Virus record (IMG/VR): IMGVR_UViG_3300042297_000490
DNA length: 64,000 nt
Source of the DNA: an uncultured virus (IMG/VR IMGVR_UViG_3300042297_000490)
Lineage: Duplodnaviria > Heunggongvirae > Uroviricota > Caudoviricetes
Strand: one strand, 5' to 3'
Shown: positions 1-64,000 of the stretch, one piece after another
How the letters are laid out: each line of letters begins with the position of its first letter
How positions within the stretch are numbered: position 1 is the first letter of the stretch
Notes under the pieces: generated by a model
Told to the model about the DNA's origin: nothing
Seen by the model: the letters and a program-made list of their open reading frames with translations, nothing else
The model's database searches: none
Made by a program: the position numbers and the translations under genes

Positions 1-4
1 TGAT

Positions 5-1651
5 ATGTCTGAAATATTTGATGAAAAAGATACTGCTACAAAAATAAAAGAAAAAATTATAGCATTGTCTGGTGAAAAATTAGCAATGCCAATGCAAATT
101 TTAGATGTGCCAAATAAAAATATAGCAGTTTCAAGTTGGAATAAATTATTGTTAGAATACTTTGGGTTTAATAACTACGGTGATCATCCTGTATTAGTTG
201 CAAAAGCAATTAATGCTGTGGCTGGTGGATTGTCAATTGCTGAATCTAAAAATAGAAAAGATAATCATTGGGTTAAAGATGAGTCAATGGCAAACAATTC
301 TACTAAAGCAATTGCTACTCCTTCTGAATCAAATCCTAATTATGTTGCACGTTCTTCTACAAGAAACTACATTGATGTTATCAATCAAACAAACAAAAAA
401 GCTTTTGATAATAAATATAAAAGCACCGATAGCGTTTGGATTTTTGGTGCAGGATTGTTTAAAAGTGCATACGAAGGATTAACTGATTTGAAAGGATATA
501 CTGATATAGTTACCGCTGATTTCAAAAAAAATTACGAACCTAAAATTACAAAAGCAATTGAAGCTGGTGTTAAAACATTTAATGTAGGTTCTGCAAATGG
601 TATTGATGAAATGGCTTTAAAGTTTCTTGAAGAAAAAGGATATACAAAAGTTGTTCGTTATTCTCCTTTAGGAAAATACTATGAGGTTGTAAAAAGTTTA
701 GATGGTATTAGTTCTCCAATGTACGATGTTACTCTTGGTGTTAAATCTGGACGTAAGATTGGAATTGACAACTACATTTATCACATAACAGGCCTTAATT
801 TATTTAAAGGAATGTCTGAAAAAGATATTTCTGAAAAAGGATTTAAAATGGTAGATGCAGAATCAAAAAAATATTTTGCTGAAAATCCTACATACAAAAA
901 TGGATTTTCAATTGCACTATCTGATTTTGAAAGAGCTGCTATTAATATTGGATCTTCTGTTACAGATTCTTTTATTGAACAATACTTAATGCAGGTTGAA
1001 ATACCATTTGCTAAAAAATATGTTGAAAGTATAACACAAGTAAATACTCAAAAAGTTTATGAACCAAAAATTTTATCGCCTACTTTAAAAATTATGAAAA
1101 TGGCAGATTTAAGAGAAGCCCACAACAAAGGTGATATTTTATATACAATGCGTGTGTCAAAAGCACAAGCTGCATCTGCGCAATTTGGATTTAAAGGTTT
1201 AAGTGAAAATAAACATTTTGGCAATCCTTTTACTGGTTCTAATGTAGAAGGTCAAATTAAAATGAAAAGTGTTGATGTAGCTTCAATGGCGTATGAAGAA
1301 TGGTTGGATGGTCAAGATGTATTTAAAGATAAATTTGATAACGTAATTAGTCTTGAGTATGCAAAAGAAAGACGTGACTGGATTAATAGCACAATAGATA
1401 GATTGAAAGCTAAAGAAACAAAAACAGTTCTTGGTTACAGTAATTCTCAAAATGAAGCATTTAATCATGCATCTATTTTAGATGAAAGAATCAATGGTGT
1501 TAAAGCAGATAAACCAAAAACTTTAACTGATAATGCTCAAAAATTAGTTGAAGAATTCATTGATTTAAACACTAACATTCCATTAGAAGAATTTAAAGTA
1601 TTACCTTTGAAAGAAATGAAACGAGTAATTAACGATATAAAAGAATGTTAA
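5..1651 (+). CDS. C-terminal part of a large virion/cargo polyvalent protein, with SLOG/YspA-like and DUF4326-like segments; frame probably continues upstream of the window
   Basis: Frame open from position 2; VGSANGIDEMA resembles the GxAxGxD SLOG motif; HFGNPF...AYEEWL resembles DUF4326; abuts a 2024-aa ORF. Confidence 0.5.
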   Translation: MSEIFDEKDTATKIKEKIIALSGEKLAMPMQILDVPNKNIAVSSWNKLLLEYFGFNNYGDHPVLVAKAINAVAGGLSIAESKNRKDNHWVKDESMANNSTKAIATPSESNPNYVARSSTRNYIDVINQTNKKAFDNKYKSTDSVWIFGAGLFKSAYEGLTDLKGYTDIVTADFKKNYEPKITKAIEAGVKTFNVGSANGIDEMALKFLEEKGYTKVVRYSPLGKYYEVVKSLDGISSPMYDVTLGVKSGRKIGIDNYIYHITGLNLFKGMSEKDISEKGFKMVDAESKKYFAENPTYKNGFSIALSDFERAAINIGSSVTDSFIEQYLMQVEIPFAKKYVESITQVNTQKVYEPKILSPTLKIMKMADLREAHNKGDILYTMRVSKAQAASAQFGFKGLSENKHFGNPFTGSNVEGQIKMKSVDVASMAYEEWLDGQDVFKDKFDNVISLEYAKERRDWINSTIDRLKAKETKTVLGYSNSQNEAFNHASILDERINGVKADKPKTLTDNAQKLVEEFIDLNTNIPLEEFKVLPLKEMKRVINDIKEC

Positions 1652-4600
1652 ATGAGTTGTATAAATAAATCACATCCGGATTTTATAAAGCTTCAAGAAG
1701 AAGTTAACATTAATCCTTCAATCCTTGCAGCAAAAATTGGGATATGGATGGAAGAAAACAGTACGGATGAGTATCCAACTGCAAAAGATTTAGGTTTAGA
1801 AACATCTCAATTAAATGTTGATAGAGGTACCCAAGATGGTGGCAATACCGTTTTGGGTAATACTCGTTCTTGGCAATCATCTCCAAACACAGGCGATGTT
1901 GTTTCGAATAAAGTTCTTGAAACGTATGACGAAAACAAATTGGATTTATCAGAAGAAGACTTGCAGAAGTTTAACGAAGTTGCTGCGGTTGTAGGTCGTG
2001 AAGAAGCTTTACGTGATGTATTAGAACAACATGGTGAAGTCAGAAGTCCAGAGGTAGTTTTTCAAAAGCTTACAACGCGTGATTACGACAATCTTGAAAC
2101 GATAGAAGAAGATTACTATGCAGAAGCAGAACCTTTTGAAATGTCACGAGCTGTTTCTAAAGTGAAGGACTTGGTTAAAATAACCAACAATCAAAAAGCA
2201 ATGTTGATACTTTCAAAATTATCAAACCAATTAGGTGTTGATTTTGAAATTATATCTGAAGAAGATTTTGATAAAGAATATCCAAACCAAAAAACAACTA
2301 CGGGTTATTTCAAAAATGGAAAAATCTTTTTAATACAAGAACGCTTTAATGCTAGTACAGTTGTTCATGAGTTTGGTCATCCAATTATTAAATCAATCTT
2401 TAATTCAAATCGAGATTTATTTAATGAACTATATGATAAATTAAAAGCATCGCCAGAATTTTCTGAAATTGAAAAACACCTGGATACAATGTACTCATCT
2501 GAATTTGAAAAAGAATCAGATGAGTATAAAGAAGAAGCATTAGTGTATGCATTACAATATGCGCACGCTAACCAAGCTGATCTACAAAAAGATGGGTTTT
2601 TTAAAGAATTGTTTTTTCAAATTAAACAATTTTTAAGAAAGTTGTTTGGTAAAAAAATTAACATTTCAAAACTTAATCCGAACACTACGATAGCAGATAT
2701 TGCTGATATGATCAATGCAGGTGAAGAATTTCTTTTAGATAGAGATTTCATTGACATGGATGATGTTGCAATGTTTGGTAAGATGTATGAGGATGAAGTA
2801 AAAATTATGGCTGCTGTTTCTGTTGAAGAAACAGAACAGACTATAAATGAATTTTACGAAGTTCTAAAAAAACAAGTTGGTAATTTAACAAAAGAAAACG
2901 ATGTCTTTAAATGGATTGCTGGTGAAATTTCCGATGAATATAATCAAGGAATTATACAGCAGTTAAGAAAAGATGTAGAAGAATTAACTACGTTCAATAA
3001 AAGAAAGCCTGTTAAGTCTTTAGTTAAAATTAAAGATGAAGCTGATGTTACTCAAGACATGGAACAATTCCATAATAAATTAAAACAATTTATATCGGTA
3101 GTTGTAAATACAGGAATTCTTTTTGACAAACTTTCTGAAAAGTTTGATACAATGGACAATGTAACTTTGGATTCAAAAGAAGATATTGAAACATTGTATT
3201 CAATGTGGCTTTATGCTAATAACTGGAATGATTATTTTAACAAATTAGATGATTCTAAAACCGGTTATTTTAATTATCATGTTAAAAAAGATAACCCTGT
3301 ATATGAAAAGTTTTCAAAAATTAAAACTAAAATAGAACAATTACAGCAACGTGTAAGTAGTAAGGTTACAGAATTATCTATTGATGCTTTTCATGATCAT
3401 CTTGTAGAAGTTCACAAACCTATTGAAGAAGCTTATTTAGATAAGTTACAAAAACTACAAGACAAAGGATTATGGGCTGAATACGAATTGGTATATGCTG
3501 ATTACTACGGTGTAACTCTTGCTGAAGAATATGAATTTAATATATTAGATGCTCGTGTTAAAAACAAAGAACCTTTAACTTATGATGAACAACGAAGACA
3601 CATGGTTCTTCGACTTAATATAGCTAAAGGTGAAAGAATTACAAAAGATAAAGTTAAACTTACAAGTGCTAACTTTTTAGGCGATGCTAAAGGTTTAAGC
3701 AATGCTATGTATGGTTTTATTACGTCTGATGATATTATAACAAGTGGTTTTGCTAAATATATTAATCAACATTTTAATACAATTGCAGGTAATGTAAATG
3801 CAAAAGAAGCAACTCTGTTAGATGGTTTAAATGATGCGTTAAAAGGTACATCGTTTGGTAATAATATTTTTGGAGAAGCTGGTCTTGGAAAAGCAATTAG
3901 TCATGTAGATACATACGCTGTTGAAGGTGCAGATGGAAAGTTAGAAATAAAAGAAGAGTATGCTTTTATGAGTAATTTTCGAAACCATCGTGTTAAAATA
4001 AAAGAATTAGATGTTGCTATTGATCTTGCACGTAGTAATTATGTTGCAATTCCTGATGGTAGCAATTATGATTTATGGTTAGATGCTATTGATGCAAAAG
4101 CTCAATTTGAATCTGATTATATGCATCGTGATAATACTGCTGAATATTACCAGCACGATTATTTAATGCGTACACCTATAGGAAGAAAAGCACGTAGATT
4201 GATTGACGATATTTACACAGAAATGAATGCTTTGAATAGAGATTATTCAGAAAATATTACTGATGGTGATTATCAAACAGAATCTTCACGACTTTGGTTT
4301 GATTTAAAACAACTTAAAAATAAATTTGATAGAACAGGTCAATTAAAAACAGGCGATGATTTACAAATAGCTGAATTGTTAACCAACTATGATAAGTTGA
4401 CAAAAGATTTTCATGACTATGAAGAAGTTCCAGGTAAATTTGAAGGTGTATTTGCTGCGTTTGAAGCACAAATTTTGACTAAATATACAAAAGGAAGTTT
4501 AGAGTACGAGTATGAAATGAATACTTGGTTGAGTCAAAATACACAGGTTGAAGTTAATTCTAATTATTATGAATTACGAAAAGCAAAATTGGATAGACGT

Positions 4601-7600
4601 AAAGAACTATTAGAAAAACTTGATCAAACAAATACTAAAATTGCAGCCCTTAAAGGTATTATTGATTCAACTATATTGTTTGAAGAAGTTTCAAATATAG
4701 TTAAACCAACTGTAAATGAATCAGGTATTTATGAAGGTACACGTTTATCATTAGAGGAACAACAAAAAATAACTGACTTGAATAAACAAATTCAAGATGG
4801 TAAAAAATTGTTTATTACTAAAAGTGGTTTAAGTAAGCATCAGTATTTAGATTATGTTAGGTTAAGTAATAGAAAAAATCTTAAACCTCATGAAAAATTA
4901 AGACTGGAAGCTTTTAAATTAATTCTACGCACTAAACTTCAAGGACTTGAGGTTAATGATGAAGACTTACTTGAAGTTGATCAAATTGACAATGATTTAC
5001 GTGAAATGTCATATTCAAGAAGCACAGAAGATTATAAAAATATGTGGTTTGATTTCATGTATAAAAATTCTGATGTTTATGATGCTGTTTACAATGCTGT
5101 AAAAAAAACATATAAGCATAGTGACTTGTATAACAATCCTGTTTTATCAGAAGACATGGTTGATATATTGTTATCTGATTTAGATTTAATCGATGAATTA
5201 AAAGAGTTATCACCTGAATTTAAAACATGGTTTGAAGCAAATCATTTTGCTGATGAAAAAGTTGTTTATGCATTAGATCCAGCAATTGGGTATCAAGTTC
5301 CAAAAGGTGTTGTTAGTATATGGACAAAATCTACAGTATGGAATTTTTCAGGACCTTACGATGTAGATAAGTATTACAACACTAAAATTATGAATCATGA
5401 TTTATTTCCTAATGGTACATTGGAAGTAAATGGTGAACCACGTGTTCCAAATAAAGCATATAAATCAAAGATTGTAAAAAGCGATTATGTTACACCTGAA
5501 ATTGAAAGAGATGAACTTCAAAATGGTCAATTGATTCTTGCAAATAAAGATTCAAAAGGACAATGGTTACCAAAGACTGTTAATGAAGGTGCAATAGGAA
5601 CTAACTTTATTAATGATGAATATCAAGAAATGTTACGTTCTAAACCAGAATTATTTGATGCATTGATGTACTTAAAAAATACATACTTGGATAATCAAAT
5701 TGGATTAGATTCATCACAAACAAACGGACTTGCTTTTCCTAAAGAAAAAATTCATGGAACTATAGAAAATGTTACTACAAAAGGATTTTTTGAAAGAAAG
5801 CGTCTAGGTATAATAAGAGCTTTTAGTAAAAGCAATACTGATGATTTTGATAGTGATCAATATCGTAAAGCTTCTGTAGGATATGATTCAAATGCATTAG
5901 CAAACACAATGACCAGACCGATTACTGGTAATTATGAAATGCCTTTAGCTGAACAAAGTAGAAATATTGTTTCTATTATGGGTAGATGGTTGCATTCAGT
6001 TGAAACATATAAAGTTGCTCGTGATATTAACCCTGTTGTACAAATGTTACAGGATACAATTAAAAATCTTGGTGCTGATCCAGATCTTATTAAATTAAAA
6101 CAATCATTTGAAACATTAAATATGGCTAAACCTACACTTTCAGCTGCTGAAAGTGGTCGATTGAAGAATATTAATAAAATGATTGATAAACATATTGATG
6201 GTGTTCAAGTTGTAATGCCTGATGGTTTTGATGGTAGATATGGTACTTATGCATTGCGAATTACGCAATTTACAAGTAAAGCATTAAGTAAACGATTCTT
6301 TAGTTATAATGTGTATAGTGGTGTAAAAAACTACGCCAGTGGTGAAATTATGTTAGCGGCAACATCGGCAGAAGGTAAAGTTTTAAATCCAAATGATTTA
6401 CGTGTTACAAAAAGAATGGCTATGGCTGCTTCTAATAAAATTGTATCAGAATCATGGACTAAAAAACAAAAAGATCCAATTATACAATTGATAACAGTTA
6501 TGGATGCTATTCCAGACTTTGCTAAAAAACGTGCAGGTCATAACGGAGGTACAACATTTATGCAGTCTATTTTTAAAGGTAATCAACGATATGCTATAAG
6601 AAAATATCTTGGTGACATGGTTCCGTTGCATCAATTTTTTGCAATTTTAAATCATAATAAGTTTGAATTAAATGGTAAACAAACTACTTTGTTTAAAGCA
6701 ATACAGTTAGATGCTCAAGGGCGTGTTGTAACAATGCCAAATGTTCCAGTTGAATATTCTATTTCTTATTCGGATGATAACAAAATCATACTTGGTTCTA
6801 AATTAAATCAGTTAATAGATCTTCATCAAAATACTTTAACCAAAACTATTGGTGCAGCAAATGATTTGAATGCTCCTGATATTTATAGGAATCTTATGGG
6901 AAAAATGGGATTATTTTTAATTAAATTTTTTCCAAACTTATTAAGAGATAGAATTACATACGGTAAAGTTAAATTTAAACATAAAGAAATTTTAGGAAAA
7001 AAAGTAGCAGTAGGCGTTCGATTTACACCAAGAAATAATGTTGCATCTGGTACAAGAGAATTAGGTTCTTATGTTGCACTGTTAGAGTCCGTTGGAGAAC
7101 TTATTAGAACAAGAGGTAAGCATTTATCGTATGAAAACTATACAGGGCTTCTAAAGATTGCTATTGGTATTTCAATTGAAATTGCATTGTATCTTGTTCA
7201 AAAAAACATGAGATTTAAACTCAACAACGATGATGATGATGAATCTAAAGCTTTTCTTTTTGATGAAGAAAAAGAAGGGATGTTTAAATGGATGGCTGCA
7301 TCAACAAGTGTTCCGCAAGCACCTAAATTTATTACAGATATTACAGGTCCTATTGTAGATGAACAATATACCGATGCAAGTGGGCGTGAGTTTGATGCTA
7401 CTAATTTTTTTAAAATACAACTTTTACGAACAATTGTTGGTGTAAGAAAAGAAACAAGTGCTTTTTATCCAATGCCTATGATGAACCAAGGTGTTAATAT
7501 GTCTATGATGAAAGGTGTTTTTTCAACAGCAAATCCATTAAGTGATATACTTAACGGATTTGACATTGCTTTAGAAGGTGAAGTTTATGAAAAAGATGCC

Positions 7601-7726
7601 GGTCCATTACGTTGGCAACAATCAGGTCGTAGTAAACTTTTTAATTTATATTTAAAATACGAAGGGTTTGATGGCAAAATGATAGACGCGGCATACGGAC
7701 TTAAACAAGAATTTCGCAAGTTTTAA
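1652..7726 (+). CDS. Giant virion cargo/polyvalent protein with N-terminal zincin metallopeptidase domain
   Basis: 2024 aa; HEFGH followed by EEAL (HExxH...E); size and position typical of crAss-like ejected proteins. Confidence 0.7.
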   Translation: MSCINKSHPDFIKLQEEVNINPSILAAKIGIWMEENSTDEYPTAKDLGLETSQLNVDRGTQDGGNTVLGNTRSWQSSPNTGDVVSNKVLETYDENKLDLSEEDLQKFNEVAAVVGREEALRDVLEQHGEVRSPEVVFQKLTTRDYDNLETIEEDYYAEAEPFEMSRAVSKVKDLVKITNNQKAMLILSKLSNQLGVDFEIISEEDFDKEYPNQKTTTGYFKNGKIFLIQERFNASTVVHEFGHPIIKSIFNSNRDLFNELYDKLKASPEFSEIEKHLDTMYSSEFEKESDEYKEEALVYALQYAHANQADLQKDGFFKELFFQIKQFLRKLFGKKINISKLNPNTTIADIADMINAGEEFLLDRDFIDMDDVAMFGKMYEDEVKIMAAVSVEETEQTINEFYEVLKKQVGNLTKENDVFKWIAGEISDEYNQGIIQQLRKDVEELTTFNKRKPVKSLVKIKDEADVTQDMEQFHNKLKQFISVVVNTGILFDKLSEKFDTMDNVTLDSKEDIETLYSMWLYANNWNDYFNKLDDSKTGYFNYHVKKDNPVYEKFSKIKTKIEQLQQRVSSKVTELSIDAFHDHLVEVHKPIEEAYLDKLQKLQDKGLWAEYELVYADYYGVTLAEEYEFNILDARVKNKEPLTYDEQRRHMVLRLNIAKGERITKDKVKLTSANFLGDAKGLSNAMYGFITSDDIITSGFAKYINQHFNTIAGNVNAKEATLLDGLNDALKGTSFGNNIFGEAGLGKAISHVDTYAVEGADGKLEIKEEYAFMSNFRNHRVKIKELDVAIDLARSNYVAIPDGSNYDLWLDAIDAKAQFESDYMHRDNTAEYYQHDYLMRTPIGRKARRLIDDIYTEMNALNRDYSENITDGDYQTESSRLWFDLKQLKNKFDRTGQLKTGDDLQIAELLTNYDKLTKDFHDYEEVPGKFEGVFAAFEAQILTKYTKGSLEYEYEMNTWLSQNTQVEVNSNYYELRKAKLDRRKELLEKLDQTNTKIAALKGIIDSTILFEEVSNIVKPTVNESGIYEGTRLSLEEQQKITDLNKQIQDGKKLFITKSGLSKHQYLDYVRLSNRKNLKPHEKLRLEAFKLILRTKLQGLEVNDEDLLEVDQIDNDLREMSYSRSTEDYKNMWFDFMYKNSDVYDAVYNAVKKTYKHSDLYNNPVLSEDMVDILLSDLDLIDELKELSPEFKTWFEANHFADEKVVYALDPAIGYQVPKGVVSIWTKSTVWNFSGPYDVDKYYNTKIMNHDLFPNGTLEVNGEPRVPNKAYKSKIVKSDYVTPEIERDELQNGQLILANKDSKGQWLPKTVNEGAIGTNFINDEYQEMLRSKPELFDALMYLKNTYLDNQIGLDSSQTNGLAFPKEKIHGTIENVTTKGFFERKRLGIIRAFSKSNTDDFDSDQYRKASVGYDSNALANTMTRPITGNYEMPLAEQSRNIVSIMGRWLHSVETYKVARDINPVVQMLQDTIKNLGADPDLIKLKQSFETLNMAKPTLSAAESGRLKNINKMIDKHIDGVQVVMPDGFDGRYGTYALRITQFTSKALSKRFFSYNVYSGVKNYASGEIMLAATSAEGKVLNPNDLRVTKRMAMAASNKIVSESWTKKQKDPIIQLITVMDAIPDFAKKRAGHNGGTTFMQSIFKGNQRYAIRKYLGDMVPLHQFFAILNHNKFELNGKQTTLFKAIQLDAQGRVVTMPNVPVEYSISYSDDNKIILGSKLNQLIDLHQNTLTKTIGAANDLNAPDIYRNLMGKMGLFLIKFFPNLLRDRITYGKVKFKHKEILGKKVAVGVRFTPRNNVASGTRELGSYVALLESVGELIRTRGKHLSYENYTGLLKIAIGISIEIALYLVQKNMRFKLNNDDDDESKAFLFDEEKEGMFKWMAASTSVPQAPKFITDITGPIVDEQYTDASGREFDATNFFKIQLLRTIVGVRKETSAFYPMPMMNQGVNMSMMKGVFSTANPLSDILNGFDIALEGEVYEKDAGPLRWQQSGRSKLFNLYLKYEGFDGKMIDAAYGLKQEFRKF

Positions 7727-8249
7727 TAAAGCATCCTTTGAATAATTTAATCATGCGTTCAGACGCTGATATAAGTTCAGTTTCAAAATTAGGAGGACCA
7801 AGAATTTCTTTTGGTCCTTCTTTTACATTAAAAAGATCTGCGATTTCATTTCGTATATCATCTGGATATAATGCTAGTCCAGTCATTTTATGTACAGAAG
7901 AACCAATGATTCTATTTTTAGTACGTTGACTGACATCAGAATACATTCCATTAATGATTAACGCGTAATCATGTTTATAGTCTTTTAATTCAAAAACAAA
8001 ATATTCAAAACCTTCATCTATAAAATAGACTTGGTAATTTTTATTTTGCACTAGAATTCTTTTCTGTTGTTTGTAATTAAACAAATCTTTGTGGAACATT
8101 CCAATTATCAAAGGCTTGTCTGTGTTTGCATCTTTAAAACCTAAATACGTGTTGATAGGTTTTATATTTGTTGGTAAGTTCAACAAAGGCCAAAGAAACA
8201 TATAACTTTTTTGTGTTTCTTTTTTTAATTCATCTTCAAGATTAAACAT
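7701..8249 (-). CDS. Hypothetical protein, last gene of the leftward arm
   Basis: 182-aa ORF converging on and overlapping the giant ORF. Confidence 0.6.
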   Translation of the reverse strand: MFNLEDELKKETQKSYMFLWPLLNLPTNIKPINTYLGFKDANTDKPLIIGMFHKDLFNYKQQKRILVQNKNYQVYFIDEGFEYFVFELKDYKHDYALIINGMYSDVSQRTKNRIIGSSVHKMTGLALYPDDIRNEIADLFNVKEGPKEILGPPNFETELISASERMIKLFKGCFIKTCEILV

Positions 8250-8401
8250 ATCGTTTTATTTTTTTTCTGTGTATCCTATTAATTCAGTTGTTTGTACTTT
8301 AAACTGTGATCCTTTTTTCTTGTAACTTACAAGCACCATAGTGCTGTGTTCAAAGGTTGCCCTGATATAGACAACCTTTCCGTTATATGTTATGCCAGCA
8401 C

Positions 8402-8782
8402 TCATTTGAACAATGTTTTAAGTTCTACTTTTTCAAATCCTTCAGGTTTGATTATTTTACCATCTTCTCTAAAGATTGGTTTACCATCTGGACCTAGCTT
8501 TGCCATATTGTTTGCATGAACTAAATTAAATGCAGGAACAATCATATCCTGTAATCCATGTTTTAAAATGGTTCCACATAAAATATACAATTGGTCTGCG
8601 CATGCATCAAGCACTTCAATAATATCTTCGTCTTTTGCAGCATCCAGATATTCTTGGTTCTCTTCTTTCATCAGAGCGTAACGTAACCTAGACTCTTCTA
8701 TAGAAAGAAGTTCAGGAGTACTGTTCATGTCTTGCAAGAATTTTTCATGAAATTCTTTTACTTGTTCTAATTGTTTTTCCAT
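8402..8782 (-). CDS. MazG-like/PRA-PH nucleoside triphosphate pyrophosphohydrolase
   Basis: EExxE..DAxxDxxY and NMAKLGPDGKPIFREDGKIIKP motifs. Confidence 0.85.
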   Translation of the reverse strand: MEKQLEQVKEFHEKFLQDMNSTPELLSIEESRLRYALMKEENQEYLDAAKDEDIIEVLDACADQLYILCGTILKHGLQDMIVPAFNLVHANNMAKLGPDGKPIFREDGKIIKPEGFEKVELKTLFK

Positions 8783-9312
8783 TAGCTGTGCATTATTTTT
8801 TTACCCAAGTTATTAAGTCCTTCAATGATGTGGGGTAATCCTAAACCATCTTTGTCGGTCATTCCAAATACACCTTTGTATTTGGTTTCAGTTTTTTTGG
8901 CGAAGTCATCACATAATGTTTTGATGTAGGACAAAGGGATGTCGTTAAATTCCATTTCGGCAATGTCTGCTGAAATACTTTTTGCCTTTGCATACATCAT
9001 AGCCAATGCGGTCATTTCTTCGTTTACAAACCATACTCTGTTTGTAAAATCGCGGAACATTTGTTGTAGTTCCATTTGTGTTTGCGAATCCGCTTCTACA
9101 AATGGTTTTAAAAAAGCTGAACTAAATGAATCTAATTTTGCTCCAAGCCTTTCAAACGGTTCTTTGATTTCGTGTTTTACATATTTCGATTTTCCATCTA
9201 AGTAAAGGTCATTTACTATATCGAAATCTGGTAAAAGATCTGCGCATTTAATCGCAATCCTTACCAATCTAATTGTATCATCTCTTGATATATCATCTGC
9301 TGACAAAGCCAT
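8782..9312 (-). CDS. Hypothetical protein
   Basis: 176-aa ORF translationally coupled to neighbours. Confidence 0.6.
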   Translation of the reverse strand: MALSADDISRDDTIRLVRIAIKCADLLPDFDIVNDLYLDGKSKYVKHEIKEPFERLGAKLDSFSSAFLKPFVEADSQTQMELQQMFRDFTNRVWFVNEEMTALAMMYAKAKSISADIAEMEFNDIPLSYIKTLCDDFAKKTETKYKGVFGMTDKDGLGLPHIIEGLNNLGKKIMHS

Positions 9313-11516
9313 CTTCGTTTGATTTAATTAACACCATGTCATGCAACACATCATTATCCAAACTTAAATTTATTCTTGGTGAATGTGTAGCCAAGTTGAG
9401 GAACCATTCGGATTCTCCCTGCATCTTGAATAACTTTACACCTTTATTGTAAAATGAAAGTGCTTGTTGCTTGCTTGTGAAAATTTCTTTCACACAAGTC
9501 GATGTATGTGTGCGATGTTTATCGCATTCATATACAATGTAAATCATAAGTTTGATAGTTTAAGAAAGTGATTGTACACACCAGGAATATGTTTTTTGTA
9601 ATATGGTTGGTTTTCCTTACACCATTTTTTAAGATCTTCTTTGCATATAAAAGGTTTGGTCCAACCATTTCCGCGCATTATACAATTAAAAGTCGGTGAT
9701 AATTCTTTGATGAAATCTGCTACAGTCCATCCTTCCCAGATGTGTTTGTTATAATCTATTTTAGCCATGATTTTTAAATTTTATGATACGCAGGTTAAAC
9801 ATTTAGGACAAAAACTTATATCGCCAGTGTACTCATGGTGACATTTGTGACATTCTTTTTGTTCAGTCAAATCATCAATGAATATTAAATCAATTGGATC
9901 AAACTCATAATCATCATCAACATTTACAAATATTGTACATTTATCTTCTGGTATGTACCCACAGGAATCAAATAAACTTTTTACTGTTATTGTGTTAGAA
10001 CCTGTTGTTCTTATTGCATTAATAACTTCTCTGCCAATATTCAATACATCATCTTCATCTGAAAAATACCATGCAATAAAATCAGATGCTGTAATAGAAC
10101 CTTTCATTTCTTCAATTACTACATCATCATAACCTGTAGCTACACAATTAGCTGCTAAACTTTCTGCTTCTTTTTTGGTTAGGTAGTTGTCATTTGCTTC
10201 AAGGCCACCTATCCAAACTGTAAATCTTCTTTCCATCACTTGATTTTTAATTTTTTACGTAACCAATCATTTTCATTTCGGTTATAACTTACCATAAATC
10301 CTGCTCCAGTTTTTGCATTTTGCATACTTCCACCACATCTATTCTCAAGAACACTTAATGCTATTTCTTTGTCATATAATGCACCATCAGATGGTTGGAA
10401 ACACATGTTATCATAGTCATCTCTGCTATTTGCTCTGTCAATTTTATACTTGCTCATAATTTTGTTATTAATAATAAGGACTCTCTTAAATCTAATGCTG
10501 CACGTTTGATTGCACCGCGTTCTTTTATTGTATATGATGGACGTTTTTCAAGAAGTTCCTTTGCCATTCTTAATTTAAATGCGTCCATCTTTTTCTGGAA
10601 TCTTTCAATCTCCAGATTTACTTCTTTGATTGCTTTTGTTTCTTCACTAAAACCAGTCCAACTACTCATTTATTGGTCGCAGTTCGATTTGATACTTTAT
10701 GCATCTTAACAAAAGTTTTTCATTGTCTTGCTGTAACTTCCTAATCTTTTCTACAGTAAAAGCCTTTTCATCTTTCATTCGATTAAGTTTGTTTAACATC
10801 TGCGCAATATTGTTTTTTAACACTGTACTTTTGTATTCAGCATATTCTTTATGTACTTTTTCTAATTCCGCTCTTACTTCTTTGATTTGACTTAAAAGGT
10901 TTTGATTGGAATATCGCTCCCACAATAACTTTTCAGCTTGTGTGGGAGCACCTAATTTCATTAAGGGTTCATCTTCATTCGTCATCTGCTGTTCCGTTTC
11001 TATAAATTATTTCTCCATCGGTGTTATATATTTCCTGTGTGGAAGCACCGCCATTTTCTTCAACTGTCATTGGTTCTTCGCTTTCTAAATCAATATCGCA
11101 ATAATCAATATAACAATCATCAATTTCATCCGCTATATCATAAGGTGCATCGCAATCACCTTCTTTTAATTTTTGAATTACTTCTTCTAATTTTTCATCT
11201 GGAATTCGAACTCGCTTCCAGGTTGTTATTTTAAAATCTAAAAAATATGCCATTACTCGTGTATTAAAGTTTTTACTACTTGGTCGCGCATTGTTAATAC
11301 ACCAAAGTATTCAATGCATTCTTCAATTGTTATTCGTTCCATGCACCATTCTGTATTAAATCCATCTTGATGTTCAATGTATTTTAGAATCACATTGTTT
11401 TCAATTTGGTCAAGAACTACTGCATAATTTTCGACTGTAATATCAACAGTCATTTCTTTGTAACCACTTGGTTCAACCTGAACTTTAGTTACTGGAATTG
11501 ATAAGTTATAACTCAT
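9293..11516 (-). CDS. Run of eight small coupled hypothetical genes (9293-9547, 9544-9768, 9781-10239 with C-terminal CxxC..CxxC, 10236-10457, 10454-10669, 10662-10985, 10975-11253, 11253-11516)
   Basis: Overlapping or abutting start/stop codons on the same strand; no recognisable family. Confidence 0.55.
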
Positions 11517-12855
11517 TTATTTTTAAGTATTTATTAGTTGTAACTTCAACTTTACATTTAGCTCTAGTGATTGCTGTGTAGAACCATTTAGCATAATCCC
11601 ATACAGGCATTAACCATTCAGCATCGATGTAAACATTATCCCATTCTTGTCCTTGTGCTTTATGACAACTGATTGCATAACCATAAGTGGAAACGATAAT
11701 GTTTTTCTGCAACATCTTTTTCTTATTACCAAACTTATCTTTCCATTCACTTATTAATAATTTGTACAGATGTAATGGAAGTGTGCTGTGACCTCTATCA
11801 AATGATTTGATGATGGTTGGTCCTTGTAACGATGGTTCTTCTAACTCTGGTATCAATAACGTAGTACGCTCTCCTTCTGTGTAAATTAAAGCACGATATG
11901 TTTTGTAACCATCTTCTTCGCGTTTATGTTCAACAGTGATAGTAAACTCGTGCATTAGTTTTGCGTTCTCTAACACATATATTTCCCCATTGGAAAACAA
12001 TGCACTATTGCTTACACTAACTAATTTGTCATTGTTCATAGCATAGTTTAAATCATTTCCATTAAGTTTGAAACGAGCAGAACGAATTTTTCTGTTATAG
12101 GTTACACGTTTAGCATTAGTGGATGTCAATACAACGTAGCTTGATGCACTTTTGATGTCTTTAATCAATGATGTTGTAAACTTATCTGCTATGATTAAGT
12201 CATTGTTATCGATTGCATCGAATGCTGGTTCTTTACTTGTACGCATTTCTGTTGCGATTTTAAGCAAATTCCCATCATATCTTTTAACTTCGGTAAGTTC
12301 ATACTTATTCTCTACTAAAAAGTCTTCAGGATAAGAATTTTCCCAATCAAAGATGAAAGGGTTTTCTCCTACTGGTTCTAGCTGAAAGCTATCTCCCATG
12401 AATATGATTTTACAACGACCTTCTTTAGCACGCTTCATAATTACTTCAAGAACGTACTTGTCAATCATGGAGCATTCATCAATGATATAAGTTTTATTAG
12501 GCCTTAATCCACCTTTTTCAAAAAACTTTCCCTTCTTTTCTCCAGGTGAAAACAACACTCTGTGTATTGTAGAGAATTGGGTGAATGAACTTCCTGTATT
12601 AATTTTTTCTTTTAACCTGTTTACTGCTGCATTTGTTGGAGCCATTAGGTCTGCTTTTGCATACGTTGCAATATTTTCAGCAATGGTTGTTTTACCACAT
12701 CCTGAATAACCTGCAAGTAAAAAGAAATTGTCACTACCACGAAGAAACTCTTCTACTTTTTCAAGAGCTGTTCTTTGACCAGGGGTGTATTCTATTTGCA
12801 CACGACGTGTGTCAAAAATTGTATTGCTCATAGATTTAAGATAAAGCCGCACCAA
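11506..12855 (-). CDS. SF1B helicase (Dda/RecD-like)
   Basis: Walker A GYSGCGKT, IIDECSM, GDSFQLEPV, YAISCHKAQGQEW, YTAITRA; probable start at the second Met (MSNTIF). Confidence 0.9.
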   Translation of the reverse strand: MVRLYLKSMSNTIFDTRRVQIEYTPGQRTALEKVEEFLRGSDNFFLLAGYSGCGKTTIAENIATYAKADLMAPTNAAVNRLKEKINTGSSFTQFSTIHRVLFSPGEKKGKFFEKGGLRPNKTYIIDECSMIDKYVLEVIMKRAKEGRCKIIFMGDSFQLEPVGENPFIFDWENSYPEDFLVENKYELTEVKRYDGNLLKIATEMRTSKEPAFDAIDNNDLIIADKFTTSLIKDIKSASSYVVLTSTNAKRVTYNRKIRSARFKLNGNDLNYAMNNDKLVSVSNSALFSNGEIYVLENAKLMHEFTITVEHKREEDGYKTYRALIYTEGERTTLLIPELEEPSLQGPTIIKSFDRGHSTLPLHLYKLLISEWKDKFGNKKKMLQKNIIVSTYGYAISCHKAQGQEWDNVYIDAEWLMPVWDYAKWFYTAITRAKCKVEVTTNKYLKINEL

Positions 12856-12877
12856 TTAAGATGCGGCTGGTAAATAA

Positions 12878-14581
12878 TTATAGTACAAAAGTTTCGTGTG
12901 AATCTAATTCAACGATGGTGTACTGTTCTGTTTCAGTAATTTGTAAGTTACCTTGATTAGGATCACCTTTATAGAAACGCTCAATGAACTCTCCAATTTT
13001 AGGGTTCTTAACTGTTTTTGCTACAGGTATAACTACAGGTTCAGGTTCTTCATCAAAATTGAAATCTTCTTCTAAATCAAACAAATCTTCTATGTGTAGT
13101 TCTTTTGCTGGTTCAGGCATAACTGAATCTTCTTCATCTGCAATCATTGCATTACGCAATGCATTCATTTGTTCAGGAGTTTCAGTTGTTTGCCATGGTT
13201 CTTCTTCTTCCATTGAAAATTCATCTTCAATAGGTTTTGCTGTAGGAAGAACTATTTCGTCAACTTCTACGAATGAATCTGATGTATCTTCATTTAAGAA
13301 CATATCGTTCAATTCATCTACTTCTTCTTCAAAAACTTGTTCTGGTTCTTCTTCAATGATTTCTTCGTCATTAATAGCTAATCCTGTATCTTCTTCGTGA
13401 CCACAATTATCACAAATCATTTGAGCAGATGCATTAAAGATTACATCTTCTGAACCACAGTTATCACATGTTGCTTCACAACCAATTGGAGGAAAATCTG
13501 TAGGTGTATCTTTTTTGTCAATTGAATCAAAGAATGATACAGCTGGTTGAGCTTTTTCAATAAGAACTTCATCAATTTCTTGGAGTTCTTCAGACTTTTC
13601 TTCTACAGGAATTATTTCTAAAGTTACCTCACCTTCAACTAATGGATTTTCTTCATCAAAAGGTTTTCCGTATTGACCATCTTCCAATGGAAATTCTCTT
13701 ACGCCTACTGTTTCCAATGGATAAGCATATTCAGATTCAATCATTTCAATTTGCTCATCCGTCATTGTTAACGATACTTGCATTTCTGGTTCATCTTCAG
13801 CTACAAAGTTATCTCCATCACGATTGTCTTCATGTGCAATATTGTACAAGATTTGAACGTAGTTGTTGATTTTAATTTGCTGTTGATACCATTGGTTTGG
13901 CGATTGATCTACAATAGCAAACATAATTGTTTTGTACAAACTCCACAATGTTCCTGGATGATTACATTTAAACGAAGGTTTATCGTATTCACGTTTTACA
14001 ATGTTTATTTGCTCTGAACTGATTGCCTGTTTATCAAAATAAAGTAAACCCATAAGTTTAGCGTAGTCTTTTCTTGACACGTCTATGCTTGCAAATTTTT
14101 CTTTCATTTCAATAATCTTATCGAAATGTTCTTCAGCTTGTTCAATCATTTGTTCAATCACTTCAGTTGTTTCACTTAATGCAGTTCCTTTGTGTAGTCG
14201 ATTGTATCTTGATTTAGAATCAGATGATACAAACGGTACTTTGCTGTCGTAGATAAATCCACCAATAGCACATGAGAATTTCAATTTTTTGTTGTAGGAA
14301 TTGGTCCAGTTGAATGTCATTCCCATGTCTGGATCTTTTGAATTTTCCAGTTGCATGAAAGCCATTGCTTCCTGTCCTTTGTTCTCACCTTTATATAGTT
14401 CTTCTGTTACAACGAACCCTTTTAACGCAAGCATTTCTCTAACCTTATCGATTATGTAACCATGTCCGATTACAGCATACGTCTTTGTTTCTTCTGGCAA
14501 TTTAATTGCTCTTAAAAATTCTTCTGTTTTTGTTCTATTCTGCATAAAAATCTTGCATTGCTTGTGAATACTCCGGATCAA
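12878..14581 (-). CDS. DUF932-like N-terminal domain plus long acidic tail with Zn ribbon
   Basis: N-terminal NSYNKK...TLWSLY pattern recalls DUF932; CDNC-x14-CDNC; Glu/Asp-rich C-terminal half. Confidence 0.5.
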   Translation of the reverse strand: MIRSIHKQCKIFMQNRTKTEEFLRAIKLPEETKTYAVIGHGYIIDKVREMLALKGFVVTEELYKGENKGQEAMAFMQLENSKDPDMGMTFNWTNSYNKKLKFSCAIGGFIYDSKVPFVSSDSKSRYNRLHKGTALSETTEVIEQMIEQAEEHFDKIIEMKEKFASIDVSRKDYAKLMGLLYFDKQAISSEQINIVKREYDKPSFKCNHPGTLWSLYKTIMFAIVDQSPNQWYQQQIKINNYVQILYNIAHEDNRDGDNFVAEDEPEMQVSLTMTDEQIEMIESEYAYPLETVGVREFPLEDGQYGKPFDEENPLVEGEVTLEIIPVEEKSEELQEIDEVLIEKAQPAVSFFDSIDKKDTPTDFPPIGCEATCDNCGSEDVIFNASAQMICDNCGHEEDTGLAINDEEIIEEEPEQVFEEEVDELNDMFLNEDTSDSFVEVDEIVLPTAKPIEDEFSMEEEEPWQTTETPEQMNALRNAMIADEEDSVMPEPAKELHIEDLFDLEEDFNFDEEPEPVVIPVAKTVKNPKIGEFIERFYKGDPNQGNLQITETEQYTIVELDSHETFVL

Positions 14582-16619
14582 TATTTTTGATCTCTTTTCT
14601 TATTTTTTTGATATAGAATTTATAGTCAACATCATAGTCTTCAAATTGTTTTTTTGGATCTACTCTGTTTACTAATTGTTCCATGCATTTATCTGCTTCC
14701 AGCTTGATGGATTTTACTTGTAACAGTATAGGTGTATTTGACCATACCGTTTGTTCTGAAAATAAATCTTCTGTTGTAGGTTTAACTGGAACACCCCATT
14801 CTTCTTTTAACTTTCGAAGTTTGCATCCTTGTGTGGATACATAATATCGAAGTGTTTTTGGAAGTTTGTTGTCCAATATGGAACCATCTTCTAAACAAGT
14901 TGCTACAAATTTCCATTCACCTTTTGCTCTAACACCTGCACAGTAATCATATATACTCTTGTTTTGTGCAATTGTAACTTCTGGTTGTGTACCATGTACA
15001 AAATAATTATAGAATGCCAATCGGTTAATTCTGTAACTTTTATTTTTGTGCAGTGGTTTATCAACCTCAAATCTACCTTTGCATTTTACACCAAAGTATT
15101 TAAACTTTCCATCACGCGTTCTTTTAATTAATGGTTTTGGAATCTCTTGAATCCTTTCTAAAGCAGTGGCTTCATCAATTTCCTTACCTTCATAAATACC
15201 GATGTAGTTATTAATGTCAGGTGTAATTAATTTTTGATAGTTTTCATACTCAAGATTAAGCATTGTTAGTTCTTCCCATTCTTCGCATAGCTGTGTGTAC
15301 AAGCCTTCATATTCTCTTGGAATGATAATCTCTGCACCATCTGTATTAATCATTACAGGACGTGCTCCAGGAATAGTTTCGCATATCTTTTCCATTAATA
15401 GGATAAGTAGTAGCTGACCATTTACTGTAATACGCATAGTGAACATGGAATCCTTTAGGAATGAGTTTTCTTCATTCGATAAACCATACGTTGCATTCAA
15501 CAAAATTTTATACACATAGTTCAATGGATCTTTTTTGCTGTACAATTTCCTGTCTTCAAAGAATCCTTCATAGATTTCACAGAACAATTCTTTTGGAATA
15601 TGCGCTGGAGCCCACTTGTTTCTAATAGCAAGGTTAGGGTAGTACGATGTAACGTCAAAGGACTTTATAATAAAGTCTTTATCTGATTTGTATATACCTT
15701 TCTTTGCACCATGAATTCCACCTAATGCAAATGTAATTGGCATACCACGATAGATAACGTCATGATTGAATGAACCTTTTAGATTTTCACCATCCAGAAC
15801 TAATGACTTAAATTTTCGCAATGTTTCTTTAAATACAGGTGTTTCAAAAGCAATGTATGGTAAGATGACTTCTTTCAAAGCTAACTTCTTTCTATACGTT
15901 CTCTTTTTATTAAGGTCGTATTCAGGCACACCCATTCTTTCAGCTAACAGTTTCAGGAAAATCTTCTTTGCTAACTTTGGTTCAGACGCATTGTGTAGGT
16001 CTAACTTAAAGTGTTTCGATAAGTTTCCACGTAAAAGAATCTCTGATTTGTTTTTGATAAACAATTCTCTGGTAGATAAGCAGTCATTTATACAATACGC
16101 TTTCAATAACAATATGTCTTTTTGATCGTGCATTTCTGTATGACTTTTGGCCATGTCTTCTACGTTGTACCAATCCATACTATATTGCAACCATTTTAAC
16201 GATGACCTTTTTGCAGGGTTATCATAGTTGTTAATAGCAAGGATGTCACATTCTCTAAACGGATTATCTTTTGGATGGAACATTGGAAATTCATGTATGT
16301 TACTACGACGAATGACTTCCTGTGCTATTTGATAAATAGCCAACGAAGAACCAGCAAAACCGGGTAACCGGTTGCTGTATCCTTCTGTTAGTATATATCT
16401 TGAAATTTGACTGTCAAATTTTAATCCATTGTAAGATACGAGCAATGTTTTATTTTTTATGCATGATTGCAAGAAGCCCATGTATTCAGGCATCTGATCT
16501 TCATACTGACTAACTTCAAATGAAACTATGTCATTTGGATTCTGCACGTTGATAAACACTGCAAGAAAACAATTAACTGTTGTTTCATAATCATATACGT
16601 ATCCTTTGGCTAATGTCAT
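14535..16619 (-). CDS. polB: Family B DNA polymerase with 3'-5' exonuclease
   Basis: ExoI YDYET, ExoII YNGLKFD, ExoIII YCIND; motif A FDVTSYYP, motif B KILLNATYG, motif C NTDG. Confidence 0.92.
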   Translation of the reverse strand: MTLAKGYVYDYETTVNCFLAVFINVQNPNDIVSFEVSQYEDQMPEYMGFLQSCIKNKTLLVSYNGLKFDSQISRYILTEGYSNRLPGFAGSSLAIYQIAQEVIRRSNIHEFPMFHPKDNPFRECDILAINNYDNPAKRSSLKWLQYSMDWYNVEDMAKSHTEMHDQKDILLLKAYCINDCLSTRELFIKNKSEILLRGNLSKHFKLDLHNASEPKLAKKIFLKLLAERMGVPEYDLNKKRTYRKKLALKEVILPYIAFETPVFKETLRKFKSLVLDGENLKGSFNHDVIYRGMPITFALGGIHGAKKGIYKSDKDFIIKSFDVTSYYPNLAIRNKWAPAHIPKELFCEIYEGFFEDRKLYSKKDPLNYVYKILLNATYGLSNEENSFLKDSMFTMRITVNGQLLLILLMEKICETIPGARPVMINTDGAEIIIPREYEGLYTQLCEEWEELTMLNLEYENYQKLITPDINNYIGIYEGKEIDEATALERIQEIPKPLIKRTRDGKFKYFGVKCKGRFEVDKPLHKNKSYRINRLAFYNYFVHGTQPEVTIAQNKSIYDYCAGVRAKGEWKFVATCLEDGSILDNKLPKTLRYYVSTQGCKLRKLKEEWGVPVKPTTEDLFSEQTVWSNTPILLQVKSIKLEADKCMEQLVNRVDPKKQFEDYDVDYKFYIKKIRKEIKNIDPEYSQAMQDFYAE

Positions 16620-16620
16620 T

Positions 16621-17184
16621 TTAACATGGTGCTAATCCGAAAAACACATAACTTCCTCTGTCTTCTTTTGGACTTGATTTATAATTTATTCTTGCTACTT
16701 GACTACTTCCTGAATCTTTAGCAAGCCTTCTTTCTATTCTAACAACAGTTGTTTCGCCTGTTTCTTCAGTGTAAGTTCTGGCTCTTTTTACAGCTTCTGC
16801 TTTATTGTCAGATCCTTTTCCAACCCATGAATCGCTTGGCGTTGATGGTATGTATAACAATTCCCATTTGCGAGTTCCTTTAAATACAGCATGCTCAACA
16901 ACAGACTTAACTTTGTTTGCATTTCCTACAGGTTCTTTGTAACAAATACCCCAGGCATCACCACCTTTTCCATCAGCATCTTCATTTTTGTTGATGTAAT
17001 CTTCAAGTTTTAATTTGCTTGCTTTCCATGCATTTGTTTTATCAGCAAATCCATTTGAACAATTTATCTCACCTGAATAACCTTCTTGGTGACCATACTC
17101 ATCATCTGCATTTTCAACACATTGTTTGTATGCTTCATTCATGTTTTTAGCACGTGCGTAATTTGTATAATTGCTTGCTCCCAT
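16621..17184 (-). CDS. Hypothetical protein
   Basis: 187-aa ORF in operon. Confidence 0.6.
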   Translation of the reverse strand: MGASNYTNYARAKNMNEAYKQCVENADDEYGHQEGYSGEINCSNGFADKTNAWKASKLKLEDYINKNEDADGKGGDAWGICYKEPVGNANKVKSVVEHAVFKGTRKWELLYIPSTPSDSWVGKGSDNKAEAVKRARTYTEETGETTVVRIERRLAKDSGSSQVARINYKSSPKEDRGSYVFFGLAPC

Positions 17185-17612
17185 TATTTTATAATTTTAG
17201 TATTAATTAATTTCTCTGCTAATCGTTGACTCTCCCAATCTTGAGAGCGTAACATTCCTTGTAACTTTTGCAGTTCATTGTTGCTAATCCAATCTTTTTT
17301 GTAAAATACATCAAGTAGATTTAATAACATCGATGAAACTTTTGCTTGAAGTTGTTCTTGATTTTGAATATACTCATATCCTTTGTTTACCTTGGATTGA
17401 ATAAGTTTATCATAAATTTGTTTTGCTTTTTGATATGTTGTTGGCGTTGGTGTTTTAGTGCCTTCAACAAGATGATTTCCTCTTCTACCATATTCGAAAT
17501 CAACTATCCATTTTTGTTCGTTTGGATCTGATAATTCGAGTTTGACATTATAAACCTTGTCTGATCTATTGTCGTTATACCATAAATTCACTATGTTAAC
17601 TACTGAACTCAT
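17184..17612 (-). CDS. WGR-domain protein with C-terminal helical motif
   Basis: SDKVY...YGRRG...KLIQSKVNKGY is a WGR-domain signature. Confidence 0.75.
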   Translation of the reverse strand: MSSVVNIVNLWYNDNRSDKVYNVKLELSDPNEQKWIVDFEYGRRGNHLVEGTKTPTPTTYQKAKQIYDKLIQSKVNKGYEYIQNQEQLQAKVSSMLLNLLDVFYKKDWISNNELQKLQGMLRSQDWESQRLAEKLINTKIIK

Positions 17613-17624
17613 ACGCGTGTTAAT

Positions 17625-17660
17625 AAAAAAGTGCGAGATTCAAGTAGAACCTCGCACTTT
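17625..17660 (-). terminator. Intrinsic terminator-like hairpin
   Basis: AAAAGTGCGAG...CTCGCACTTTT inverted repeat with T-run on the minus strand, after ORF 17677-18057. Confidence 0.65.
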
Positions 17661-17676
17661 CAAGATGTTAATTTTA

Positions 17677-18057
17677 TTATTTTTTCTTTGTGAAATTTGC
17701 AATTTTAAAACCTTCTGCATTTACTGCAAATAAGTTTATGAAAGCAATGATTTCTTTTTCATCTGAAAGATAGTATTCGTAAAAAGTTTTAATCTGTTTA
17801 CGCTCTTCTTTGTATAGATTACGACCATCAACTCTACGTTTTGCAGGAACTGTATCACCATTGTCATCCAGTCTTGGAAAGAAATGGAATGTATCCTTTT
17901 GCGTTTTAGTAATGATTGCTAACTGCTTTGTCTGTGGTGTATAAACACACTCCACGTATGGACAGTTATCAGTTACAGCGATTAAGCTAAATGTTGGTTC
18001 TCCCATGTGTAGTTGAGAAACAATCATCATGTTTTTTTGTTGGTTTACTTCTGACAT
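17677..18057 (-). CDS. Hypothetical protein
   Basis: 126-aa ORF with its own promoter-like element and terminator. Confidence 0.65.
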   Translation of the reverse strand: MSEVNQQKNMMIVSQLHMGEPTFSLIAVTDNCPYVECVYTPQTKQLAIITKTQKDTFHFFPRLDDNGDTVPAKRRVDGRNLYKEERKQIKTFYEYYLSDEKEIIAFINLFAVNAEGFKIANFTKKK

Positions 18058-18075
18058 AATTAATTATTTATTTGG

Positions 18076-19191
18076 CTACAAAGATATTAAATTGTTTGCA
18101 AATTCGTATGGTAAAGTGAAGTCTTGTTTTGCAATATGATAATCAACTTTTACATTAATTAATTCTTTCAAGTTTTCATTCCACATTGCTGACGATTCTT
18201 CAGATACAGGGAAACAATACACGTCATTGTTTCTGTCAACAACAATGAAATGAAACACTACTTTGTAATCAAATGCAGCTCCAACAGTTAATGATTGTGC
18301 TAATCGATTATAGATAGCTTCTTGCAACCAGTAGTTGAATTTTTCTGAAGATGTTACAAAATCTTTCAATGTACCATTGGTTGTTTTAACATCACTTACG
18401 TAAATCGTTTTTGTTTCACGATCAACTTTGATTACATCCAGAACACCTTTAATTTGGTATTTTAATTCTGCTGGTTTATCCGACAACTCTAATTCAAATC
18501 TGATTTCATCAGTTGATTTAGTTGCGTTCAATAAGAAACGAGCATGTAGGTTGCTGTTAATTGCTTCTGCTTTTTCCAAACATTTTTGCCAAGAAGCTGA
18601 ATCAACAATTGTTTTTTCACGTGCTTCAACCATCAATCTAAAATACTCTCTGGTGTTATCAGTAACAATTTTTGCTACTCTTTTCTCATCTCCTGTAAAC
18701 ATAAACCCTTCTTTGTTAGGTTTTTTGTCATCAACAAGTGCTTGGTGAAGATTAATTTCTTGCAGAAATTCTACGATTTCAGGAAAATATTCTTCCAGTT
18801 CAGTTGCACTTCTTTCTAAAGCGAGTAAGTAATCAATACAATCTTTTGTTTTATCTGATGGTGCAGCAACACCCATGTTTACAAAGTTTTCTTGTACGTG
18901 TTCTGGTTCCAATACAAAGGCGTGAACCAATGAACCTTCATCAAAGTGTTTACCACGCTTCTCTTCTTTGTTTCCAAGAACGTAACGCTCAAAATAATAT
19001 TTTGGGCTGTCTAATAACAACTTGATTGCACTAGCACTTAATTTTAATTCATCCAGGTTTTCATAAAATGATGCCTGGTTTACTTGTTCAACTTCATTTA
19101 GTTGTCTTTCCATATTACTTCTTTTTTGGTTTAAGTTTAAATTCAAAATGACTGCTTTGTTGTTGTGATGAGATATAATAGTTATCAGCAA
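18076..19191 (-). CDS. PD-(D/E)XK exonuclease (RecE/Exo VIII, DUF3799-like)
   Basis: LSASAIK, GSLVHAFVLEP, KGVLD...DVKTT, YWLQEAIY; probable start MERQL at about 19113. Confidence 0.8.
   Translation of the reverse strand: MLITIISHHNNKAVILNLNLNQKRSNMERQLNEVEQVNQASFYENLDELKLSASAIKLLLDSPKYYFERYVLGNKEEKRGKHFDEGSLVHAFVLEPEHVQENFVNMGVAAPSDKTKDCIDYLLALERSATELEEYFPEIVEFLQEINLHQALVDDKKPNKEGFMFTGDEKRVAKIVTDNTREYFRLMVEAREKTIVDSASWQKCLEKAEAINSNLHARFLLNATKSTDEIRFELELSDKPAELKYQIKGVLDVIKVDRETKTIYVSDVKTTNGTLKDFVTSSEKFNYWLQEAIYNRLAQSLTVGAAFDYKVVFHFIVVDRNNDVYCFPVSEESSAMWNENLKELINVKVDYHIAKQDFTLPYEFANNLISL
18079..18086 (-). promoter_or_regulatory. Bacteroidota-type -7 promoter element
   Basis: Minus strand TATCTTTG(TAGCC) matches TAnnTTTG, ~20 nt upstream of the ATG at 18057. 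Confidence 0.6.
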
Positions 19192-20116
19192 TAAATTCCA
19201 TATTATCGTTGGTTAATTTATTTAACCCACCTTGTTCAGAATTAATTGTTTCTACAATTTGATCTACTGTTAACATGTTGTGCATTGTAAACCATAATGA
19301 TACATTTGGTAACGGACTTTTCTTTTGGCGAACTAAACCAAGCCTTAAATGATTTATTAATAATGCTACATACATTAATGATTTACTAATATTACAACCA
19401 TCAATTAATTTTAACGCCATCCCTTCAGTTTCAGTTGATTCAAGTAATGCTCTTAATGTAAAGAATGATTTTTCATCTAGCACTTTTCGATTTGAGAAAT
19501 GAATTATTTCTTTAGGATGGATTAGGTTTACATCCGCATCTGATATGAAACAAGTTGCACTTGCAATCTTTCCAGGAATTTTCATGACCAAATGTTCCCA
19601 TGTTTCTGGTGTCGATACAACTGCAAATGCTGGCATGTAAACATAGTCACCTAATCCTAAATCACCATATTCATCAACTTCTCTTGATAATAGTTCGTAG
19701 ATCCTATTAATTTTTTTAGTTTGTTCCTGATTGTCACGCAACTTTGTTCCTTCTTTGGACAATACATCTAACAATTTTTCAATTGTTATAAATCGATATT
19801 GAGAAAAATCAGTTATTCCTACAATACGATGTCTTAATTTTTTTTCAAAAGATGGTTTGGTACATATAGCAGGTATATCATTGAAGCCATAATTTTTTGT
19901 AGCATAAATGACTTGATTTCCTAAATCAAACATTGCTTCTTTAACGTCTTCATCTATTTCTTTACTTGCACATTTACCTGTTCTTTGATTCTCCATGTAC
20001 ATCGCTATAAACGAATAACTTTTGAATCCAATTCCATTATTATTTAATACTGTTATCTTATCAACCCCAGAATAAAGTTCCTGGGGTAATAAGATTGCAT
20101 GATTGAATACTTTCAT
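19115..20116 (-). CDS. Hypothetical protein adjacent to MoxR ATPase
   Basis: 333-aa ORF. Confidence 0.6.
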   Translation of the reverse strand: MKVFNHAILLPQELYSGVDKITVLNNNGIGFKSYSFIAMYMENQRTGKCASKEIDEDVKEAMFDLGNQVIYATKNYGFNDIPAICTKPSFEKKLRHRIVGITDFSQYRFITIEKLLDVLSKEGTKLRDNQEQTKKINRIYELLSREVDEYGDLGLGDYVYMPAFAVVSTPETWEHLVMKIPGKIASATCFISDADVNLIHPKEIIHFSNRKVLDEKSFFTLRALLESTETEGMALKLIDGCNISKSLMYVALLINHLRLGLVRQKKSPLPNVSLWFTMHNMLTVDQIVETINSEQGGLNKLTNDNMEFIADNYYISSQQQSSHFEFKLKPKKK

Positions 20117-20119
20117 TTT

Positions 20120-21304
20120 TTAATCTAATATCATGTCAACAATATCAGCGTCAATCAACAATGAATTGTATTTGTTGTTTGAACTGATTACTTTTTTTGC
20201 AATTACAAATTTTAAATCTGCACCAAGTACATCGCTTGTAGTTAAGTCTTTAACTCTTTCCAAGAACTTTGTAGTGATTTCTTTGTCTGTAACATTAATC
20301 AACATGTGGTTAATCAAACGCGTTGTTAACACGTATCCTAAATCAGCACGATAATCCACGCCTTCTTTGACAAGTTCTTTAATTTTGTGTGCAATACCTT
20401 CGAACGGTTTTGTCAAGTCCAAGATCTCTTTAGGAGAAATCATTTTGTCCATCTTGTTATGGATGAATGACGTGAACATACTCGTTACTTCAGGACCTGC
20501 TGAACCTTCACCAATGATTTGAATCAATGGTAGTTGTTCGTTGAAATCAGGAATAGAAATCAATGAGTCGAAGAACTTAACAAGAACCCTTGGATTTACC
20601 TCTGGTGTTTCTGGTTTAATGATCTCTGGATTCATCAACATAAAGTTGATACATCTCTCATCAATACCATCTTTTGCAGCCCATGCAGCCCAAGGTTCAA
20701 CCTCAAATTTCATATCGATTGTAATGAATCTTGAACGTGCAGCAGCATCCATGTCAGTAACATTATATGTTCCATCATCAGGATTTTCTGTTAAGATTAC
20801 AGTCCAATTCTTTGGTAATTTCCATGAAATATATTCTTGATCATTGATAATTTCCATGATTGCTTGCATGAATCTTGGTTGAGCACGAGTGTAATCATCA
20901 AGAACTAATACACCACCTTCACCTTTACCTGCAATCCATGATGGTTTTGAGTAACCCATGCGTGAGTTGTTGGTTAATGTGTATCCTTGAGTTCTGAATT
21001 CAGTTATCACCGCTTCATCAATCCATTTACCTTTTCCTTCTGGTGTAGTCATCCAGTATTCTTTTACAGGAATACCAACTAAATCACCAAGTTCATCCAT
21101 TTGTCCAAGATTAATCTTTTCGAAATGTTTGATACCTAATTCTTCTTTTAATTCTTGAACAGAAGATGTTTTACCAAGTCCAGCCGGACCACATATAGAT
21201 ATTGCAACTGGTTTTTTACCACGCGCTTGCAAGTTTTTATTGTTTTCAATAATGTGTTTCAATGTTACTTTAATCTCGTCTGAATTTAATTTTAATCTGT
21301 CCAT
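20120..21304 (-). CDS. MoxR-like AAA+ ATPase
   Basis: GPAGLGKT, LVLDDYTRA, MDAAARSRF, NPR; paired with vWA gene. Confidence 0.85.
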   Translation of the reverse strand: MDRLKLNSDEIKVTLKHIIENNKNLQARGKKPVAISICGPAGLGKTSSVQELKEELGIKHFEKINLGQMDELGDLVGIPVKEYWMTTPEGKGKWIDEAVITEFRTQGYTLTNNSRMGYSKPSWIAGKGEGGVLVLDDYTRAQPRFMQAIMEIINDQEYISWKLPKNWTVILTENPDDGTYNVTDMDAAARSRFITIDMKFEVEPWAAWAAKDGIDERCINFMLMNPEIIKPETPEVNPRVLVKFFDSLISIPDFNEQLPLIQIIGEGSAGPEVTSMFTSFIHNKMDKMISPKEILDLTKPFEGIAHKIKELVKEGVDYRADLGYVLTTRLINHMLINVTDKEITTKFLERVKDLTTSDVLGADLKFVIAKKVISSNNKYNSLLIDADIVDMILD

Positions 21305-22210
21305 TTTTCTTGTTTATTAAGGTTTTTAATTTCAAAGTCTTTGCTTTCATACAAGTCACGTGAATCCCATTTACCTTGGGCTCTATAGTTAAATGTATTA
21401 CCGTAGATACGTATGACTTCTGTATCGTATCTCCATTCTGTTGGTATTCCTTCTTCAGTAACCAACTTACTTTTATTTTCACCAAAGGCTGTTTCTATAT
21501 ACAATTGAATGTGGTCAAACGACTCGTGTATTTGTAATACTGCCGATGCCTGTCTAATTGCTGCGATTGCATCATCTGATAATTCTAAATAAACTCCTAC
21601 AATTGTTTCAATGGAACCTTCTGGTTCGCATTCTGATTCAATATATATCACTTAAAAGTTTATGTGAATTAAGAAACTGATCTTTCTTTTTATAGTTGGG
21701 TATGTTTTTACCAACCATTTTGTAAAATCATCATCTGGTAATCCATCTATGTGACATTCAAGATACGTATGTATTTTAGGTCTTTTTAGTACTGGATGAT
21801 CGTGAAACTCTTTTGGAATTTCCATTAGAGTTATTACTGAACGTGTGATTGTTTTCATTTCTTTCTTTTTAGATTGTTCATAATCTTCAGTTCTGGAAGT
21901 ATTTTCTGAAATCATTTCAAAGACTTCTTTTGCAGTTAAACTACCTGAATGCTTGATGTAGATAGTTCTTGCAGGTTTCATGCTATTTTTTAAATTGTTC
22001 AAACCATTCTTCGGGTAATTCTAATTCTACTGTTTCATCTCTATTAAGTAAGTATAAATCTCTCTTATATAATAATTGCAATACTTCTTCCTCACTATAC
22101 ATTCTTTCTGCTTGGTATTTAGCACCTTCAATAAAATCATTGTAGTACCTGTTGTTGTTGTCCTCTACTATGTATTTTTCAGCAGCTTCTTCTAATGTTT
22201 CTTTTTCCAT
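21292..22210 (-). CDS. Three small hypothetical genes (21292-21651, 21652-22002, 21983-22210) between MoxR and vWA genes
   Basis: Coupled ORFs; the last begins KETLEEAAEKY. Confidence 0.55.
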
Positions 22211-22212
22211 GA

Positions 22213-23466
22213 TTAATTAAGTTTAATTACTTTACCTGATTCTTTTAGGTGGTCTGCATCGCCACTGATAGTTGATAATACCCATAACATGTTTTTTACA
22301 GGGTTATCTGGTAGCGGTGCTTCACCATCTGTTAGATAGATGAGGGTAGAGAAACGATTACGGTGCTGATGATAGTAATTGACTACCGGATTAAAGTCAG
22401 TACCACCACGTTGTTTGATGATGAGTTCTTTTTTAGGACTATACTTGATTGGCTCTTGCATTTGTGTGTCAGCGAATATCAATGTGAAATCGTGACCTGA
22501 TTTGTACATGTGCTTAATCTCTCCAAGAAATTCCATTATTTCTGGTGTTGATACTGAAGCCGATGAATCTATACCGATGAGGATATGCGAATGCTCGTGT
22601 ATGCGGATACCAAAATCATGTTCGAATCGTTTGGACTTCTTGCGTTTTGTTTTGCGTACAGATGTCTTAATTGAGTTCCCAATAAATCTACGTAGGTATG
22701 CTTTCCAATTGAACTTTGGTGGTTCAATGTTTAGTAATGCTCCTATACGTTCTTCTATCTCACTTGGATATGTACCTCTTGATTTCTTTACTTGTTCTAT
22801 AGCATCACTAAGGATTGTTGCAAGTTGTCTATCTACAAGTTTTTGTTCTGCTTCTGATAGGTCTGTTGCTTCATCCCAATCATGTTCAGGTGTATTCATT
22901 GGTTTACCATTCATATCAACTTGTCCTGGATTATTTCCTTTAGGACCAGTTTGACTTGGATCACCTTGACCATCTTGCTGTTGATTTTTTGCATCGGCCA
23001 TAGCCTGCATAATCTTTTGCATAGTTGAGTCACCACCTTCTTGCTGTTGATTTAATTTTTCGTAATACTTATTACTACCTTCATGAGGTTTTAAATCATA
23101 GTGTGCTGGGTATTTATCAATCGTACATCCACCAACAGGAAGATATTGTTCATCAATCTTTTGATTAATCTCAATGTCCTTTGCTTGATTTGCAAGGTCG
23201 TGATTTTTCAAATGTTTGTAATCACTTAAATGGAAAAATGCTATGTGCATTAATTCGTGAATGATTAATCCCTTGCGTTCTTTTTCATTCAATGTATTCC
23301 AAAATTCAGGATTGATATATAGTTTGTAGTTAATACCTTGCAAACCAACTCCTGCTGTCTTTACCTTTGTGCTACTCCATTCTTTCTGTAGGTTTAATAA
23401 AAGTAATCCGTAGAACGGTTGTTCTAGCATTATCTGTTTACATACCTTCGTTAAACTCTGTTGCAT
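22213..23466 (-). CDS. DUF2201-type metallopeptidase + vWA domain protein
   Basis: HELMH, IDSSAS (MIDAS-like), GGTDF, LTDGE. Confidence 0.88.
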   Translation of the reverse strand: MQQSLTKVCKQIMLEQPFYGLLLLNLQKEWSSTKVKTAGVGLQGINYKLYINPEFWNTLNEKERKGLIIHELMHIAFFHLSDYKHLKNHDLANQAKDIEINQKIDEQYLPVGGCTIDKYPAHYDLKPHEGSNKYYEKLNQQQEGGDSTMQKIMQAMADAKNQQQDGQGDPSQTGPKGNNPGQVDMNGKPMNTPEHDWDEATDLSEAEQKLVDRQLATILSDAIEQVKKSRGTYPSEIEERIGALLNIEPPKFNWKAYLRRFIGNSIKTSVRKTKRKKSKRFEHDFGIRIHEHSHILIGIDSSASVSTPEIMEFLGEIKHMYKSGHDFTLIFADTQMQEPIKYSPKKELIIKQRGGTDFNPVVNYYHQHRNRFSTLIYLTDGEAPLPDNPVKNMLWVLSTISGDADHLKESGKVIKLN

Positions 23467-23902
23467 ATATTTCTAATGATTTAATTTTAGATTCCAATTC
23501 ACGTTCATCACTGTTTGACATACTGTGATTTTTTGTGATGAAACTTAATAAGTTTTTGTTTACCATGTAGAAATGGTGATTTAAACTATCTGCATCAATG
23601 TTGGTTAAGTTTCTTTGAATGTATTCAGATATATTACTCAAGACGCTCATTCTATCTTTGATACCTACACCAAGTTGTTGACGTATGTATTCACCAACTG
23701 CTTGTTGTTCTGTTGTAGCAGGAACGCTTCCTAATATGTAGAACCAATCTACTACGTTTGATGTGCTTAATTTACCCATCAGTATTCCATATCCCAACAT
23801 TCTTGCTTGTGCATCATTGCTGGTTATTAATTCTTTTATTTTCTTTTTGTATAGCATTTTTGAACGCTGGTTTAAAAAATAGTTTTGTACTCTCCGGACC
23901 AT
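23438..23902 (-). CDS. Hypothetical protein
   Basis: ORF between primase and vWA genes; probable start MLYKK. Confidence 0.55.
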   Translation of the reverse strand: MVRRVQNYFLNQRSKMLYKKKIKELITSNDAQARMLGYGILMGKLSTSNVVDWFYILGSVPATTEQQAVGEYIRQQLGVGIKDRMSVLSNISEYIQRNLTNIDADSLNHHFYMVNKNLLSFITKNHSMSNSDERELESKIKSLEIYATEFNEGM

Positions 23903-24842
23903 GCTCTTTAATGCAATCGGCCATGTCGTTTTCTACAGTGAAATAGATGTAAGGAATACCATATAAATCTTTATACTCTTTCATTGCTTTCATTCCAGCA
24001 ATGTCATTGTCGAACATAGTAAAGATATACTTGTACTGACTTCTATAATACTCAATTCTTTCTACAGGAATGTGTACGTTTTCACTGTCTGGAGCAATTA
24101 ACTCAAAGTCTTTTAACTTCATTGATTGAAATGCACCAATATCTTTTAGTGATGCTGCTATGATTAAGCATTGTCTGCTATAAGTTAATTGTTCTTCACC
24201 TTGAATGAACTCTTTTACTTTTAAAAATTTAGCTTTTTTATTGCGTGGATTATAAATTTTGCACAACTCTCCATACTTATTGAAGTAACCATAACTTATT
24301 GGTGTTGGGAATAGCATGTGTTGTGCTACACCATTTTTAGTTATAGTCATTGTGTATTCTGAAATTGGTTTGACTTGATATTTATTCAGAAAACTACCAC
24401 CTATATGGTAATCTTTCCAGTATTCTTCATCTAACTTATTCCATCTTCTTGTTTTGTAATCAGTAATTTCTTTGGTTACTTTTGATATGATTCCTTCAAC
24501 AACATAATCAATGTCTGTGTCATCTTTGAATATGTCTAATATTTTATAGAAAGCATCTTGTCTGGATAAATTAAAAAGATGTTCTGCTACATCTACATAA
24601 TCTCCATACTTTCCTGTAGAGAAATCTTTGAATCGATACATCCCATCATCTGCTAAAAATATAACCATTGATGGATCATTGTCTGCATCGTTAAATATAG
24701 ATTTGATTTTTACGGATTGACCGTCTAACTTCTCTTCTAGTTTTAATAATTTTTCAAATATTAATTTGCTCGGTATTGGAAAATTCTGGTGTGTGTAAAA
24801 TACAGCTTGTAACATAGAACAAATAAAAAAAGACCTATGCAT
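23814..24842 (-). CDS. DNA primase (Toprim)
   Basis: FKDFSTGKYGD N-terminal motif, SLKD, Toprim FDNDIAG, D-x-x-D. Confidence 0.8.
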   Translation of the reverse strand: MHRSFFICSMLQAVFYTHQNFPIPSKLIFEKLLKLEEKLDGQSVKIKSIFNDADNDPSMVIFLADDGMYRFKDFSTGKYGDYVDVAEHLFNLSRQDAFYKILDIFKDDTDIDYVVEGIISKVTKEITDYKTRRWNKLDEEYWKDYHIGGSFLNKYQVKPISEYTMTITKNGVAQHMLFPTPISYGYFNKYGELCKIYNPRNKKAKFLKVKEFIQGEEQLTYSRQCLIIAASLKDIGAFQSMKLKDFELIAPDSENVHIPVERIEYYRSQYKYIFTMFDNDIAGMKAMKEYKDLYGIPYIYFTVENDMADCIKEHGPESTKLFFKPAFKNAIQKENKRINNQQ

Positions 24843-24877
24843 AATGCACAGGCCTTTGGTTTATATTAAATTGTTAT

Positions 24878-25645
24878 TTAGTATGGTGCATCTTCATCAT
24901 CCATATCGAATAATGAATCATCGTCATCACCAGCAAATGTATCATCATCGTCATCAGCAGCATTGTTTAATGCTTCGCTTTCTTCAGCTTGCTTTTTATC
25001 TTTGATGATGTGAATTGATTTGTCGTACTCACCAACTTCTTCTTTTTCTGCAGCGATACATACTTTAACTTTTTCATCAGCAACATACGATTTGTAGTCA
25101 GGTAAGAACATGTAGTACACTGGGTATCCAGCTGTGTTGATTTTTTCTGTAGCTGCTAACAACCATTTGAAATAAACATCTTTAAATACCTTTGATCTGT
25201 TGAATCCATCAACAAACTCTTCAATCGTTTGAAATTTAGATTGATTTTCTGTAATCCAATTTGGAGTTTTAACAATGTTTAAAACCTTTTGGAAGAACTC
25301 ACCAATTTGTACAGCTACATTTCTTGTAACAGGCTTGCCTGTTTTCTTGTCATTGTAAGAGTATGCTTTGATTGGCCAGTTGGACATTTTGATTTTCTTT
25401 GTTTGTCCAAGGTACTGACCTTTTGATGGATCACCAAACACTTTGTCAAAGCCAACGAAGTCATTACCCATTGGTCTTGTTTCTAATTCAATGAACACTT
25501 CGTATTCAGGAACTGCAGGATCTTTTGGAGTTTTCTTTTTCTCAATACTGATTCTGTTAATTTTTGCAATTGCTTGCCCTGGTTTAATTTCTTTTGAAAC
25601 ATAAGTTCCACCTGTGTTCATTCCTGAAAAATCTAATCCGCTCAT
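24878..25645 (-). CDS. Probable single-stranded DNA-binding protein
   Basis: Strongly acidic C-terminal tail ending in an aromatic residue; lies between AAA_24 ATPase and primase. Confidence 0.6.
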   Translation of the reverse strand: MSGLDFSGMNTGGTYVSKEIKPGQAIAKINRISIEKKKTPKDPAVPEYEVFIELETRPMGNDFVGFDKVFGDPSKGQYLGQTKKIKMSNWPIKAYSYNDKKTGKPVTRNVAVQIGEFFQKVLNIVKTPNWITENQSKFQTIEEFVDGFNRSKVFKDVYFKWLLAATEKINTAGYPVYYMFLPDYKSYVADEKVKVCIAAEKEEVGEYDKSIHIIKDKKQAEESEALNNAADDDDDTFAGDDDDSLFDMDDEDAPY

Positions 25646-25674
25646 AACTTTTTTTTTAAAATTTTAATACTAAT

Positions 25675-26493
25675 TTATTTATTACTTTTTGTTGGTACAT
25701 ATATTTGATCCCAATGAGTTATCAAATTACCTTCTGTATCGTATTCGCTGATACATACTTCTCTTCCATCTAATCTTTTGATTTTACATCCAGTTAGAAT
25801 GTCATCACCTGGTTGGAAATATAAGTAGTTTTTACCACCTACTCTTGTCATATACGCAATAGCTTGTGCTGCTGCAGAGATCGACTGTTTATTTTTACCA
25901 ATAAGATTGATGTCATTCGATGTGAATTCAAGACCATCTCTCAAGATGTTTACTTCTTTGACGTGTGCAATATAGATAATATTTTCTGCACATGATTCAA
26001 TCAAACTTGTAAGTTGTTGAAATGCTTGACGAACATATTGGTAACCTGAACCATTCGGTAGGAATAGAATGCTTCCATACTTGAATTTCAAACTTTTCTT
26101 CTTGTCGATTTCCTTTGTTGCAGGATCTCTAACAATCCACGTACTACCCATTGGAGTTTTTCTGTACAGCATTTCAGCTTCAGGGATACAGAACTCTTCA
26201 AGTTTTGTCAACGTGTCGATGGTGATGTACTTGTAAGGTTTACCTGCTTCTTTAATCTTTGTTAAGATTTGACGCAACACACCTAAATTTTCAGCGTACA
26301 TAACCATACCATCTGCAGTCTGAATCTTATCTTCAAGGTTGATTACAAGATTGTTTTCTAATGCAGCAATTGCAGTAGTCTTACCAATCTTTGGTTTTCC
26401 GAAGACCAATAGAGGACTTGGATTAATTAATTTGCTCTTGGATGGAGCTGTAGGTAGAATGAAATCTGCTACTTCTTTGTTTTCATCGCTCAT
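25675..26493 (-). CDS. AAA_24/Sak4-like ATPase
   Basis: GKPKIGKT, ITIDTLT, YIAH. Confidence 0.8.
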   Translation of the reverse strand: MSDENKEVADFILPTAPSKSKLINPSPLLVFGKPKIGKTTAIAALENNLVINLEDKIQTADGMVMYAENLGVLRQILTKIKEAGKPYKYITIDTLTKLEEFCIPEAEMLYRKTPMGSTWIVRDPATKEIDKKKSLKFKYGSILFLPNGSGYQYVRQAFQQLTSLIESCAENIIYIAHVKEVNILRDGLEFTSNDINLIGKNKQSISAAAQAIAYMTRVGGKNYLYFQPGDDILTGCKIKRLDGREVCISEYDTEGNLITHWDQIYVPTKSNK

Positions 26494-27026
26494 TTATTAC
26501 TGGATTTAATGATTTCATTTAACCATGACTTATGACTTTTTGCTACCCCACCATGTATGCATGCATAATCGCGCAAAGTCATTGCTTCGAATGGTGCATC
26601 AGTATCTGGATCAGGAATATCAAAGTCTAAATCTTCTGGTACTTTACCTTGAATAGTTTTGTTAAAGGTTTCTTCAACCTCAAAGAACTCTTCTACCGGA
26701 ATCACGTAACGAATTACATCCGGTTGTTTTTCTGAACGAAACTGTGGATACTCTGTATTGTAGTGAGGATTAAACTTCCATACATACAGTGTTCTTTTTA
26801 TATCCGCTGGTTCAAAATCAAATGTGCTACGTTCTAAATATATATCTACACCTTTGGTTAATTCATTGGTGAAGAATGAACATACTTCTCTTCCTTTGTC
26901 GTCAAAGTAAAACGGTCTTGGTGAAAAGAATGGTCCAACTACTTTTAATTTTCTGAACGTATCAACATGTTCTTTGAACATTAGAGTGACCTTTTCTTTC
27001 TTTGTTAATACGATTTTTTTTGCCAT
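26490..27026 (-). CDS. Hypothetical replication-module protein
   Basis: 178-aa coupled ORF. Confidence 0.6.
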   Translation of the reverse strand: MAKKIVLTKKEKVTLMFKEHVDTFRKLKVVGPFFSPRPFYFDDKGREVCSFFTNELTKGVDIYLERSTFDFEPADIKRTLYVWKFNPHYNTEYPQFRSEKQPDVIRYVIPVEEFFEVEETFNKTIQGKVPEDLDFDIPDPDTDAPFEAMTLRDYACIHGGVAKSHKSWLNEIIKSSNK

Positions 27027-27030
27027 GATT

Positions 27031-28005
27031 TTATTTTTGGTCTTGTCCTGGTGTATCCATCTCGGCTATTTGCATACGTGCAAACTCTGCCTTATAGAAT
27101 GTTAAACCTGTCTGACCATTACGTGACTTAATCCAATGGAATACAAGCGTGTTGTCATCTTCTATTATGTATCTATCAGGACCATAGTATGAGATGTTTC
27201 TTTTTGCTGGTCTGTTAATACCGACAACGATGTCCGCATGCTGTAGTAAACCATCACCACCATAAATGTCCGACTCTAAAATGTAATTACCGTACTTGCC
27301 ATTCTCGTTTCGTTCAGGTCTATCAGTATCCCTGTTTAATTGAGTTAATAGAATGAATGCAATAGGGTATTTCTTTTTTAGTTCCGTACATACCTCACCA
27401 AGGTTGGCTAGCATTTCTTGTTTACTTGATTCCTCTTTTACTTTTTTAATAAGTACCGAGTGGTCAAGGGTAACAACGGTGTGTTGATAATGTTTAGTTC
27501 CATCTTCTGTTTCTATAGCATGCTTTGCCATATACTGCATGATTTCAGTTCTAAACTCTTTAACTGTTACTGCTTCATCAATAATATCAATTGGATATTT
27601 TGCTGCACTGATTGCATACTGATGACATTGTTTGATGAACTTATCATCTATAACAATTCCTTCTTCAGCTGAACTACACAATTCTTTATATGATAATCCA
27701 GTAACAGACGAGAACTCTCTAATCTTTGATGTTCTTCCAAACATTTCTAACTGAAAGGATAATACTCGTAAAGATAAACCAGGGTTTAATCCGAAGCCTT
27801 CTCTAATTATTTGATCAACAAATAATGTTTTACCTGATGCAGGTCTTGCACCAATCAACGTAATAGTATTGAACTCCAAACCTTGCATTGTACAGTCGTT
27901 AAAGGTAGCCCAAGGGGTTTTAAAGGTATGTATTGTACCCTTTTGCCTACCTCTCATGTACTTTAATGCATCTTGGTAATGATCTTTATGACTTTTCCAT
28001 TTCAT
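27031..28005 (-). CDS. dnaB: DnaB-like replicative helicase
   Basis: GARPASGKT, SFQLEM, LDH, LTQLNR, QHADIV, KSRNG. Confidence 0.9.
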   Translation of the reverse strand: MKWKSHKDHYQDALKYMRGRQKGTIHTFKTPWATFNDCTMQGLEFNTITLIGARPASGKTLFVDQIIREGFGLNPGLSLRVLSFQLEMFGRTSKIREFSSVTGLSYKELCSSAEEGIVIDDKFIKQCHQYAISAAKYPIDIIDEAVTVKEFRTEIMQYMAKHAIETEDGTKHYQHTVVTLDHSVLIKKVKEESSKQEMLANLGEVCTELKKKYPIAFILLTQLNRDTDRPERNENGKYGNYILESDIYGGDGLLQHADIVVGINRPAKRNISYYGPDRYIIEDDNTLVFHWIKSRNGQTGLTFYKAEFARMQIAEMDTPGQDQK

Positions 28006-28607
28006 CTTCTGCTTAATACTTTAATTGTGTGTGACTTTGGTTCCAAGTAATCTTCTTTCTTTAAATATTTATCACACCAGTTACCTAATTCAGATACAAC
28101 CATCTTTTCTGCATTTGCTTTGCGTATAAAATACATTGAGGTCTTCATAAATTTATATGAATCCATTTTATATTTCTGAACATACATAGCAGTAGCACCT
28201 AGGATTACATCCCAAGTATAGTTATACTCTTGAAAGAACCATTTGAAATTAGTTTCTAAATTCTTTACGTGAGTTCTTGCATAAGCACCTGATGGAAGTT
28301 TTTCTTTAGGAAAGATTTCATTATACTTTTCTACCTTTTCAGGATAATCATTTCCAAGCAGCTCATCAATCTTTAAGTTCTTTCTTGTTGCAAACAAATC
28401 ATCTATTCTTGTAAGAACTTTCATTGCTTTTTCAGTAAGAACAATACCTATTTCTGTATCAATATATAGATCAGGGTTAAGTTTTTCAAGATGCTTTTCA
28501 TCGATGGGTTCTTGGTTATATATCTTATGAATAAGAACGTATGCCGAGATTGGAATACCATCTTTTTTTAATCTATCGAACAACGAAGTTTGTTTTAATT
28601 TTTTCAT
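28002..28607 (-). CDS. Hypothetical protein, possible helicase loader or initiator
   Basis: Coupled to dnaB; function inferred from position only. Confidence 0.45.
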   Translation of the reverse strand: MKKLKQTSLFDRLKKDGIPISAYVLIHKIYNQEPIDEKHLEKLNPDLYIDTEIGIVLTEKAMKVLTRIDDLFATRKNLKIDELLGNDYPEKVEKYNEIFPKEKLPSGAYARTHVKNLETNFKWFFQEYNYTWDVILGATAMYVQKYKMDSYKFMKTSMYFIRKANAEKMVVSELGNWCDKYLKKEDYLEPKSHTIKVLSRR

Positions 28608-28617
28608 AAGAGGGCTA

Positions 28618-28625
28618 CAAATTTA
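28618..28625 (-). promoter_or_regulatory. Bacteroidota-type -7 promoter element
   Basis: Minus strand TAAATTTG(TAGCC), 10 nt upstream of the ATG at 28607. Confidence 0.6.
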
Positions 28626-29204
28626 CCAATTTAATTTTGTTCTTTCATTCTTTTCAAGAACTTTATTTATGTTATTAATTGTTTTGCTCTTATTTTCTTC
28701 ATCTTGCCAGAAAGGACTGGTGATTTTAGGTAAAAAGAATTTGTAACTAACCAGTGATAAAGAACTTGAAGCTGGATATGTTAATGGACTAATGAATATA
28801 ATTGGAACGTGACTTGTATTTTCTGATACAAATTCCAATACATTTTCATTAAAGAATTTCCACAAACTTCCATGTGCATTTTCTATTGATGCATCATCGC
28901 TATCTGTTCTGTTTAAAACAAGACGAAACGTTTGATCATCTAACTCAAATGGTAATTCTTCATGTGCAAATGTTACAACGACAGCCTTTAAAGATTGAAA
29001 ATTTACACGAAAGAATTCATTGAACCAATCTTTTAATGCTGGTGTAAACTTTACACCCTTTGTCATATCAGTTAATAGGGTATCCATTAAATTTTTGTGT
29101 GCGTAACCTTGTATATATGGCTGAAGTAATTCATGCCAAGAACTCGTTGCGAGTTTCAGGTCTAATTTATTATTAATATCTTTGATTTTTAAATCATTAC
29201 TCAT
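28623..29204 (-). CDS. Degenerate family-1 uracil-DNA glycosylase homologue
   Basis: SWHELL..KFTP..DWFNEF..LKAVVV, HGSLWKFF, NKVLEKN..LNW follow the UNG scaffold; GQDPY and HPSP motifs absent. Confidence 0.65.
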   Translation of the reverse strand: MSNDLKIKDINNKLDLKLATSSWHELLQPYIQGYAHKNLMDTLLTDMTKGVKFTPALKDWFNEFFRVNFQSLKAVVVTFAHEELPFELDDQTFRLVLNRTDSDDASIENAHGSLWKFFNENVLEFVSENTSHVPIIFISPLTYPASSSLSLVSYKFFLPKITSPFWQDEENKSKTINNINKVLEKNERTKLNW

Positions 29205-29517
29205 GTCGAATAAATTAAAGTTAAAAAGATTAAAAGAGGGTTGTACAGTTAGTATTGAACTTAACCCTTTTGTACACATGATGCTTCGTGATCAAGCGTT
29301 ACAAATGTTATCTAAATTAGAGGATGCTCCGGTTACTCTTGAAACTATTTCAAATGACAATTCATTTCTTACCTTTGAAGAAGCCCAGCTTAAACTGTAT
29401 TTGGCTTTAATTAAAGAGATTGAAGTTGTTGCTGAACGTGAAGAGAAGTTAGAAGATTATGAGTTTGAGTTTGAAATTGAAGGTGAACAACCTACTTCAG
29501 ATCCTTCTGAAAGTTAA
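29203..29517 (+). CDS. Lone antisense hypothetical gene within the leftward operon
   Basis: 104-aa ORF (MSNKLKL...) filling a ~290-nt gap; phage-like composition. Confidence 0.65.
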   Translation: MSNKLKLKRLKEGCTVSIELNPFVHMMLRDQALQMLSKLEDAPVTLETISNDNSFLTFEEAQLKLYLALIKEIEVVAEREEKLEDYEFEFEIEGEQPTSDPSES

Positions 29518-29887
29518 TACCTACAAATTCTCCAACAAGGTATATCTTTTCGATAACATCAGATAACTCTTTCCTAGAGAGGTCTGCAAAAGACTTGTAC
29601 TTTTTTTGATGGTCCACATAAAAGGTCAATCCACATTGATCTTTTATGTCCATCTTTGTTTTCTTTACATCCTCACCAGTTTCATCTGCAATTTCTTTTA
29701 ACATTACATGAATCTTTGCGAGCTGTGATTTGGTATTGTCTGGTTCATCTGCTTCAAAGATTGTATCAATGATGTCATCAGGACCTAACGACTTAATAAA
29801 GTCTTTAAGTCTTTGTTTCATCAGTCCATCTTTAGGAACAAGTTTACCATTCTCTACGTGAAATCGTATCAAACAGGTTTTTTTCAT
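29492..29887 (-). CDS. NinB-like protein
   Basis: QLAKIHVMLKEIADETG...KSFADLSRKELSDVIE resembles NinB/YbcN. Confidence 0.5.
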   Translation of the reverse strand: MKKTCLIRFHVENGKLVPKDGLMKQRLKDFIKSLGPDDIIDTIFEADEPDNTKSQLAKIHVMLKEIADETGEDVKKTKMDIKDQCGLTFYVDHQKKYKSFADLSRKELSDVIEKIYLVGEFVGINFQKDLK

Positions 29888-30057
29888 TAACTACCGCAGT
29901 ATAAACAACCATCGTCATCATCCTCTTCAGGATTGTTAACGATGTTTGGGTTTAATTGTTTTTTTAAATCATATATCTGCTGTTGGATTTCTCCATCTTC
30001 AAATAAATTTCCAGTCAACTTACTTTTAAGTTCCTGGATTTGTTCTTCTATACTCAT
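29887..30057 (-). CDS. 56-aa protein ending EEDDDDGCLYCGS (below ORF-track cutoff)
   Basis: Translated by hand; ATGA overlap upstream and TAATG overlap downstream. Confidence 0.75.
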   Translation of the reverse strand: MSIEEQIQELKSKLTGNLFEDGEIQQQIYDLKKQLNPNIVNNPEEDDDDGCLYCGS

Positions 30058-32088
30058 TTGTTGTATGGTTTGATTGTAAAGTAAGATACGTATGGATCAT
30101 CAAATAGTTTCATCTTTTTTGCAAGATAGCATTTAACAATATCACAGGCATATTCGACAAAGGTTTCATACTCGTTTGGATCCATGTTGTTGGCCGACAA
30201 ATAATTTTTTAGCATCGTTTCATTGATTGATTCTAATATTTCATACGCTTCTGGTATAAGTTCATCAATGTACTCTTGATCGCAGTGCTTTATTTTTAAT
30301 TGTGGTTCGCCAACATAAACTCTTTCATTGCAGATTAATGTTACTACTCGTTTACTAATCCACATGCTGTCGTATGGGTGTTTTGTCATTATGATATTGT
30401 TTAAGTACATACTAACAATAATATAATGTTTTTAATTGACACTCTCCCATTCTTTTCCTTGAATAGTATCATCTAACTTTTCATAGTCTTCTATAGTTGA
30501 CCAATCTTCGTCATCTATCAATCGTTCCCATTCTTCATCACTAATAGTACCATGATCGTGTGTTTCAGTTTCTTCAGGGTTTGTTAAATAATAACAACTA
30601 TCAAATTCTTCATCTGTTAAATAACGATGTTCTAAAATTGGTTCTTCACCTTCTTCTACATCTCCATGGTTTAATCGATAGTGTTCATATATTTTATTAC
30701 CTGATTCTTCTGCTTCTTGAATAAAATCAACTGTAAATTTTAATGCAAGCCATTTAACATTTTCTGGATTAGAATTCCATTTTGAGTCATATCTGATTTG
30801 AATAAAAGGATTGTCAATTTCTGATTCTTCATTTACATTTTCATCTTCAACACTTATGTTGAAAAAGTAACCATCTTCAGGTGCATCTTGTATAATTGGT
30901 ACAACACCCATTCCTGTTTCGATAGCTCTTGTTTCCATGTCCTTAAATATCTTTAGCAATTGCTGTAGATTTTCGCGAGGACCTTCAAAAGTTACATTGT
31001 TCCAACACCAATTAGCCATTTCAGTCGAATTCTGGGTTAATGCCAACAGTTTGGCCATAATGATGTCGTAGTTTAGAACTTGGGCCATTCTTTGGGAATA
31101 ACTTTCGGTTCCTGTGCTTGTTGTCTTTCTTCATTTACTTTGATTTTTGATATGTGAATTAAAGTATATTTTTCTTCATCGTAACTTTTACTACGTACTG
31201 GATACAACATACCTTTGATGAACTCCATGTAATGTTCTTTGATGAAACTATCGTGATCTGGTAAAGGATTGTAACTATACAATAAATGATGCACAGATGC
31301 ATGATTAGTTACGTTAATTATTTCAGCAATTTCACGAAGATTGTATCCTGCTGCAAATGCAAGTTTTGCTGTATGATATTTCATAGCAACCATGTGTGTT
31401 GAACGATGCTTGTATCCAGCAAAGTAACTACCAGCAAGTTGTAATACAGGATTGTTTTCTCTTACTGCGTTAGGATCTGTTTTACCATAGAGTTTATAAT
31501 TAATCTTTCCATGGTTCACCGTTGTAGATTCGTTTTTCATCTTTGGACAGTGTTTTGTAATTATATGTTGGTAATTTGGTACACAACATTTCTTTTTCAG
31601 TCATATATGGCTCGTTCTTATAGCCAAAGTAGATTGTATTTTCAAATAAGCAGTTGTCATACCACCTAGTTAATTGTGAATAGACCATAATGGACTGTTC
31701 AATTTCTTCTAAAGTTGTATTTTTTAATGTTGATGCTACTTCATTTGGTGTACAACCACCTATTATCATTTCAGATACTTTCTTGTGCCATGATTGATCA
31801 CGCGATGTGAAACACATCAGGTTTAATCATTTCTTCGATTTCAGCATGTGCTTTAGCCATATCTTCTGTATAGATTGCAAATCGTTTTGGACTCCAGTAG
31901 TGATAGGGAAAACAGTTTTCTCCAAGAGGTTTTTCAATGATGTGAAAGCCTTGTGCTTGCGATGATAGTAAAAACTCTACACCGCCTACTGTGTACACTT
32001 CTTGGTCAACAACACGACAATCAATTGGAATTTCCATAGGAATATTCTTGTCGTCTATGCATATTACTTTAAATGGTTCTACTTGCAT
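30054..32088 (-). CDS. Five hypothetical genes (30054-30410; 30432-31088, ferredoxin-like DUF1281/YubB-like MANWCWN; 31073-31540, HTH-like; 31500-31817; 31798-32088)
   Basis: Coupled ORFs; weak motif resemblance only. Confidence 0.5.
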
Positions 32089-32348
32089 TAATTTGCTGAT
32101 ATTAATTCGGTTTTTAATCCCAATTTTTCAAGACTTTCCTGAATGGTAATTAAATCCATTATGTCACCTTCTTTTACGGTGCATCTACCTACGTTGTTTG
32201 CAATAACAATACATTGTTCTGCTTGAAAGAACTCGTGCTTGCAGTATCTTATTAAGGATGCTCTAACGTAGTCGTAACTATGTTCGCTGTCATTAAATAG
32301 TACCAAGTGTTTTTCTGATGTCATATCTGAAAATTTTAGTTTTGTCAA
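32088..32348 (-). CDS. clpS: ClpS adaptor protein
   Basis: LVLFNDSEHSYDYV..L...H...QAEQC...GRCTVKEG, Bacteroidota-type ClpS pattern. Confidence 0.8.
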   Translation of the reverse strand: MTKLKFSDMTSEKHLVLFNDSEHSYDYVRASLIRYCKHEFFQAEQCIVIANNVGRCTVKEGDIMDLITIQESLEKLGLKTELISAN

Positions 32349-33384
32349 AATCTTTTAGTGCACTCTTCATCCATTGTACATCTATTGTATCTTCATAACA
32401 TAAGATATGAATAATTGAGGTATTATTAGGATTTAAACGTAAGAATCTACCAATTTTTTGTGCAAGTTTTTTCTCGTTAGCATAAGCGTGCATTATTATT
32501 CCTGTCTTTAAATCAGGTACGTTCGCACCTTCAGCAATTTGTTGTACTGATGATAACTTGAGTATGTCACCTGATACAAATGCATCAAAGTTTTCTGCAG
32601 ATTTTCTGTTTTTAGAATGATATGTATGCTTGCATATTTGATCGGCTTGTTCAGTATAGTCTGTGAACACAAGTGTCTTGGTTGTTTGTTGTTCAAGTAA
32701 CTGTTTAGCATATCTAACTTTGGTTGCATACGATTGCATTGCTTTCATTCGCATAATGCGTTTCATCATTACTTGTGCAGGTTTTGAATTGTCAACTGAA
32801 TTACAATGCATTCTATATGAATCCCATTCACTCATTTGTCCTCTACTTGTTGGTATAGATTTCTTTGTATCCAATTTCAACATGTGTACATAAATTCTAT
32901 ATCCATTTAATACATTGTCACTGATTGCTTCAGCAATTCCATATTCATATACTTTAGGAAAGAATTCAGATGCTACTTGACCTGACTCTGAATGAGCATG
33001 ACGAGGGTATGTTCCTGTCAACCCTAACACTGGACCATCATACATTCTAATCCAATCACCATGCTTTGATTTAGCATTATGACATTCATCAAAATATACG
33101 TAGTCGTATGTGTGTTTCTGTTTGTATAGCGATAAGTATGTGGTGAAAGTTATTTGTTCTAACAAATAATCCCATCCTCTTTCTGCTGCTTGTTTAATCC
33201 ATTCTTTTGCTATATGCAATTTAGGTACAACGACTAAAAATTCTGTTAGTTCATTGTATTGCGCATGCATGTGTTTTAATCCAAGCATAGTTTTACCTGC
33301 ACCAGTACCAAGAACAACGCCTGCATATTTTTCTGAACCTATTGCGTCAAGGCATTTGGCTTGTATGATGTCCTTTTGATTCAT
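32293..33384 (-). CDS. SF2 DEAD/H helicase
   Basis: GTGAGKT, DECH, GLTGT, EGANVP, QKIGRFLR. Confidence 0.88.
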   Translation of the reverse strand: MNQKDIIQAKCLDAIGSEKYAGVVLGTGAGKTMLGLKHMHAQYNELTEFLVVVPKLHIAKEWIKQAAERGWDYLLEQITFTTYLSLYKQKHTYDYVYFDECHNAKSKHGDWIRMYDGPVLGLTGTYPRHAHSESGQVASEFFPKVYEYGIAEAISDNVLNGYRIYVHMLKLDTKKSIPTSRGQMSEWDSYRMHCNSVDNSKPAQVMMKRIMRMKAMQSYATKVRYAKQLLEQQTTKTLVFTDYTEQADQICKHTYHSKNRKSAENFDAFVSGDILKLSSVQQIAEGANVPDLKTGIIMHAYANEKKLAQKIGRFLRLNPNNTSIIHILCYEDTIDVQWMKSALKDFDKTKIFRYDIRKTLGTI

Positions 33385-33388
33385 AATC

Positions 33389-33793
33389 TTATTTTAATAA
33401 TCCTAATTCTCGTGCTTCGATTGGATGAGAATGCACCCATTTATGACAGTTGGAACATGAATTCTTCCACGTCTTTGTATCCAGATAATTCGTTCCAGTT
33501 CTGTATGCGGTGTGATGTATCTCTGTTCCTATAGCGGTACATTGTGAGGTACTGATTTCACAATTAGGACTTTCGGATTGATATTTCTTGCGAAGGATTG
33601 TGTATAATCTATCTTCTACTTCTTTTTTCTTACTGCGTTTCTTAATTTGCTTTGGTGTGGATTGTAATGGTACGCTTTCTTTTCTGGAACAGGTCAAGCA
33701 CAGTTGGAACCGTTCTCCATCGACCATCTTGTTTTTAAAGATCGGTCTATCCAATCCACAGCCATTGCAAGTTTTAAGTTTTTGTTTTATCAC
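33389..33793 (-). CDS. HNH endonuclease-like protein with N-terminal Zn finger
   Basis: CxxC..CxxC; EIHH...CSNCHKWVH. Confidence 0.7.
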   Translation of the reverse strand: MIKQKLKTCNGCGLDRPIFKNKMVDGERFQLCLTCSRKESVPLQSTPKQIKKRSKKKEVEDRLYTILRKKYQSESPNCEISTSQCTAIGTEIHHTAYRTGTNYLDTKTWKNSCSNCHKWVHSHPIEARELGLLK

Positions 33794-35384
33794 AGTGCTT
33801 CGAAATTTCTAGGCAGAAAGTTACTACAAATTAATTTATCTATGACGTTTTCCTTGGTTAAACCTAGTTCTTTGAATGTCATTTTATTAATGTAAGTGTT
33901 GTCTGTTTCGAAATCAGCAGCGATTGCAGCAATCAACGCAGACTTTGGAAAAATAGCAGATAGTATAGCGTTTGCTTTCATATTAACTAACTCTTGTTTC
34001 CATAAGTTTAATGTTGTTTGTACTGCTCTATGACGCTTGGAAATCTTAATTTTCTTTGCGCTATTCATAGCATATTGTTCATCAGGTGCATAGAAATCTA
34101 ATCCCATTAGACATCTTTTGTACAATTCATTTTGTACAGGTGAAAGGTATTCATACCTTACTACCTTTGATTCATTAACGAATTGTTTCGCTTCTAATTT
34201 GCCAGAATATTCCAATTCCTGCAAGCTATTAAATCTTTCAGTGTTCATAATAATAAAATTTTGGGTTTGTTACTCTTCGGATGTATCCGGATTAAATACA
34301 AATAGATCTGTGTCTAATGTTGTAATGTCAATTTCAATTACGATGTCTTCTGTAATGTCAACTTCTTCAAGTGAATCTTCTGTTATATCGAAATTGTTTG
34401 CTGTAAATTCAGAACCTACGGTACTGCCAGCATTTCTTTCTTCCATGTATTTAAAGTCATCGTCAGTCATACGAAGGTATGCTTCTGTTGAAATATTAAT
34501 GACCTTGCCACTGGGAAGCTGATAAATCATAATGTAAATTTACAATTCAAACAAGTCTTCTTGTTCAGGTATGTAACTTGGATATAATTTAATTGTTGAT
34601 TCTATAGTTAAATTCTCAACGACTGCACTTACATAAACATATTTTGTGAAAGGATTTACGATTATAACTTTAACTTTTATTCTTTCATTTTCATCAAGTA
34701 AATCTTTGTCTTCGTAGTATTTACGATTAAGTTTTGGATAATTAGAAATACCAATTGGAATTTTAATCCAATCTCCTTCTTTAATCTTCTTATCCTTGTG
34801 CTCTGTTGGTTTATAATCCATTAATGCTATCCAACTATCTGAATCTGAATTTGCATCCATTAGAAGCCCTATAATCTGTGCTTGTTTCTTTTTGTTTAAT
34901 GAAAAGAACTTGGTTAACATAAGACTTCTTTCATTTTCTTCTGTCATGGTGTCCGTTGTTTATAGAATTATTTACAATAACAAATGTGCTGATTGCTGTT
35001 ACACTGATTGCTGGTGCTGAAATAAAATAAAATATATGGTATTTCCAATCAGGTATATACTCGCATGCTCCTGCTGAAACTAATGTCATTACATATCCAG
35101 CAATAAACCATTTAACCGATGTCGTCATGTTTTCTAAATAAATGGTTGATTATTATTAAAAATACATTGGTGCGAACACCTAACTTTTTTTCAAAGTTTA
35201 CATCGCCACGTTTTAAACTTTCAATATGTTTTTCTGCAGCTATACGTGTATCATAGAACACAACCTTACCTGATTTTTCAAGAAGGTATCTCCACACATT
35301 ATACCATTTGTTTTTGAATGCTATGTAGTACACCATGTCTGAACAATAGTAACCCATTTCTTCTTTTACAACTTTGTATTGCAT
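33790..35384 (-). CDS. Five hypothetical genes (33790-34248, 34270-34530, 34540-34947, 34931-35128 membrane, 35112-35384)
   Basis: Contiguous ORFs on the coding strand. Confidence 0.55.
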
Positions 35385-35893
35385 AATTCTGTTATTAATT
35401 GTTTGTAATTACTATTCTCTGCGTAACTTTTACACAATTCATTGATGTATTCTTCTTTTGTTTTTACTTTAGGAAAATATCTTGATTGATACAACGCGTA
35501 ATCAATTACACATTCTTTCCAACTTTTGAAATAAGCATACTGATTTGGCTTTCCTATTGAAAGTGTTGCCCTTTGCATGGCTTTCTTCATTCCGAATAAG
35601 TTATGCTTGGTCTTAAAGAGATGTGAATTGAAATTACCTGACTCTAACTTTGCTTGTTGGAATACAACTTCAGGAAACTTAATGTTGATAGCCTTCATGT
35701 ATTGCATTAATGCTTTTTCACTGAACTTATTACATTCACTGATGTATAAAGTCTTTTTGTGATAATGATGCGTTGTTTTTTCAATGGTAGTTGTGGATGG
35801 ACCATTAGTAATAACATAAATTAAAGGTGTAAGCAGCATTATGAACATTAAATGTAATTGTATTCTCGAAATTATTTCTTCTAACTTTTTCAT
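35366..35893 (-). CDS. Membrane-anchored glucosaminidase/GH73-like peptidoglycan hydrolase
   Basis: N-terminal TM helix; QAKLESG, NLFGMK, YAYFKSW, YAEN..Y. Confidence 0.8.
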   Translation of the reverse strand: MKKLEEIISRIQLHLMFIMLLTPLIYVITNGPSTTTIEKTTHHYHKKTLYISECNKFSEKALMQYMKAINIKFPEVVFQQAKLESGNFNSHLFKTKHNLFGMKKAMQRATLSIGKPNQYAYFKSWKECVIDYALYQSRYFPKVKTKEEYINELCKSYAENSNYKQLITELCNTKL

Positions 35894-35906
35894 ATATAAT
35901 TTAAAA

Positions 35907-36840
35907 TTAAGCCAAGGGTTTACCTTTAGCGTTATAATACTCTACAAGTTTAATCTTGTATTCTATTCTTCTTAATCTGTCGGTGATGTTATCCGATTTC
36001 CAATAATGGTCGGTTCTGCAATCACGCCAGTCATCTAAATCAAAACTTTTTGTTAACGATGCAAATGTACTCCAAGCGGCATCATATAATTGTTTGTATC
36101 TCCATGCTGGTATTCTTTCTTCTTCTACATAATCAGGATCTATTTCGGAATCATCTAGGTTGAACTCGTTATCCATTTGAATTAGTTTATTGATGTAGGA
36201 TTGATGATAGTAACAGCAACCGCAGTTACCAAGAAATGGAATAAAAACTTTGATACTATTCACCAACCTACAACAATGTTATTTAATCTTCTTCGGTGTC
36301 TTCAGGCTCACCTTTTTCCTTTGAGTACAACTTGTTGAAGTATGCTAATCTTTCAGCAATTTTTTTATTTACTGATTGTGAATCGTTAGCGTCCTTTGGT
36401 TTACTCGTTGTATCTTTTTCACGTTTAATGGAATCATCCACACGTTAAATATTAAATTGTTTTTTAATGTAGTTCAGTGCACCTTGCACCCAACTATTGT
36501 CCTCGTGTATCTGACATTTGTTAGATTTGGGATAGAATGTAATACGACTGCTTCCTACAGGAGATAGCACTATTCTAGTATATTCTTCATATATTTCTAC
36601 ATCTACACCTTTAGCACGAAGTTTTTCTACGATGCTTTGTTCATAGATTTTTGATACATTCTCATGACGTATTGCTTTCTTAACCTTACCCATATACGCT
36701 AGGTCATTGTCTTCTTTTGCTGCATCTTCTTTAAGTGCATTGACAATCCTTTTGTTAATGGTATTGACTAATTCTTTTGCTTCGTCAAGTGTATATGTAC
36801 CAATTAAATCACTGCAATCAATTGTTTTTTCCATAGCCAT
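35907..36840 (-). CDS. Hypothetical genes (35907-36266, a short ORF at about 36283-36441, 36445-36840)
   Basis: ORFs on the coding strand. Confidence 0.5.
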
Positions 36841-37750
36841 AACTTACAATTCTTTCTTCTTTTTTATTCTCTCCTTCAATAGTTTTACGATACTGTTTGA
36901 AACCTTTGAAGTTACCTGATTCATATACACCAGTTACTACTTGAGCAACATGTTCAAATGGGCTCATGTGCCCTGATTCTTTAAGCATGTCGTGCAACTT
37001 GATGTCTGATTTGTAATCATCTTTACCTTCAAAGTTCATATATGATACACGAGCACAACGAGCAACAGCAATTTTAATTTGTAAATCTTGTGTACTAAAT
37101 CTTTCTTTATCCATTAAATCCCAACACCATTGGTCGGTTTGTTTATCGTAATCAAATAGATGTTCAAATTTTGCTGTATTAATTTTATCACCGAAAGGAA
37201 TATGCCATTGACCTGGTTCCAACATCTTTGGTGTACTGTTATTCAAAGCATCTAATACTTTGTATGCAGCATCTTGAATGTGAATCTCTGCCATATCATG
37301 CGCACGTAGTGCAATGAAATTTTCCCACTCGGTTGCTGTAGCAATAATTGTGTGGTACAAGAAGGGTTCTAACAATCTATTACATAGTTGTTTGGTAACA
37401 CCTAATTCATTTAATGCTTTGGCTTGTAACATTGCTGTATCTCTAGCACTCAACCATTCAGATTGTATTGCTTCTTCAGCATCTCCAACATAGTATTTAG
37501 TACCCTGCATACCTGTATGTTCCTGTTGGAATCTTGTTGGTACGAATGGATTTTTATACACTTGTTCAAGCATTTTCTTGAATGGTATGGCTCTGGATGA
37601 TGCAGAATTTCTACTGATTGCACGATGCGTATTAAACTCGGCTAATACGATACGAGGTAACGTGATTACCAACGATGTAAGTCTATTACCTGAACGGTTA
37701 AGACTATCTGCAATTACTCTTGCTGTAATGTTTGGGTTATCTGTTTTCAT
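36818..37750 (-). CDS. thyX: Flavin-dependent thymidylate synthase
   Basis: AEFNTHRAISRNSASSRAIP, KQLCNRLLEPF, ARCARVSY, HMSPFEH. Confidence 0.9.
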   Translation of the reverse strand: MKTDNPNITARVIADSLNRSGNRLTSLVITLPRIVLAEFNTHRAISRNSASSRAIPFKKMLEQVYKNPFVPTRFQQEHTGMQGTKYYVGDAEEAIQSEWLSARDTAMLQAKALNELGVTKQLCNRLLEPFLYHTIIATATEWENFIALRAHDMAEIHIQDAAYKVLDALNNSTPKMLEPGQWHIPFGDKINTAKFEHLFDYDKQTDQWCWDLMDKERFSTQDLQIKIAVARCARVSYMNFEGKDDYKSDIKLHDMLKESGHMSPFEHVAQVVTGVYESGNFKGFKQYRKTIEGENKKEERIVSYGYGKNN

Positions 37751-38294
37751 TTAGTTTTATGTTTTTTAATATTTGTTCTGTTACATCTATAAAGGATTCT
37801 TCCATGTATTCAATTACTTCCATATCATCTGTTGATGGTACAAATAATTCAATATTATGTCTGTCTTCAATATGAAAACAAATAGTTGTAGCATCTACAA
37901 CTTCTTTAATGTCCAACTCATTTGCATTATACTTTACAAGAACAGTCAGTGTTATTTCAACATACTTGTCATCTAAATAATCAATGGTCATTGTATCGTT
38001 AAATTTCAATAACTCTTCACAAATTTCATTAAAACGTGAGTCATCTTCACCAACATAATCATTTGTAGTAATGTTACTGAATATGTATTCATCTTTCCAA
38101 GTTGCAAGTTCGAACAAATCATCTTTCATCAATCTTGAATCGGATCTATCTGCACGCATTGAGTCACCAATCCAACCAATTAATTCATCAAGGAATGATT
38201 CCCTATGTGTAATCTTCCAGTCTGATTGTTCATTCATGAATATTTCATCATCTATTTTAATTCCATTAATGGAATCTTCTCCTAATTTATACAT
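37737..38294 (-). CDS. Hypothetical acidic protein
   Basis: 185-aa ORF. Confidence 0.6.
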   Translation of the reverse strand: MYKLGEDSINGIKIDDEIFMNEQSDWKITHRESFLDELIGWIGDSMRADRSDSRLMKDDLFELATWKDEYIFSNITTNDYVGEDDSRFNEICEELLKFNDTMTIDYLDDKYVEITLTVLVKYNANELDIKEVVDATTICFHIEDRHNIELFVPSTDDMEVIEYMEESFIDVTEQILKNIKLNENR

Positions 38295-38322
38295 GGGTTT
38301 TGTTTTTAAATTACATAATAAA

Positions 38323-38502
38323 AAATAACTCTTACCTTGCCAGGGTTGTATTTTCAGGGCTTTAACCTGACGTATGGATCATAATGTCCATGCCTGCGCC
38401 TTCCATATTTCATAAGGTCTTATACTTACATTGCAAATAACGTACATTGGCGATGTACCATAACAATTAATTGCTATCTATTTGGTCCGTTAAGAGTTAT
38501 TT
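38323..38502 (-). ncRNA. Candidate ~180-nt multibranch structured RNA
   Basis: 12-bp perfect terminal stem AAATAACTCTTA/TAAGAGTTATTT enclosing at least five hairpins. Confidence 0.5.
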
Positions 38503-38504
38503 AG

Positions 38505-38650
38505 TGGTGAGAGCAGGAATCGAACCTGCCTATGCTATTAAGGTAACACATTTATCCGTTTTCGGTGCCTATTACACGTTGCCTTACCTTTTGCAACAAA
38601 CACTTCATCATTCACAGAGAGGTCTAACACCAGTACCTCCATTCCTCACC
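38505..38650 (-). ncRNA. tRNA-like RNA (146 nt) with expanded anticodon domain
   Basis: Acceptor stem GGTGAGG/TCTCACC-A, T-arm GCAGG-TTCGATT-CCTGC, D-like arm GAGGT..ACCTC, stem CTGTG/CATAG enclosing ~78 nt. Confidence 0.65.
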
Positions 38651-38697
38651 TGCGTATAATTTCCGAACTAATAAGTCATCCCATATACGCCCATTTT

Positions 38698-39198
38698 TTA
38701 TTCTTCAATCAAATGATTGTAGTTTGTACCATAGGTACTGTTTTTTGCAAGTTGCATTGCTGCTTTTTCATGACAATCTTGGTCATTGCTTGGTTTAATT
38801 GTTATATTTTTTGATTTTAATATTGCCTGTAATGTTTGTTCTAATGTATTGGCACCATCACTAATTTTAAGAGTTCCGTATTTTTTCCAATTAGTTGAGT
38901 CGTCAACTGTACCACCTAATAAAGCTCTTACAAAATCATCTCCCACATATACAACTCTGTAATCAGCTTCAAACGTGAATGCTTCACTATAAACTCCTTT
39001 ACCTACAACCAAAGGTACAGTTGCTTTTAAATTAGGAATTACAACGATCATTGATGCTTTTTTAACGAGTTTTGTGTCATATACGCCACCATTATGTTCA
39101 AGAATGTTAAATTCAGGATACTTTTTTATAGTGGTGCGAACTTGAAGCAAGTCATCCATACTTGCTTCGTTCGACTTACTGATGTAAACATTAATCAT
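38698..39198 (-). CDS. Nucleoside deoxyribosyltransferase/TIR-like fold protein
   Basis: VYISKS at the N-terminus, D..LVKKASMIVV, VGKGVYSE pattern. Confidence 0.4.
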   Translation of the reverse strand: MINVYISKSNEASMDDLLQVRTTIKKYPEFNILEHNGGVYDTKLVKKASMIVVIPNLKATVPLVVGKGVYSEAFTFEADYRVVYVGDDFVRALLGGTVDDSTNWKKYGTLKISDGANTLEQTLQAILKSKNITIKPSNDQDCHEKAAMQLAKNSTYGTNYNHLIEE

Positions 39199-42100
39199 TT
39201 GCTTCATCGTTACCATCGACCATCCATTCAGAATCGATTTCTTTTGCAACTTTGATTTCAATCTCTTTCAATCTAATGTCCATTTTCAATGCGTGGATTT
39301 GTTTAATCCATTCTGATGCATCAAATGATTCATCAACGACACGTAATGATGTAGATTCATCTGGTCCAATGTCAGTTAAGGCATTAAGTCTTTTGATTGA
39401 CTCACGCTTTTCTTTTTCTAACTGTGCAATAAATGCTGTTGATTCTGCAGCGATGTCTTCCATTGCTGTTTTTGCTCTTGCTGATAACACTGCTTTATTA
39501 TCTGCTGATAACATTCTTTCTAACTTGTTCATTTTCTTTATTTTAAAATTATTAATACTTGTTTGATGATTGATTGATGATAGTAACTAAAAAATAGTTC
39601 CTTCATCGATTATGATAAAGGAACTATAAATATAAAATGTTTATTGTACTTCTACAAATAAACCTTTATCATCTTGTTCAACACTTATTTCTCCACCCCA
39701 TTGAACATCGACAATGTTTCCTGCGGTTAAATCTTTTTTGATTTTCTTACACATTCTTTCCATGTCTTTCGGTGTCATGTTACCTTGTGCATTTACGTGA
39801 TCGTTCCAAATTATATACACACCAACTCTATACAATTGTGTTGAATAGTTTTCTTTAGAGCCATCTGGCAATGTTACCACTGCGGACTTATTGTATGTCC
39901 ATGTAGATTTATTTGCCATTACGCTTCAGTTGTAGGTTTTCCTGGAAAATCTTTAGTGATGCTGTTCTCTTCTTCTACAGTACTACCTGTAGTTAAGTTT
40001 GCAAACAAATCATCTGCATCTTTTTTACCCAAGTTTTGTTCAACGATTGAACGTAGTTGCATTGCAGCTACTGCAATTTCCATAAGGTTGCTACCATTCA
40101 ATGCAATCTTTAACTTTACTCCATCTTCTACAGTTGTTTCTGCGAAGTCTATGATAATTTGTGTTGACATACTTATTTTATTTTTTCGTAAATAGTTTCA
40201 CCATTGCTGAACCTTGCGGTAACAACTAATGGCATTGAATTTTCTGTAAATAGTTTTTCTGTTACTTCAATAAGAGAATCTTGAATGTTATCCACCCATT
40301 TCTCTGCATTTCTTGATTGAATTTTTCTTAAACCTGCATTCATATAGGTCATATTATCTTCAATTGTATAGTCTGTGTGTTCAATAAGTTCTGTTTCTCC
40401 TGCAAAGGTACAAGTTAAATACCAATCAAGTGAAGCACCTTCATAATATGCATGTCTTGCTACACAATTTATGTTTACTTGCACTTCTACATCTCCAAAT
40501 CCTTTACAAACATATAGTTGAAACAAAGGTGTGGATCCATATGATCGCAATGAATGCGGATCTTCCATCTCTAACTCTTTATAGTATTTGATGTTGTTCT
40601 TTATTGCTAATGCTTCTGCTTGCAATCTGATGTCTTGTATAAAACAATCTATATCCCATGTGTCTGGTGCAATAGTTTCTGTTTCACCTGTTTCATTTTC
40701 ATCCTCGTCAAGAATTTCTTGCTCATAGTTCATCATTACAGCGTAAGTATTGCGAGCATTAACTGTATAAAAGTTACTTGTTCCCATATACTTTAAATTT
40801 GAATGCACCCCAAAGGATGCTGATTTCTTTTATGACTTCTTTCTTTTTCTCGGTAGCAATAAGAGATTGTCCTTGTTCTGGTACAAACTCTTTGTCTATG
40901 TCGTGGTCAGCACCTTTTTCAGGCTTGTGAATTATAACAACTTGTTTAACCATAGGATCATCACCAGCAACTTCTTCCGCTTGTTTTTTCAACCTTGCTC
41001 TTGCATCGCGTGCTTTAGCAGCAGCATAATCAATTACTTCTTTGATTTCTTCCAACGGTTTTTTCATTGGTTCATCAGTTATGTAAAGCGCAGTTTGTAC
41101 TGGTTGAGGATTACTCTTAACAGGTGTACAGGAAATCAATTCAGGCTGTTTCTTTTCTACCGGAATTGGCTCAACAACTTTCTCACGTGCTGCATAGATA
41201 CCATTAGCATAATAGTAGGAACCTTTTTCATTTCTGATTTTGATACTTGATATGTCACCTTCTATGCACTCATGTTCAAATTTTCCTACTGATTTACACA
41301 TGGCTCTGTTAGGTGCTCTACCTACATCATCTATTGGAACATAAGAGATTCCTTTTTTGTAACGCTCACGAATTTCTGCAGTAATTGATTCAAGAGTCTT
41401 TTCAAATTCAATCATTTCATCTGTTGCTGATATATGAATAGGTGTTTCCTCGTATTGGAATACAACAGGTAAAGACTTGTATTTCTTTTTTAATACATTT
41501 TCTTTTAACCATTTTAATTTTTCTTCTGGCATACCACCTGGTATAGCATTAAAATGTGCAATGGTATCTGTTGTTTCTGAATCCAATATGTAATCTAACA
41601 CATGATCATCGCTCATAAACTCTAATAAACTTGTTGTGTTACACCATGCATCGAACGATAAGTCTGATATGTTTTTCTTTTCGTTCATGTGTTGTTCAAT
41701 TTTTTTGGACAACGACAATGCATTCTTCTCTTTACCGTAGATGTAACACTCTTCTAATATAAAATCAACCATTTCCATTGTAGGAAAGTTAGTTGTCCAT
41801 GTGTAGAAGGTATTGCCTGTCTTTTTGGTATAATGTTTAAGGATCATCATTGTGATGTTGTTACCAACTTTCAATTCTTTTCCTTTACTTTGAAGGTTTT
41901 TCTGCTTATCTTTTTTACATTCATTGTAGATATGCATCATTATTTCGAACACTTTTTCTTTATGTTCATTGGTGTATTCTTTTCTTCTGCTCTTGTATGG
42001 TCTTTTAGTTGTCATGCTTGTAGTAGTTTAGTTCGTTGACTCTCTTCCATTCTTAATTCAGTACCACTTTTGTGGTAGAATTTTGGTGTTATAGAAAAGT

Positions 42101-43209
42101 ATGCTTTTCTACTGATTTGTACGTCAACTGATGACGCTAAACAAGCCACTAAAGGCTCAATTTCGATTACATTTGTAACCCTTCTTTTAAAGTTTTTCAT
42201 GGGTGAAAATATTAAAAATTAATAATCAACTCTACCATTTTGGTAAAGGTCTTCTTGTCTGCATTTTATTTCTAATTCATCAAGGGATTGCAGGAACCCT
42301 ATGATTTCTTCTTTGAACTCTTCGACACCAACAAATGTTTTGACGATGTGTTCCAACAAAATAAAAGATGTATCATATAAATCAGCGTATGTATGTTTTG
42401 TTAACGGATTTAATGATTCTTTGAATGTTGGAAGGAATGTCATTATCGGTGCATAACGATGAATGAGGTACGACAACAATTCTGATGATAGTAACTCGTA
42501 CCACACGTTACCTTCTTGATACTGAATAGGCAAATGAATTGCCTTGCTTATTGGTACAAGACATATCGTACCTTCATTTTTGTTGACGTACTTGGTGTAT
42601 TGTAAATATTGCATAGCATTTAGTTATGAGTATAGAAATCTTCTTCATCAATACAATCGTAAATTATATCTCTTGAAACTATTGAATCTTCATTAAGCAT
42701 TTCATCGTACACGAATGTACCTGTCTTAATGTAATAGTAAACCTCTGCTCTATATGCATATTCTATTACACAATTAGGAGCTTGGGTTATGTTGTATAAA
42801 GGTTGACCTTCATGTTCGCCTGCTGGTGTTAGGACACCTGTCCATAACATCCATAAAAATTTTAAATTAATCATATATGATGATATTTATTGATTGTTTT
42901 AACTGATGTCATATTTTCTGTAGGATGACTTGAACCTATTGATGTTGGATATACACACTCTAATGGTAAATACATACAGTAATGTAACTTACCTGTATTG
43001 TGGCAACCATTGTCTTGACTTGATCTTCGCTTATAGTCAGTGAATACTGGTTCATCGAACTCTATACCATACTTATCTTTTGCTTCTGTGTACTTGATTA
43101 TAGTACCTACCTTACCTTCGTATAGGTTTGTATAGAAAGCTCTTGCTGCAAGGTATCCAACCTTCTTGTGCTTGCCATTTACTACAACTCTTGTTCCTAT
43201 TGGTAGCAT
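39191..43209 (-). CDS. Cluster of hypothetical genes (39191-39532, 39641-39919, 39919-40170, 40173-40808, 40774-42015, 42012-42200, 42219-42614, 42620-42874, 42871-43209)
   Basis: Contiguous coupled ORFs; no family recognised. Confidence 0.55.
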
Positions 43210-43296
43210 AGTCTTCTGTATTGTGCCAATGCGGCTGTGTAATTGAATGCATAGAAGGTCTTTCCGTCTATGATGTAGCGATGTTTCTTGAATGTA

Positions 43297-43932
43297 TTAG
43301 CCATGTTGTTTATCGATTTGTTCTTGAAGAGCATCCCATATAGTACGCGGTCTATCAGGCTTATTCATTAATGCTTCAAGGTCGAATTCGTATTTGTATT
43401 CACGCATCTCTTCCAATGCACGTTCATAAAATTCTACCATTGATTGAGCCATTGCTATCTTACCTTTATACTGGCGTACCTTTTCTTCGATCATCATTGA
43501 TAAGAAGTTAACACCTTCATTTTCTTTTGATACACGAAGGATGCTCTTCTCTATTTTTTCTACGTGTTTGCTGTATTCTTTGATAGCATCGTTTGCTTTT
43601 TTTAATTCTTCACGTAGCACACCGATACCATGTCCAATCAAGTCGATGTTTAAATCATCAGACTTTTCTATCTCTGGTATTAGTACCTCTAATATGAATG
43701 AAGCAAACCTTTCTTGGAAGGCATCCTTTATTTCTGTTTCACCTGTTGTATCGTAGTGTTCACGTTTCTTATCGCTACCTAGTACATCATACGCTAACTG
43801 AATTGTTTGGAATACTTCCTTGTCACCACCTTTATCAGGATGATTTTCTTTAACACCTTTACGATGGGCTTTCTTTATTTGTTCCTTGGTCGCATCTTTG
43901 TTGACACCGAGAACATCATATAGGTTTTTCAT
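43297..43932 (-). CDS. J-domain (DnaJ-type) protein
   Basis: LYDVLGV...IKKAHRK...HPDKGG...AYDVL..KREHYD. Confidence 0.88.
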   Translation of the reverse strand: MKNLYDVLGVNKDATKEQIKKAHRKGVKENHPDKGGDKEVFQTIQLAYDVLGSDKKREHYDTTGETEIKDAFQERFASFILEVLIPEIEKSDDLNIDLIGHGIGVLREELKKANDAIKEYSKHVEKIEKSILRVSKENEGVNFLSMMIEEKVRQYKGKIAMAQSMVEFYERALEEMREYKYEFDLEALMNKPDRPRTIWDALQEQIDKQHG

Positions 43933-46900
43933 ATTCTTTCAGATAATAGTTAATAAAATTTCTTTGTGCTGTTTCTAAAGAGATGATGTTACTAAACTTA
44001 TTAGTAGCAAATAGATGTCCATGTCTATACCGAACGACAACATTTATTTCAGATAGTTTAATTGATAACTCCCCACTTTTTAATTTAACTTGAGCACATA
44101 CTGATTTAAACTCTAACGTGTATTTATCACGTATGAATTTTCTATGCGTCTTGTTTTGCACGATGACTTATTGTAAGATGTAATTGTGATTGTTCATCAA
44201 GTATGTCTAACAGTTCTCTGCTTGATGCACTACCATTATTGAAACGCATCATTAGTTCATTACTTTTTGCCATCATCCTTAACATATCGGTCTTATCTTT
44301 AAGATGACGTGACGACTCTTGCATATCATTACAAGATTGTTGTATCAAATTCTTTTTAGAGCGTTCAAATAATATCACGCCAATCATTAGTCCTAACGAT
44401 AGGCCTATAAAAAATATAATTAATTCCATTGTTTAAATTTTTAATTGTTAATACTATGGTGAGGATCGCCATTGATGTCATCTCCGGCATCCACCCATTA
44501 TTTCTTTAATCCTTTGATAATTTCTACTACTTTGTATGCTTCTTCTTCAGCAAATGTTATCATGTTTTCTTCATCGGAATCCCAACAACCATTGAACTTT
44601 TCACCGGATAGATGCATCATTTCGTGCATTACTAATCCCATTGTGTGAATGTCATCAGTACATCTTGACAGATTGATGAACACAAAGTTTTCGTTGTCTT
44701 TAGAATAATCGCCTGATAATTTTGGTACATAATTGCATAGGCCTGCTATGTATGCAATCTCTGTTGTATTTGAATGTGCTTCACATTCTGCTAACGATAG
44801 TCCATGCATTTCTGTTACATTAAAATGTGTAAACAAATCGCAAGGATTATAGGATAACAACAGTGTATAGAACGTAAACTTTATTGTAATCATTTTTCTT
44901 TTTTATTATTGTACCAAAACCAATCTTCTTTTATTTCTCTGTAGTCAACAGCGATGTCTGCTTTTAAACATGCTCTAAAGAATGTATTTTCGCTTGATTG
45001 TTCTTTGTTTATTATTGCAGTTGGAACTCCATCTACATCTACAAATTGAATCTTTTCACCATTGTTATTACTTGTTGGTGTTACATAACGAAGGAACCAT
45101 TCGTACATATCATTCCCATATTTTATAAGAATGAACTGTGTCTTACTGTGAATCATCAAAGCAAAATCAAGTTTGTGAACTATGTATTCACCACCGGTTC
45201 CACGATGTTCATTTATTCTACAACTTTTTTCATAGAATTTTAGATAGTCACGATCTAATTCTCGTTCCATTGTATTTTATTTTGATTGATAATCTTCACG
45301 TGGTATGATAAACATACATTTCATAACTCCATGTTGAATTAAATCCAATGGTAATAGAATGTGTGCATCAATAAGTGTGTTAAGTATTCCTTCGTTTTCG
45401 GAATAGTTTTTTACACAAACCATATCTTCTGATAAATAAATATCAGGCATATTGACTGAAGCAGTCATAAAGGGTTCACCTGTTTCTTGCTCGTATAATT
45501 GAATTGATGTGCGTTGATTGTTGTGATATTTTCCAAACACTATGTTGCAAGGAGTATCTGCGAATGTTATTGAATAGTTTTTCATTGTAATACTTTTTTG
45601 AGCCCTTCGGCAATTAAATCAATTACTTCTTGTCGTGTGTATTCTTTTTGAATTTTACCTTCACGAGAAATGTTTAGCATGTATTCTCTATACACAAAGG
45701 AACCAAGAGGATATGTTACATCGACTTTGGCTAATTTTACGTGTGTAATTTCAGTAGGTGGTGACGATGATAGTAAATGCCGAGCTTCCATTTGTCGCAA
45801 TAGAAACTCGGCTTTTTCACTATACTCTTGCATCATCTTCCAATTCACGTGTGAACCATTCTTGTAGTTCATCACGTAGTAGGTATTGACCGCTACGGTC
45901 TTGTCTATTACAAGCGTCAGTTAGTTTTTCAGGATTTGTGAATTTAACTATATACTCTAGCAACGTATAGTTGTATTCACAGATGTCGTTAAAGAGTACG
46001 TAGATACTTGAACCACGTAGTCCTAACTCTTCCATTTTGGATACCACGAACATACCAAGCATAAGGTTTTCCTTTACAAGATTACCTAATGCATGAGTGC
46101 ATCCTATATTACCCTCGGATATTTGAATGATTTTATCTCCTATTGTCATAATGCTTGTTTTTAAATTCTTCGATTTGAATTTCTAATTCTGTTGAATTGT
46201 ACGGAACGTACATTACATCAACCTCTGCGTTGTCATTGTATCTGATGTGTTTCTCTAGCAAGGTTATATATTCCATTGCTTGTTCTAGTTCCGCAGTAAC
46301 TGATTTCACTGGTTCTAAAGATAATTCTTCATCATCTAACAGTATAGAGATACATACTCTTAATCCTATTGTTATAGATAGTACAATGTAACATATCTCA
46401 AGGAGCCATTGTATCCAACTAAACTCGTATAGATTGACTGTACCACCTGCAAGTATAAGTTGCAATACAATTGATGAAAGGAATGCTATAGACGTTCCTG
46501 TGATGATTATTAGGGCTTTATTTATCGTTTTCATAAGTTTTAACTATATAATATTATTGTGGACTGATTTTGTTGGCATTGGGAATATGATGAATATGGT
46601 GTAGGGAATTCTTTCACATACACACAAAAACACCAATTATATTCGCAATCCTAGTTTAATTTCGATGAAATGGGTTTATTTGTCGACGAAATTGATTAAA
46701 ACCCCGTAATAAGGGTACTAAATGCGCTGTTTTCTTCGACGAATGATATAAAAACCACAGGTCAACCTCTGCTTTACAGTATGAGAGATTATGCCTGAAA
46801 CCCTGTGGTTTACGCTGAATGCTAATTGTGTGCGTGTAATGGAATTAGAATTGTATTAAATCTAAATAACCAAATGTGATCAAGAATGATACACCTATCT

Positions 46901-47039
46901 TAACCACGACACCACCATTATGGTAGTGATGTAGTAATGGTTCATTCTCTTTGTTAGCAAGTGCTTGTAGATTGTTGAACTCTGATTGTGTAACCAGTAC
47001 CTCTACATTGCTGTTCTCTTTTATTTGTTGTTCTGACAT
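43916..47039 (-). CDS. Cluster of small early-type genes (43916-44161, 44142-44429, 44498-44893 with HEMMH, 44890-45270, 45277-45585 DUF4313-like, 45582-45875, 45820-46149, 46133-46534 membrane, 46845-47039)
   Basis: Contiguous ORFs; GEPFMTASVN..VKNYSENEG resembles DUF4313. Confidence 0.55.
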
Positions 47040-47456
47040 TTTTTTATGGATTGTGGATTAATATTATGCGATGGAAAGATTACGATACATTGATGATAGT
47101 AACTTCCATTTAACTATGTACGTCACCTGCTTCATCGCAGATGAAGACTTGGGTATGCTTACTCTGCATACTATGGGATAGTAATTTCAGGGAGTTTGAA
47201 CCGGAGGTTCAGCCCTCGGAGAGCCGGAAATGTCGCTTGGCCCCACCGGCCTTAAAAACCTGGAAGGTTTTTAGCGAGGTGTCCATAGGTAAGCCTAGCC
47301 GGCAAGGAAATGGAATTTCCTTTTAAGGCGACACGAGAGCATCACACACTGCATACTATGGGATTGTAATTTAAACAAGAGAGCGTCACACGATGGGTGA
47401 GCAAGTGATAGTAATCTCTTACCAATCTCTTCTATCGTGGTTGACTTGTTACAAAA

Positions 47457-47492
47457 AAATATAGAGCAATCCCGAAGGACTGCTCTATATTT
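47457..47492 (-). terminator. Intrinsic terminator with cUUCGg loop
   Basis: Minus strand AAATATAGAGCAGTCC-TTCG-GGATTGCTCTATATTTTTTT directly after the stop at 47495. Confidence 0.8.
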
Positions 47493-47494
47493 AT

Positions 47495-48208
47495 TTACAG
47501 GTCATTAAGCATACTAAACAATGAACCTAACGCAGTAGCCTTGTCGTCTTTGTTTAATTTGGATATTACCTTAACAACATTCTCTGCCTTTTTATCGGCT
47601 TTCTTGCTGTCTTGAATTGCTTGGTAATCTTTTTGTTCCTGTAACTCAATACCTTGTTGGATTATTTCCGATGCCGATGCAAGTATTCTACCGTTGAAAG
47701 TTTTCGTGTACATTGTACCACGTTCTTGCATTGGTGTAATTGCTTGTTCTACAATCGGAAATAGCATTCCTCGAAAAGCCTCGTTAAAGTCTTTGATTTG
47801 AGAGTTGTACTCTTCTTCAAAAATGTTAACCAAATTTTGGTTAGTTAACGAAACTAAATGAGGACCAAAGTGGAACTGAAAGCGTAGTTTCTTGTTTGAA
47901 ACTGTGATTTTCTTGAATGCAAGCATTGCACAAGAAATATCAACGATAGCACCGCTTTCAGTAGTGGTATTGAATACTTTGTAATCAATACCTTGTAACC
48001 TTTCCGCAGGTTTAGCAACAACTTTCTCTTCGTTAGAAGAGGGTGTTGGTTCATCATCAGCATCATCTCCAAGTTTATCTTGGATTTCTTTTGCTAATGT
48101 TTTTAACTCGTCCAATTTCATTGGTGTTAATTGGTCCGTAGTTAATGGATTTGCTAACAAACCTGCATTGTTAGCAATAAAATCGATGTGTTCTTGTTTA
48201 GTTTTCAT
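47495..48208 (-). CDS. Hypothetical early protein
   Basis: ORF starting MKTKQEH, flanked by hairpin-box elements and a terminator. Confidence 0.7.
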   Translation of the reverse strand: MKTKQEHIDFIANNAGLLANPLTTDQLTPMKLDELKTLAKEIQDKLGDDADDEPTPSSNEEKVVAKPAERLQGIDYKVFNTTTESGAIVDISCAMLAFKKITVSNKKLRFQFHFGPHLVSLTNQNLVNIFEEEYNSQIKDFNEAFRGMLFPIVEQAITPMQERGTMYTKTFNGRILASASEIIQQGIELQEQKDYQAIQDSKKADKKAENVVKVISKLNKDDKATALGSLFSMLNDL

Positions 48209-48883
48209 AGCGAAAAATTTAAACATTAATAAAATAAAAGTCAATTGTTTTCGTACAATTGAAAATGAAAACGGTCTTAATTAAAATGCGAAGCAAATAT
48301 GCGAAGCAACCCGTTAGGGGAAAAGAAGACTTTAGTCTTCAGATTAAGATAACCGCAATGGGTGTGCGTGTAGCGAATTTATTCGCGTTATTAAGATAAC
48401 CGCTGTGAGCGTAAGGCGAACAGATGGGCGTGGGTGTCAGGTCGTGTACGTCAGGGTATCAGTGCGCAAACTTGTTTGCGTGGGCCAGTACTTCAGGGTA
48501 TGCGTGACATTACGAAGTAATGAGGAACCGCGAAGCGGTTACTATCATCATACAGCACACACCACACAAGGGTTATGATATACACACAACAACCAATACG
48601 ATAGTCACATGCTGATAGACGCTGAACATAATGATGTGACAAGGCTGATAGACACTGATGAACTATGGATGATAGACACTGCAGATCAAATGATATGACC
48701 AAGCTACACATCTCTGTGCAACCTGGTCTTTATATCTACCACCATTGCTGGTTACTACTACCTCTATGACGCACAGACTTCCTTGCCTGTTTGTCATTAT
48801 ATTTCTTAGCCTTTGCGTATCCGCAACTGCTATGTGTAGTAGCACATGATGTTACCACCATTGCTACTACCAATATCATTACT

Positions 48884-50343
48884 CTAATCATATCTGTATG
48901 TTTTAAAGAATACAACAGTACTCTTGATTGTTAATAAACTAATAGGCATACATATAAGGAAGCCTACTAAATGTTTAGCGCAGGTGAAACCTGAATACAC
49001 TATTCCTGTTGCCAACACTACGTGTATGATGCTAAGTATTGTAGCAATAAATGCTACAATGATTAATGTTCCAGCAATGATGTGAAACATTAACGAATTC
49101 ATTTTAACTTTCATAATAATAAATTTAAAATAGAGGGTGAGATACACCACCCTCTTTAGTGTTTATAGTTCAATTGAACCATTGTTCTTTTTATACCCTG
49201 CTCTATACTTTTGATATGGTGGTAACATTACCGCACCATACCAACATACAAAGGCGCATGCAGATGCACACGCACAGATAGTAGGCATGTGTTCCATACC
49301 TGCAAAGATTGCTGTTATCAATCCGAATAAAGCAACAGCAATTAATTTTAAATAAGTGTTTGACATTTTCATAATCGTTTAGTTTAAAATGGGGAGTGAG
49401 ATACACCACTCCCCTAAGTGTTTACTTATCTTATAAGTCCAGACAATTGTTTGTCTGTCTTATGTGTTATATAACTGCAATTAATGTATTCAGGTTCTTT
49501 AGAGTATGTGTAGTCATCTACACAACCGTTAAACATTCTTACTTCTTGGCCACACACCAAGAAGAACCCATTACCTTGTACTACTTTATAATCATTCATA
49601 ATCTTTTTTTTAAATATTAATAAATAAGACTTTAGTCTTAGGGTTAAGATAACAACAGTACATTAAAGATTGCAGATTGACGTGCTCTTCACACCTTGTT
49701 TCAATCTGCAATCCCTGTTGTTAGTTATTGTTCATTAGCATAACACGCAGGCATCTCGCCATAAGTCTTTTGGTATGCTATAATATATGCTTGCTTCTGT
49801 TGTTCTAACTTAGCAAGCATCTCTTCTTTAAACTGCTCACACATCTGTGTAACAGTTAATTCTTTTTTATCTTCCATCTTGTTTAGTTTTAATGGGTTAA
49901 TAATAAAATAGATGATGCTGTATTACATCATCTGTCAATCGCCTTCGGTATAATACACTACCTATCTTTTACCAAGCCAAAGAGTAGGCTATTATTTTTT
50001 TAAAGACTTTAGTCTTTAGAGTAAAATAAATACTAATAAGCGTGGCTGTTACACCACGCGTATTAGTTTAGAATGGAAGGTCATCACATTCTTCTTGTAC
50101 ACTTGGTTTTTGTACCATGGTCAAGCGGTGTAGCCTGTCATTCATTGCCATATAGTATGACATATTAAATGTAATGGCGTACATATTGCCATCGTCATCT
50201 ACATCGTGGTACTCATCCGCATATTCCGAACGTGTTACATGTATGGCATAGTGAAGTTCATCTAACTTCTCTTGACCAAATTCCACCAAGAATTGCAACT
50301 CTAATGCAGGCAATCCTTTCAATAATTCATTCCAGTTACTCAT
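48884..50343 (-). CDS. Five small early genes (48884-49114 membrane, 49163-49372 membrane, 49426-49599, 49725-49877, 50068-50343)
   Basis: ATG starts with A/T-rich leaders; two translated by hand (57 and 50 aa); separated by hairpins. Confidence 0.6.
49124..49424. repeat. Two 42-bp intergenic hairpin repeats (49124-49165, 49383-49424)
   Basis: TTTAAAAT-8-bp stem-AGATACAC-stem-TWAGTGTTTA, with three compensatory base-pair changes. Confidence 0.8.
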
Positions 50344-50741
50344 AATATATATTTTTAAAAGACTTTAGTCTTTGGAGTAAGATAATTACATATATATGTA
50401 GGTCGGTGGCTCCGCCCTGGTCCTCGGTAGGATGAGAGTCAGGCTGTGCCCTGATTGGGTGTGGTGTGTTGGATGTACTGATGCACACTGTGTGCGGTGG
50501 TGTTCTTCCGCCAGGAAGAATTGTAGGTATGGTACTTGAATTTATTCAAGCTGCTAGCAAACATAGGGGGTACACCCAAGCTACGAAGTAGCCGGGGGTT
50601 TTTATATAGAAGGACCCCCACAAACACTTACATCTCCGATTTTCAAATTACCCAAAATTTTTTTTGGAATTACCCTCTGGAATATACTAATATAGAGCAT
50701 TTTTCTAACTGGTTGATTGCTACAGAATTGTAATGATTACT

Positions 50742-50846
50742 TGCACCCAAAAAGGTGCAGACTCTCTTCTACAACCTAATGAATACGTTGATGCCTGCAC
50801 CAAAAAAGGTGCAAATAAATTTCATCATTGCACCAAAAAAGGTGCA
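50742..50846. repeat. Three 18-bp palindromes TGCACC-N6-GGTGCA (50742-50759, 50796-50813, 50829-50846)
   Basis: Read directly; 17-18 of 18 positions identical. Confidence 0.9.
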
Positions 50847-50864
50847 CAGCATACAAAAATTGAT

Positions 50865-50872
50865 TATATTTG
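50865..50872 (+). promoter_or_regulatory. Bacteroidota-type -7 promoter element
   Basis: TATATTTG 4 nt before the ATG at 50877. Confidence 0.6.
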
Positions 50873-50876
50873 TACC

Positions 50877-51365
50877 ATGATTAAACCAATAGTTAATAAG
50901 GTAAAGAGCAATGGAACACTGGTGGATACTTCTACTGGCGAGGTTCTTCCTGAAGGAACTACAGTGAATATTATCAATGAAGACTTGGTGATTGTACACA
51001 GTGATGAATATGTAGTTATCGATTCCAAAGCATTAATATATATCCTGGAACATTTCACGCCTGTTGATTATGGGCGCATCTTGAAGATGGCCAATATGAC
51101 CAATGGTAGTTACAATATTTTGTATGTTGATCGCAAGGTTCCTCACACAGATACGACATTGATGGAAGAGTTGAAGTACACACGTAACAAGTATGCTGAT
51201 TTTATGAAGAGGTTGTACAAAGGTGGTGTTGTGTATTATATTAATGGTGTGAAAGATGGTGTAGAATTTAAACACATAATGTTGAATCCACATCTTGCAC
51301 GCAAACGCAAGACTATTGCAAAAGATTGCTTGATTTATTTTGATGAATTAGTTGAAAAAAGATAA
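50877..51365 (+). CDS. RepL-like (plasmid replication/HTH) protein
   Basis: VDTSTGEV N-terminus, HTH-like core, MLNPHLARK C-terminus; the upstream extension in the ORF track merely translates the palindromes. Confidence 0.6.
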   Translation: MIKPIVNKVKSNGTLVDTSTGEVLPEGTTVNIINEDLVIVHSDEYVVIDSKALIYILEHFTPVDYGRILKMANMTNGSYNILYVDRKVPHTDTTLMEELKYTRNKYADFMKRLYKGGVVYYINGVKDGVEFKHIMLNPHLARKRKTIAKDCLIYFDELVEKR

Positions 51366-51367
51366 GC

Positions 51368-51804
51368 ATGAAAGTTCTTTATATTATAATCATTTTGATT
51401 ACAGGTTGTTCTTCCTATAGTAGTATCCATAACGAAGATCTGGTACGCAGAAGAAATGAAATGATGAAACAGGATTATAAGATGAAACGTGATATGCAAA
51501 AGGCAAGGGTGCGAGCAACACCAAAAAAGAAAAGAGTGAAACACGCTAAAGCAAAAAGAAAATTTATATGAGAATAATTACCATTTTTAAGAACCAGTGC
51601 AAAATGAAAATGTATATTTCATCTTGGTGTATGGGAATTGGACTTGACCAATTAACTCCAGTGTATAAAAAACATATTTCCGAACACATTGTTCGCAGGT
51701 ATGATAATCCAGAAGAGTTCAAACACAATGCAAATAAATCGGATGTAGTTCCTTTTTGCAAACAGGTATTCAATTATAACAAACGAGCTAAAAACAGACA
51801 TTGA
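51368..51804 (+). CDS. Small putative lipoprotein (51368-51571, LITGC) and hypothetical gene (51568-51804)
   Basis: Hydrophobic signal plus lipobox; ATGA overlap. Confidence 0.5.
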
Positions 51805-51805
51805 T

Positions 51806-52222
51806 ATGTGGATATACGAAGGTAAAGAATTTTTGGAAGAGCATGTTCCAGAAGATGGCTTTGGTTTCATTTATGAAATGGCGGCTATCGTTGATGGGAA
51901 ATCAGTTCGATACATTGGTAAAAAGAATTTTTTTGCAGATGTTAAAACAAAATTGGCAAAGAAAGATATGCCAACAGACAAGCGATTGAAGACCTATACA
52001 AGAAAGCGCAAGTTTACATATCAAAATTACTTTAGTAGTAATGAAGTATTGAAAACTGCACACAAAGATGGTGTGGTTATCAAACGTGAGATTGTACGCA
52101 TCTGCAAAAGCAAAACCGAATTGTCGTATTGGGAAACCAAGTTACAATTTGTATATGGCGTATTGGAGTCCGATGAATTTCTGAATGGAAACATACTCGG
52201 AAAGTTTTACAACATAAAGTAA
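51806..52222 (+). CDS. GIY-YIG-like nuclease
   Basis: GFIY...YIGKK...YFSS...E...NGNI. Confidence 0.65.
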   Translation: MWIYEGKEFLEEHVPEDGFGFIYEMAAIVDGKSVRYIGKKNFFADVKTKLAKKDMPTDKRLKTYTRKRKFTYQNYFSSNEVLKTAHKDGVVIKREIVRICKSKTELSYWETKLQFVYGVLESDEFLNGNILGKFYNIK

Positions 52223-52803
52223 TGACCATGGGTAAATTTAGAGATCGCTTGATAGCAGAAGGCTGTTATAACTTTGAATGGGATATTATGGATAGAAACC
52301 AACAAACAGAATATATGGATTTAAGTAGAGAAGAGCTAGATGCTAAATTAGAGTATCTAAGAAGAAAGGAAAAAATTAATGAAGCTTACAGTGTAATTCA
52401 ACAAATAAATAATATGAACTCAACACAAGAAATCAGAGAAGAATCTGAAAATGTATTTGCGAAAGCTAATGTAGGTGAAACACAACCTACAAGAGAAGTA
52501 TCAATGAATCCATTATTGCAAGATATGGCAGATACATTTACTGCATGTTTCGAAACAGCAACAAGAAAAAATCACGACTATGGTGGAAGTAACAATGATC
52601 CTTTTGCAAACTTTAGAAATTCTACTATTGCAGGAGTGTCTGTAGAACGTGGAATTTTGGTAAGGTTGATGGATAAGATGTCGCGCATCTCAACATTGCT
52701 TGACAAGGAAGCTATGGTAAAGGATGAAGCAGTTGATGATACTATCGATGATGCAATTAATTACCTTGCAATTTTAAAGTCTTACAGAAAACAAAACAAG
52801 TAG
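52222..52803 (+). CDS. DUF1599/nucleotide-modification-associated domain protein
   Basis: RKNHDYG, VRLMDKMSRI, DTIDDAINY. Confidence 0.7.
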   Translation: MTMGKFRDRLIAEGCYNFEWDIMDRNQQTEYMDLSREELDAKLEYLRRKEKINEAYSVIQQINNMNSTQEIREESENVFAKANVGETQPTREVSMNPLLQDMADTFTACFETATRKNHDYGGSNNDPFANFRNSTIAGVSVERGILVRLMDKMSRISTLLDKEAMVKDEAVDDTIDDAINYLAILKSYRKQNK

Positions 52804-52865
52804 TATGCCTGAAGGTTATTTTTTAAACAGTATGTATGAGATCACAAGGTTGATCTACGAGTACA

Positions 52866-53462
52866 ATGAATCAAAAAACAAATAGTATGAATCAGTACAC
52901 AAAAAAACCAGTGACAATTTCTGCAGTGCAGTGGACTGGAAGCAACAGAGTTGAAATTGAAGAGTTCTTTGATGGAAATGACAAAGGTGAGTTCAAAGGT
53001 GATGGTCTTTTCATATCCACGTTAGAAGGAACAATGAGAGCATCGAAAGGCGATTACATTATCCAGGGAATTGAAGGTGAGTTCTATCCATGTAAGCCAG
53101 ACATCTTTGACAAAACGTACAATGTTGCAGGTGATCTTGGTGATGTATCTGATGGATACCATACGTTCAATGAGTTGTATGAGTTCAGAAAAATGTACAA
53201 TGCTGTATTGTTTAATGAATGGGCTAAACAAGGATTGTATGAAGTACATAAATCAATTAGACATAACGATGGTGAAGCTTGTTTTGATGGGAAATGGTTT
53301 GTTGTAGTAGCAATTCTTCCTACAGGACAGATTACTAATCACTATGAAATGAAAGATTGGTCATTATTTCAAGCACCAGTAAAAGAAAAAGCGTTGTATC
53401 CTTTTGATGGACACACCGGAAACGATGTATTAACAAGGTTAAAAGACTTAACCAAAAAATAA
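52866..53462 (+). CDS. Two-domain phage protein (PGDYG-like + DGYHTFNELY...FDGH domain)
   Basis: KKPV..AVQW..TLEG...GDYII.G..GEFYPCKPDIF fused to a second conserved-looking domain. Confidence 0.6.
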   Translation: MNQKTNSMNQYTKKPVTISAVQWTGSNRVEIEEFFDGNDKGEFKGDGLFISTLEGTMRASKGDYIIQGIEGEFYPCKPDIFDKTYNVAGDLGDVSDGYHTFNELYEFRKMYNAVLFNEWAKQGLYEVHKSIRHNDGEACFDGKWFVVVAILPTGQITNHYEMKDWSLFQAPVKEKALYPFDGHTGNDVLTRLKDLTKK

Positions 53463-53467
53463 ATAAG

Positions 53468-53710
53468 ATGGCTAAAGAAGTAGAATTAGAATTAAATTTG
53501 GAAAAACCTGAAAATGTACAGGCCTATCAAGAAAGAGTTTTTGATGAACTTAATGACTTGGTTGTTAGATACAATGCACTTGTTACATTTATTGCTGGTG
53601 AAATATTTAGCACCGTTCCATCAAATGAACGTGCAAGATTAACATTGCAATCTACAATAATGAGATCGTACATTTTAGTATTGAAACAAAGAATTAGTAA
53701 CTTTAATTAA
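53468..53710 (+). CDS. crAss001_48-like small helical protein
   Basis: YQERV..EL..L....L..FI...F.......L..Q..IM.SY..VL..RI. Confidence 0.6.
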   Translation: MAKEVELELNLEKPENVQAYQERVFDELNDLVVRYNALVTFIAGEIFSTVPSNERARLTLQSTIMRSYILVLKQRISNFN

Positions 53711-53717
53711 AAAAATC

Positions 53718-53999
53718 ATGGAATACGCAGGGAAATTGGTAATCATTGAGATGCCTACATTAGAAAAAAAAGCGGGAGCTATTGAATTATTAGCAGATGC
53801 ACAAGCAGCTAAAGAAGCTGAATTCAGAAAGTCTTGGAACAAATTAAAGGTAGATGCAGTTGGACCAGAGGTTACATTCTGCAAACCAGGTGATCATGTG
53901 TTAATAACACCAAAGCAATTGTCGTATGCGGATCAATTCGAACTGAATGATAAAGTTTATTTCGTGGTTCAAGAATCACATTGTATTGGAAAACATTAA
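53718..53999 (+). CDS. GroES/Cpn10-like co-chaperonin
   Basis: V.AVGPEV...KPGDHVLI and YFVVQESHCIG; 93 aa. Confidence 0.65.
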   Translation: MEYAGKLVIIEMPTLEKKAGAIELLADAQAAKEAEFRKSWNKLKVDAVGPEVTFCKPGDHVLITPKQLSYADQFELNDKVYFVVQESHCIGKH

Positions 54000-54016
54000 T
54001 TCTTTTCCTATAGAAG

Positions 54017-54047
54017 ATCCCTTGCATTAACTTGTAAGGGATTTTTT
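54017..54047 (+). terminator. Intrinsic terminator
   Basis: ATCCCTTGCA-TTAACT-TGTAAGGGAT followed by a T-run. Confidence 0.7.
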
Positions 54048-54111
54048 GTTTAAATTTGTTGCCGAAGCAATTATTTTTTTGTATATTATAATAACATGTA
54101 AACATTACATT

Positions 54112-54357
54112 ATGACAAACGAAGATTATCAAAACAGAATGGTTCAGTTGATTAACGGTGGTTCATCAAAACTAGGACGCATTAAAAATGCTTTAGATTA
54201 TAAAAAAGAATTTACTTATAGCGGAATAACACAAAACATTACTGTGATTGTTCATACAGGTTCAACACCAAAAGGAATTGAAGTTGTAACACAAACTATC
54301 AGTTATGAAAACCCTGCAGTTGAAGGATCACGTATTACATCAATAATACTTTCGTAA
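54112..54357 (+). CDS. Small structural/hypothetical protein
   Basis: ORF MTNEDY..., upstream of tail fibre. Confidence 0.55.
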   Translation: MTNEDYQNRMVQLINGGSSKLGRIKNALDYKKEFTYSGITQNITVIVHTGSTPKGIEVVTQTISYENPAVEGSRITSIILS

Positions 54358-54359
54358 TT

Positions 54360-56015
54360 ATGCCTTGGAAAATTAACCCAGACACTGGTGAACTAGATTA
54401 CTACGAAACATCAACAGGTGGTGGCGGTGGTGGTTCTACCAATTTAACTTTTGTTCCAGGAGTGAGCAATGGTACAGTTGTTTCTGATTCAGGAACTGAT
54501 GCTACAATATTAGCTGCAGATGCTACAAATGCAGGGCTTATGCTTCCTGCAGAAAAAACAAAACTTGCAGGAATTGCTGTAGGTGCTGAAGTAAATGTTA
54601 ATCCGGATTGGAATGCAACTTCTGGAGATGCTCAAATTTTAAACAAACCTTCAAGTATTCCTACAGCAAATGTTAAACATTCTGTAAAATATGCAGAAGC
54701 ATTAACTATTGGACAAGCTGTTTATGTAAGCGGTGCTAGTGGTACTAATATGCTTGTTTCTAAAGCAGACAATAGTGCAGAAGCTACTTCATCAAAAACA
54801 TTAGGATTAGTTACTGCATCAGGTGCAGCAAACTATCAAGGAGAAGTAATTACAGAAGGTTTGTTAGCTGGATTAAATACTTCTACAGCTACTGATGGGG
54901 ATGCTGTATGGCTTGGAACTAATGGCAATCTAATTTTCTGGCATTATGGTTTAACAACTAAACCAGTTGCACCTGCTCATCTTGTATTCATTGGTGTTGT
55001 AACAAGAGTAAGTGCTACAGTTGGAGAAATTTTTGTAAAACCACAAAATGGATTTGAGATTGATGAGCTTCACGATGTATCTGTAGTAGGAAGAGCAAAT
55101 AACACATTGCTTGGATATAATTCAATAACAGGATTGCATGAATTCAAAACAGTAGCTGGTTGGTTAGGATTTACACCGGGAACTATTGATACATTAACAA
55201 CAACAGGAACATCAGGTGCAGCTACATTAGTTGGTAGCACATTAAATATTCCTCAATATACAGGTGGCGGAACAACAGAGTTTATTCCAAACTTTAGTCC
55301 TCATGAAATATATAGAGGTATTACAATTAATAACAATACCACAACAGTTGTTGCAGAAGGTGGTGTAACAATGTCAATTACCGGTGCAGCACTGGCTCAA
55401 TCAGTTGCCTCTACCAGCTTTGCGACAAAACAAGTCAGACTTAGATATTATGCTTCGACTGTATCTGGAGGAAGATATACAGGAAATAGAGGTTCAGCTT
55501 TATTGTGGTATATAGAGGGTGGTTTTAGATATGTATGTGATTTTAATATTGCAGATACTGCTTACGCTGCTGGTTGTCAACAATTCTATGGATTGGGTGG
55601 TCAAACTGGTGACTTAGGTTACGGTGGTGTTTCAGGTACTTTAGTTAATGTATTAACTAATATAATCGGTGTAGGTTCTGAAAATGGTGATGCTAATTTA
55701 CAAGTGTTTCATAATGATGCTTCTGGTACTGCAACAAAGGTTGATTTAGGAGTTGGTTTTCCAGCAAATAGAACAGCAGGGGCTGCTTCAACAACTGTAT
55801 ATAGCATTCAGATATACAACGAACCTATGTCTACAGATGTAAAATATGAGGTGATAAATAAAGAAACTGGGGCAATTGCACAAGGTACAATCTCAACAAA
55901 TTTACCTTTAACTTCACAAGGGTTAAACTTTTTCGCTAGTAGATGTATGGCTGTCACTTCAGTAACAAATACAGGGCAATTTGAATTATCTAAATTTGGT
56001 GTTTATTCAATATAA
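54360..56015 (+). CDS. Tail fibre/spike protein
   Basis: Gly/Thr/Ser-rich; VNVNPDWNATSGDAQILNKP and ELHDV fibre-type motifs. Confidence 0.7.
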   Translation: MPWKINPDTGELDYYETSTGGGGGGSTNLTFVPGVSNGTVVSDSGTDATILAADATNAGLMLPAEKTKLAGIAVGAEVNVNPDWNATSGDAQILNKPSSIPTANVKHSVKYAEALTIGQAVYVSGASGTNMLVSKADNSAEATSSKTLGLVTASGAANYQGEVITEGLLAGLNTSTATDGDAVWLGTNGNLIFWHYGLTTKPVAPAHLVFIGVVTRVSATVGEIFVKPQNGFEIDELHDVSVVGRANNTLLGYNSITGLHEFKTVAGWLGFTPGTIDTLTTTGTSGAATLVGSTLNIPQYTGGGTTEFIPNFSPHEIYRGITINNNTTTVVAEGGVTMSITGAALAQSVASTSFATKQVRLRYYASTVSGGRYTGNRGSALLWYIEGGFRYVCDFNIADTAYAAGCQQFYGLGGQTGDLGYGGVSGTLVNVLTNIIGVGSENGDANLQVFHNDASGTATKVDLGVGFPANRTAGAASTTVYSIQIYNEPMSTDVKYEVINKETGAIAQGTISTNLPLTSQGLNFFASRCMAVTSVTNTGQFELSKFGVYSI

Positions 56016-56020
56016 TAATT

Positions 56021-56263
56021 ATGGAAAAATTTACATTAACATATGAAGCAATTGTGTTAGACGATGGTCAGGTAAACATAAAAGTTTATCCTGCAATTCC
56101 AGAAATTTCTAAATATATATGTAGTTATGAAACTATTTCAACAAAACAAGATTTATTATCTTTTGTAGCTGATTTAATAGTTGAAATGACACCATTATTA
56201 TTTGCAGATTTTCAACTAATGGAGAATATTCCGTTAGATGTTAGAAACCAATTTGAGTTATAG
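56021..56263 (+). CDS. Possible fibre-associated small protein
   Basis: 80 aa directly after the fibre gene. Confidence 0.45.
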   Translation: MEKFTLTYEAIVLDDGQVNIKVYPAIPEISKYICSYETISTKQDLLSFVADLIVEMTPLLFADFQLMENIPLDVRNQFEL

Positions 56264-56267
56264 TATA

Positions 56268-56795
56268 ATGAAAAATATAATATGTAAGTTTGTTATGTCA
56301 GCAGGGTATAAGGATACACCTCATTTTTTAAATAGTACCTTTCATCCAGATCTTGCAGGTTTTGCAACTGCAATGAGTGCTGTATTAGCTTTCCTAGCGT
56401 ATTACTTTAATCTAGTATTTGGAATAGAATTACCAGTTGGAATAGTTTTAATCATACTTTTCTTTTTAGAAATGTTCACAGGAATTAGAGCATCAAGAAA
56501 AGAAAAGATGCAATTTGATTCTGAATTATTTGGAAAGGGTTGGCTAAAGTTATTAGTATATATGATCATGATTGGTTGTTCAAATGCTTTATCAATACAT
56601 ATACCAGTTAAAACATTTTTTGGTTGGAACTTTAATATTTATTCATGGTTGCATTATTCTTTTTATAACTTTGTTATTATAAATTTGATTTGGTCAAACC
56701 TTGAAAATTTTAAAAGGCTGGGTTGGACTGAATATTTACCAATATTAAGACAGTTGTCAAAATACATTAAAGATGAACCTAAAAAAGAAGAATGA
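56268..56795 (+). CDS. Putative holin
   Basis: Several TM helices, SNLENFKRLG motif, charged C-terminus. Confidence 0.6.
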   Translation: MKNIICKFVMSAGYKDTPHFLNSTFHPDLAGFATAMSAVLAFLAYYFNLVFGIELPVGIVLIILFFLEMFTGIRASRKEKMQFDSELFGKGWLKLLVYMIMIGCSNALSIHIPVKTFFGWNFNIYSWLHYSFYNFVIINLIWSNLENFKRLGWTEYLPILRQLSKYIKDEPKKEE

Positions 56796-57025
56796 TGGAA
56801 AACTTAAAAGAAAGATGGAAAGCAAAAACTCCAAAGTTTTGGAAAAAAGTACAACGCATTGGAATTATAGTTGGAGCAGTTGGAGCAGCATTAATTGCGT
56901 CACCAGTAGTATTGCCAGTTGCTATCGTAACCGGAGCTGGGTATCTAGTTGCAGTGGGAACAGCAACAGCTGCTCTTTCGCAATTAACTAAAGAAGATAA
57001 TCCAACCGTTGAACCTGAAAACTAA
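56792..57025 (+). CDS. Small membrane protein (holin-like)
   Basis: Basic RWKAKTPKFWKKV N-terminus plus hydrophobic hairpin. Confidence 0.55.
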   Translation: MMENLKERWKAKTPKFWKKVQRIGIIVGAVGAALIASPVVLPVAIVTGAGYLVAVGTATAALSQLTKEDNPTVEPEN

Positions 57026-57030
57026 AATAT

Positions 57031-57627
57031 ATGACGTTAGAGCAAATTAAAAGAGCTGTAATAGCAAAAGGTTATGCTTGGTTCAATGATGCAGCAAACA
57101 AAGGATATGATGTTAATATTGTTGGTGTGCGTAATAGTTCGACTGGTAAAAAAGTAACAAACTTATTTGATGATGTATTAACACTTTCATTTAAAGATGA
57201 TAAAGGTGTTTGGCAATTTTTTGAATGGGCTGCTACAACTGAACCAGGTAAAAAAGGTGTGCAGCAATATCACAATGTAAAAGGTGTTGCAAGACTTGTT
57301 CCAGGACAATATAGAAAAACTTATACTGTTGATAAACATCAAGGTAAATATTATGCTTTGTGCCAAAGACTTCAGACAGTAAAAGTATTTAGAGATGTCG
57401 ATAAAGATCTTGAGTATGATGAAGACAATACAGATACAGGAATGTTTGGTATAAACATTCATAAAGCTGGACAAGATTCTACATGGGTTGAGAACTGGTC
57501 AGAAGGATGTCAAGTATTCAAAAGAGTAAAAGACTTTGATGCATTCATGAAAATTTGTAAATTAGCTGCAAAGATTCATGGTAATCATTTTTCATATACA
57601 TTAATTGAATCTAAAGATATTGTATAA
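57031..57627 (+). CDS. Putative endolysin, YkuD/L,D-transpeptidase-like His-Cys motif
   Basis: GINIH...WSEGCQV; next to holin-like genes. Confidence 0.55.
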   Translation: MTLEQIKRAVIAKGYAWFNDAANKGYDVNIVGVRNSSTGKKVTNLFDDVLTLSFKDDKGVWQFFEWAATTEPGKKGVQQYHNVKGVARLVPGQYRKTYTVDKHQGKYYALCQRLQTVKVFRDVDKDLEYDEDNTDTGMFGINIHKAGQDSTWVENWSEGCQVFKRVKDFDAFMKICKLAAKIHGNHFSYTLIESKDIV

Positions 57628-57920
57628 TGGCAAGAAATTCATTAGCTGGAAAATCAACAGGAACAAGTAAATCTGCAAAGTATTTTGCCGAAAATCCTGA
57701 AGCAAGAAAAAAGAAGAATGCATATAATAAAGAATATCATTCTACTCCTTCGCGTGTGAAATACAGAGAAGAATTAAATTCAGCTAATAGAAAATCTGGA
57801 ACTTATGGTAACAAAGATGGTAAAGATAAATCACATACCAAATCGGGAAAATTAGTTAGCGAATCTGCAAACAAAAATAGAGCAAGAAACGGTAAAGGAA
57901 ACAATGGTAGATTGAAATAA
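57627..57920 (+). CDS. Basic, degenerate HNH-like protein
   Basis: DGKDKSH..G.L......NRARNG. Confidence 0.5.
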   Translation: MARNSLAGKSTGTSKSAKYFAENPEARKKKNAYNKEYHSTPSRVKYREELNSANRKSGTYGNKDGKDKSHTKSGKLVSESANKNRARNGKGNNGRLK

Positions 57921-58010
57921 AACCTCTTATAGATATAGTTAAAATAAATCAGCTTCTTTCATCGGAAGCTTTTTTTATGATTAAACATTTTTTAGTTAAC
58001 CATTTAGTAG

Positions 58011-58018
58011 TATATTTG
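58011..58018 (+). promoter_or_regulatory. Bacteroidota-type -7 promoter element
   Basis: TATATTTG upstream of the ATG at 58040, after a terminator-like hairpin at about 57951-57976. Confidence 0.6.
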
Positions 58019-58039
58019 TGACAATAAATAATAAATATT

Positions 58040-58674
58040 ATGTCAGAAAATTCCAACCAAAAAGAAGTAAGTTACACACCAGAACAACTTGCAGAATTTA
58101 AAGCAAAGCAGATTGCTTTCTTTGAAGATCAGTTACCATTACTACGTTTACAAACAGAGTATGAAGAATGTAAATCGCGTATTGAAATAGCGCGTTTAGA
58201 TGGATTCAAATCACGCATTGAGTTCATGCAAATTAACATGCAACTTCAAGAAAATGAAGCAGCTGCTGAAAGTGATGAACCAGAAAAAAAAGCTGAATAG
58301 TTATGGCGAAGGCACTTGTTGTAAATAGACAAATCCCTTTATCATTGTATGACATCATTCGATTTCAGATTAATGAATATTGTTTCGTAAATAAAATTAG
58401 GTTAAGTCCAGCACAACAAGATTGTCTGGCTTTACTTGGTTTGTATGGTGAAATAAACATGTCTGATTTTTGCGAACAAGTTGTTACAGAAGATATTTTT
58501 GGTAATATGCAAACGACCAGAAATTTTATTACCAAGTGCGTTAAAGAAAAATTAGTTAAACGTAGTGGACTTGGTAACAAACTTGTTTCATTAACTGAAG
58601 AGTTGAACATACTTACAACTGGGAACATATTGTTAAACCTTAAAGTATTTCATTTTGAAACCAACAAAGGGTAG
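58040..58674 (+). CDS. Two hypothetical genes (58040-58300 coiled coil; 58303-58674 wHTH-like)
   Basis: ORFs heading the packaging operon. Confidence 0.55.
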
Positions 58675-59050
58675 AACATTAATAAAGAAAACTGCAGATG
58701 ACCTTGGGGTATCTGAAAGTCTAACACAAGACGTAGTAGATTTTTACTACTCTACTGTAAGAAAAAAGATTGAAGCAATGAAGCATACTACAATCTTTCT
58801 TCATGGACTTGGAACATTGAGATTGAGTCGAGTTAAATTAAAACGTGACATTACAGGGCTTAAAAAACTCTTGTCAAGTAATGAACAGGAAGACTTTAAA
58901 AAAGTTATTAGGTTTAAGTTCACGCAGGAACAACTAACTCAAAAAGAAGAAGCATTAGAAAATTGTAATAAATACTACGAACCATTGTATGAAAAGCGTA
59001 ATAAAAATTTGGAAAGCAAAAGGGCAGATTCTGGAAGGGATCAAGAATAA
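58655..59050 (+). CDS. HU/IHF-like DNA-binding protein
   Basis: LIKKTADDLGVS...IFLHGLGTL. Confidence 0.65.
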   Translation: MKPTKGRTLIKKTADDLGVSESLTQDVVDFYYSTVRKKIEAMKHTTIFLHGLGTLRLSRVKLKRDITGLKKLLSSNEQEDFKKVIRFKFTQEQLTQKEEALENCNKYYEPLYEKRNKNLESKRADSGRDQE

Positions 59051-59595
59051 CATATTCAAAACTGATCACATAGAAGAAATTGCAGCAGAAAGAAAAAAGT
59101 TTTGTGAAGGGTGTATATTATTTGATGGAAAATGTGCAGTACCTGGAACCGGCCCTTGTTGTGGTGATTGCGGATGTTCAATGAAATTAAAATGGAGATC
59201 GTTGTCAGCAACTTGTCCATTGGAAGAACCAAGATGGAAAGCAATCCTTACCTTTGAGGAAGAATATATGTTACAACAAAAATTAAGAGAAGATGTTCCA
59301 GAATGATCTAATGACAGATTTTAATTTTGATGAGTTTGTAAAAAAAGAAGTATCAGCTTTTTATAGTAAAAAACTAGAAGGTGCAAGAGATATTACTATT
59401 CGGACAGGAGCAAAAGGACATGCTATGATAAACAAAACAATACGCCAAAGTCCAATGCGCGAGCATTTAAAAGCAGCAAGTGATTTAGGTGTAGTGACTG
59501 CAACCAGACGTAAACAATTATTTGGAATGTTGGATTCTGATGACGAAGAGATTCAAAAATTAGCAGAAGGAATTATTTTAGGATTAAAAATATAA
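58989..59595 (+). CDS. Cys-rich Zn-binding protein (58989-59306) and hypothetical protein (59293-59595)
   Basis: CxxC..C..CCxxCGC..CP..W. Confidence 0.55.
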
Positions 59596-59598
59596 ACT

Positions 59599-60441
59599 AT
59601 GGCAATTAAATTTTATGCAGATGATCACAAGTACGTAAGTGCTGAAGGAACAGAGCCAATAGATTGGATTAGTGTCACAAGATTAATACATCATTTCAAA
59701 GAACCATTCGATGAGATGGCAATGTCCATCGCTTGTTCTAAAGGAAAGAATCCAAAGTATGTTGGTAAAACTCCTGAAGAAATTCGTGCAATCTGGAAAG
59801 CTGAAAATACACGTGCTGTAACAGTTGGTTCCTGGTATCACGACCAACGTGAAAAAGATACATTGAATTGCAACACTATTACACGCAGAGGAATTGATTT
59901 AACGATCATCAATCCATTAATGGAAGGTAGTGTTAAGATTGCACCAGCACAACAATTAATTGAAGGCATACATCCAGAACATTTAATTTATTTAATGTCT
60001 GTGGGTATTTGTGGACAAGCAGATAGAGTTGAGGTTGTTGCTGATGTAATTGATTTGTATGATTACAAAACTAACAAGAAAATTGATACTGAAGGTTTTA
60101 AAAATGCACGTACAGGCAAAACTAAAAAAATGCTTGGTCCATTATCACATCTGGATGATTGCAACTTTAACGATTATGCATTACAGTTAAGTACATATAT
60201 GTACATGATGTTAAAACATAATTATAATTTAGAACCTGGATTAATGCGTATCGATCATGTTGAATTTGAACTAGCTGGTTTAAATAAACATGGGTATCCA
60301 ATTGCAAAATTAGATAAAGAAGGAAATGCAATGGTTAAAAGCATCACACCATACAACATACCATACTTGGAAAAAGAAGTAATTGCTATGTTTAAATATG
60401 TACAGTTAAACCGCGAAAAAATATTAGGAAATGGCCATTAA
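59599..60441 (+). CDS. PD-(D/E)XK nuclease
   Basis: H.Y..SVT, GQAD..DYKTN, YALQLSTY. Confidence 0.8.
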   Translation: MAIKFYADDHKYVSAEGTEPIDWISVTRLIHHFKEPFDEMAMSIACSKGKNPKYVGKTPEEIRAIWKAENTRAVTVGSWYHDQREKDTLNCNTITRRGIDLTIINPLMEGSVKIAPAQQLIEGIHPEHLIYLMSVGICGQADRVEVVADVIDLYDYKTNKKIDTEGFKNARTGKTKKMLGPLSHLDDCNFNDYALQLSTYMYMMLKHNYNLEPGLMRIDHVEFELAGLNKHGYPIAKLDKEGNAMVKSITPYNIPYLEKEVIAMFKYVQLNREKILGNGH

Positions 60442-60943
60442 ACTATTCGAACTTAAAGAAAAAACTCTTCTTCCTACAGAGCATTGTTATGCTATTGCAG
60501 AGTTCAAGAACATCATTGATAATTTTCCAGAGAACCACATAAAGGTTTTCTGTTACTTGTTTTACTTATCTTGTCGCAGTGAAGAAAATCCATATTTCAA
60601 TAGACCACAAGATGGCCTAGATAGAGAGATTTTAAAAGACATTAAAGCTGACTTTGATACAGAAGATCCGTTGATTATAAAAGCAATGGAGAAAGCAAAG
60701 AGATTGTATGAAACGCCAACTGTACGTGCATACAATGGTATCGCAAATATGCTTGAAGAACTTGCTAATTATATGAACACTCAAACCATTACTGATGGTA
60801 GAGATGGTAACCTTTCGGCAATAGTTCAAGCTGCTAAAAACTTTGATGGAATTCGAAAATCATTTAAAGGTGTAGCAAAAGATTTGGAAGAAGAACAATC
60901 ATCAAGAGCAAGAGGGGGAAGTCGATTATCTTATGATGATTAA
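60431..60943 (+). CDS. Protein upstream of terL, possible small terminase
   Basis: Position; C-terminal RARGG. Confidence 0.45.
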   Translation: MAIKLFELKEKTLLPTEHCYAIAEFKNIIDNFPENHIKVFCYLFYLSCRSEENPYFNRPQDGLDREILKDIKADFDTEDPLIIKAMEKAKRLYETPTVRAYNGIANMLEELANYMNTQTITDGRDGNLSAIVQAAKNFDGIRKSFKGVAKDLEEEQSSRARGGSRLSYDD

Positions 60944-60953
60944 TACTTAAAAT

Positions 60954-63179
60954 ATGGCAAGTGATAAATTAGGTCCTATATACAAAGAAATACCCTGTTA
61001 TGATAATGGGGTATGGGGATTTGTATCATATGAATCAAGAGAAGAATTTAAAAATGATTTGGAAACAAATTACTTTAAAGAACCCGGTGAATATGAATTT
61101 GATGAAACAATTCAAATCTTTCAGGAACCAGGAAATCACTTTAGAAAACATGGTTATTATACCAAAGCATTAGAAGGAAGCCGAGATTTTATTAATTACT
61201 GGGATGACCAAAAATTAAAATCTAGGAAAGGAGTATTTTTTAAAGTAGGAACTAAACAATGGTATTTACCACGTGATTACTATTTCTGGATTAACTTTTT
61301 ACAAATACCAGACAAGGTTAAAAAGACAGATGACTTTACGGACATTTGGGATTCACAAATGCACATGGCGTTGTATGAATGGATAGGTGAATTAAATTAC
61401 GAGCATGGCGTTGTTTTAAAGAAACGTCAGTTTGGTTCTTCATTATATCACGCTGCAAAATTGCTAAATGTACTTTGGTTCGAACAATCGCCAATACTAA
61501 AAATTGGAGCATCGTTATCAGCGTACATCACAGGTGTAACTGGTACATGGAAAATTTTACAATCGTATAGAATTTTCTTGAATAAACATACCGCTTGGTA
61601 TCGTCCAATGAATCCAGGCGGTGTTGGAGAATGGCAACAAAAGATTGAGTACGTTGAGAATGGACGTAAGACTGAAAAAGGAAGAAAAGGGGTACTTCAA
61701 TCATTATCATTTGAACAATCGGATACAGCAGGGGTAGGGGGTTTATGTACATTATTCTTTTATGAGGAAGCTGGAATTGCTAAATCGATGGATAACACAT
61801 ACGAGTTCATGCGTCCAGCAATGGAGTCTGGAGATATTACTACTGGATACTTTATTGCTGCAGGATCTGTGGGTGATTTGAAACAATGTGAACCATTGAA
61901 GAAATTCATGTACAAACCAAAAGGAAATGGCTTTTATGGTATAAAAAATAAATGGATTAATGATAAAGGCGTTACTGCTGAAACAGGATTGTTTATTCCT
62001 GAACAATGGTCAATGCCGCCTTTTATTGATGAGTTTGGAAACAGTAAAGTTGACGAAGCACTTGAATCAATTAAAGAAAAACGTATTCAATGGAAGAAAG
62101 ATTTAGATCCAGAACAATATCAAATTCGTATTTCACAGCATCCAACTAACTTAGAAGAAGCATTTGCTTTTCGTGGTGAAAGTATATTTCCAACACAATT
62201 AATTAAAAGTAATAAACGTGATATTGAAGAAGGTGACTATCCATACAAATCATACAAATTAGAGTATGATACTCTTGGTGGAATTGTTGCATCATTAACA
62301 AACAAACCACCAATCAAAGACTTTCCAATACAAAAAGCAGCAGAAGACAAGACTGGTGTAATTCAAGTATGGGAAGAACCAGATGAAGAAAAAGATTTCT
62401 GTACAACATATTTTGCATCAGTCGATCCAGTTGGTGAAGGTAAAACCGTTACATCGGAATCGTTGTGTTCTATTTACATTTACAAAAATCCTGTACAAGT
62501 ACAACGAGTAAAAGAGAATGGTGACGTTGAAGTACACATTGAAGGCGATAAAATTGTTGCTTGTTGGTGTGGTCGTTTCGATGACATTAATAAAACCCAT
62601 GAACGTCTGGAAATATTAATTGAATGGTATCAAGCGTGGACAATAGTTGAGAACAACGTACCGTTATTCATTCAGTACATGCAATTCAAACGTAAACAGA
62701 AGTATTTGGTTCCATCATCTCAAATGGTTCTTTCTAAAGAAGTACAAGCATCAAAAACCCAATTCCAACAATATGGTTGGAGAAACGTATCAACGCTGTT
62801 TAAAACAGTTATGTTAAGTTACCTAATTGAGTTCTTAAAAGAAGAACTGGATGAGGAAGTTGATGAAAATGGTAAAGTGTACAAAAAGTATTTTGGTATC
62901 AGCAGAATACCTGATATTATGGCAATGGTGGAGATGGAACAATACCAACCAGGAGTCAATGTCGATAGGTTGATTTCTTTGGGTGCATTGATTACCTTTG
63001 TTAAAATTCAAGAATCAAATCGTGGTTTAAAGAAAAGAGTTGAATATGAAGACACTCAATATTTGGAAAATTCAGAAAATTTGTATAAATTAAATAGAAG
63101 TCCTTTTAAAAATATCGGAATGAACAAACAAAGTAGTAGCTTTACTAAAAGTAGAAACCCATTCAAAAATTTAAAATAG
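60954..63179 (+). CDS. terL: Terminase large subunit
   Basis: LKKRQFGSS Walker A, FYEEAG Walker B, ASVDP nuclease motif, IVENN, NVDRL. Confidence 0.9.
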   Translation: MASDKLGPIYKEIPCYDNGVWGFVSYESREEFKNDLETNYFKEPGEYEFDETIQIFQEPGNHFRKHGYYTKALEGSRDFINYWDDQKLKSRKGVFFKVGTKQWYLPRDYYFWINFLQIPDKVKKTDDFTDIWDSQMHMALYEWIGELNYEHGVVLKKRQFGSSLYHAAKLLNVLWFEQSPILKIGASLSAYITGVTGTWKILQSYRIFLNKHTAWYRPMNPGGVGEWQQKIEYVENGRKTEKGRKGVLQSLSFEQSDTAGVGGLCTLFFYEEAGIAKSMDNTYEFMRPAMESGDITTGYFIAAGSVGDLKQCEPLKKFMYKPKGNGFYGIKNKWINDKGVTAETGLFIPEQWSMPPFIDEFGNSKVDEALESIKEKRIQWKKDLDPEQYQIRISQHPTNLEEAFAFRGESIFPTQLIKSNKRDIEEGDYPYKSYKLEYDTLGGIVASLTNKPPIKDFPIQKAAEDKTGVIQVWEEPDEEKDFCTTYFASVDPVGEGKTVTSESLCSIYIYKNPVQVQRVKENGDVEVHIEGDKIVACWCGRFDDINKTHERLEILIEWYQAWTIVENNVPLFIQYMQFKRKQKYLVPSSQMVLSKEVQASKTQFQQYGWRNVSTLFKTVMLSYLIEFLKEELDEEVDENGKVYKKYFGISRIPDIMAMVEMEQYQPGVNVDRLISLGALITFVKIQESNRGLKKRVEYEDTQYLENSENLYKLNRSPFKNIGMNKQSSSFTKSRNPFKNLK

Positions 63180-63180
63180 C

Positions 63181-64000
63181 ATGGAGTTAATAAACGCAAT
63201 GGACATTAAGAAAGGTAAAAAAACCAAAAAAAGTAAATTTGGTGTATTTACCCAACCAATACAGTTTTTACCTGCTGATGAAAAAGATGATGAGTGGTAC
63301 AGACATAACATGGATTGGTTAGAATGGCAAGGAATTAAACAAATTTCTACCAAGGCTCGACGTATAATGAAAAATTATAAGTTGGCTAAAGGTACAATCG
63401 ATAAGACTGATTACATTCCTACTGTAGAGAATGACATGACAGAGATGTTGGAAGTTCTTACTGAAGATCGTGATAGCGCAATGGAATTAAAATTCTATCC
63501 AATCATACCAAATGTAATCAATACACTTGTTAGTGAATTTGCAAAAAGAAATACACGTATTGATTATCGTGCTATAGATGAGTATTCTTTTAATGAAATC
63601 ATGGATAAAAAAGTACAGGATATAAGTTCTGTATTGATTGAACATGCACAGCAAAAGTTAATGGCTCAAATGCTAGAAATGGGAATGGATCCTAATTCCG
63701 AAGAAGCACAACAACAACTTGATCCAGAAGCATTAAAAAAACTTCCAGGAATTGAAGAGTTCTATTCTAAAAAATATCAAACATTAGGAGAACAATGGGC
63801 TTCTAAACAACATGCAATTGATGTCAATCGATTCCGTATGGATGAAATGGAAGAAGTTGCTTTTAGAGATTCATTGATTGCTGATTGTGAGTTCTGGCAT
63901 TTTAAAATGTTGGAAGATGATTACAATATTGAATTGTTAAATCCAGCATTAACATTTTATCATAAATCACCAAGCACACAATACATCTCTCAAGCAAACT
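63181..64000 (+). CDS. Portal protein, 5' part (runs off the window)
   Basis: Open frame MELINAMDIKKG...FYPIIPNVIN..; follows terL as in crAss-like gene order. Confidence 0.75.
   Translation, partial: MELINAMDIKKGKKTKKSKFGVFTQPIQFLPADEKDDEWYRHNMDWLEWQGIKQISTKARRIMKNYKLAKGTIDKTDYIPTVENDMTEMLEVLTEDRDSAMELKFYPIIPNVINTLVSEFAKRNTRIDYRAIDEYSFNEIMDKKVQDISSVLIEHAQQKLMAQMLEMGMDPNSEEAQQQLDPEALKKLPGIEEFYSKKYQTLGEQWASKQHAIDVNRFRMDEMEEVAFRDSLIADCEFWHFKMLEDDYNIELLNPALTFYHKSPSTQYISQAN

Follow-up and report, generated by a model that had tools for sequence, protein, structure and literature searches.

A one-stranded, graded word in a crAss-like lake phage and the small His-Me-finger-like protein that may nick it

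The window analysed here, a stretch of 64,000 nucleotides, is part of the genome of a crAss-like lake phage (about 120 kb) in which a word, TTACTATCAY as read on the early-gene strand, exceeds its expected count, keeps essentially to one strand, thins out away from the early end and is conserved. The presence and sequence of such words go with a gene of the Syn5 gp50 family, both within the crAss-like clade and across unrelated phages, and this association across unrelated phages suggests which enzyme might make the programmed single-strand breaks seen in phage DNA. A phage-encoded site-specific nickase of 97 aa acting on its own polarised sites is the best reading of these data, albeit one that may as easily prove wrong as right.

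Among named sequences, the terminase of this phage best matches those of uncultured cr-phages and Flavobacterium phages, with 23-26% identity. One relative (G007) has a portal of PHROG 6547, a capsid of PHROG 11589 and a match to portal structure 7qog, presumably the crAss001 portal entry, and the replication and virion arms converge, as in Crassvirales. The large late ORFs tested in a search for a virion RNA polymerase had no PHROG match.

Copies of the word in the window

GATGATAGTAA occurs on the + strand at 22368, 31961, 36203, 39576, 42484, 45766 and 47092 and on the - strand at 48539-48549, at exactly the eight full-length coordinates given in a preliminary description of this DNA. These 7+1 exact copies compare with a mean of 0.10 and a maximum of 1 in 100 dinucleotide shuffles of the window, in line with the earlier estimate of well under one expected copy, and the window contains no one-mismatch variants. 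Under an order-3 Markov model, the kind of comparison that the description had proposed, the word outranks every other 9- to 12-mer in the window. Both shorter versions reported there, at 47177 (GATAGTAA) and 47406 (TGATAGTAA), are present; the copies had been counted by eye with a warning that some might be missed, and one was, at 11936-11945.

In early-strand orientation, all copies but one lie on the - strand. The leftmost (TTACTATCAC, 11936..11945) is in a Dda-like helicase gene and is not conserved in relatives. The next (TTACTATCATC, 22368..22378) falls in the YYHQ frame of a metallopeptidase-vWA gene and is absent from nine orthologs; the copy at 31961..31971 (LLSS frame of a 96-aa ORF) has identical counterparts, all 11 bases long, at the corresponding position in G009, G007 and G008. 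Further copies lie in a 119-aa ORF (36203..36213, YYHQ), between genes (39576..39586), in a 131-aa ORF (42484..42494, LLSS), in a 97-aa ORF (45766..45776, LLSS; not the 97-aa ORF discussed below) and again between genes (47092..47102). At 47177..47184 there is the 8-base core only, TTACTATC followed by CC, which is possibly non-functional, and an intergenic TTACTATCAC at 47405..47414 is the final copy on the usual strand before the presumed early end. The sole inverted copy (48539..48549, + strand) stands immediately after a GCGAAGC stem-loop word, a pairing that recurs in another genome (G024).

Copies had been said to occur both between genes and, in different frames, within them, and called genes indeed hold five of the seven full-length + strand copies in two frames (LLSS three times, YYHQ twice). 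A synonymous-codon null for the window gives a mean of 0.41 in-gene copies, and none of 300 shuffles reached the observed five, which upholds the claim that the word is not a codon artefact. The in-gene 11-mer count was likewise matched by 0 of 300 codon shuffles in the window and four complete relatives, and 26 records returned 47 matches to the word and 0 to its reversed control. The 8-base core alone is not significant inside the genes of two relatives (G009 and G016) by codon shuffling, but for the 10- and 11-base word the codon shuffles and reversed control refute an origin in chance or codon usage, to which we give next to no credence.

Strand, gradient and conservation among relatives

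We oriented relatives by the gene for the terminase large subunit (PHROG 6681; 60954..63179, + strand, in the window). Across the 26 records, 46 of 47 word copies lie on one strand, and in a second, overlapping set of 24 the word is one-stranded in 19 of 20 matching records. Inverted copies are absent from complete relatives, and the window has one. In the window and three relatives the word is skewed to the presumed early end (KS p from 7e-10 to 0.009), as measured in these four genomes from a genome end inferred by gene layout. In the window this presumed end, placed from gene layout alone, is the gap at 50344..50732, flanked by the first early ORF of the leftward arm and the first ORF of the rightward arm, and the rightward arm (50.7-64 kb) holds no copies. 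The preliminary description was right about a rise in density toward the control region, which is the early-end gradient, but not about a flip of orientation there, because the lone inverted copy lies inside the leftward early region, whose ORFs run leftward up to 50343.

In one orthologous gene, whose protein is just 43-50% identical, 11 of 11 word bases are kept, and two of the three window sites with comparable orthologous genes are not kept in relatives. One-strandedness in relatives, the 11 conserved bases and the early-end gradient together support a directional protein site at the DNA level, as had been proposed, and among the functions then listed DNA entry or packaging comes nearest.

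The word might instead be an early-arm signal for transcription or at the RNA level, such as a promoter element, an antitermination site or an RNA cleavage site. Its excess in the crAss-like clade is confined to the early-arm coding strand (53 copies vs 6.0 expected, with 6 same-strand copies vs 9.0 expected in the late arm), and many copies are intergenic or near gene starts, especially in Cellulophaga phage phi40:1. T7-like genomes cannot separate DNA strand from RNA sense since all their genes lie on one strand. However, in-gene copies are scattered, at any relative position, and turn over between relatives, and template-strand copies in the late arms of phi40:1 and G058 exceed chance (6 vs 1.2 expected), which makes the promoter and antitermination roles offered earlier less likely. 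In addition, the partner protein described below resembles a His-Me finger, and proven nick words also favour the coding strand and frequently lie where genes start, according to PMC11780129. We regard a transcription or RNA signal as very improbable.

A small gene that goes with the word

The candidate reader and nickase is a basic 97-aa ORF (57627..57920, + strand) assigned to PHROG 6437 (E 3.8e-26) and 62% identical to Syn5 gp50 over 66 residues. The protein is very basic, has no cysteines and is predicted to form long helices and a beta-beta-alpha finger with D67-x-S69-H70 and N84-R85. Among 68 sequences of the gp50 family, D67 is invariant and S69, H70, N84 and R85 are conserved in at least 90%; most members have Ser before His, and phi40:1-type homologs carry D-x-D-H. 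A structure model of the protein matched small HNHc proteins at Foldseek probability 0.96-0.99 and, among solved chains, ranked T4 endonuclease VII first and GVE2 HNH fifth, the fold match being weak; its atlas neighbours are HNH_3/HNH at 0.91. PHROG 6437 is listed as of unknown function, and a literature search found no paper assigning it a role.

Four word-bearing near-complete genomes have 44 ORFs in common, of which only the 97-aa gene is missing from both word-less ones. Word strand ratios are 7:0, 4:0 and 6:0 in three further gene-bearing relatives and 1:2 and 2:2 in two further complete gene-less ones, the gene-less relatives forming a single clade. Unrelated T7-like cyanophages and phi40:1 also have gp50 homologs and related one-strand words, including CACCATCAC in Syn5 (15 sites, 15:0), CACACTCATC in P-SSP7 (5 sites), ATCTCTCAT in S-TIP28 (12 sites) and CACTATCA in phi40:1 (15 sites). 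S-TIP37, whose record shows the gp50-family gene broken across two frames, has no graded word. A de novo scan found a one-strand word in 28 of 48 gene-bearing genomes, most of them related, and no clear word in the other 20. In a prediction test on new contigs, three P-SSP7-type genes came with CACACTCAT at 7:0, 5:0 and 5:0, while CACCATCAY accompanied three of the five Syn5-type genes at 5:0, 8:0 and 7:0, with no cross-over between the two types of word on the early strand. The words of Syn5, S-TIP28, S-CBP2, P-SSP7 and S-CBP4 are skewed to the left end of their records (p 0.002-0.026) and are indistinguishable, at small n, from the tf nick map (p 0.34-0.54).

Over 17 T7-like genomes, word distance tracks gp50 distance given portal (r 0.49, p 0.001), the converse value for portal given gp50 being r 0.14 (p 0.13), and the word follows the gp50 gene better than portal or capsid. 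Word distance also tracks the terminase small subunit (r 0.47), which suits a reading in which the packaging apparatus (the small terminase subunit, gp50 being a cofactor) takes the word as a directional packaging or pause signal, as do the position of gp50 homologs in T7-like cyanophages, immediately behind the gene for that subunit, and the packaging role proposed for tf nicks in PMC3517423. We nevertheless find this reading improbable: the 97-aa gene is the only G009 ORF that matches Syn5, S-CBP2, 9515-10a, P-SSP7, P-SSP2 and S-TIP28, no other G009 ORF matches most of the cyanophages, and the gene lies 3.3 kb from the terminase in the window and 19 kb away on the opposite strand in G016, where the word strand is unchanged.

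If the word mimicked a host signal (a Chi site or DNA-translocase word), it might protect or guide the entering end. The 9515-10a word reads GATGGTGG on the opposite strand, one base off E. coli Chi, and its orientation suits enzyme loading at the early end, where density is highest. Yet words differ among phages that infect a single host genus (P-SSP7, 9515-10a and NATL1A-7; Syn5, S-TIP28 and S-CBP42), phages of different host phyla have similar ones, and the word is unpolarised in relatives without the phage gene, all of which leaves such mimicry with little likelihood.

All gene-word links also fit a gp50-like protein that attaches to the word but makes no cut; it would travel on the packaged DNA and either serve in ejection or protect the first-entering end from host nucleases. 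MS/MS data underlie the annotation of the phi40:1 homolog, gp80, as a virion protein, and the basic sequence and the Ser preceding His in most family members also agree with binding only. Against this, D67, H70 and N84 hardly vary, D-x-D-H is present in the phi40:1 type, I-PpoI is active with a Ser-His pair and one Asn ligand, and the word, strand and gradient match real tf nicks. We judge binding without cutting to be unlikely, if still a serious contender.

The roles offered in the preliminary description were those of a binding site, with neither nick sites nor a reader protein among them. In the nickase reading, the phage's own His-Me-finger protein of 97 aa would recognise TTACTATCAY and nick the strand that bears it in late or already packaged DNA, the cut probably following TACT by analogy with tf; at 47092..47102 a tf-like cut (TACT/ATC) would separate positions 47098 and 47097. 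Binding of the word by the protein seems to us quite probable, and cutting, given binding, a little less so but still probable. Nicks in the non-template strand, most frequent at the end transcribed first, would spare the template, and they might act as swivels during packaging or transcription-driven genome entry, the latter being known from T7. The purpose of the nicks is the least certain step of the proposal.

More broadly, and with confidence falling somewhat short of even, we suggest that a sub-100-residue nickase and its own 9-10 base word may form a portable module of crAss-like phages, T7-like marine cyanophages and Cellulophaga podoviruses, in which the enzyme sequence would set the word and each genome would evolve a one-strand ladder with most rungs where the DNA first enters. 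A genuine gene-word pair would extend programmed nicks to crAss-like phages and marine cyanopodoviruses, single out one named small gene for deletion in cultured phages, and supply a natural series of very small nickases with differing 9-10 base specificities. If the module is truly portable, nicked virion DNA would be common among abundant aquatic phages, and cultured models (Syn5, P-SSP7) would provide an enzyme-site pair for T5/tf-type interruptions. Should the protein only bind, a DNA target would be assigned to an unannotated, widespread phage gene family.

Comparison with known nick systems

Programmed nicks in phage DNA were recognised about 50 years ago, and both PMC3517423 and PMC11780129 describe their function as unknown. 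From PMC3517423 and the tf genome record, 14 of 14 nick sites in tf have the sequence TACT/RTGMC; every one is on the early-arm coding strand and 11 are in the left half. Our de novo one-strand scan finds the tf word as its top match. Like the words of the tf/LUZ24 group (TACT/RTGMC, WACTRTGAC), the window word is non-palindromic, 9-10 bases long and shares TACTAT.A, and it lies on one strand (early-gene coding), within and between genes, densest early, in a genome of two converging arms. TACTATCAC and the LUZ24/PaP3 word TACTATGAC are one base apart. Unlike the tf word, the window word has C rather than G at position 7, and the tf/LUZ24 consensus (WACTRTGAC or TACTRTGMC) has 0 copies in the window and no one-strand excess in relatives. 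The two also differ in that the genome here is that of an unrelated crAss-like phage, that the window has one inverted copy, that late-arm copies are not enriched in the crAss-like clade (5 vs 0.40 expected for tf nick words), and that our word is known from sequence alone whereas tf nicks are proven. No gp50-family homolog is detectable in tf.

The nicks of T5/BF23 and phiKMV-like phages (R/GCGCRGG; CCTA/CTCCGG) are likewise one-strand sites in packaged DNA, with different words. T5 sciA and sciB map to the late region (PMC3517423). A small HNH-like gene lies in the T5 packaging block, and T5.153 shows no similarity to the gp50 family.

HK97 gp74 is a terminase-adjacent HNH nickase. Small proteins of this kind are strand-specific nickases, as reported in PMC3592412. 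N.phiGamma and GVE2 HNH, of the same class, have zinc-binding cysteines and 3-7 base sites and lie beside cohesive ends, whereas the 97-aa protein is cysteine-free and goes with genome-wide graded words of 9-10 bases. For the tf nicks no enzyme is named in the available text of PMC3517423 and PMC11780129; here, a candidate enzyme is linked to the word.

The repeated word and the phage that carries it

The preliminary description had listed eight coordinates for the word GATGATAGTAA, and all eight are exact: seven copies lie on the + strand and one on the - strand, against 0.10 expected from shuffles of the window. One-mismatch variants of GATGATAGTAA are absent from the window, and the relaxed form RTGATAGTAA adds two further copies, at 11936 and 47405. 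Under an order-3 Markov model, the k-mer check proposed earlier, the word is the top 9- to 12-mer of the window. Five of the seven + copies fall within called genes and in two frames, as had been noticed, and the view that they are no codon artefact is upheld by synonymous-codon shuffles, which average 0.41 in-gene copies and reached five in 0/300 runs. The word is a real feature, and chance is an extremely improbable explanation of these counts.

The leftward arm (7.7-50.3 kb) holds replication and small early genes, and the rightward arm, in which no copies of the word occur, holds lysis and packaging genes with the terminase last. The proposed orientation flip is not borne out, because the inverted copy at 48539 sits within the leftward early region. 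The best named matches of the terminase are crAss-like phages (23-26%), and the portal and capsid of one relative are consistent with this affinity. Complete relatives have genomes of 114-125 kb. The sequencing runs containing window DNA are lake and freshwater metagenomes, and we infer a Bacteroidota host.

Several other elements were observed in the window. A 32-base element containing the near-palindrome AAGACTTTAGTCTT occurs four times (48322-48353, 49622-49653, 49999-50030 and 50355-50386), each copy immediately upstream of a leftward early ORF, and is a candidate early promoter or operator; ten relatives lack its exact core. Two similar GC-rich hairpins (49124-49165 and 49383-49424) also lie immediately upstream of early ORFs, a TGCACC-A-run-GGTGCA repeat occurs three times within the first rightward ORF (50741-50846), and a 107-aa ORF (10662-10985) has a weak Pfam match, under the curated cut-off, to ADP-ribosyltransferase exoenzyme.

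Strand and distribution in relatives

Among 26 long records drawn from 78 terminase loci, 16 carry the 11-mer, and 46 of its 47 copies lie on the terminase-coding strand, so that the strand bias extends to relatives; a reversed control gave 0 matches in the same records. A second set, which shares some records with the first, comprises 24, of which 20 have a match; 19 of these 20 are one-stranded. The consensus on the early-gene strand is TTACTATCAY, with flanks that are not conserved. In a comparison of the window sites that have an ortholog (three others have none), one site is retained at 11/11 bases in three relatives, inside the ortholog of a 96-aa ORF whose proteins are only 43-50% identical, and sites 22368 and 11936 are not kept. 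Together with the strand bias, this indicates that strand and density are maintained while individual places turn over.

The described rise in density is seen in four genomes, in which copies are skewed toward the presumed genome end (KS p 7e-10 to 0.009), the start of the rightward genes serving as a proxy for that end. Across eight genomes, early-arm copies number 53 versus 6.0 expected; late-arm copies on the same strand (6 versus 9.0 expected) show no excess over chance. Wrong-strand copies number 2 versus 11.4 expected, a level as low in 1.1% of peer words, but are also 0 versus 3.65 expected in two genomes lacking the gp50-like gene discussed below. A one-stranded word might also mimic a host Chi-like signal or act at the RNA level, and we regard each of these as quite improbable.

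The sole inverted copies of the clade (window 48539-48549 and, in the relative G024, C1:25421-25431) come no more than 2 bases after GCGAAGC, with the first rightward gene 1.3-2.2 kb away. GCGAAGC, a known extra-stable DNA mini-hairpin reminiscent of the N4 virion RNA polymerase hairpin promoters, lies at window 48288, 48301 and 48530 on the early-arm template strand near the presumed end, and clusters near that end also in the relatives G007 (3), G008 (2), G024 (4) and G032 (4). Directly past the inverted window copy are three degenerate GMTGATAGAC repeats (48611-48682, +) with the CTATCA core in common. Repeats noted in other genomes are ACTCCTTACT, with ten same-strand copies in a 2.7 kb stretch of the G031 early region (C1:22436-25139), GCTTTAGCAA-type words, strongly over-represented on both strands throughout the G009 record, and AGCATCGAGC, repeated nine times in the whole G024 record.

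A gp50-like gene and its associated words

The ORF at 57627-57920 (97 aa, PHROG 6437), our candidate reader of the word, shares 62% identity with gp50 of cyanophage Syn5 across 66 residues; T7-like cyanophages, Cellulophaga phages and Flavobacterium phages also encode homologs. Of the genomes examined at first, 6/6 with the word have this ORF and 2/2 without the word lack it. In an unbiased filter, this ORF alone of the 44 ORFs common to the relatives G009, G007, G016 and G032 is missing from both word-less relatives G017 and G018, and the gp50 homolog is the only G009 ORF matching most of the cyanophages. Strand counts for TACTATCAY (one strand : the other) are 7:0, 4:0 and 6:0 in three further gene-bearing genomes, 1:2 and 2:2 in two further complete gene-less genomes, and 1:3 and 3:2 in two partial ones. 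The gene-less genomes form one clade in a terminase tree of 24 rows, and thus represent a single loss. Two 66 kb records of smaller phages (G035 and G036) give no terminase match to that of the window; both encode a very close gp50 homolog, and TACTATCAY occurs in them on both strands. The gp50-like domain is also found at the end of many proteins of 200-1000 aa and at the start of several kinase-like ones (P0014, P0040-P0150).

One-strand words were sought by a codon-aware scan, which recovers the nick word of Pseudomonas phage tf as top match, in unrelated phages with the gene and in the relative G032. It yielded CACCATCAC in Syn5 (15:0), CACCATCATC in P60 (7:0), CCACCATCAT in 9515-10a (4:0), TCACCATCA in S-CBP2 (7:0, rank four), TTACTATCAT in G032 (17:0), ACACACTCAT in P-SSP7 (5:0), CACACTCAT in P-SSP2 (6:0), TCACACTCAT in S-CBP4 (4:0), ATCTCTCAT in S-TIP28 (12:1), CACTATCA in phi40:1 (15:1), CACGAGAG in S-CBP42 (12:2) and CACAATCG in NATL1A-7 (9:0), whose diverged gp50 homolog was identified via position and motif (E 7.3). 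Five of these words, in cyanophage records apparently starting at the early end, are skewed toward that end with a distribution indistinguishable from the tf nick map. The gp50 homolog of S-TIP37 (40643-40932) is split across two frames and accompanied by no graded word, and that of S-CBP4 (39026-39292) lacks the C-terminal motif and has a graded word; either change may be real or a sequencing error.

Twenty further contigs were picked by gene subtype, some of them perhaps cultured isolates close to phages already scanned. Of those with P-SSP7-type genes, three carry CACACTCAT (7:0, 5:0 and 5:0) and a fourth CCACACTCA (4:0). CACCATCAY accompanies 3/5 Syn5-type genes (5:0, 8:0 and 7:0), the remainder being a partial contig at 4:2 and a diverged one with none. 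Contigs with phi40-type genes carry CACTATCA (18:1 and 13:2) or CACTCTCATC (5:0). No clear word was found in 10/20 of these contigs. By our own tally, 28/48 gene-bearing genomes have a one-strand word, and targeted searching of the remaining 20 gave nothing above controls.

Syn5 and S-TIP28 share 78% capsid and 51% gp50 identity and differ in their words; Syn5 and 9515-10a share 44% and 76%, respectively, and have an identical word core. Across 17 T7-like genomes, with words selected by us from the scans and word-less genomes excluded, the word tracks gp50 when portal, capsid or terminase is controlled for (partial r 0.49-0.50, p at most 0.001); with the adjacent small terminase as the control, r is 0.37 (p 0.009). 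The converse, word tracking portal, capsid or terminase given gp50, is not seen (p 0.10-0.14). A packaging signal read by terminase is in our judgment unlikely. As the most likely reading, with middling confidence, the gp50-like protein would recognise the word and nick the coding strand of the early genes late in infection, leaving a nick ladder densest at the early end. Binding of the word by this protein without cutting is a distinctly less probable possibility. What the sequences show is the enrichment of the word, its strand, gradient and conservation, and its association with the gene; the protein's binding, cutting, cut position and purpose are what we infer. The chief interest of the gene-word pair is that it is testable in cultured phages.

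Comparison with known nick sites

Nick words are already a known kind of element. In the main texts of a literature consisting largely of non-subscription papers, we found no account of this word, of nicking in these groups of phages or of what gp50 does. One report describes 14 proven nicks in tf at TACT/RTGMC, all on the top strand and 11 in the left half, and gives TACTATGAC in LUZ24 and PaP3 (PMC3517423). In the tf record, the nicked strand is the coding strand of the early arm. A second source reports 13 such breaks by Nanopore in a related phage and the nick word in 60 more phages (PMC11780129). Nicks are also reported in T5/BF23 and Andromeda. The tf consensus is absent from the window, so that the word resembles the tf nick sites without being one of them. 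TACTATCAC of the window is one base off TACTATGAC of LUZ24 and PaP3, and the two agree in strand when the early genes are taken as reference.

What the first reader, a model, noticed from the sequence alone, without database searches (positions are those of the whole stretch)
38505..38650. tRNA-shaped RNA whose anticodon loop is replaced by a pseudoknotted ~78-nt domain
Seen on the minus strand: a 7-bp acceptor stem (GGTGAGG/TCTCACC, discriminator A, no encoded CCA), a canonical T-arm (GCAGG-TTCGATT-CCTGC), a D-like arm (GAGGT-ACTGGTGTTAG-ACCTC) and a 5-bp stem CTGTG/CATAG at the anticodon-stem position. That stem encloses GTGTTT/AGGCAC, a hairpin GTTGC-AAAAGGTAAG-GCAAC whose loop AAGGTAA is complementary to a downstream TTACCTT (pseudoknot), and CCG-AAAA-CGG. 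It is too long for a tRNA and too short for tmRNA, and lacks the G3:U70 Ala determinant. Inference: an undescribed phage tRNA mimic, for example a decoy for tRNA-targeting defence nucleases, a ribosome ligand, or a processing handle.
Basis: partly seen in the sequence, partly recalled or inferred. Interest (0 to 1): 0.85.

Follow-up and report, generated by a model that had tools for sequence, protein, structure and literature searches.

The report
Non-decoding tyrosine-tRNA look-alike in lake phage
A freshwater phage carries a 146-base RNA gene that keeps the outer frame of a bacterial tyrosine tRNA but has a long folded arm where the anticodon should be, so it almost certainly cannot decode and may act as a tRNA mimic, perhaps a decoy.

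Summary
The element at 38505-38650 (minus strand) is real. It has a 7-bp acceptor stem, a canonical T arm, a D arm with GG, discriminator A and no encoded CCA. ARAGORN and Rfam do not call it.

New here:
- Its T arm plus 3' acceptor strand matches bacterial tRNA-Tyr(GUA) genes (41 of 45 exact-pattern hits).
- A syntenic relative (L137) has a 91-nt version with the same T stem and trailer, and compensatory acceptor changes.
- One lake metatranscriptome contig covers only the RNA plus a 29-nt leader, with the insert unspliced.

That fold is the CUGUG/CAUAG stem, the small hairpins and the pseudoknot. Thermodynamics and one natural variant (G94>A) favour a 5-bp helix 33-37/92-96, a long distal hairpin and a 7-bp variable-arm-like hairpin 101-120.

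No homologue of the ~78-nt insert was found, so the inner fold is untested by covariation.

Best reading: a tRNA-Tyr-derived, non-decoding stable RNA. It is closest in architecture to T4 species 1 RNA (rnaC) and is possibly a decoy for tRNA-Tyr-cleaving defences. A decaying pseudogene remains a serious rival.

The parts
38651..38725 (-). Conserved leader/promoter block upstream of the RNA (overlaps the last 28 nt of the 187-aa ORF)
   Evidence: RNA contig X19 starts at 38679 and runs into the RNA without differences in the leader. RNA contig X20 shares 38644-38725 (1 other letter) and is unlike on both sides. TTGATT-19 nt-TATATG lies just upstream of 38679 (read). The promoter scan did not list it, so the promoter is inferred.
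38505..38650 (-). 146-nt tRNA-Tyr-derived tRNA-like RNA (whole element)
   Evidence: Sequence. z -2.89. Own model R1 scores 186 bits, by construction. The tRNA-Tyr model R2 hits it at 25.9 bits, E 1.3e-4. RNA contig 38514-38679 at depth 7.7, with flanks uncovered.
38644..38650 (-). Acceptor stem, 5' strand GGUGAGG (RNA 1-7)
   Evidence: Pairs with 38506-38512. Pair probability is 0.99-1.0 for six pairs and 0.2 for G7.U. Covaries across relatives.
38618..38640 (-). D arm (RNA 11-33): 5-6 bp stem, 11-nt loop ACUGGUGUUAG containing GG
   Evidence: Pair probability 0.98-0.99 for five pairs. The stem is longer than the 3-bp D stem of bacterial tRNA-Tyr.
38555..38618 (-). Extended arm replacing the anticodon arm (RNA 33-96): base helix 33-37/92-96, internal loop, distal helix 48-53/81-86 that continues either as 54-59/75-80 or as hairpin 54-58/69-73
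   Evidence: Pair probabilities and energies. Variant G94>A makes U35-A94, and U80>C can pair with G54 or G50. It contains CUGUGAA (34-40) and GUGUAAU (74-80), both close to the tRNA-Tyr anticodon loop CUGUAAA.
38531..38550 (-). Variable-arm-like hairpin (RNA 101-120): 7 bp, 6-nt loop CCUUAA
Evidence: Pair probability 0.79-0.97. It sits at the position of the class II variable arm.
38513..38529 (-). T arm GCAGG-UUCGAUU-CCUGC (RNA 122-138)
   Evidence: Pair probability 1.0. The stem is identical to that of bacterial tRNA-Tyr(GUA) genes.
38505..38512 (-). Acceptor 3' strand UCUCACC plus discriminator A; no encoded CCA
   Evidence: The same strand and the same ACUAA trailer occur in L137 element A, with C>U matching G2>A.
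38315..38504 (-). Downstream non-coding module B': several hairpins closed by a 12-bp helix (38491-38502 with 38323-38334), followed by a U-rich run
   Evidence: Fold (z only -1.26). L137 has a module at the same place, starting 2 nt after the discriminator. It is closed by a different 10-bp helix and the same UUUUAUUAUG tail. It is not covered by the RNA contig.
38299..38324 (-). AT-rich motif in front of the next gene (185-aa ORF 37737-38294)
   Evidence: 96% match to L137 1055-1079, and a 20-nt match just upstream of thyX in L002-type loci.

Best explanation
The element is a small RNA gene that a freshwater, crAss-related phage derived from a class II tyrosine tRNA.

**What it keeps.** It keeps the parts that tRNA-handling enzymes read: the 7-bp acceptor stem with A73, the T arm, and a D arm whose GG can form the elbow with the T loop.

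**What it has lost.** It has no working anticodon arm. In its place is a long irregular arm with a 5-bp base helix, an internal loop and a distal hairpin of 6-12 bp. A 7-bp hairpin follows where tRNA-Tyr has its variable arm.

**How it is probably made.**
- Transcription starts from its own promoter about 29 nt upstream (hint from one RNA contig).
- The ends are trimmed by the host's tRNA-processing enzymes and CCA is added (inferred).
- The product accumulates as a stable, unspliced RNA of about 146 nt (one RNA contig).

**What it probably does.** The arm is far too long for the ribosomal decoding site, so it does not read codons (inferred from geometry). The most likely role is molecular mimicry of host tRNA-Tyr: it would occupy or distract a factor that recognises the tRNA-Tyr body. 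The best candidate is a defence nuclease of the Septu or retron-PtuAB kind, which cleaves the tRNA-Tyr variable arm.

**How sure.** I put about 0.7 on 'real, expressed, tRNA-Tyr-derived non-decoding RNA'. I put about 0.3 on the decoy mechanism specifically.
For: **tRNA frame present and not due to chance**
- Sequence.
- z -2.89, with 2 of 200 shuffles as stable.

**The frame is that of tRNA-Tyr**
- The pattern made of its T arm plus 3' acceptor strand finds 45 loci in one-genome-per-species bacteria.
- ARAGORN calls tRNA-Tyr(GUA) over the match in 41 of them, 'Phe(AAA)' in 1, and nothing in 3.
- A covariance model built from 12 of these tRNA-Tyr genes hits the window element (25.9 bits, E 1.3e-4), L137-A (32.6), L137-C (23.2) and the single tRNA of the complete relative G003 (33.1).

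**The frame is under selection**
- L137 is syntenic with the window. Its 185-aa homologue is 52% identical, its ThyX 67%, and the downstream genes match.
- At the same place L137 holds a 91-nt element with an identical T stem and ACUAA trailer. Its acceptor reads GAUGAGA/UCUCAUC, which is G2-C71 changed to A-U and G7.U66 changed to A-U.
- Over 9 sequences the two stems are 99.1% paired, with 8 of 12 pairs changed on both sides. No shuffle (0 of 500) and no slid control comes near.

**Expression**
- One contig of a lake metatranscriptome (166 nt, depth 7.7) covers 38514-38679 only.
- The flanking coding sequence within the laid stretch is uncovered in that run.
- The insert is present and no joint is reported.

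**Non-decoding**
- No 7-nt loop with U33 sits at the right distance in any model.
- Position 8 is A rather than U.
- ARAGORN and Rfam do not call it.

**Context for a decoy role**
- Septu and retron-Eco7 cleave the variable arm of tRNA-Tyr.
- The inner part of this locus differs in every relative seen: X20, L137-A and L137-C, and G003. Rapid diversification would produce this pattern.
Against: **No homologue of the insert, so no covariation test of the inner fold.** All of these searches for the ~78-nt insert found nothing:
- blastn against 50,697 phage records;
- four pattern scans of viral contigs;
- one metagenome pattern scan;
- model R1 over 5 related records and 31 sources.

Records very near the window may be hidden from these collections.

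**Weak support for structure and expression.**
- The inner domain alone is barely more stable than shuffles (z -1.65).
- Expression rests on one contig of one run. Contigs cannot show ends or strand, and the tool warns that DNA can be present in RNA libraries.
- That contig keeps the 29-nt leader, so 5' processing is not shown.

**Signs of decay.**
- L137-A has lost both the GG of the D loop and the UUC of the T loop.
- The window RNA has A8.
- An internal GGUAAGG (63-69) and two anticodon-loop-like heptamers suggest a fused or duplicated gene remnant.

**Nothing links this phage or its unknown host to a tRNA-Tyr-cleaving system.** No RNA-repair or tRNA enzyme was found among the window's proteins.
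Confidence: 0.5

Rival explanations
1. It is a decaying or rearranged tRNA-Tyr gene with no function of its own, for example two partial copies fused. It is still transcribed from the old tRNA promoter and folds stably only because tRNA halves pair well.
For: - No decoding-competent anticodon arm, and A8 instead of U8.
- An internal GGUAAGG at 63-69 resembles the 5' acceptor strand. The tRNA-Tyr model prefers to start its alignment there.
- CUGUGAA (34-40) and GUGUAAU (74-80) both look like mutated copies of the tRNA-Tyr loop CUGUAAA.
- Relatives carry differently degenerate versions. L137-A lacks the GG and UUC motifs. L137-C has no anticodon stem. The G003 tRNA has an A.A mismatch.
- The insert has no homologue anywhere searched.
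Against: - The acceptor and T stems are kept by compensatory changes between phages.
- The leader is conserved in three sequence variants.
- The RNA contig reaches depth 7.7 while the flanks are unassembled in the same run.
- The phage genome is tightly packed, yet it keeps about 400 nt of non-coding DNA here, and L137 keeps about 1.08 kb.
- Two of the three natural substitutions turn G.U pairs into Watson-Crick pairs.
Confidence: 0.25
2. It is a natural 'tRNA scaffold' or processing handle. The tRNA frame recruits RNase P and RNase Z and protects the RNA, while the inner arm is the cargo (a small regulatory RNA or a protein-binding hairpin). Alternatively, the element simply punctuates the transcript between the 187-aa and 185-aa genes.
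For: - The frame stays constant while the inner part is swapped between relatives. X20 shares only the leader plus the first 7 nt. L137-A shares only the frame.
- A second structured module follows directly and ends in a U-run.
- The RNA contig stops close to the predicted 3' end and does not cover the downstream module.
- Engineered tRNA scaffolds work this way (PMC3753655, seen only as a search listing and abstract).
Against: - No target was found. The 15-nt apical loop has no complement elsewhere in the 64-kb window at up to 3 mismatches, other than its own gene.
- The cargo is not conserved.
- The 5' leader is still attached in the only RNA contig.
Confidence: 0.15
3. It is an intron-containing decoding tRNA, like the 'enigmatic' tRNA introns of Lak megaphages. 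The insert would be removed to give a functional class II tRNA.
For: - With introns allowed and the score threshold lowered to 90%, ARAGORN reports a 93-nt tRNA-Leu(CAA) with a 54-nt intron (RNA 35-88) and a long variable arm.
- Lak phages of Prevotella carry unexplained introns in tRNAs, including tRNA-Tyr(GTA) (PMC6784885, passages and Table S6 read).
- A UGUAA motif, equivalent to U33-GUA-A37, lies at 75-79.
Against: - ARAGORN finds nothing at its default threshold or with plain -ps.
- The relaxed call needs an anticodon stem with two mismatches. It also destroys the strong D stem, whose pair probability is 0.98-0.99.
- Natural variant G94>A adds a third mismatch to that stem.
- The only RNA contig holds the insert, with no joint.
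- There is no group I intron or ribozyme hit in Rfam.
- In the Lak example the exons rebuild a canonical anticodon arm, which is not so here.
- No splicing endonuclease or RNA ligase was seen among the window's proteins.
Confidence: 0.07
4. It is a miniature tmRNA-like or Y-RNA-like (YrlA) molecule.
For: - It has a tRNA-like acceptor and T arm without an anticodon.
- A short frame starting at GCA (position 69) ends in UAA UAG (read).
Against: - No G3:U70.
- ARAGORN's tmRNA mode finds nothing even at an 80% threshold.
- No tmRNA, Y RNA or YrlA match in Rfam at E up to 10.
- The D arm has a full stem, unlike a tmRNA.
- No Ro/Rsr protein was found in the window.
Confidence: 0.02

Closest known systems
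Phage T4 species 1 RNA (rnaC, 139 nt; with rnaD, next to the T4 tRNA cluster)
   Same: - It is a small stable phage RNA of nearly the same size.
- Its predicted layout is the same: a terminal acceptor-like helix, one long irregular hairpin, a second hairpin at the variable-arm position, then a canonical T arm (CCGGG-UUCGAAU-CCCGG) abutting the 3' strand.
- Rfam likewise gives only a sub-threshold tRNA-Sec match (17.5 bits, E 0.55, against 13.5 bits here).
- A second structured RNA lies next to it.
- Its function is unknown (PMC3014915, passage read).
   Different: - No detectable sequence or model homology: R1 hits T4 tRNA-Leu but not rnaC.
- rnaC has no D arm and an imperfect acceptor helix.
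- The window element stands alone, with no tRNA genes in 64 kb.
- The window element is recognisably tRNA-Tyr-derived.
Phage-encoded tRNA-Tyr that counters Septu and retron-Eco7 (T5, T6)
   Same: - Both are phage genes with the tRNA-Tyr frame.
- tRNA-Tyr is a proven target of defence nucleases that cut its variable arm.
- The phage copies differ in that arm or act by dosage, 'as a decoy or supplement' (PMC13096335 and PMC11555353, passages).
   Different: - Those are decoding tRNAs with a GUA anticodon. This one cannot decode.
- No experiment and no defence system is linked to this phage.
Bacterial class II tRNA-Tyr(GUA), e.g. of Flavobacteriaceae/Polaribacter and Campylobacterota
   Same: - The T stem, 6 of 7 T-loop bases, the 3' acceptor strand and A73 are identical.
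- The 5' strand GGUGAG is identical.
- A hairpin sits at the variable-arm position.
   Different: - 146 nt against 82-86 nt.
- A 5-6 bp D stem instead of 3 bp, and A8.
- The anticodon arm is replaced by an arm of about 64 nt.
- It scores only 25.9 bits on the tRNA-Tyr model, and only from an internal start.
'Enigmatic' tRNA introns of Lak megaphages (Devoto et al. 2019)
   Same: - A Bacteroidota-type phage lineage.
- An unexplained insert of about 50-100 nt in the anticodon region of a tRNA, including tRNA-Tyr.
- No known bacterial machinery to remove it.
   Different: - In Lak tRNA-Tyr the exons rebuild a canonical anticodon stem-loop, and the intron sits after position 37.
- Here no exon pair does so at normal thresholds.
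tRNA-like structures used as processing or stability modules (engineered tRNA scaffolds; MALAT1 mascRNA; gammaherpesvirus tRNA-miRNA units, the last two recalled)
   Same: A tRNA frame without decoding function that host tRNA enzymes can recognise.
   Different: - Those come from different organisms and have no sequence relation to this element.
- Processing is not shown here.

Membership tests
Canonical tRNA (Rfam RF00005 / ARAGORN) | 7-bp acceptor stem, 5-bp T stem with a UUCRANY loop, and a D arm with GG | tested here: met
   Covariation.
Canonical tRNA (Rfam RF00005 / ARAGORN) | 5-bp anticodon stem with a 7-nt loop (U33, anticodon, purine 37) directly after the D arm | tested here: not met
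   No such arm appears in the MFE or in any model. The arm spans about 64 nt.
Canonical tRNA (Rfam RF00005 / ARAGORN) | Called by standard detectors at their thresholds | tested here: not met
   ARAGORN finds 0 genes. Rfam has 0 matches at gathering score, and no RF00005 match at E up to 10.
Class II bacterial tRNA-Tyr(GUA) | Acceptor and T-arm sequence, and A73 | tested here: met
   41 of 45 exact-pattern loci are tRNA-Tyr(GUA). Alignment.
Class II bacterial tRNA-Tyr(GUA) | GUA anticodon in a 7-nt loop; long variable arm | tested here: inconclusive
   UGUAA occurs at 75-79, but it is either paired (probability 0.99) or displaced by an extra helix. A 7-bp hairpin is predicted at the variable-arm position, without covariation data.
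Intron-containing tRNA (group I, or Lak-type) | Exons rebuild a canonical anticodon arm; spliced RNA exists; group I core present if self-splicing | tested here: not met
The RNA contig is unspliced, though it is only one contig. No intron family in Rfam matches.
tmRNA | G3:U70, tag reading frame, pseudoknots, D loop without a stem | tested here: not met
   Position 3:70 is U3-A70 and the D stem is full. ARAGORN -m finds nothing. No Rfam hit.
YrlA / bacterial Y RNA | Ro-binding helix formed by the RNA's ends, a tRNA-like module at the tip, and an Rsr gene nearby | tested here: not met
   The ends form an acceptor stem instead. No Rfam match. No TROVE protein among the window proteins scanned.
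T4 species 1 RNA (rnaC)-type phage stable tRNA-like RNA | About 140 nt; terminal helix, long hairpin, second hairpin and canonical T arm | tested here: met
   Folds compared.
T4 species 1 RNA (rnaC)-type phage stable tRNA-like RNA | Sequence or covariance-model homology; processed stable RNA with CCA | tested here: not met
   R1 does not hit rnaC in L159, so homology is not shown. Processing cannot be tested with these tools.

The most novel reading that the evidence does not exclude
The element is a dedicated, non-decoding decoy of host tRNA-Tyr. It keeps exactly the parts that a tRNA-Tyr-cleaving defence nuclease (Septu or retron-PtuAB type) or another tRNA-Tyr reader recognises, but it cannot enter translation. 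It sits in a fast-evolving 'tRNA-like cassette' locus of freshwater crAss-related phages, where the frame is conserved and the inner arm is swapped.
Probability: 0.25. Interest if true: 0.8.

Novelty: new variant of a known kind. Interest (0 to 1): 0.55.

Why it matters
Phage tRNAs have recently been shown to defeat defences that cut host tRNAs, and tRNA-Tyr is one proven battleground. All known cases are working tRNAs.

A tRNA-Tyr frame that has given up decoding yet is kept, transcribed and rebuilt differently in each relative would be the first hint of a purpose-built RNA decoy of this kind. It would also give a lead on the 50-year-old puzzle of T4 species 1 and 2 RNAs.

If it is only a decaying gene, it still shows how quickly the single tRNA slot of these lake phages turns over. 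It also shows that standard tRNA finders miss such genes.

Tried and rejected
**1. Homologues of the insert: none found.**
- blastn against phage records found nothing over the 421-nt region, and only fragments of 31 nt or less over the 146 nt. That second search hit 68 records, 0 of which cover at least 80%.
- Exact or degenerate pattern scans of viral contigs returned 0.
- The looser D-loop-to-T-loop scan returned 117 or more stretches. All those inspected were tandem tRNAs or chance matches.
- A metagenome scan with the 21-nt leader-plus-acceptor pattern returned 0.
- The 30-nt loose end of contig X20 returned 0 in viral contigs.
- Searches with the 185-aa and 187-aa flanking proteins found no relative in viral contigs. 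In five related records there was only one weak hit.

**2. Own genome.** It is not held. G001 is the same phage but ends at about window position 22205.

**3. K-turn or C/D-box reading of AAUGAUGAAG.** The SNORD74 match is at E 2 only. There is no CUGA partner, and variant A43>G alters the motif.

**4. tmRNA-like tag frame.** Rejected; see the rival explanations.

**5. Archaeal bulge-helix-bulge intron.** By hand, neither the window element nor L002 shows two 3-nt bulges 4 bp apart. The phage has a bacterial-type endolysin and holin.

**6. Antisense target of the apical loop.** None in the window.

**7. RNA runs X18 and X20.** X18 covers only the upstream ORF at depth 2. X20 is a different, mosaic relative. 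Neither says anything about expression of this RNA.

**8. Habitat.** Runs holding the stretch are labelled lake water. Only four of them were laid.
Full report
**1. What is there**

Read on the minus strand, window 38650 to 38505 is a 146-nt sequence (numbered). Its features are:
- a 7-bp acceptor stem, GGUGAGG/UCUCACC, whose last pair is G.U;
- discriminator A followed by CUAA, so no CCA is encoded;
- a canonical T arm, GCAGG-UUCGAUU-CCUGC;
- a D arm, GGAGGU/ACCUCU, with an 11-nt loop containing GG.

It lies in a 403-nt non-coding gap between a 187-aa ORF (38698-39261) and a 185-aa ORF (37737-38294). All are on the minus strand, upstream of a ThyX gene.

Standard detectors do not call it:
- ARAGORN finds no tRNA or tmRNA in the whole 64 kb.
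- Rfam has no match at gathering score.
- At E up to 10 there are only noise-level hits: tRNA-Sec at 13.5 bits (E 9.1) and SNORD74 at 14.7 bits (E 2).

The RNA folds better than shuffles. The MFE is -46.2 kcal/mol, z is -2.89, and 2 of 200 shuffles do as well.

**2. Whose genome**

The window is a tailed phage. It encodes a terminase, a DNA polymerase, helicases, a primase, an endolysin, a holin and a crAss001_48-like protein.
- The best named relative of its DNA polymerase is Cellulophaga phage phi14:2, at 32% identity.
- IMG/VR record G001 is the same phage but ends at about window position 22205.
- The stretch occurs in 20 listed public runs from 14 studies, nearly all labelled lake water.

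**3. The frame is that of tRNA-Tyr**

I took a pattern made of the T arm plus the 3' acceptor strand and scanned one genome per bacterial species.
- It found 45 loci.
- ARAGORN calls tRNA-Tyr(GUA) over the match in 41, 'Phe(AAA)' in 1, and nothing in 3 truncated loci.
- The organisms are mostly Flavobacteriaceae/Polaribacter and Campylobacterota, with a few other phyla.

I then built a covariance model from 12 distinct tRNA-Tyr genes. Its hits were:
- G003's single tRNA: 33.1 bits;
- L137-A: 32.6 bits;
- the window element: 25.9 bits, E 1.3e-4;
- L137-C: 23.2 bits.

Bacterial tRNA-Tyr is a class II tRNA with a long variable arm. This bears on the fold discussed in section 6.

**4. Relatives**

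No homologue of the inner ~78 nt was found anywhere. Records very near the window may be hidden from these collections.

I used ThyX as an anchor and fetched 10 viral and 25 metagenome loci. The informative one is L137, which is syntenic:
- its 185-aa homologue is 52% identical over 173 residues;
- its ThyX is 67% identical;
- five downstream genes match.

In place of the window's 403-nt gap, L137 has about 1.08 kb without a long ORF. That region holds several tRNA-like pieces.

Element A (156-246, 91 nt) shares with the window RNA:
- the T stem;
- the 3' strand and the ACUAA trailer (18 nt at 94% identity).

Its acceptor reads GAUGAGA/UCUCAUC. That is a compensatory G2-C71 to A-U change, and G7.U66 to A-U. 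However, its T loop is UGUAAGU, its D loop has no GG, and its central hairpin has a 19-nt loop.

Over nine sequences (window, L137-A, L137-C, G003 and five bacterial tRNA-Tyr) the acceptor and T stems behave as follows:
- 99.1% of positions are paired;
- 8 of 12 pairs are changed on both sides;
- 0 of 500 shuffles reach this;
- slid controls give 42-53% paired.

The frame is therefore maintained by selection, or was until recently.

**5. RNA evidence**

I laid four runs on 38350-38800.
- **X19** is a lake metatranscriptome. It gives one 166-nt contig at depth 7.7 that covers 38514-38679 only. That is the RNA (short by 9 nt at its 3' end) plus a 29-nt leader. The coding flanks in the same stretch are uncovered in that run. 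The insert is present and no joint is reported.
- **X11** is a DNA run. It covers 38446-38732 without differences.
- **X20** is an RNA run. It has a contig that matches only 38644-38725 (the leader plus the first seven bases) and then continues into a different tRNA-like 5' part. The leader and acceptor are therefore a conserved block, and the body behind it has been exchanged.

These are contigs from single runs. They hint at a discrete, abundant, unspliced RNA but do not prove its ends or strand.

**6. Inner fold**

All of these exist as complementarities.

| Structure | Energy (kcal/mol) |
|---|---|
| Pseudoknot duplex, added on top | about -7.4 |
| Alternative model | -40.3 |
| MFE | -46.2 |

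The alternative model has 33-37/92-96, 48-59/75-86 and a hairpin 101-107/114-120.

Pair probabilities point the same way:
- 0.73 for most of 33-37/92-96;
- 0.89-0.99 for 48-59/75-86;
- 0.79-0.97 for 101-120.

The X19 variant differs from the window at three positions:
- A43>G is unpaired in all models.

With these changes the alternative model improves from -40.3 to -42.9.

So the base helix 33-37/92-96 and the variable-arm-like hairpin are favoured. The tip of the arm stays ambiguous, and the pseudoknot is neither supported nor excluded. The inner domain alone is only weakly special (z -1.65).

**7. Can it decode?**

No model places a 7-nt loop with U33 at the normal distance from the elbow.
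- A UGUAA motif (75-79) and CUGUGAA (34-40) both resemble the tRNA-Tyr loop CUGUAAA. Together with an internal GGUAAGG (63-69), they suggest descent from duplicated or fused tRNA-Tyr pieces.
- With introns allowed, ARAGORN finds nothing at default settings. At a 90% threshold it proposes tRNA-Leu(CAA) with a 54-nt intron. That reading needs two mismatches in the anticodon stem and sacrifices the strong D stem. G94>A would add a third mismatch.
- Lak megaphage tRNA introns, including one in tRNA-Tyr, are a published precedent for unexplained inserts (PMC6784885; passages and Table S6). There, however, the exons rebuild a normal anticodon arm.

I rate splicing as unlikely.

**8. Closest known and mechanism**

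T4 species 1 RNA (rnaC, 139 nt) folds into the same kind of layout: a terminal helix, a long hairpin, a second hairpin and a canonical T arm.
- It is equally invisible to Rfam.
- It lies beside a second small RNA.
- It still has no known role (PMC3014915).
- No homology to it is detectable.

Recent work shows that Septu and retron-Eco7 cut the variable arm of tRNA-Tyr, and that T5 and T6 answer with their own tRNA-Tyr (PMC13096335, PMC11555353).

Here a tRNA-Tyr frame cannot decode, keeps a distinct variable-arm hairpin, and has a different inner part in every relative. A decoy of such nucleases would look like this. That step is inference only.

**9. Verdict**

- The proposed pseudoknotted domain is not supported.
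- The element is best described as a tRNA-Tyr-derived, non-decoding tRNA-like RNA: a new variant of the poorly understood phage 'stable tRNA-like RNA' kind.
- Loss of function (a pseudogene) is the main rival.

Noticed in passing
L137:1-1083: A region of about 1.08 kb without a long ORF, upstream of the 185-aa homologue, is packed with tRNA-like pieces. These are element A (156-246), B (249-340, with a 10-bp terminal helix and a CAGG-UGAAGCU-CCUG hairpin), C (404-486, with a canonical T arm and GUGUAAA but no anticodon stem), further T-arm-like hairpins near 660-690 and 775-800, and a 30-nt repeat (532-561 = 720-749, 97%). Neither ARAGORN nor Rfam calls any tRNA there.
   Followed up: partly
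L137:799-1034 and L131:1843-2077 (G003): A non-coding stretch of about 240 nt is 82.5% identical between two phages, downstream of their tRNA-like genes. RNAalifold predicts 53 pairs, 9 of them with compensatory changes. There is no Rfam match at E up to 1, and no counterpart in the window.
   Followed up: partly
L002:1912-1997 (also L005, L136, L138, L140); variant in L134:758-843: An 86-nt tRNA scores 44 bits on Rfam tRNA, but its anticodon loop is 21-22 nt and has no U33 in register. ARAGORN does not call it even with introns allowed. The L134 variant keeps the acceptor stem through U-G/U-A swaps and changes the big loop.
   Followed up: partly
L131:1501-1590 (G003, complete 120.5-kb relative): The only tRNA of this phage has a class II body with a 21-nt variable region. 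ARAGORN calls it Lys(UUU), and it has an A.A mismatch in the anticodon stem and C at position 33. It scores 33 bits on the tRNA-Tyr model. It sits at a different genome position from the window's element.
   Followed up: partly
window 38315-38504 (minus strand): A second structured module follows the RNA directly. It is closed by a perfect 12-bp helix and followed by a U-rich run. L137-B occupies the same position with a different helix sequence. It may be a terminator or a processing element.
   Followed up: partly
window RNA positions 34-40, 63-69 and 74-80 (window 38617-38611, 38588-38582, 38577-38571): CUGUGAA and GUGUAAU both resemble the tRNA-Tyr anticodon loop, and GGUAAGG resembles the 5' acceptor strand. 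This hints that the RNA arose by fusion or duplication of tRNA-Tyr parts.
   Followed up: partly
L007 and L008 (ThyX loci): ThyX matches come in two pieces, separated by about 1.3 kb (L007) and about 130 nt (L008). This suggests an intron, an intein or an inserted gene within thyX in some relatives.
   Followed up: no
window 32088-32348, 43297-43932, 51806-52222, 10662-10985, 17184-17612: The phage encodes a ClpS-like adaptor, a DnaJ-domain protein and a SegE-type GIY-YIG homing endonuclease. It also has a weak ADP-ribosyltransferase-like match (below Pfam's cut-off) and a WGR-domain protein.
   Followed up: no
window 38299-38324; L137:1033-1079; L002:3947-3988: A conserved AT-rich motif (TTTTTATTATGTAATT..AAAAACA) lies directly upstream of start codons in several related phages. 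It is probably a shared promoter or translation-start signal.
   Followed up: no

Follow-up and report, generated by a model that had tools for sequence, protein, structure and literature searches.

In phage N4, the early promoters P1-P3 are read by an RNA polymerase injected from the virion (PMC4496689; PMC13037366 section 4.2), and the GNA mini-hairpins used there are specific to DNA (PMC13037366 section 4.2; PMC4496689). N4 promoter hairpins are extruded by supercoiling, with a loop that is compact on the template strand and open on the non-template strand; host SSB activates these promoters, their starts are mapped, and they lie at the end that is injected first. The virion polymerase gp66 of phi14:2 transcribes single-stranded DNA well and double-stranded DNA poorly, and early RNA of that phage is rifampicin-resistant (bioRxiv 2020.03.07.982082). 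Its whole replication module is expressed early (bioRxiv 10.1101/2020.03.07.982082), and its later genes are transcribed by the host polymerase from -35/-10-like promoters. "No detectable common upstream motifs" are reported for its early transcripts, and that study leaves the crAss-type virion RNA polymerase without a defined promoter (bioRxiv 2020.03.07.982082).

In Thermus phage P23-45, AT-rich promoters have been proposed for gp96, an injected two-barrel virion polymerase (bioRxiv 10.1101/2022.12.01.518664). A phage-specific motif before the pre-early genes and a second motif class for the second transcription stage make that system similar to the one suggested below; it differs in that the available text mentions no hairpin, and in that the assignment there came from mapped starts and ChIP-seq, here from sequence alone. 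In the open-access literature, we found no description of the present element or of a crAss-type virion polymerase promoter.

A repeated hairpin and box among the first leftward genes

The window analyzed here is a 64,000-nt stretch of an uncultured Caudoviricetes virus (IMG/VR IMGVR_UViG_3300042297_000490). A first-pass annotation had reported five hairpins with a TTTA loop, each followed at exactly 10 nt by a box, one of them with a swapped stem, and had proposed that they are structure-dependent promoters; a re-scan confirmed the five copies, the loop, the spacing and the swap. All lie on one strand and join a 5-7-bp stem and TTTA loop to a TAARATAA box that starts exactly 10 nt past the loop in every copy. 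Along the + strand, copy 1 (48325..48352) has a 6-bp stem (48325-48330/48335-48340), a loop at 48331-48334 and the box TAAGATAA at 48345-48352. Copy 2 (48373..48399), in tandem 47 nt away, carries the swapped 5-bp stem GCGAA/TTCGC, with its loop at 48378-48381 and box at 48392-48399. Copy 3 (49625..49652; 6-bp stem, loop 49631-49634, box 49645-49652) and copy 4 (50001..50029; 7-bp stem, loop 50008-50011, box 50022-50029) follow, and copy 5 (50358..50385; 6-bp stem, loop 50364-50367, box 50378-50385) is outermost and adjoins the strand switch. The box reads TAAGATAA in four copies and TAAAATAA in copy 4, and the outer stem pairs differ among copies 1, 3, 4 and 5 (G-C, T-A, A-T). A box-less CTTG-loop hairpin with a 6-bp stem (48465-48480, + strand), of the loop type seen in relatives, lies 93 nt from copy 2 and is possibly a decayed tandem copy; a box-less TTTA look-alike occupies 50535-50550. 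Other intergenic hairpins with conserved loops also occur near the array.

All five copies occupy intergenic DNA in front of leftward ORFs, in the sense-strand order box, 5 nt, hairpin, leader, AUG. Leftward genes do lie downstream of every copy, as first described, but not all of them are small. Copy 5 lies 20 nt from the ATG of the first leftward ORF (50068..50343, - strand, 91 aa), copy 4 lies 130 nt from that of a 50-aa ORF (49725..49877, - strand) and copy 3 lies 31 nt from that of a 57-aa ORF (49426..49599, - strand), none of the three with a family match; copies 1 and 2, at 104 and 151 nt, precede the first large leftward gene (47495..48226, - strand, 237-243 aa, function unknown). The product of this gene is 37% identical over 185 residues to the protein encoded behind the corresponding element in a relative, L009, and a UUCG terminator-like hairpin (47457-47492) closes it. 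Terminator-like hairpins also precede copies 3 and 4: one at 50040..50059 (- strand, z -5.4), between ORF 50068-50343 and the copy-4 box, and a long hairpin at 49669..49712 (- strand, z -2.4, absent from the terminator scan), between ORF 49725-49877 and the copy-3 box. The ORFs behind the elements gave no Pfam or PHROG match, a 249-aa ORF found no relatives by tblastn against viral contigs and no Atlas match, and the window contains no tRNA.

The four AAGAC copies are the sole matches to a 22-letter pattern, even with three mismatches allowed; 100 dinucleotide shuffles gave a mean of 0.02 matches (largest 1). In 40 order-3 Markov simulations of 64 kb, TTTA hairpins with a stem of at least 5 averaged 2.35, and none had the box at 10 nt. 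A chance origin of the array was rejected on these shuffles and simulations. Neither the rest of the window nor the 55.3 kb of G002 (a record 99.99% identical to the window) that falls outside it contains a further copy (about 119 kb in total). When loop and box were selected with the stem left free, using boxes picked after the elements had been seen, five of seven matches in the window and G002 fell in the array with full stems, the two off-site stems being broken, and full stems accompanied 2/2 matches in each of the relatives G004, G011 and G012 and 2/3 in G014. Exact-pattern scans of viral contigs returned only the near-identical record and two broken-stem matches. A degenerate scan with three inner pairs free returned 31 matches, five with full stems (three known already and two new contigs, all of one sequence type); with 26 lacking a full stem, the pattern alone is unspecific, and it added no new covariation.

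Phage identity and the virion RNA polymerase

The virion polymerase presupposed by the first proposal is indeed encoded by this crAss-like phage. The window begins with the 3' end of its gene (1..1651, + strand), and the whole gene, read in G002, specifies a 3,988-aa polymerase of the phi14:2 gp66 type. A six-sequence profile of the polymerase retrieved 6VR4 (E 1.9e-15), with DYDID of the 3,988-aa protein aligned to DFDID of the catalytic DxD(I/V)D loop; phmmer of the whole single polymerase sequence against solved structures missed gp66. In G002, the gene sits in a giant-gene cluster (2,508, 3,988 and 2,024 aa). The crAss-like features found are this giant DxD(I/V)D gene in a three-gene cluster and a Crassvirales-related terminase, portal and capsid: the best TerL matches are to crAss-like and Flavobacterium phages at 23-26% identity (at most 26% to cultured Crassvirales), and portal and major head proteins have PHROG matches.

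The phage resembles phi14:2 in its homologous virion polymerase with a DxDID catalytic loop (PDB 6VR4; bioRxiv 10.1101/2020.03.07.982082) and in an early/replication arm that faces a structural arm ending in three giant genes. It differs in that phi14:2 is reported to show no detectable motif shared upstream of its early transcripts and has an early head region without these hairpins. On the template strand of that region, in a comparison covering 100,000 of 100,418 bases, we found no C-GNA-G hairpin with a stem of at least 2 and no CTTG or TTTA hairpin with a stem of at least 4; gp66-type enzymes as a group therefore do not require the hairpin.

The same architecture in other letters

A motif search in relatives, the check that had been suggested for the element, recovered the architecture before the first leftward genes in 8 of 36 dereplicated relatives, which are not independent samples. 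Their elements have CTTG loops, rewritten stems and boxes of their own; at the equivalent place, L009 has four tandem CTTG copies, two of them degenerate. The CTTG/TTTA-plus-box element was not seen in the other 28, several of which have other hairpins and many of which have a flank shorter than 2.5 kb; C-GNA-G triloops take its place in other relatives. Pairing is not uniform: the G008 and G010 elements have two closing pairs and then a mismatch, and one G014 copy is paired at 4/6 positions, so pairing in the stem may be less important than the box.

Polymerase and element could be compared in six genomes that have both parts. In RepL (86%) and terminase (85%) the closest is G003, but its polymerase is the most distant (29% over 63%) and its architecture is different; G014 and G008, with RepL at 66-69% and polymerase at 34-35% over 87-95%, keep hairpin-then-box. 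This one contrast fits an element that co-varies with the enzyme. The polymerase cores of G014 and G008 are 61% identical, but the two have different loops and boxes.

Stem pairing, loop type and strand

In an ungapped alignment of 17 elements, whose rows had been selected for a stem, all seven pairs change on both sides, the loop-closing T-A/C-G pair included; 96% of cells are paired, and covariation is 0.91 against 0.04-0.12 for slid partners. An arm-shuffle control gave 88/90 pairs (mean 45.8), but since a stem was the criterion for choosing rows, it is circular and no proof. Stems are rewritten with pairing kept, both inside the window and among relatives, which supports the earlier suggestion that a structure plus a box is probably what is recognized. 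An operator palindrome in double-stranded DNA was rejected: arms vary around a fixed centre, the reverse of what an operator predicts.

When every loop of 3 or 4 nt in 37 dereplicated head regions was compared, a strand bias emerged, with C-GAA-G hairpins at 24 on the + strand against 0 as reverse complement and CTTG hairpins at 22 against 2; downstream control regions gave 0/0 and 1/1. TTTA hairpins alone are unbiased across relatives (10 against 7), and nearest-neighbour energies of the two strands are only 0.1-0.6 kcal/mol apart. TTTA and CTTG belong to the YYYR class, whose members fold as type II DNA loops, C-G and T-T being most stabilizing; the complementary YRRR loops can adopt type I loops (PMC9975016). 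With the N4 mini-hairpins in view, TTTA, CTTG and GNA loops fit a template-strand DNA hairpin better than an RNA hairpin.

The element might instead act at the RNA level on the leftward transcript, in RNA processing, as an operator of translation or in antitermination like a nut site. Lambdoid nut sites consist of boxA, read by the host and conserved across phages, followed by boxB with a GNRA-like loop. The box-hairpin-AUG order resembles boxA-boxB, the sense-strand RNA hairpins do fold (-4 to -6.6 kcal/mol) and neighbouring intergenic hairpins have conserved loops. The transcript loops would be UAAA, CAAG and UUC/UGC, which are not known to share an RNA fold, whereas each of them has a compact DNA loop as its DNA complement. 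RNA terminators of the same regions carry the opposite signature, with C-CGAA-G on the + strand, hence UUCG on the transcript, in 15 cases against 0. As to a nut site specifically, the box differs between relatives and the RNA loops are UAAA, CAAG or UUC. Rfam found one chance-level match in 44000-52000 (E 0.78), and upstream of the outermost copy only a weak TATGTTTG (50558-50565) could serve as a promoter for such a transcript. We consider an RNA-level role rather improbable.

Position before start codons and the promoter reading

A leftward ATG lies 20-32 nt away in 13 of 24 elements, against 7% of random positions. Orientation and spacing are compatible with leftward early promoters. No conserved +1 base was found, columns 8-14 nt downstream holding at most 0.66 bit.

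The host RNA polymerase, by itself or helped by a phage factor, is one possible reader of such leftward promoters. TATCTT/TATTTT on the sense strand would then be -10-like, and the repeat would either form a stem-loop at the 5' end of the RNA or be a palindrome bound by a protein at the start site. A TAnnnT hexamer occurs in the box on the sense strand in 5/5 window copies and 21/24 elements, and on the + strand likewise in 21/24; its presence on both strands keeps this reading in play. It is also consistent with the stability of the RNA hairpins given above and with host transcription of later phi14:2 genes. The housekeeping promoter consensus of Bacteroidota combines TAnnTTTG at -7 with TTTG at -33. 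As first noted, the elements do not resemble it: from 70 nt upstream to 40 nt downstream of the loops, exact sense-strand TAnnTTTG occurs at 0/5 copies, and one-mismatch matches near 4/5 have unrelated offsets. Intergenic matches do precede other genes (e.g., 50865, 58011 and 18086), among them the host-type TATATTTG (50865-50872) ahead of the first rightward gene. Beyond the box, there is no conserved -35/-33 element; a sigma-70 scan (both hexamers, 16-18 nt spacing) placed - strand sites over 0/5 copies. The hexamer register shifts between phages, some copies have no hexamer, and the palindrome, if an operator, would be expected to keep its arms. Host-polymerase promoters are therefore unlikely, though to be taken seriously.

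The reading we favour, at about an even chance of being right, is that the element is a leftward early promoter made of a template-strand hairpin and an upstream box, read by the injected polymerase. The promoter role, the extrusion of the hairpin and the virion enzyme as reader are what we infer from the arrangement. Each element would be a phage-specific promoter for leftward immediate-early transcription. With the + strand as template, the inverted repeat would fold into a compact DNA hairpin with a TT loop closed by T-A or C-G, or with C-GNA-G in other relatives. The injected two-barrel polymerase of the gp66 type, preferring single-stranded templates, would recognize the hairpin in combination with a phage-specific box that lies a further 10 nt upstream. 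The start, a position borrowed from N4 geometry, might fall ~10-12 nt on the downstream side of the loop, which would give an A-rich leader of 10-20 nt.

Such an element would work like an N4 hairpin promoter, yet would not be one. Likenesses include a short inverted repeat whose free positions are constrained only by pairing; a 5-7-bp stem and compact DNA loop on the template strand (a status that here assumes leftward firing), with an A-run at the stem's downstream foot; several copies grouped at the head of the first genes; and a giant virion polymerase, here gp66-type, that prefers single-stranded DNA. The N4 enzyme, however, is T7-like and single-subunit, whereas the present one is a two-barrel gp66 homologue. 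The N4 loop is a purine triloop (sheared G:A) closed by C:G, in contrast to TTTA in 5/5 copies here and CTTG in relatives; the N4-like C-GNA-G loop is present in other relatives only, not in the window. N4 has conserved bases from -17 to +1 and a fixed +1, but here the conserved box spans positions 10-17 nt upstream of the loop, and the +1 base is not conserved.

Since relatives keep the shape in different letters, the element is a testable candidate for the start signal of the injected polymerase. A readable polymerase gene and five template variants found in nature, one of them with a swapped stem, make the locus a matched set, to which relatives add other loop/box combinations for specificity swaps. 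If the promoter reading is true, hairpin promoters would not be peculiar to N4's T7-like enzyme, TTTA and CTTG type II DNA loops would gain a biological use and an orthogonal system of single-strand-templated transcription would be on offer; if it is false, a conserved, undescribed DNA-structure signal still heads the early arm.

A second word along the replication arm

Another sequence, TTACTATCATC, is more conserved than the hairpin-box elements, invariant and strand-specific. It has eight exact copies on the early-sense strand of the ~119 kb (0.11 expected) and occurs in 8/8 relatives with 1-13 exact copies each; relaxed copies fall on that strand in 67 of 69 cases, along the whole replication arm. 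The nearest exact leftward copy is at 47092..47102 (- strand), with six further exact copies down the window's replication arm, and sites often lie just behind terminators or within genes ahead of the next start. It remains unchanged although polymerase cores share only 36-44% identity. In the phi14:2 early arm, its 9-letter core is not enriched.

TTACTATCATC itself could be the real promoter of the virion polymerase, in which case the hairpin-box elements would be helper DNA signals, either sites at the entering end where the polymerase loads or the DNA melts, or signals for single-strand priming beside a RepL origin. Its abundance, strand bias and presence in every relative agree with this, as does the wholly early replication module of phi14:2. 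Its constancy across such divergent polymerases would, however, better fit a conserved reader, e.g., a host factor, than a fast-changing phage enzyme. As for priming, stable DNA mini-hairpins serve as priming signals in the G4 origin and RSF1010 ssiA, beside a replication-initiator gene (PMC13037366). At this locus, three near-palindromic, iteron-like TGCACC-A/T-GGTGCA repeats (50742..50846, + strand), kept in relatives, precede a RepL-like gene (50877..51365, + strand), the first rightward gene and our anchor for finding relatives; repeats and gene lie 360-490 nt from copy 5. The RepL label is a lead only, coming from RepL on 11% of one look-alike cluster, and Pfam gave nothing useful for the RepL-like alignment. 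Unlike G4 and RSF1010, the window has five dispersed copies at fixed distances before start codons, a spacing needless for priming. We give TTACTATCATC as the virion polymerase's promoter only a small chance.

More speculatively, and on balance doubtfully, the hairpin-box promoter and TTACTATCATC may form the two-tier promoter code of this crAss-like clade. A two-barrel (gp66/QDE-1-type) virion polymerase would have converged on N4's trick of starting at an extruded template-strand mini-hairpin, its loop read as a shape (TT type II tetraloop or GNA triloop) and its specificity coming from a box that drifts with the enzyme; TTACTATCATC would drive the next stage on the replication arm.

Finally, the elements could be rightward sigma-type promoters for short antisense RNAs, the box being a + strand -10 hexamer. 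The + strand TAnnnT lies 10-12 nt behind the loop in 21/24 elements, copy 4 alone of the five is overlain by a + strand sigma-70 match (9/12), and both the window and G004 have a + oriented TTACTATCATC ~190-210 nt to the right of their first copy. With 27 sigma-70 sites against 17.3 expected, single matches carry little meaning; a rightward ATG within 18-60 nt follows 1/24 elements, against the 13/24 with a leftward one; and + oriented TTACTATCATC was seen in only 2/9 genomes. This is very unlikely to be the explanation. The + oriented copy in the window (48539..48549), rare in that orientation and directly after a C-GAA-G hairpin, is itself a candidate rival promoter or RNA signal.

Hairpin-box elements heading the leftward arm

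Sequence comparison indicates that the element is real, conserved, and selected for structure. All five copies proposed in the first-pass annotation were recovered in place on the + strand, with TTTA loops starting at 48331, 48378, 49631, 50008, and 50364, Watson-Crick stems of 6, 5, 6, 7, and 6 bp, respectively, and the box TAAGATAA beginning exactly 10 nt past the loop (TAAAATAA in copy 4); the rewritten stem it had described is borne out in copy 2, relative to the other window copies. The AAGAC form has four matches at ≤3 mismatches versus 0.02 expected (100 shuffles), and 40 Markov simulations gave 2.35 TTTA hairpins per 64 kb, none with the box. Over the 6 kb leading up to the RepL-like gene, the + strand has six TAARATAA boxes, five of them with the hairpin. 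The near-identical viral record G002 (99.99% identity across 35.9 kb) adds 55.3 kb in which no element was found, so the elements all fall within 2.1 kb at the start of the arm. Box-less hairpins occur at 48465-48480 (CTTG loop), which may be a decayed tandem copy, and at 50535-50550 (TTTA loop). One relative's locus, L009, has four tandem copies of the element.

Architecture and covariation in relatives

Anchoring on the first rightward (RepL-like) gene yielded 64 loci. The near-self record, a single duplicate, and loci whose upstream DNA fell below ~900 nt (13 in all) were excluded; dereplication of the 51 analysed loci together with the window left 37 representatives. In 8 of the 36 other representatives, plus L011 (clustered under L023), a hairpin of the form stem-CTTG-stem or stem-TTTA-stem is accompanied, 10 nt behind the loop, by the phage's own box: TTAGAATA or TTAGACTC, TTATGT, or TTTAGGAT. 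The relative G003 carries five GYC-GAA-GRC triloop hairpins and has its purine box on the opposite side; G008 and G010 have CC-GNA-GG, with only two closing pairs, then TTTACATT after 8 nt. Neither form was found on the + strand of 15 representatives (L066, L068, L054, L057, L024, L050, L056, L044, L069, L055, L048, L049, L025, L026, and L052), nine of which have less than 2.5 kb of flank. Early heads of two relatives contain tandem GCTCGAT 7-mer arrays (L009:7395-7507 and the L021 head), and L021 has a ~1.2-kb early cassette in duplicate.

A relaxed scan returned 44 rows, from which 24 elements (18 distinct cores) were kept; the other 20 either duplicated an element in a clustered locus or were singletons with a weak stem and no repeated box. 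In an ungapped alignment of 17 of the 24, invariance is limited to the TT of the loop and the box's first T, and all seven stem pairs change on both sides, the loop-closing T-A/C-G pair included. Because the aligned rows were picked for having a stem, stem-free selection on loop and box across whole records is the fairer pairing test: it gave full stems in the array at 5/5 sites in the window, 2/2 each in G004, G011, and G012, and 2/3 in G014, while the stems of two off-site matches were not full.

Direction and gene context

A leftward ATG lies 20-32 nt from 13 of the 24 elements, versus 7% of 3,000 positions drawn at random from the regions that hold them; ten more have one at 87-151 nt, mostly ahead of the first large early gene, and one sits at a contig end. 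A rightward ATG within 18-60 nt occurs at a single element. Window copies 4 and 3 come after hairpins closing the preceding ORF, and a UUCG terminator (47457-47492) ends the last unit, a layout that suggests early cassettes, each with its own promoter and terminator. Summed over all readers, the element is probably a leftward early promoter. No conserved +1 base was seen across the elements. In coliphage N4 the promoter loop lies near -11 and an A-run acts as a ruler (PMC4496689); such geometry would give leaders of ~10-20 nt.

The first large early gene (47495-48226) has no database match, and relatives carry 168-255-aa genes at its site, with homology detectable in some only. By eye, we take the N-terminal 45 residues of its product to resemble a Rho-N/SAP-type nucleic-acid-binding helix pair.

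The polymerase and other candidate readers

The window reads as a crAss-like phage: terminase matches are to Crassvirales and Flavobacterium phages (23-26% identity), and a leftward replication arm (~50340 to 7700, - strand) faces a rightward arm from 50877 (+ strand). With the G002 extension the total is ~119 kb. Three giant genes are encoded in G002; the one of 3,988 aa, which has its 3' end at window 1-1651, encodes DYDID. Aligning this protein with five homologues (from 5 of 19 records) gave a profile that matches gp66, the phi14:2 virion RNA polymerase (6VR4), at E 1.9e-15 with catalytic loops aligned; a single-sequence search did not match gp66. According to bioRxiv 2020.03.07.982082, the equivalent phi14:2 arm is an early class transcribed by gp66, a rifampicin-resistant enzyme that works well on ssDNA and poorly on dsDNA, and no common upstream motif was seen for the early transcripts. 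The phi14:2 early head contains no template-strand hairpin of either kind, and the hairpin feature is therefore clade-specific at best.

The proposal that a virion polymerase uses the element stands in part: the encoded gp66-type enzyme and the leftward-ATG spacing favor it, and the hairpin-free phi14:2 head, the rival word TTACTATCATC, and TAnnnT in the box count against it. We give roughly even chances that an injected polymerase reads a leftward early promoter whose hairpin acts at the DNA level. Reading by the host polymerase is a live alternative, since the box holds TAnnnT on the + strand in 21/24 elements and on the - strand in 21/24. The contrast drawn earlier with TAnnTTTG host promoters nevertheless holds, neither that motif nor a -35 element being found at the elements; host-type sites stand before other genes.

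Element and polymerase were compared in six genomes. G003 is nearest in RepL (86%) and terminase (85%) and has the most distant polymerase (29% over 63% of its length) and a different architecture, whereas G014 and G008, more distant in RepL (66-69%) and nearer in polymerase, retain hairpin-then-box; this is one contrast only. Between G014 and G008 the polymerase core is 61% identical, yet loop and box differ.

The likeness to N4 promoters lies in the way of working; enzyme family, loop, and box position all differ and set the element outside that class. The literature covered, outside subscription journals and including the Thermus phage P23-45 study (bioRxiv 2022.12.01.518664), contained nothing that describes a promoter for a crAss-type polymerase. 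This locus contributes a TT tetraloop whose closing pair covaries, a box lying upstream of its hairpin, a cognate polymerase that can be read, and a second word, TTACTATCATC.

DNA or RNA hairpin

Every 3- and 4-nt loop (stem ≥5) was ranked by strand in 181 kb from 37 head regions and in a 203-kb downstream control. The top strand-biased loops, C-GAA-G (24 on + versus 0 reverse complement), CTTG (22 versus 2), and C-CGAA-G (15 versus 0), are almost missing from the control. C-CGAA-G on + corresponds to the UUCG terminator in leftward transcripts, an internal marker of transcription direction; for C-GAA-G, CTTG, and TTTA, a + strand DNA loop is the sensible reading. Published work describes GNA mini-hairpins as a DNA loop class (PMC13037366) and YYYR loops as type II, stabilised most by a C-G closing pair and T-T (PMC9975016). 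Against a + strand DNA reading, TTTA hairpins alone lack strand bias (10 versus 7), the complementary YRRR loops form type I loops (PMC9975016), modelled energies differ between strands by just 0.1-0.6 kcal/mol, and the 37 regions share ancestry.

A second word along the replication arm

Across the 119 kb, the word TTACTATCATC has eight copies in leftward sense, versus 0.11 expected, and one on +. In the window it lies at 22378, 31971, 36213, 39586, 42494, 45776, and 47102 (-), with variants at 47184, 47369, and 47414 (-) and a + copy at 48539. It is present in 8/8 relatives; of 69 relaxed copies, 67 follow the early-sense strand. Many come immediately after terminator U-tracts or sit inside genes before the next start. 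The word stays unchanged between phages whose polymerase cores share 36-44% identity, whereas the hairpin-box varies from phage to phage. It is a candidate second promoter class or an RNA signal with a conserved reader; that it, in place of the hairpin-box, is the virion polymerase promoter is a real rival. In the window and G004 a + oriented copy also lies a short way to the right of the tandem elements. Two adjacent C-GAA-G mini-hairpins lie at 48508-48538 (+), the second fused to TTACTATCATC, and L009:7358-7377 has a similar fusion.

Other signals in the arm and at the strand switch

A conserved multi-hairpin element (47140-47370), between two copies of the TTACTATCATC variant, is a candidate structured DNA or non-coding RNA. 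Relatives exchange its loops among GGA, GAA, and CTTG (+ strand), its - strand RNA fold has z -2.2, and an Rfam search gave no match. Intergenic hairpins with conserved loops and rewritten stems (49132-49155, 49391-49414, 49910-49933, and 50040-50059; L008:3832-3876 and 4910-4954 in a relative) are candidate terminators or processing sites, with loop GTGTATCT on the transcript strand in the window and G003 alike. At the strand switch, a G-run/C-run block, GGGGGTA...CCC...GGGGG (50566-50600), recurs at the corresponding position in G003, G004, G008, and G014 and may signal a genome end, packaging, or an origin. Three TGCACC-N6-GGTGCA near-palindromes (50742-50846), kept in relatives, precede the RepL-like gene (50877-51365, +; a weak Atlas lead), and together these likely form a replication origin with iterons; a host-type TATATTTG lies 4 nt ahead of that gene's ATG. 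The early arm also includes a DnaJ-domain gene (43297-43932; Pfam E 5.5e-19).
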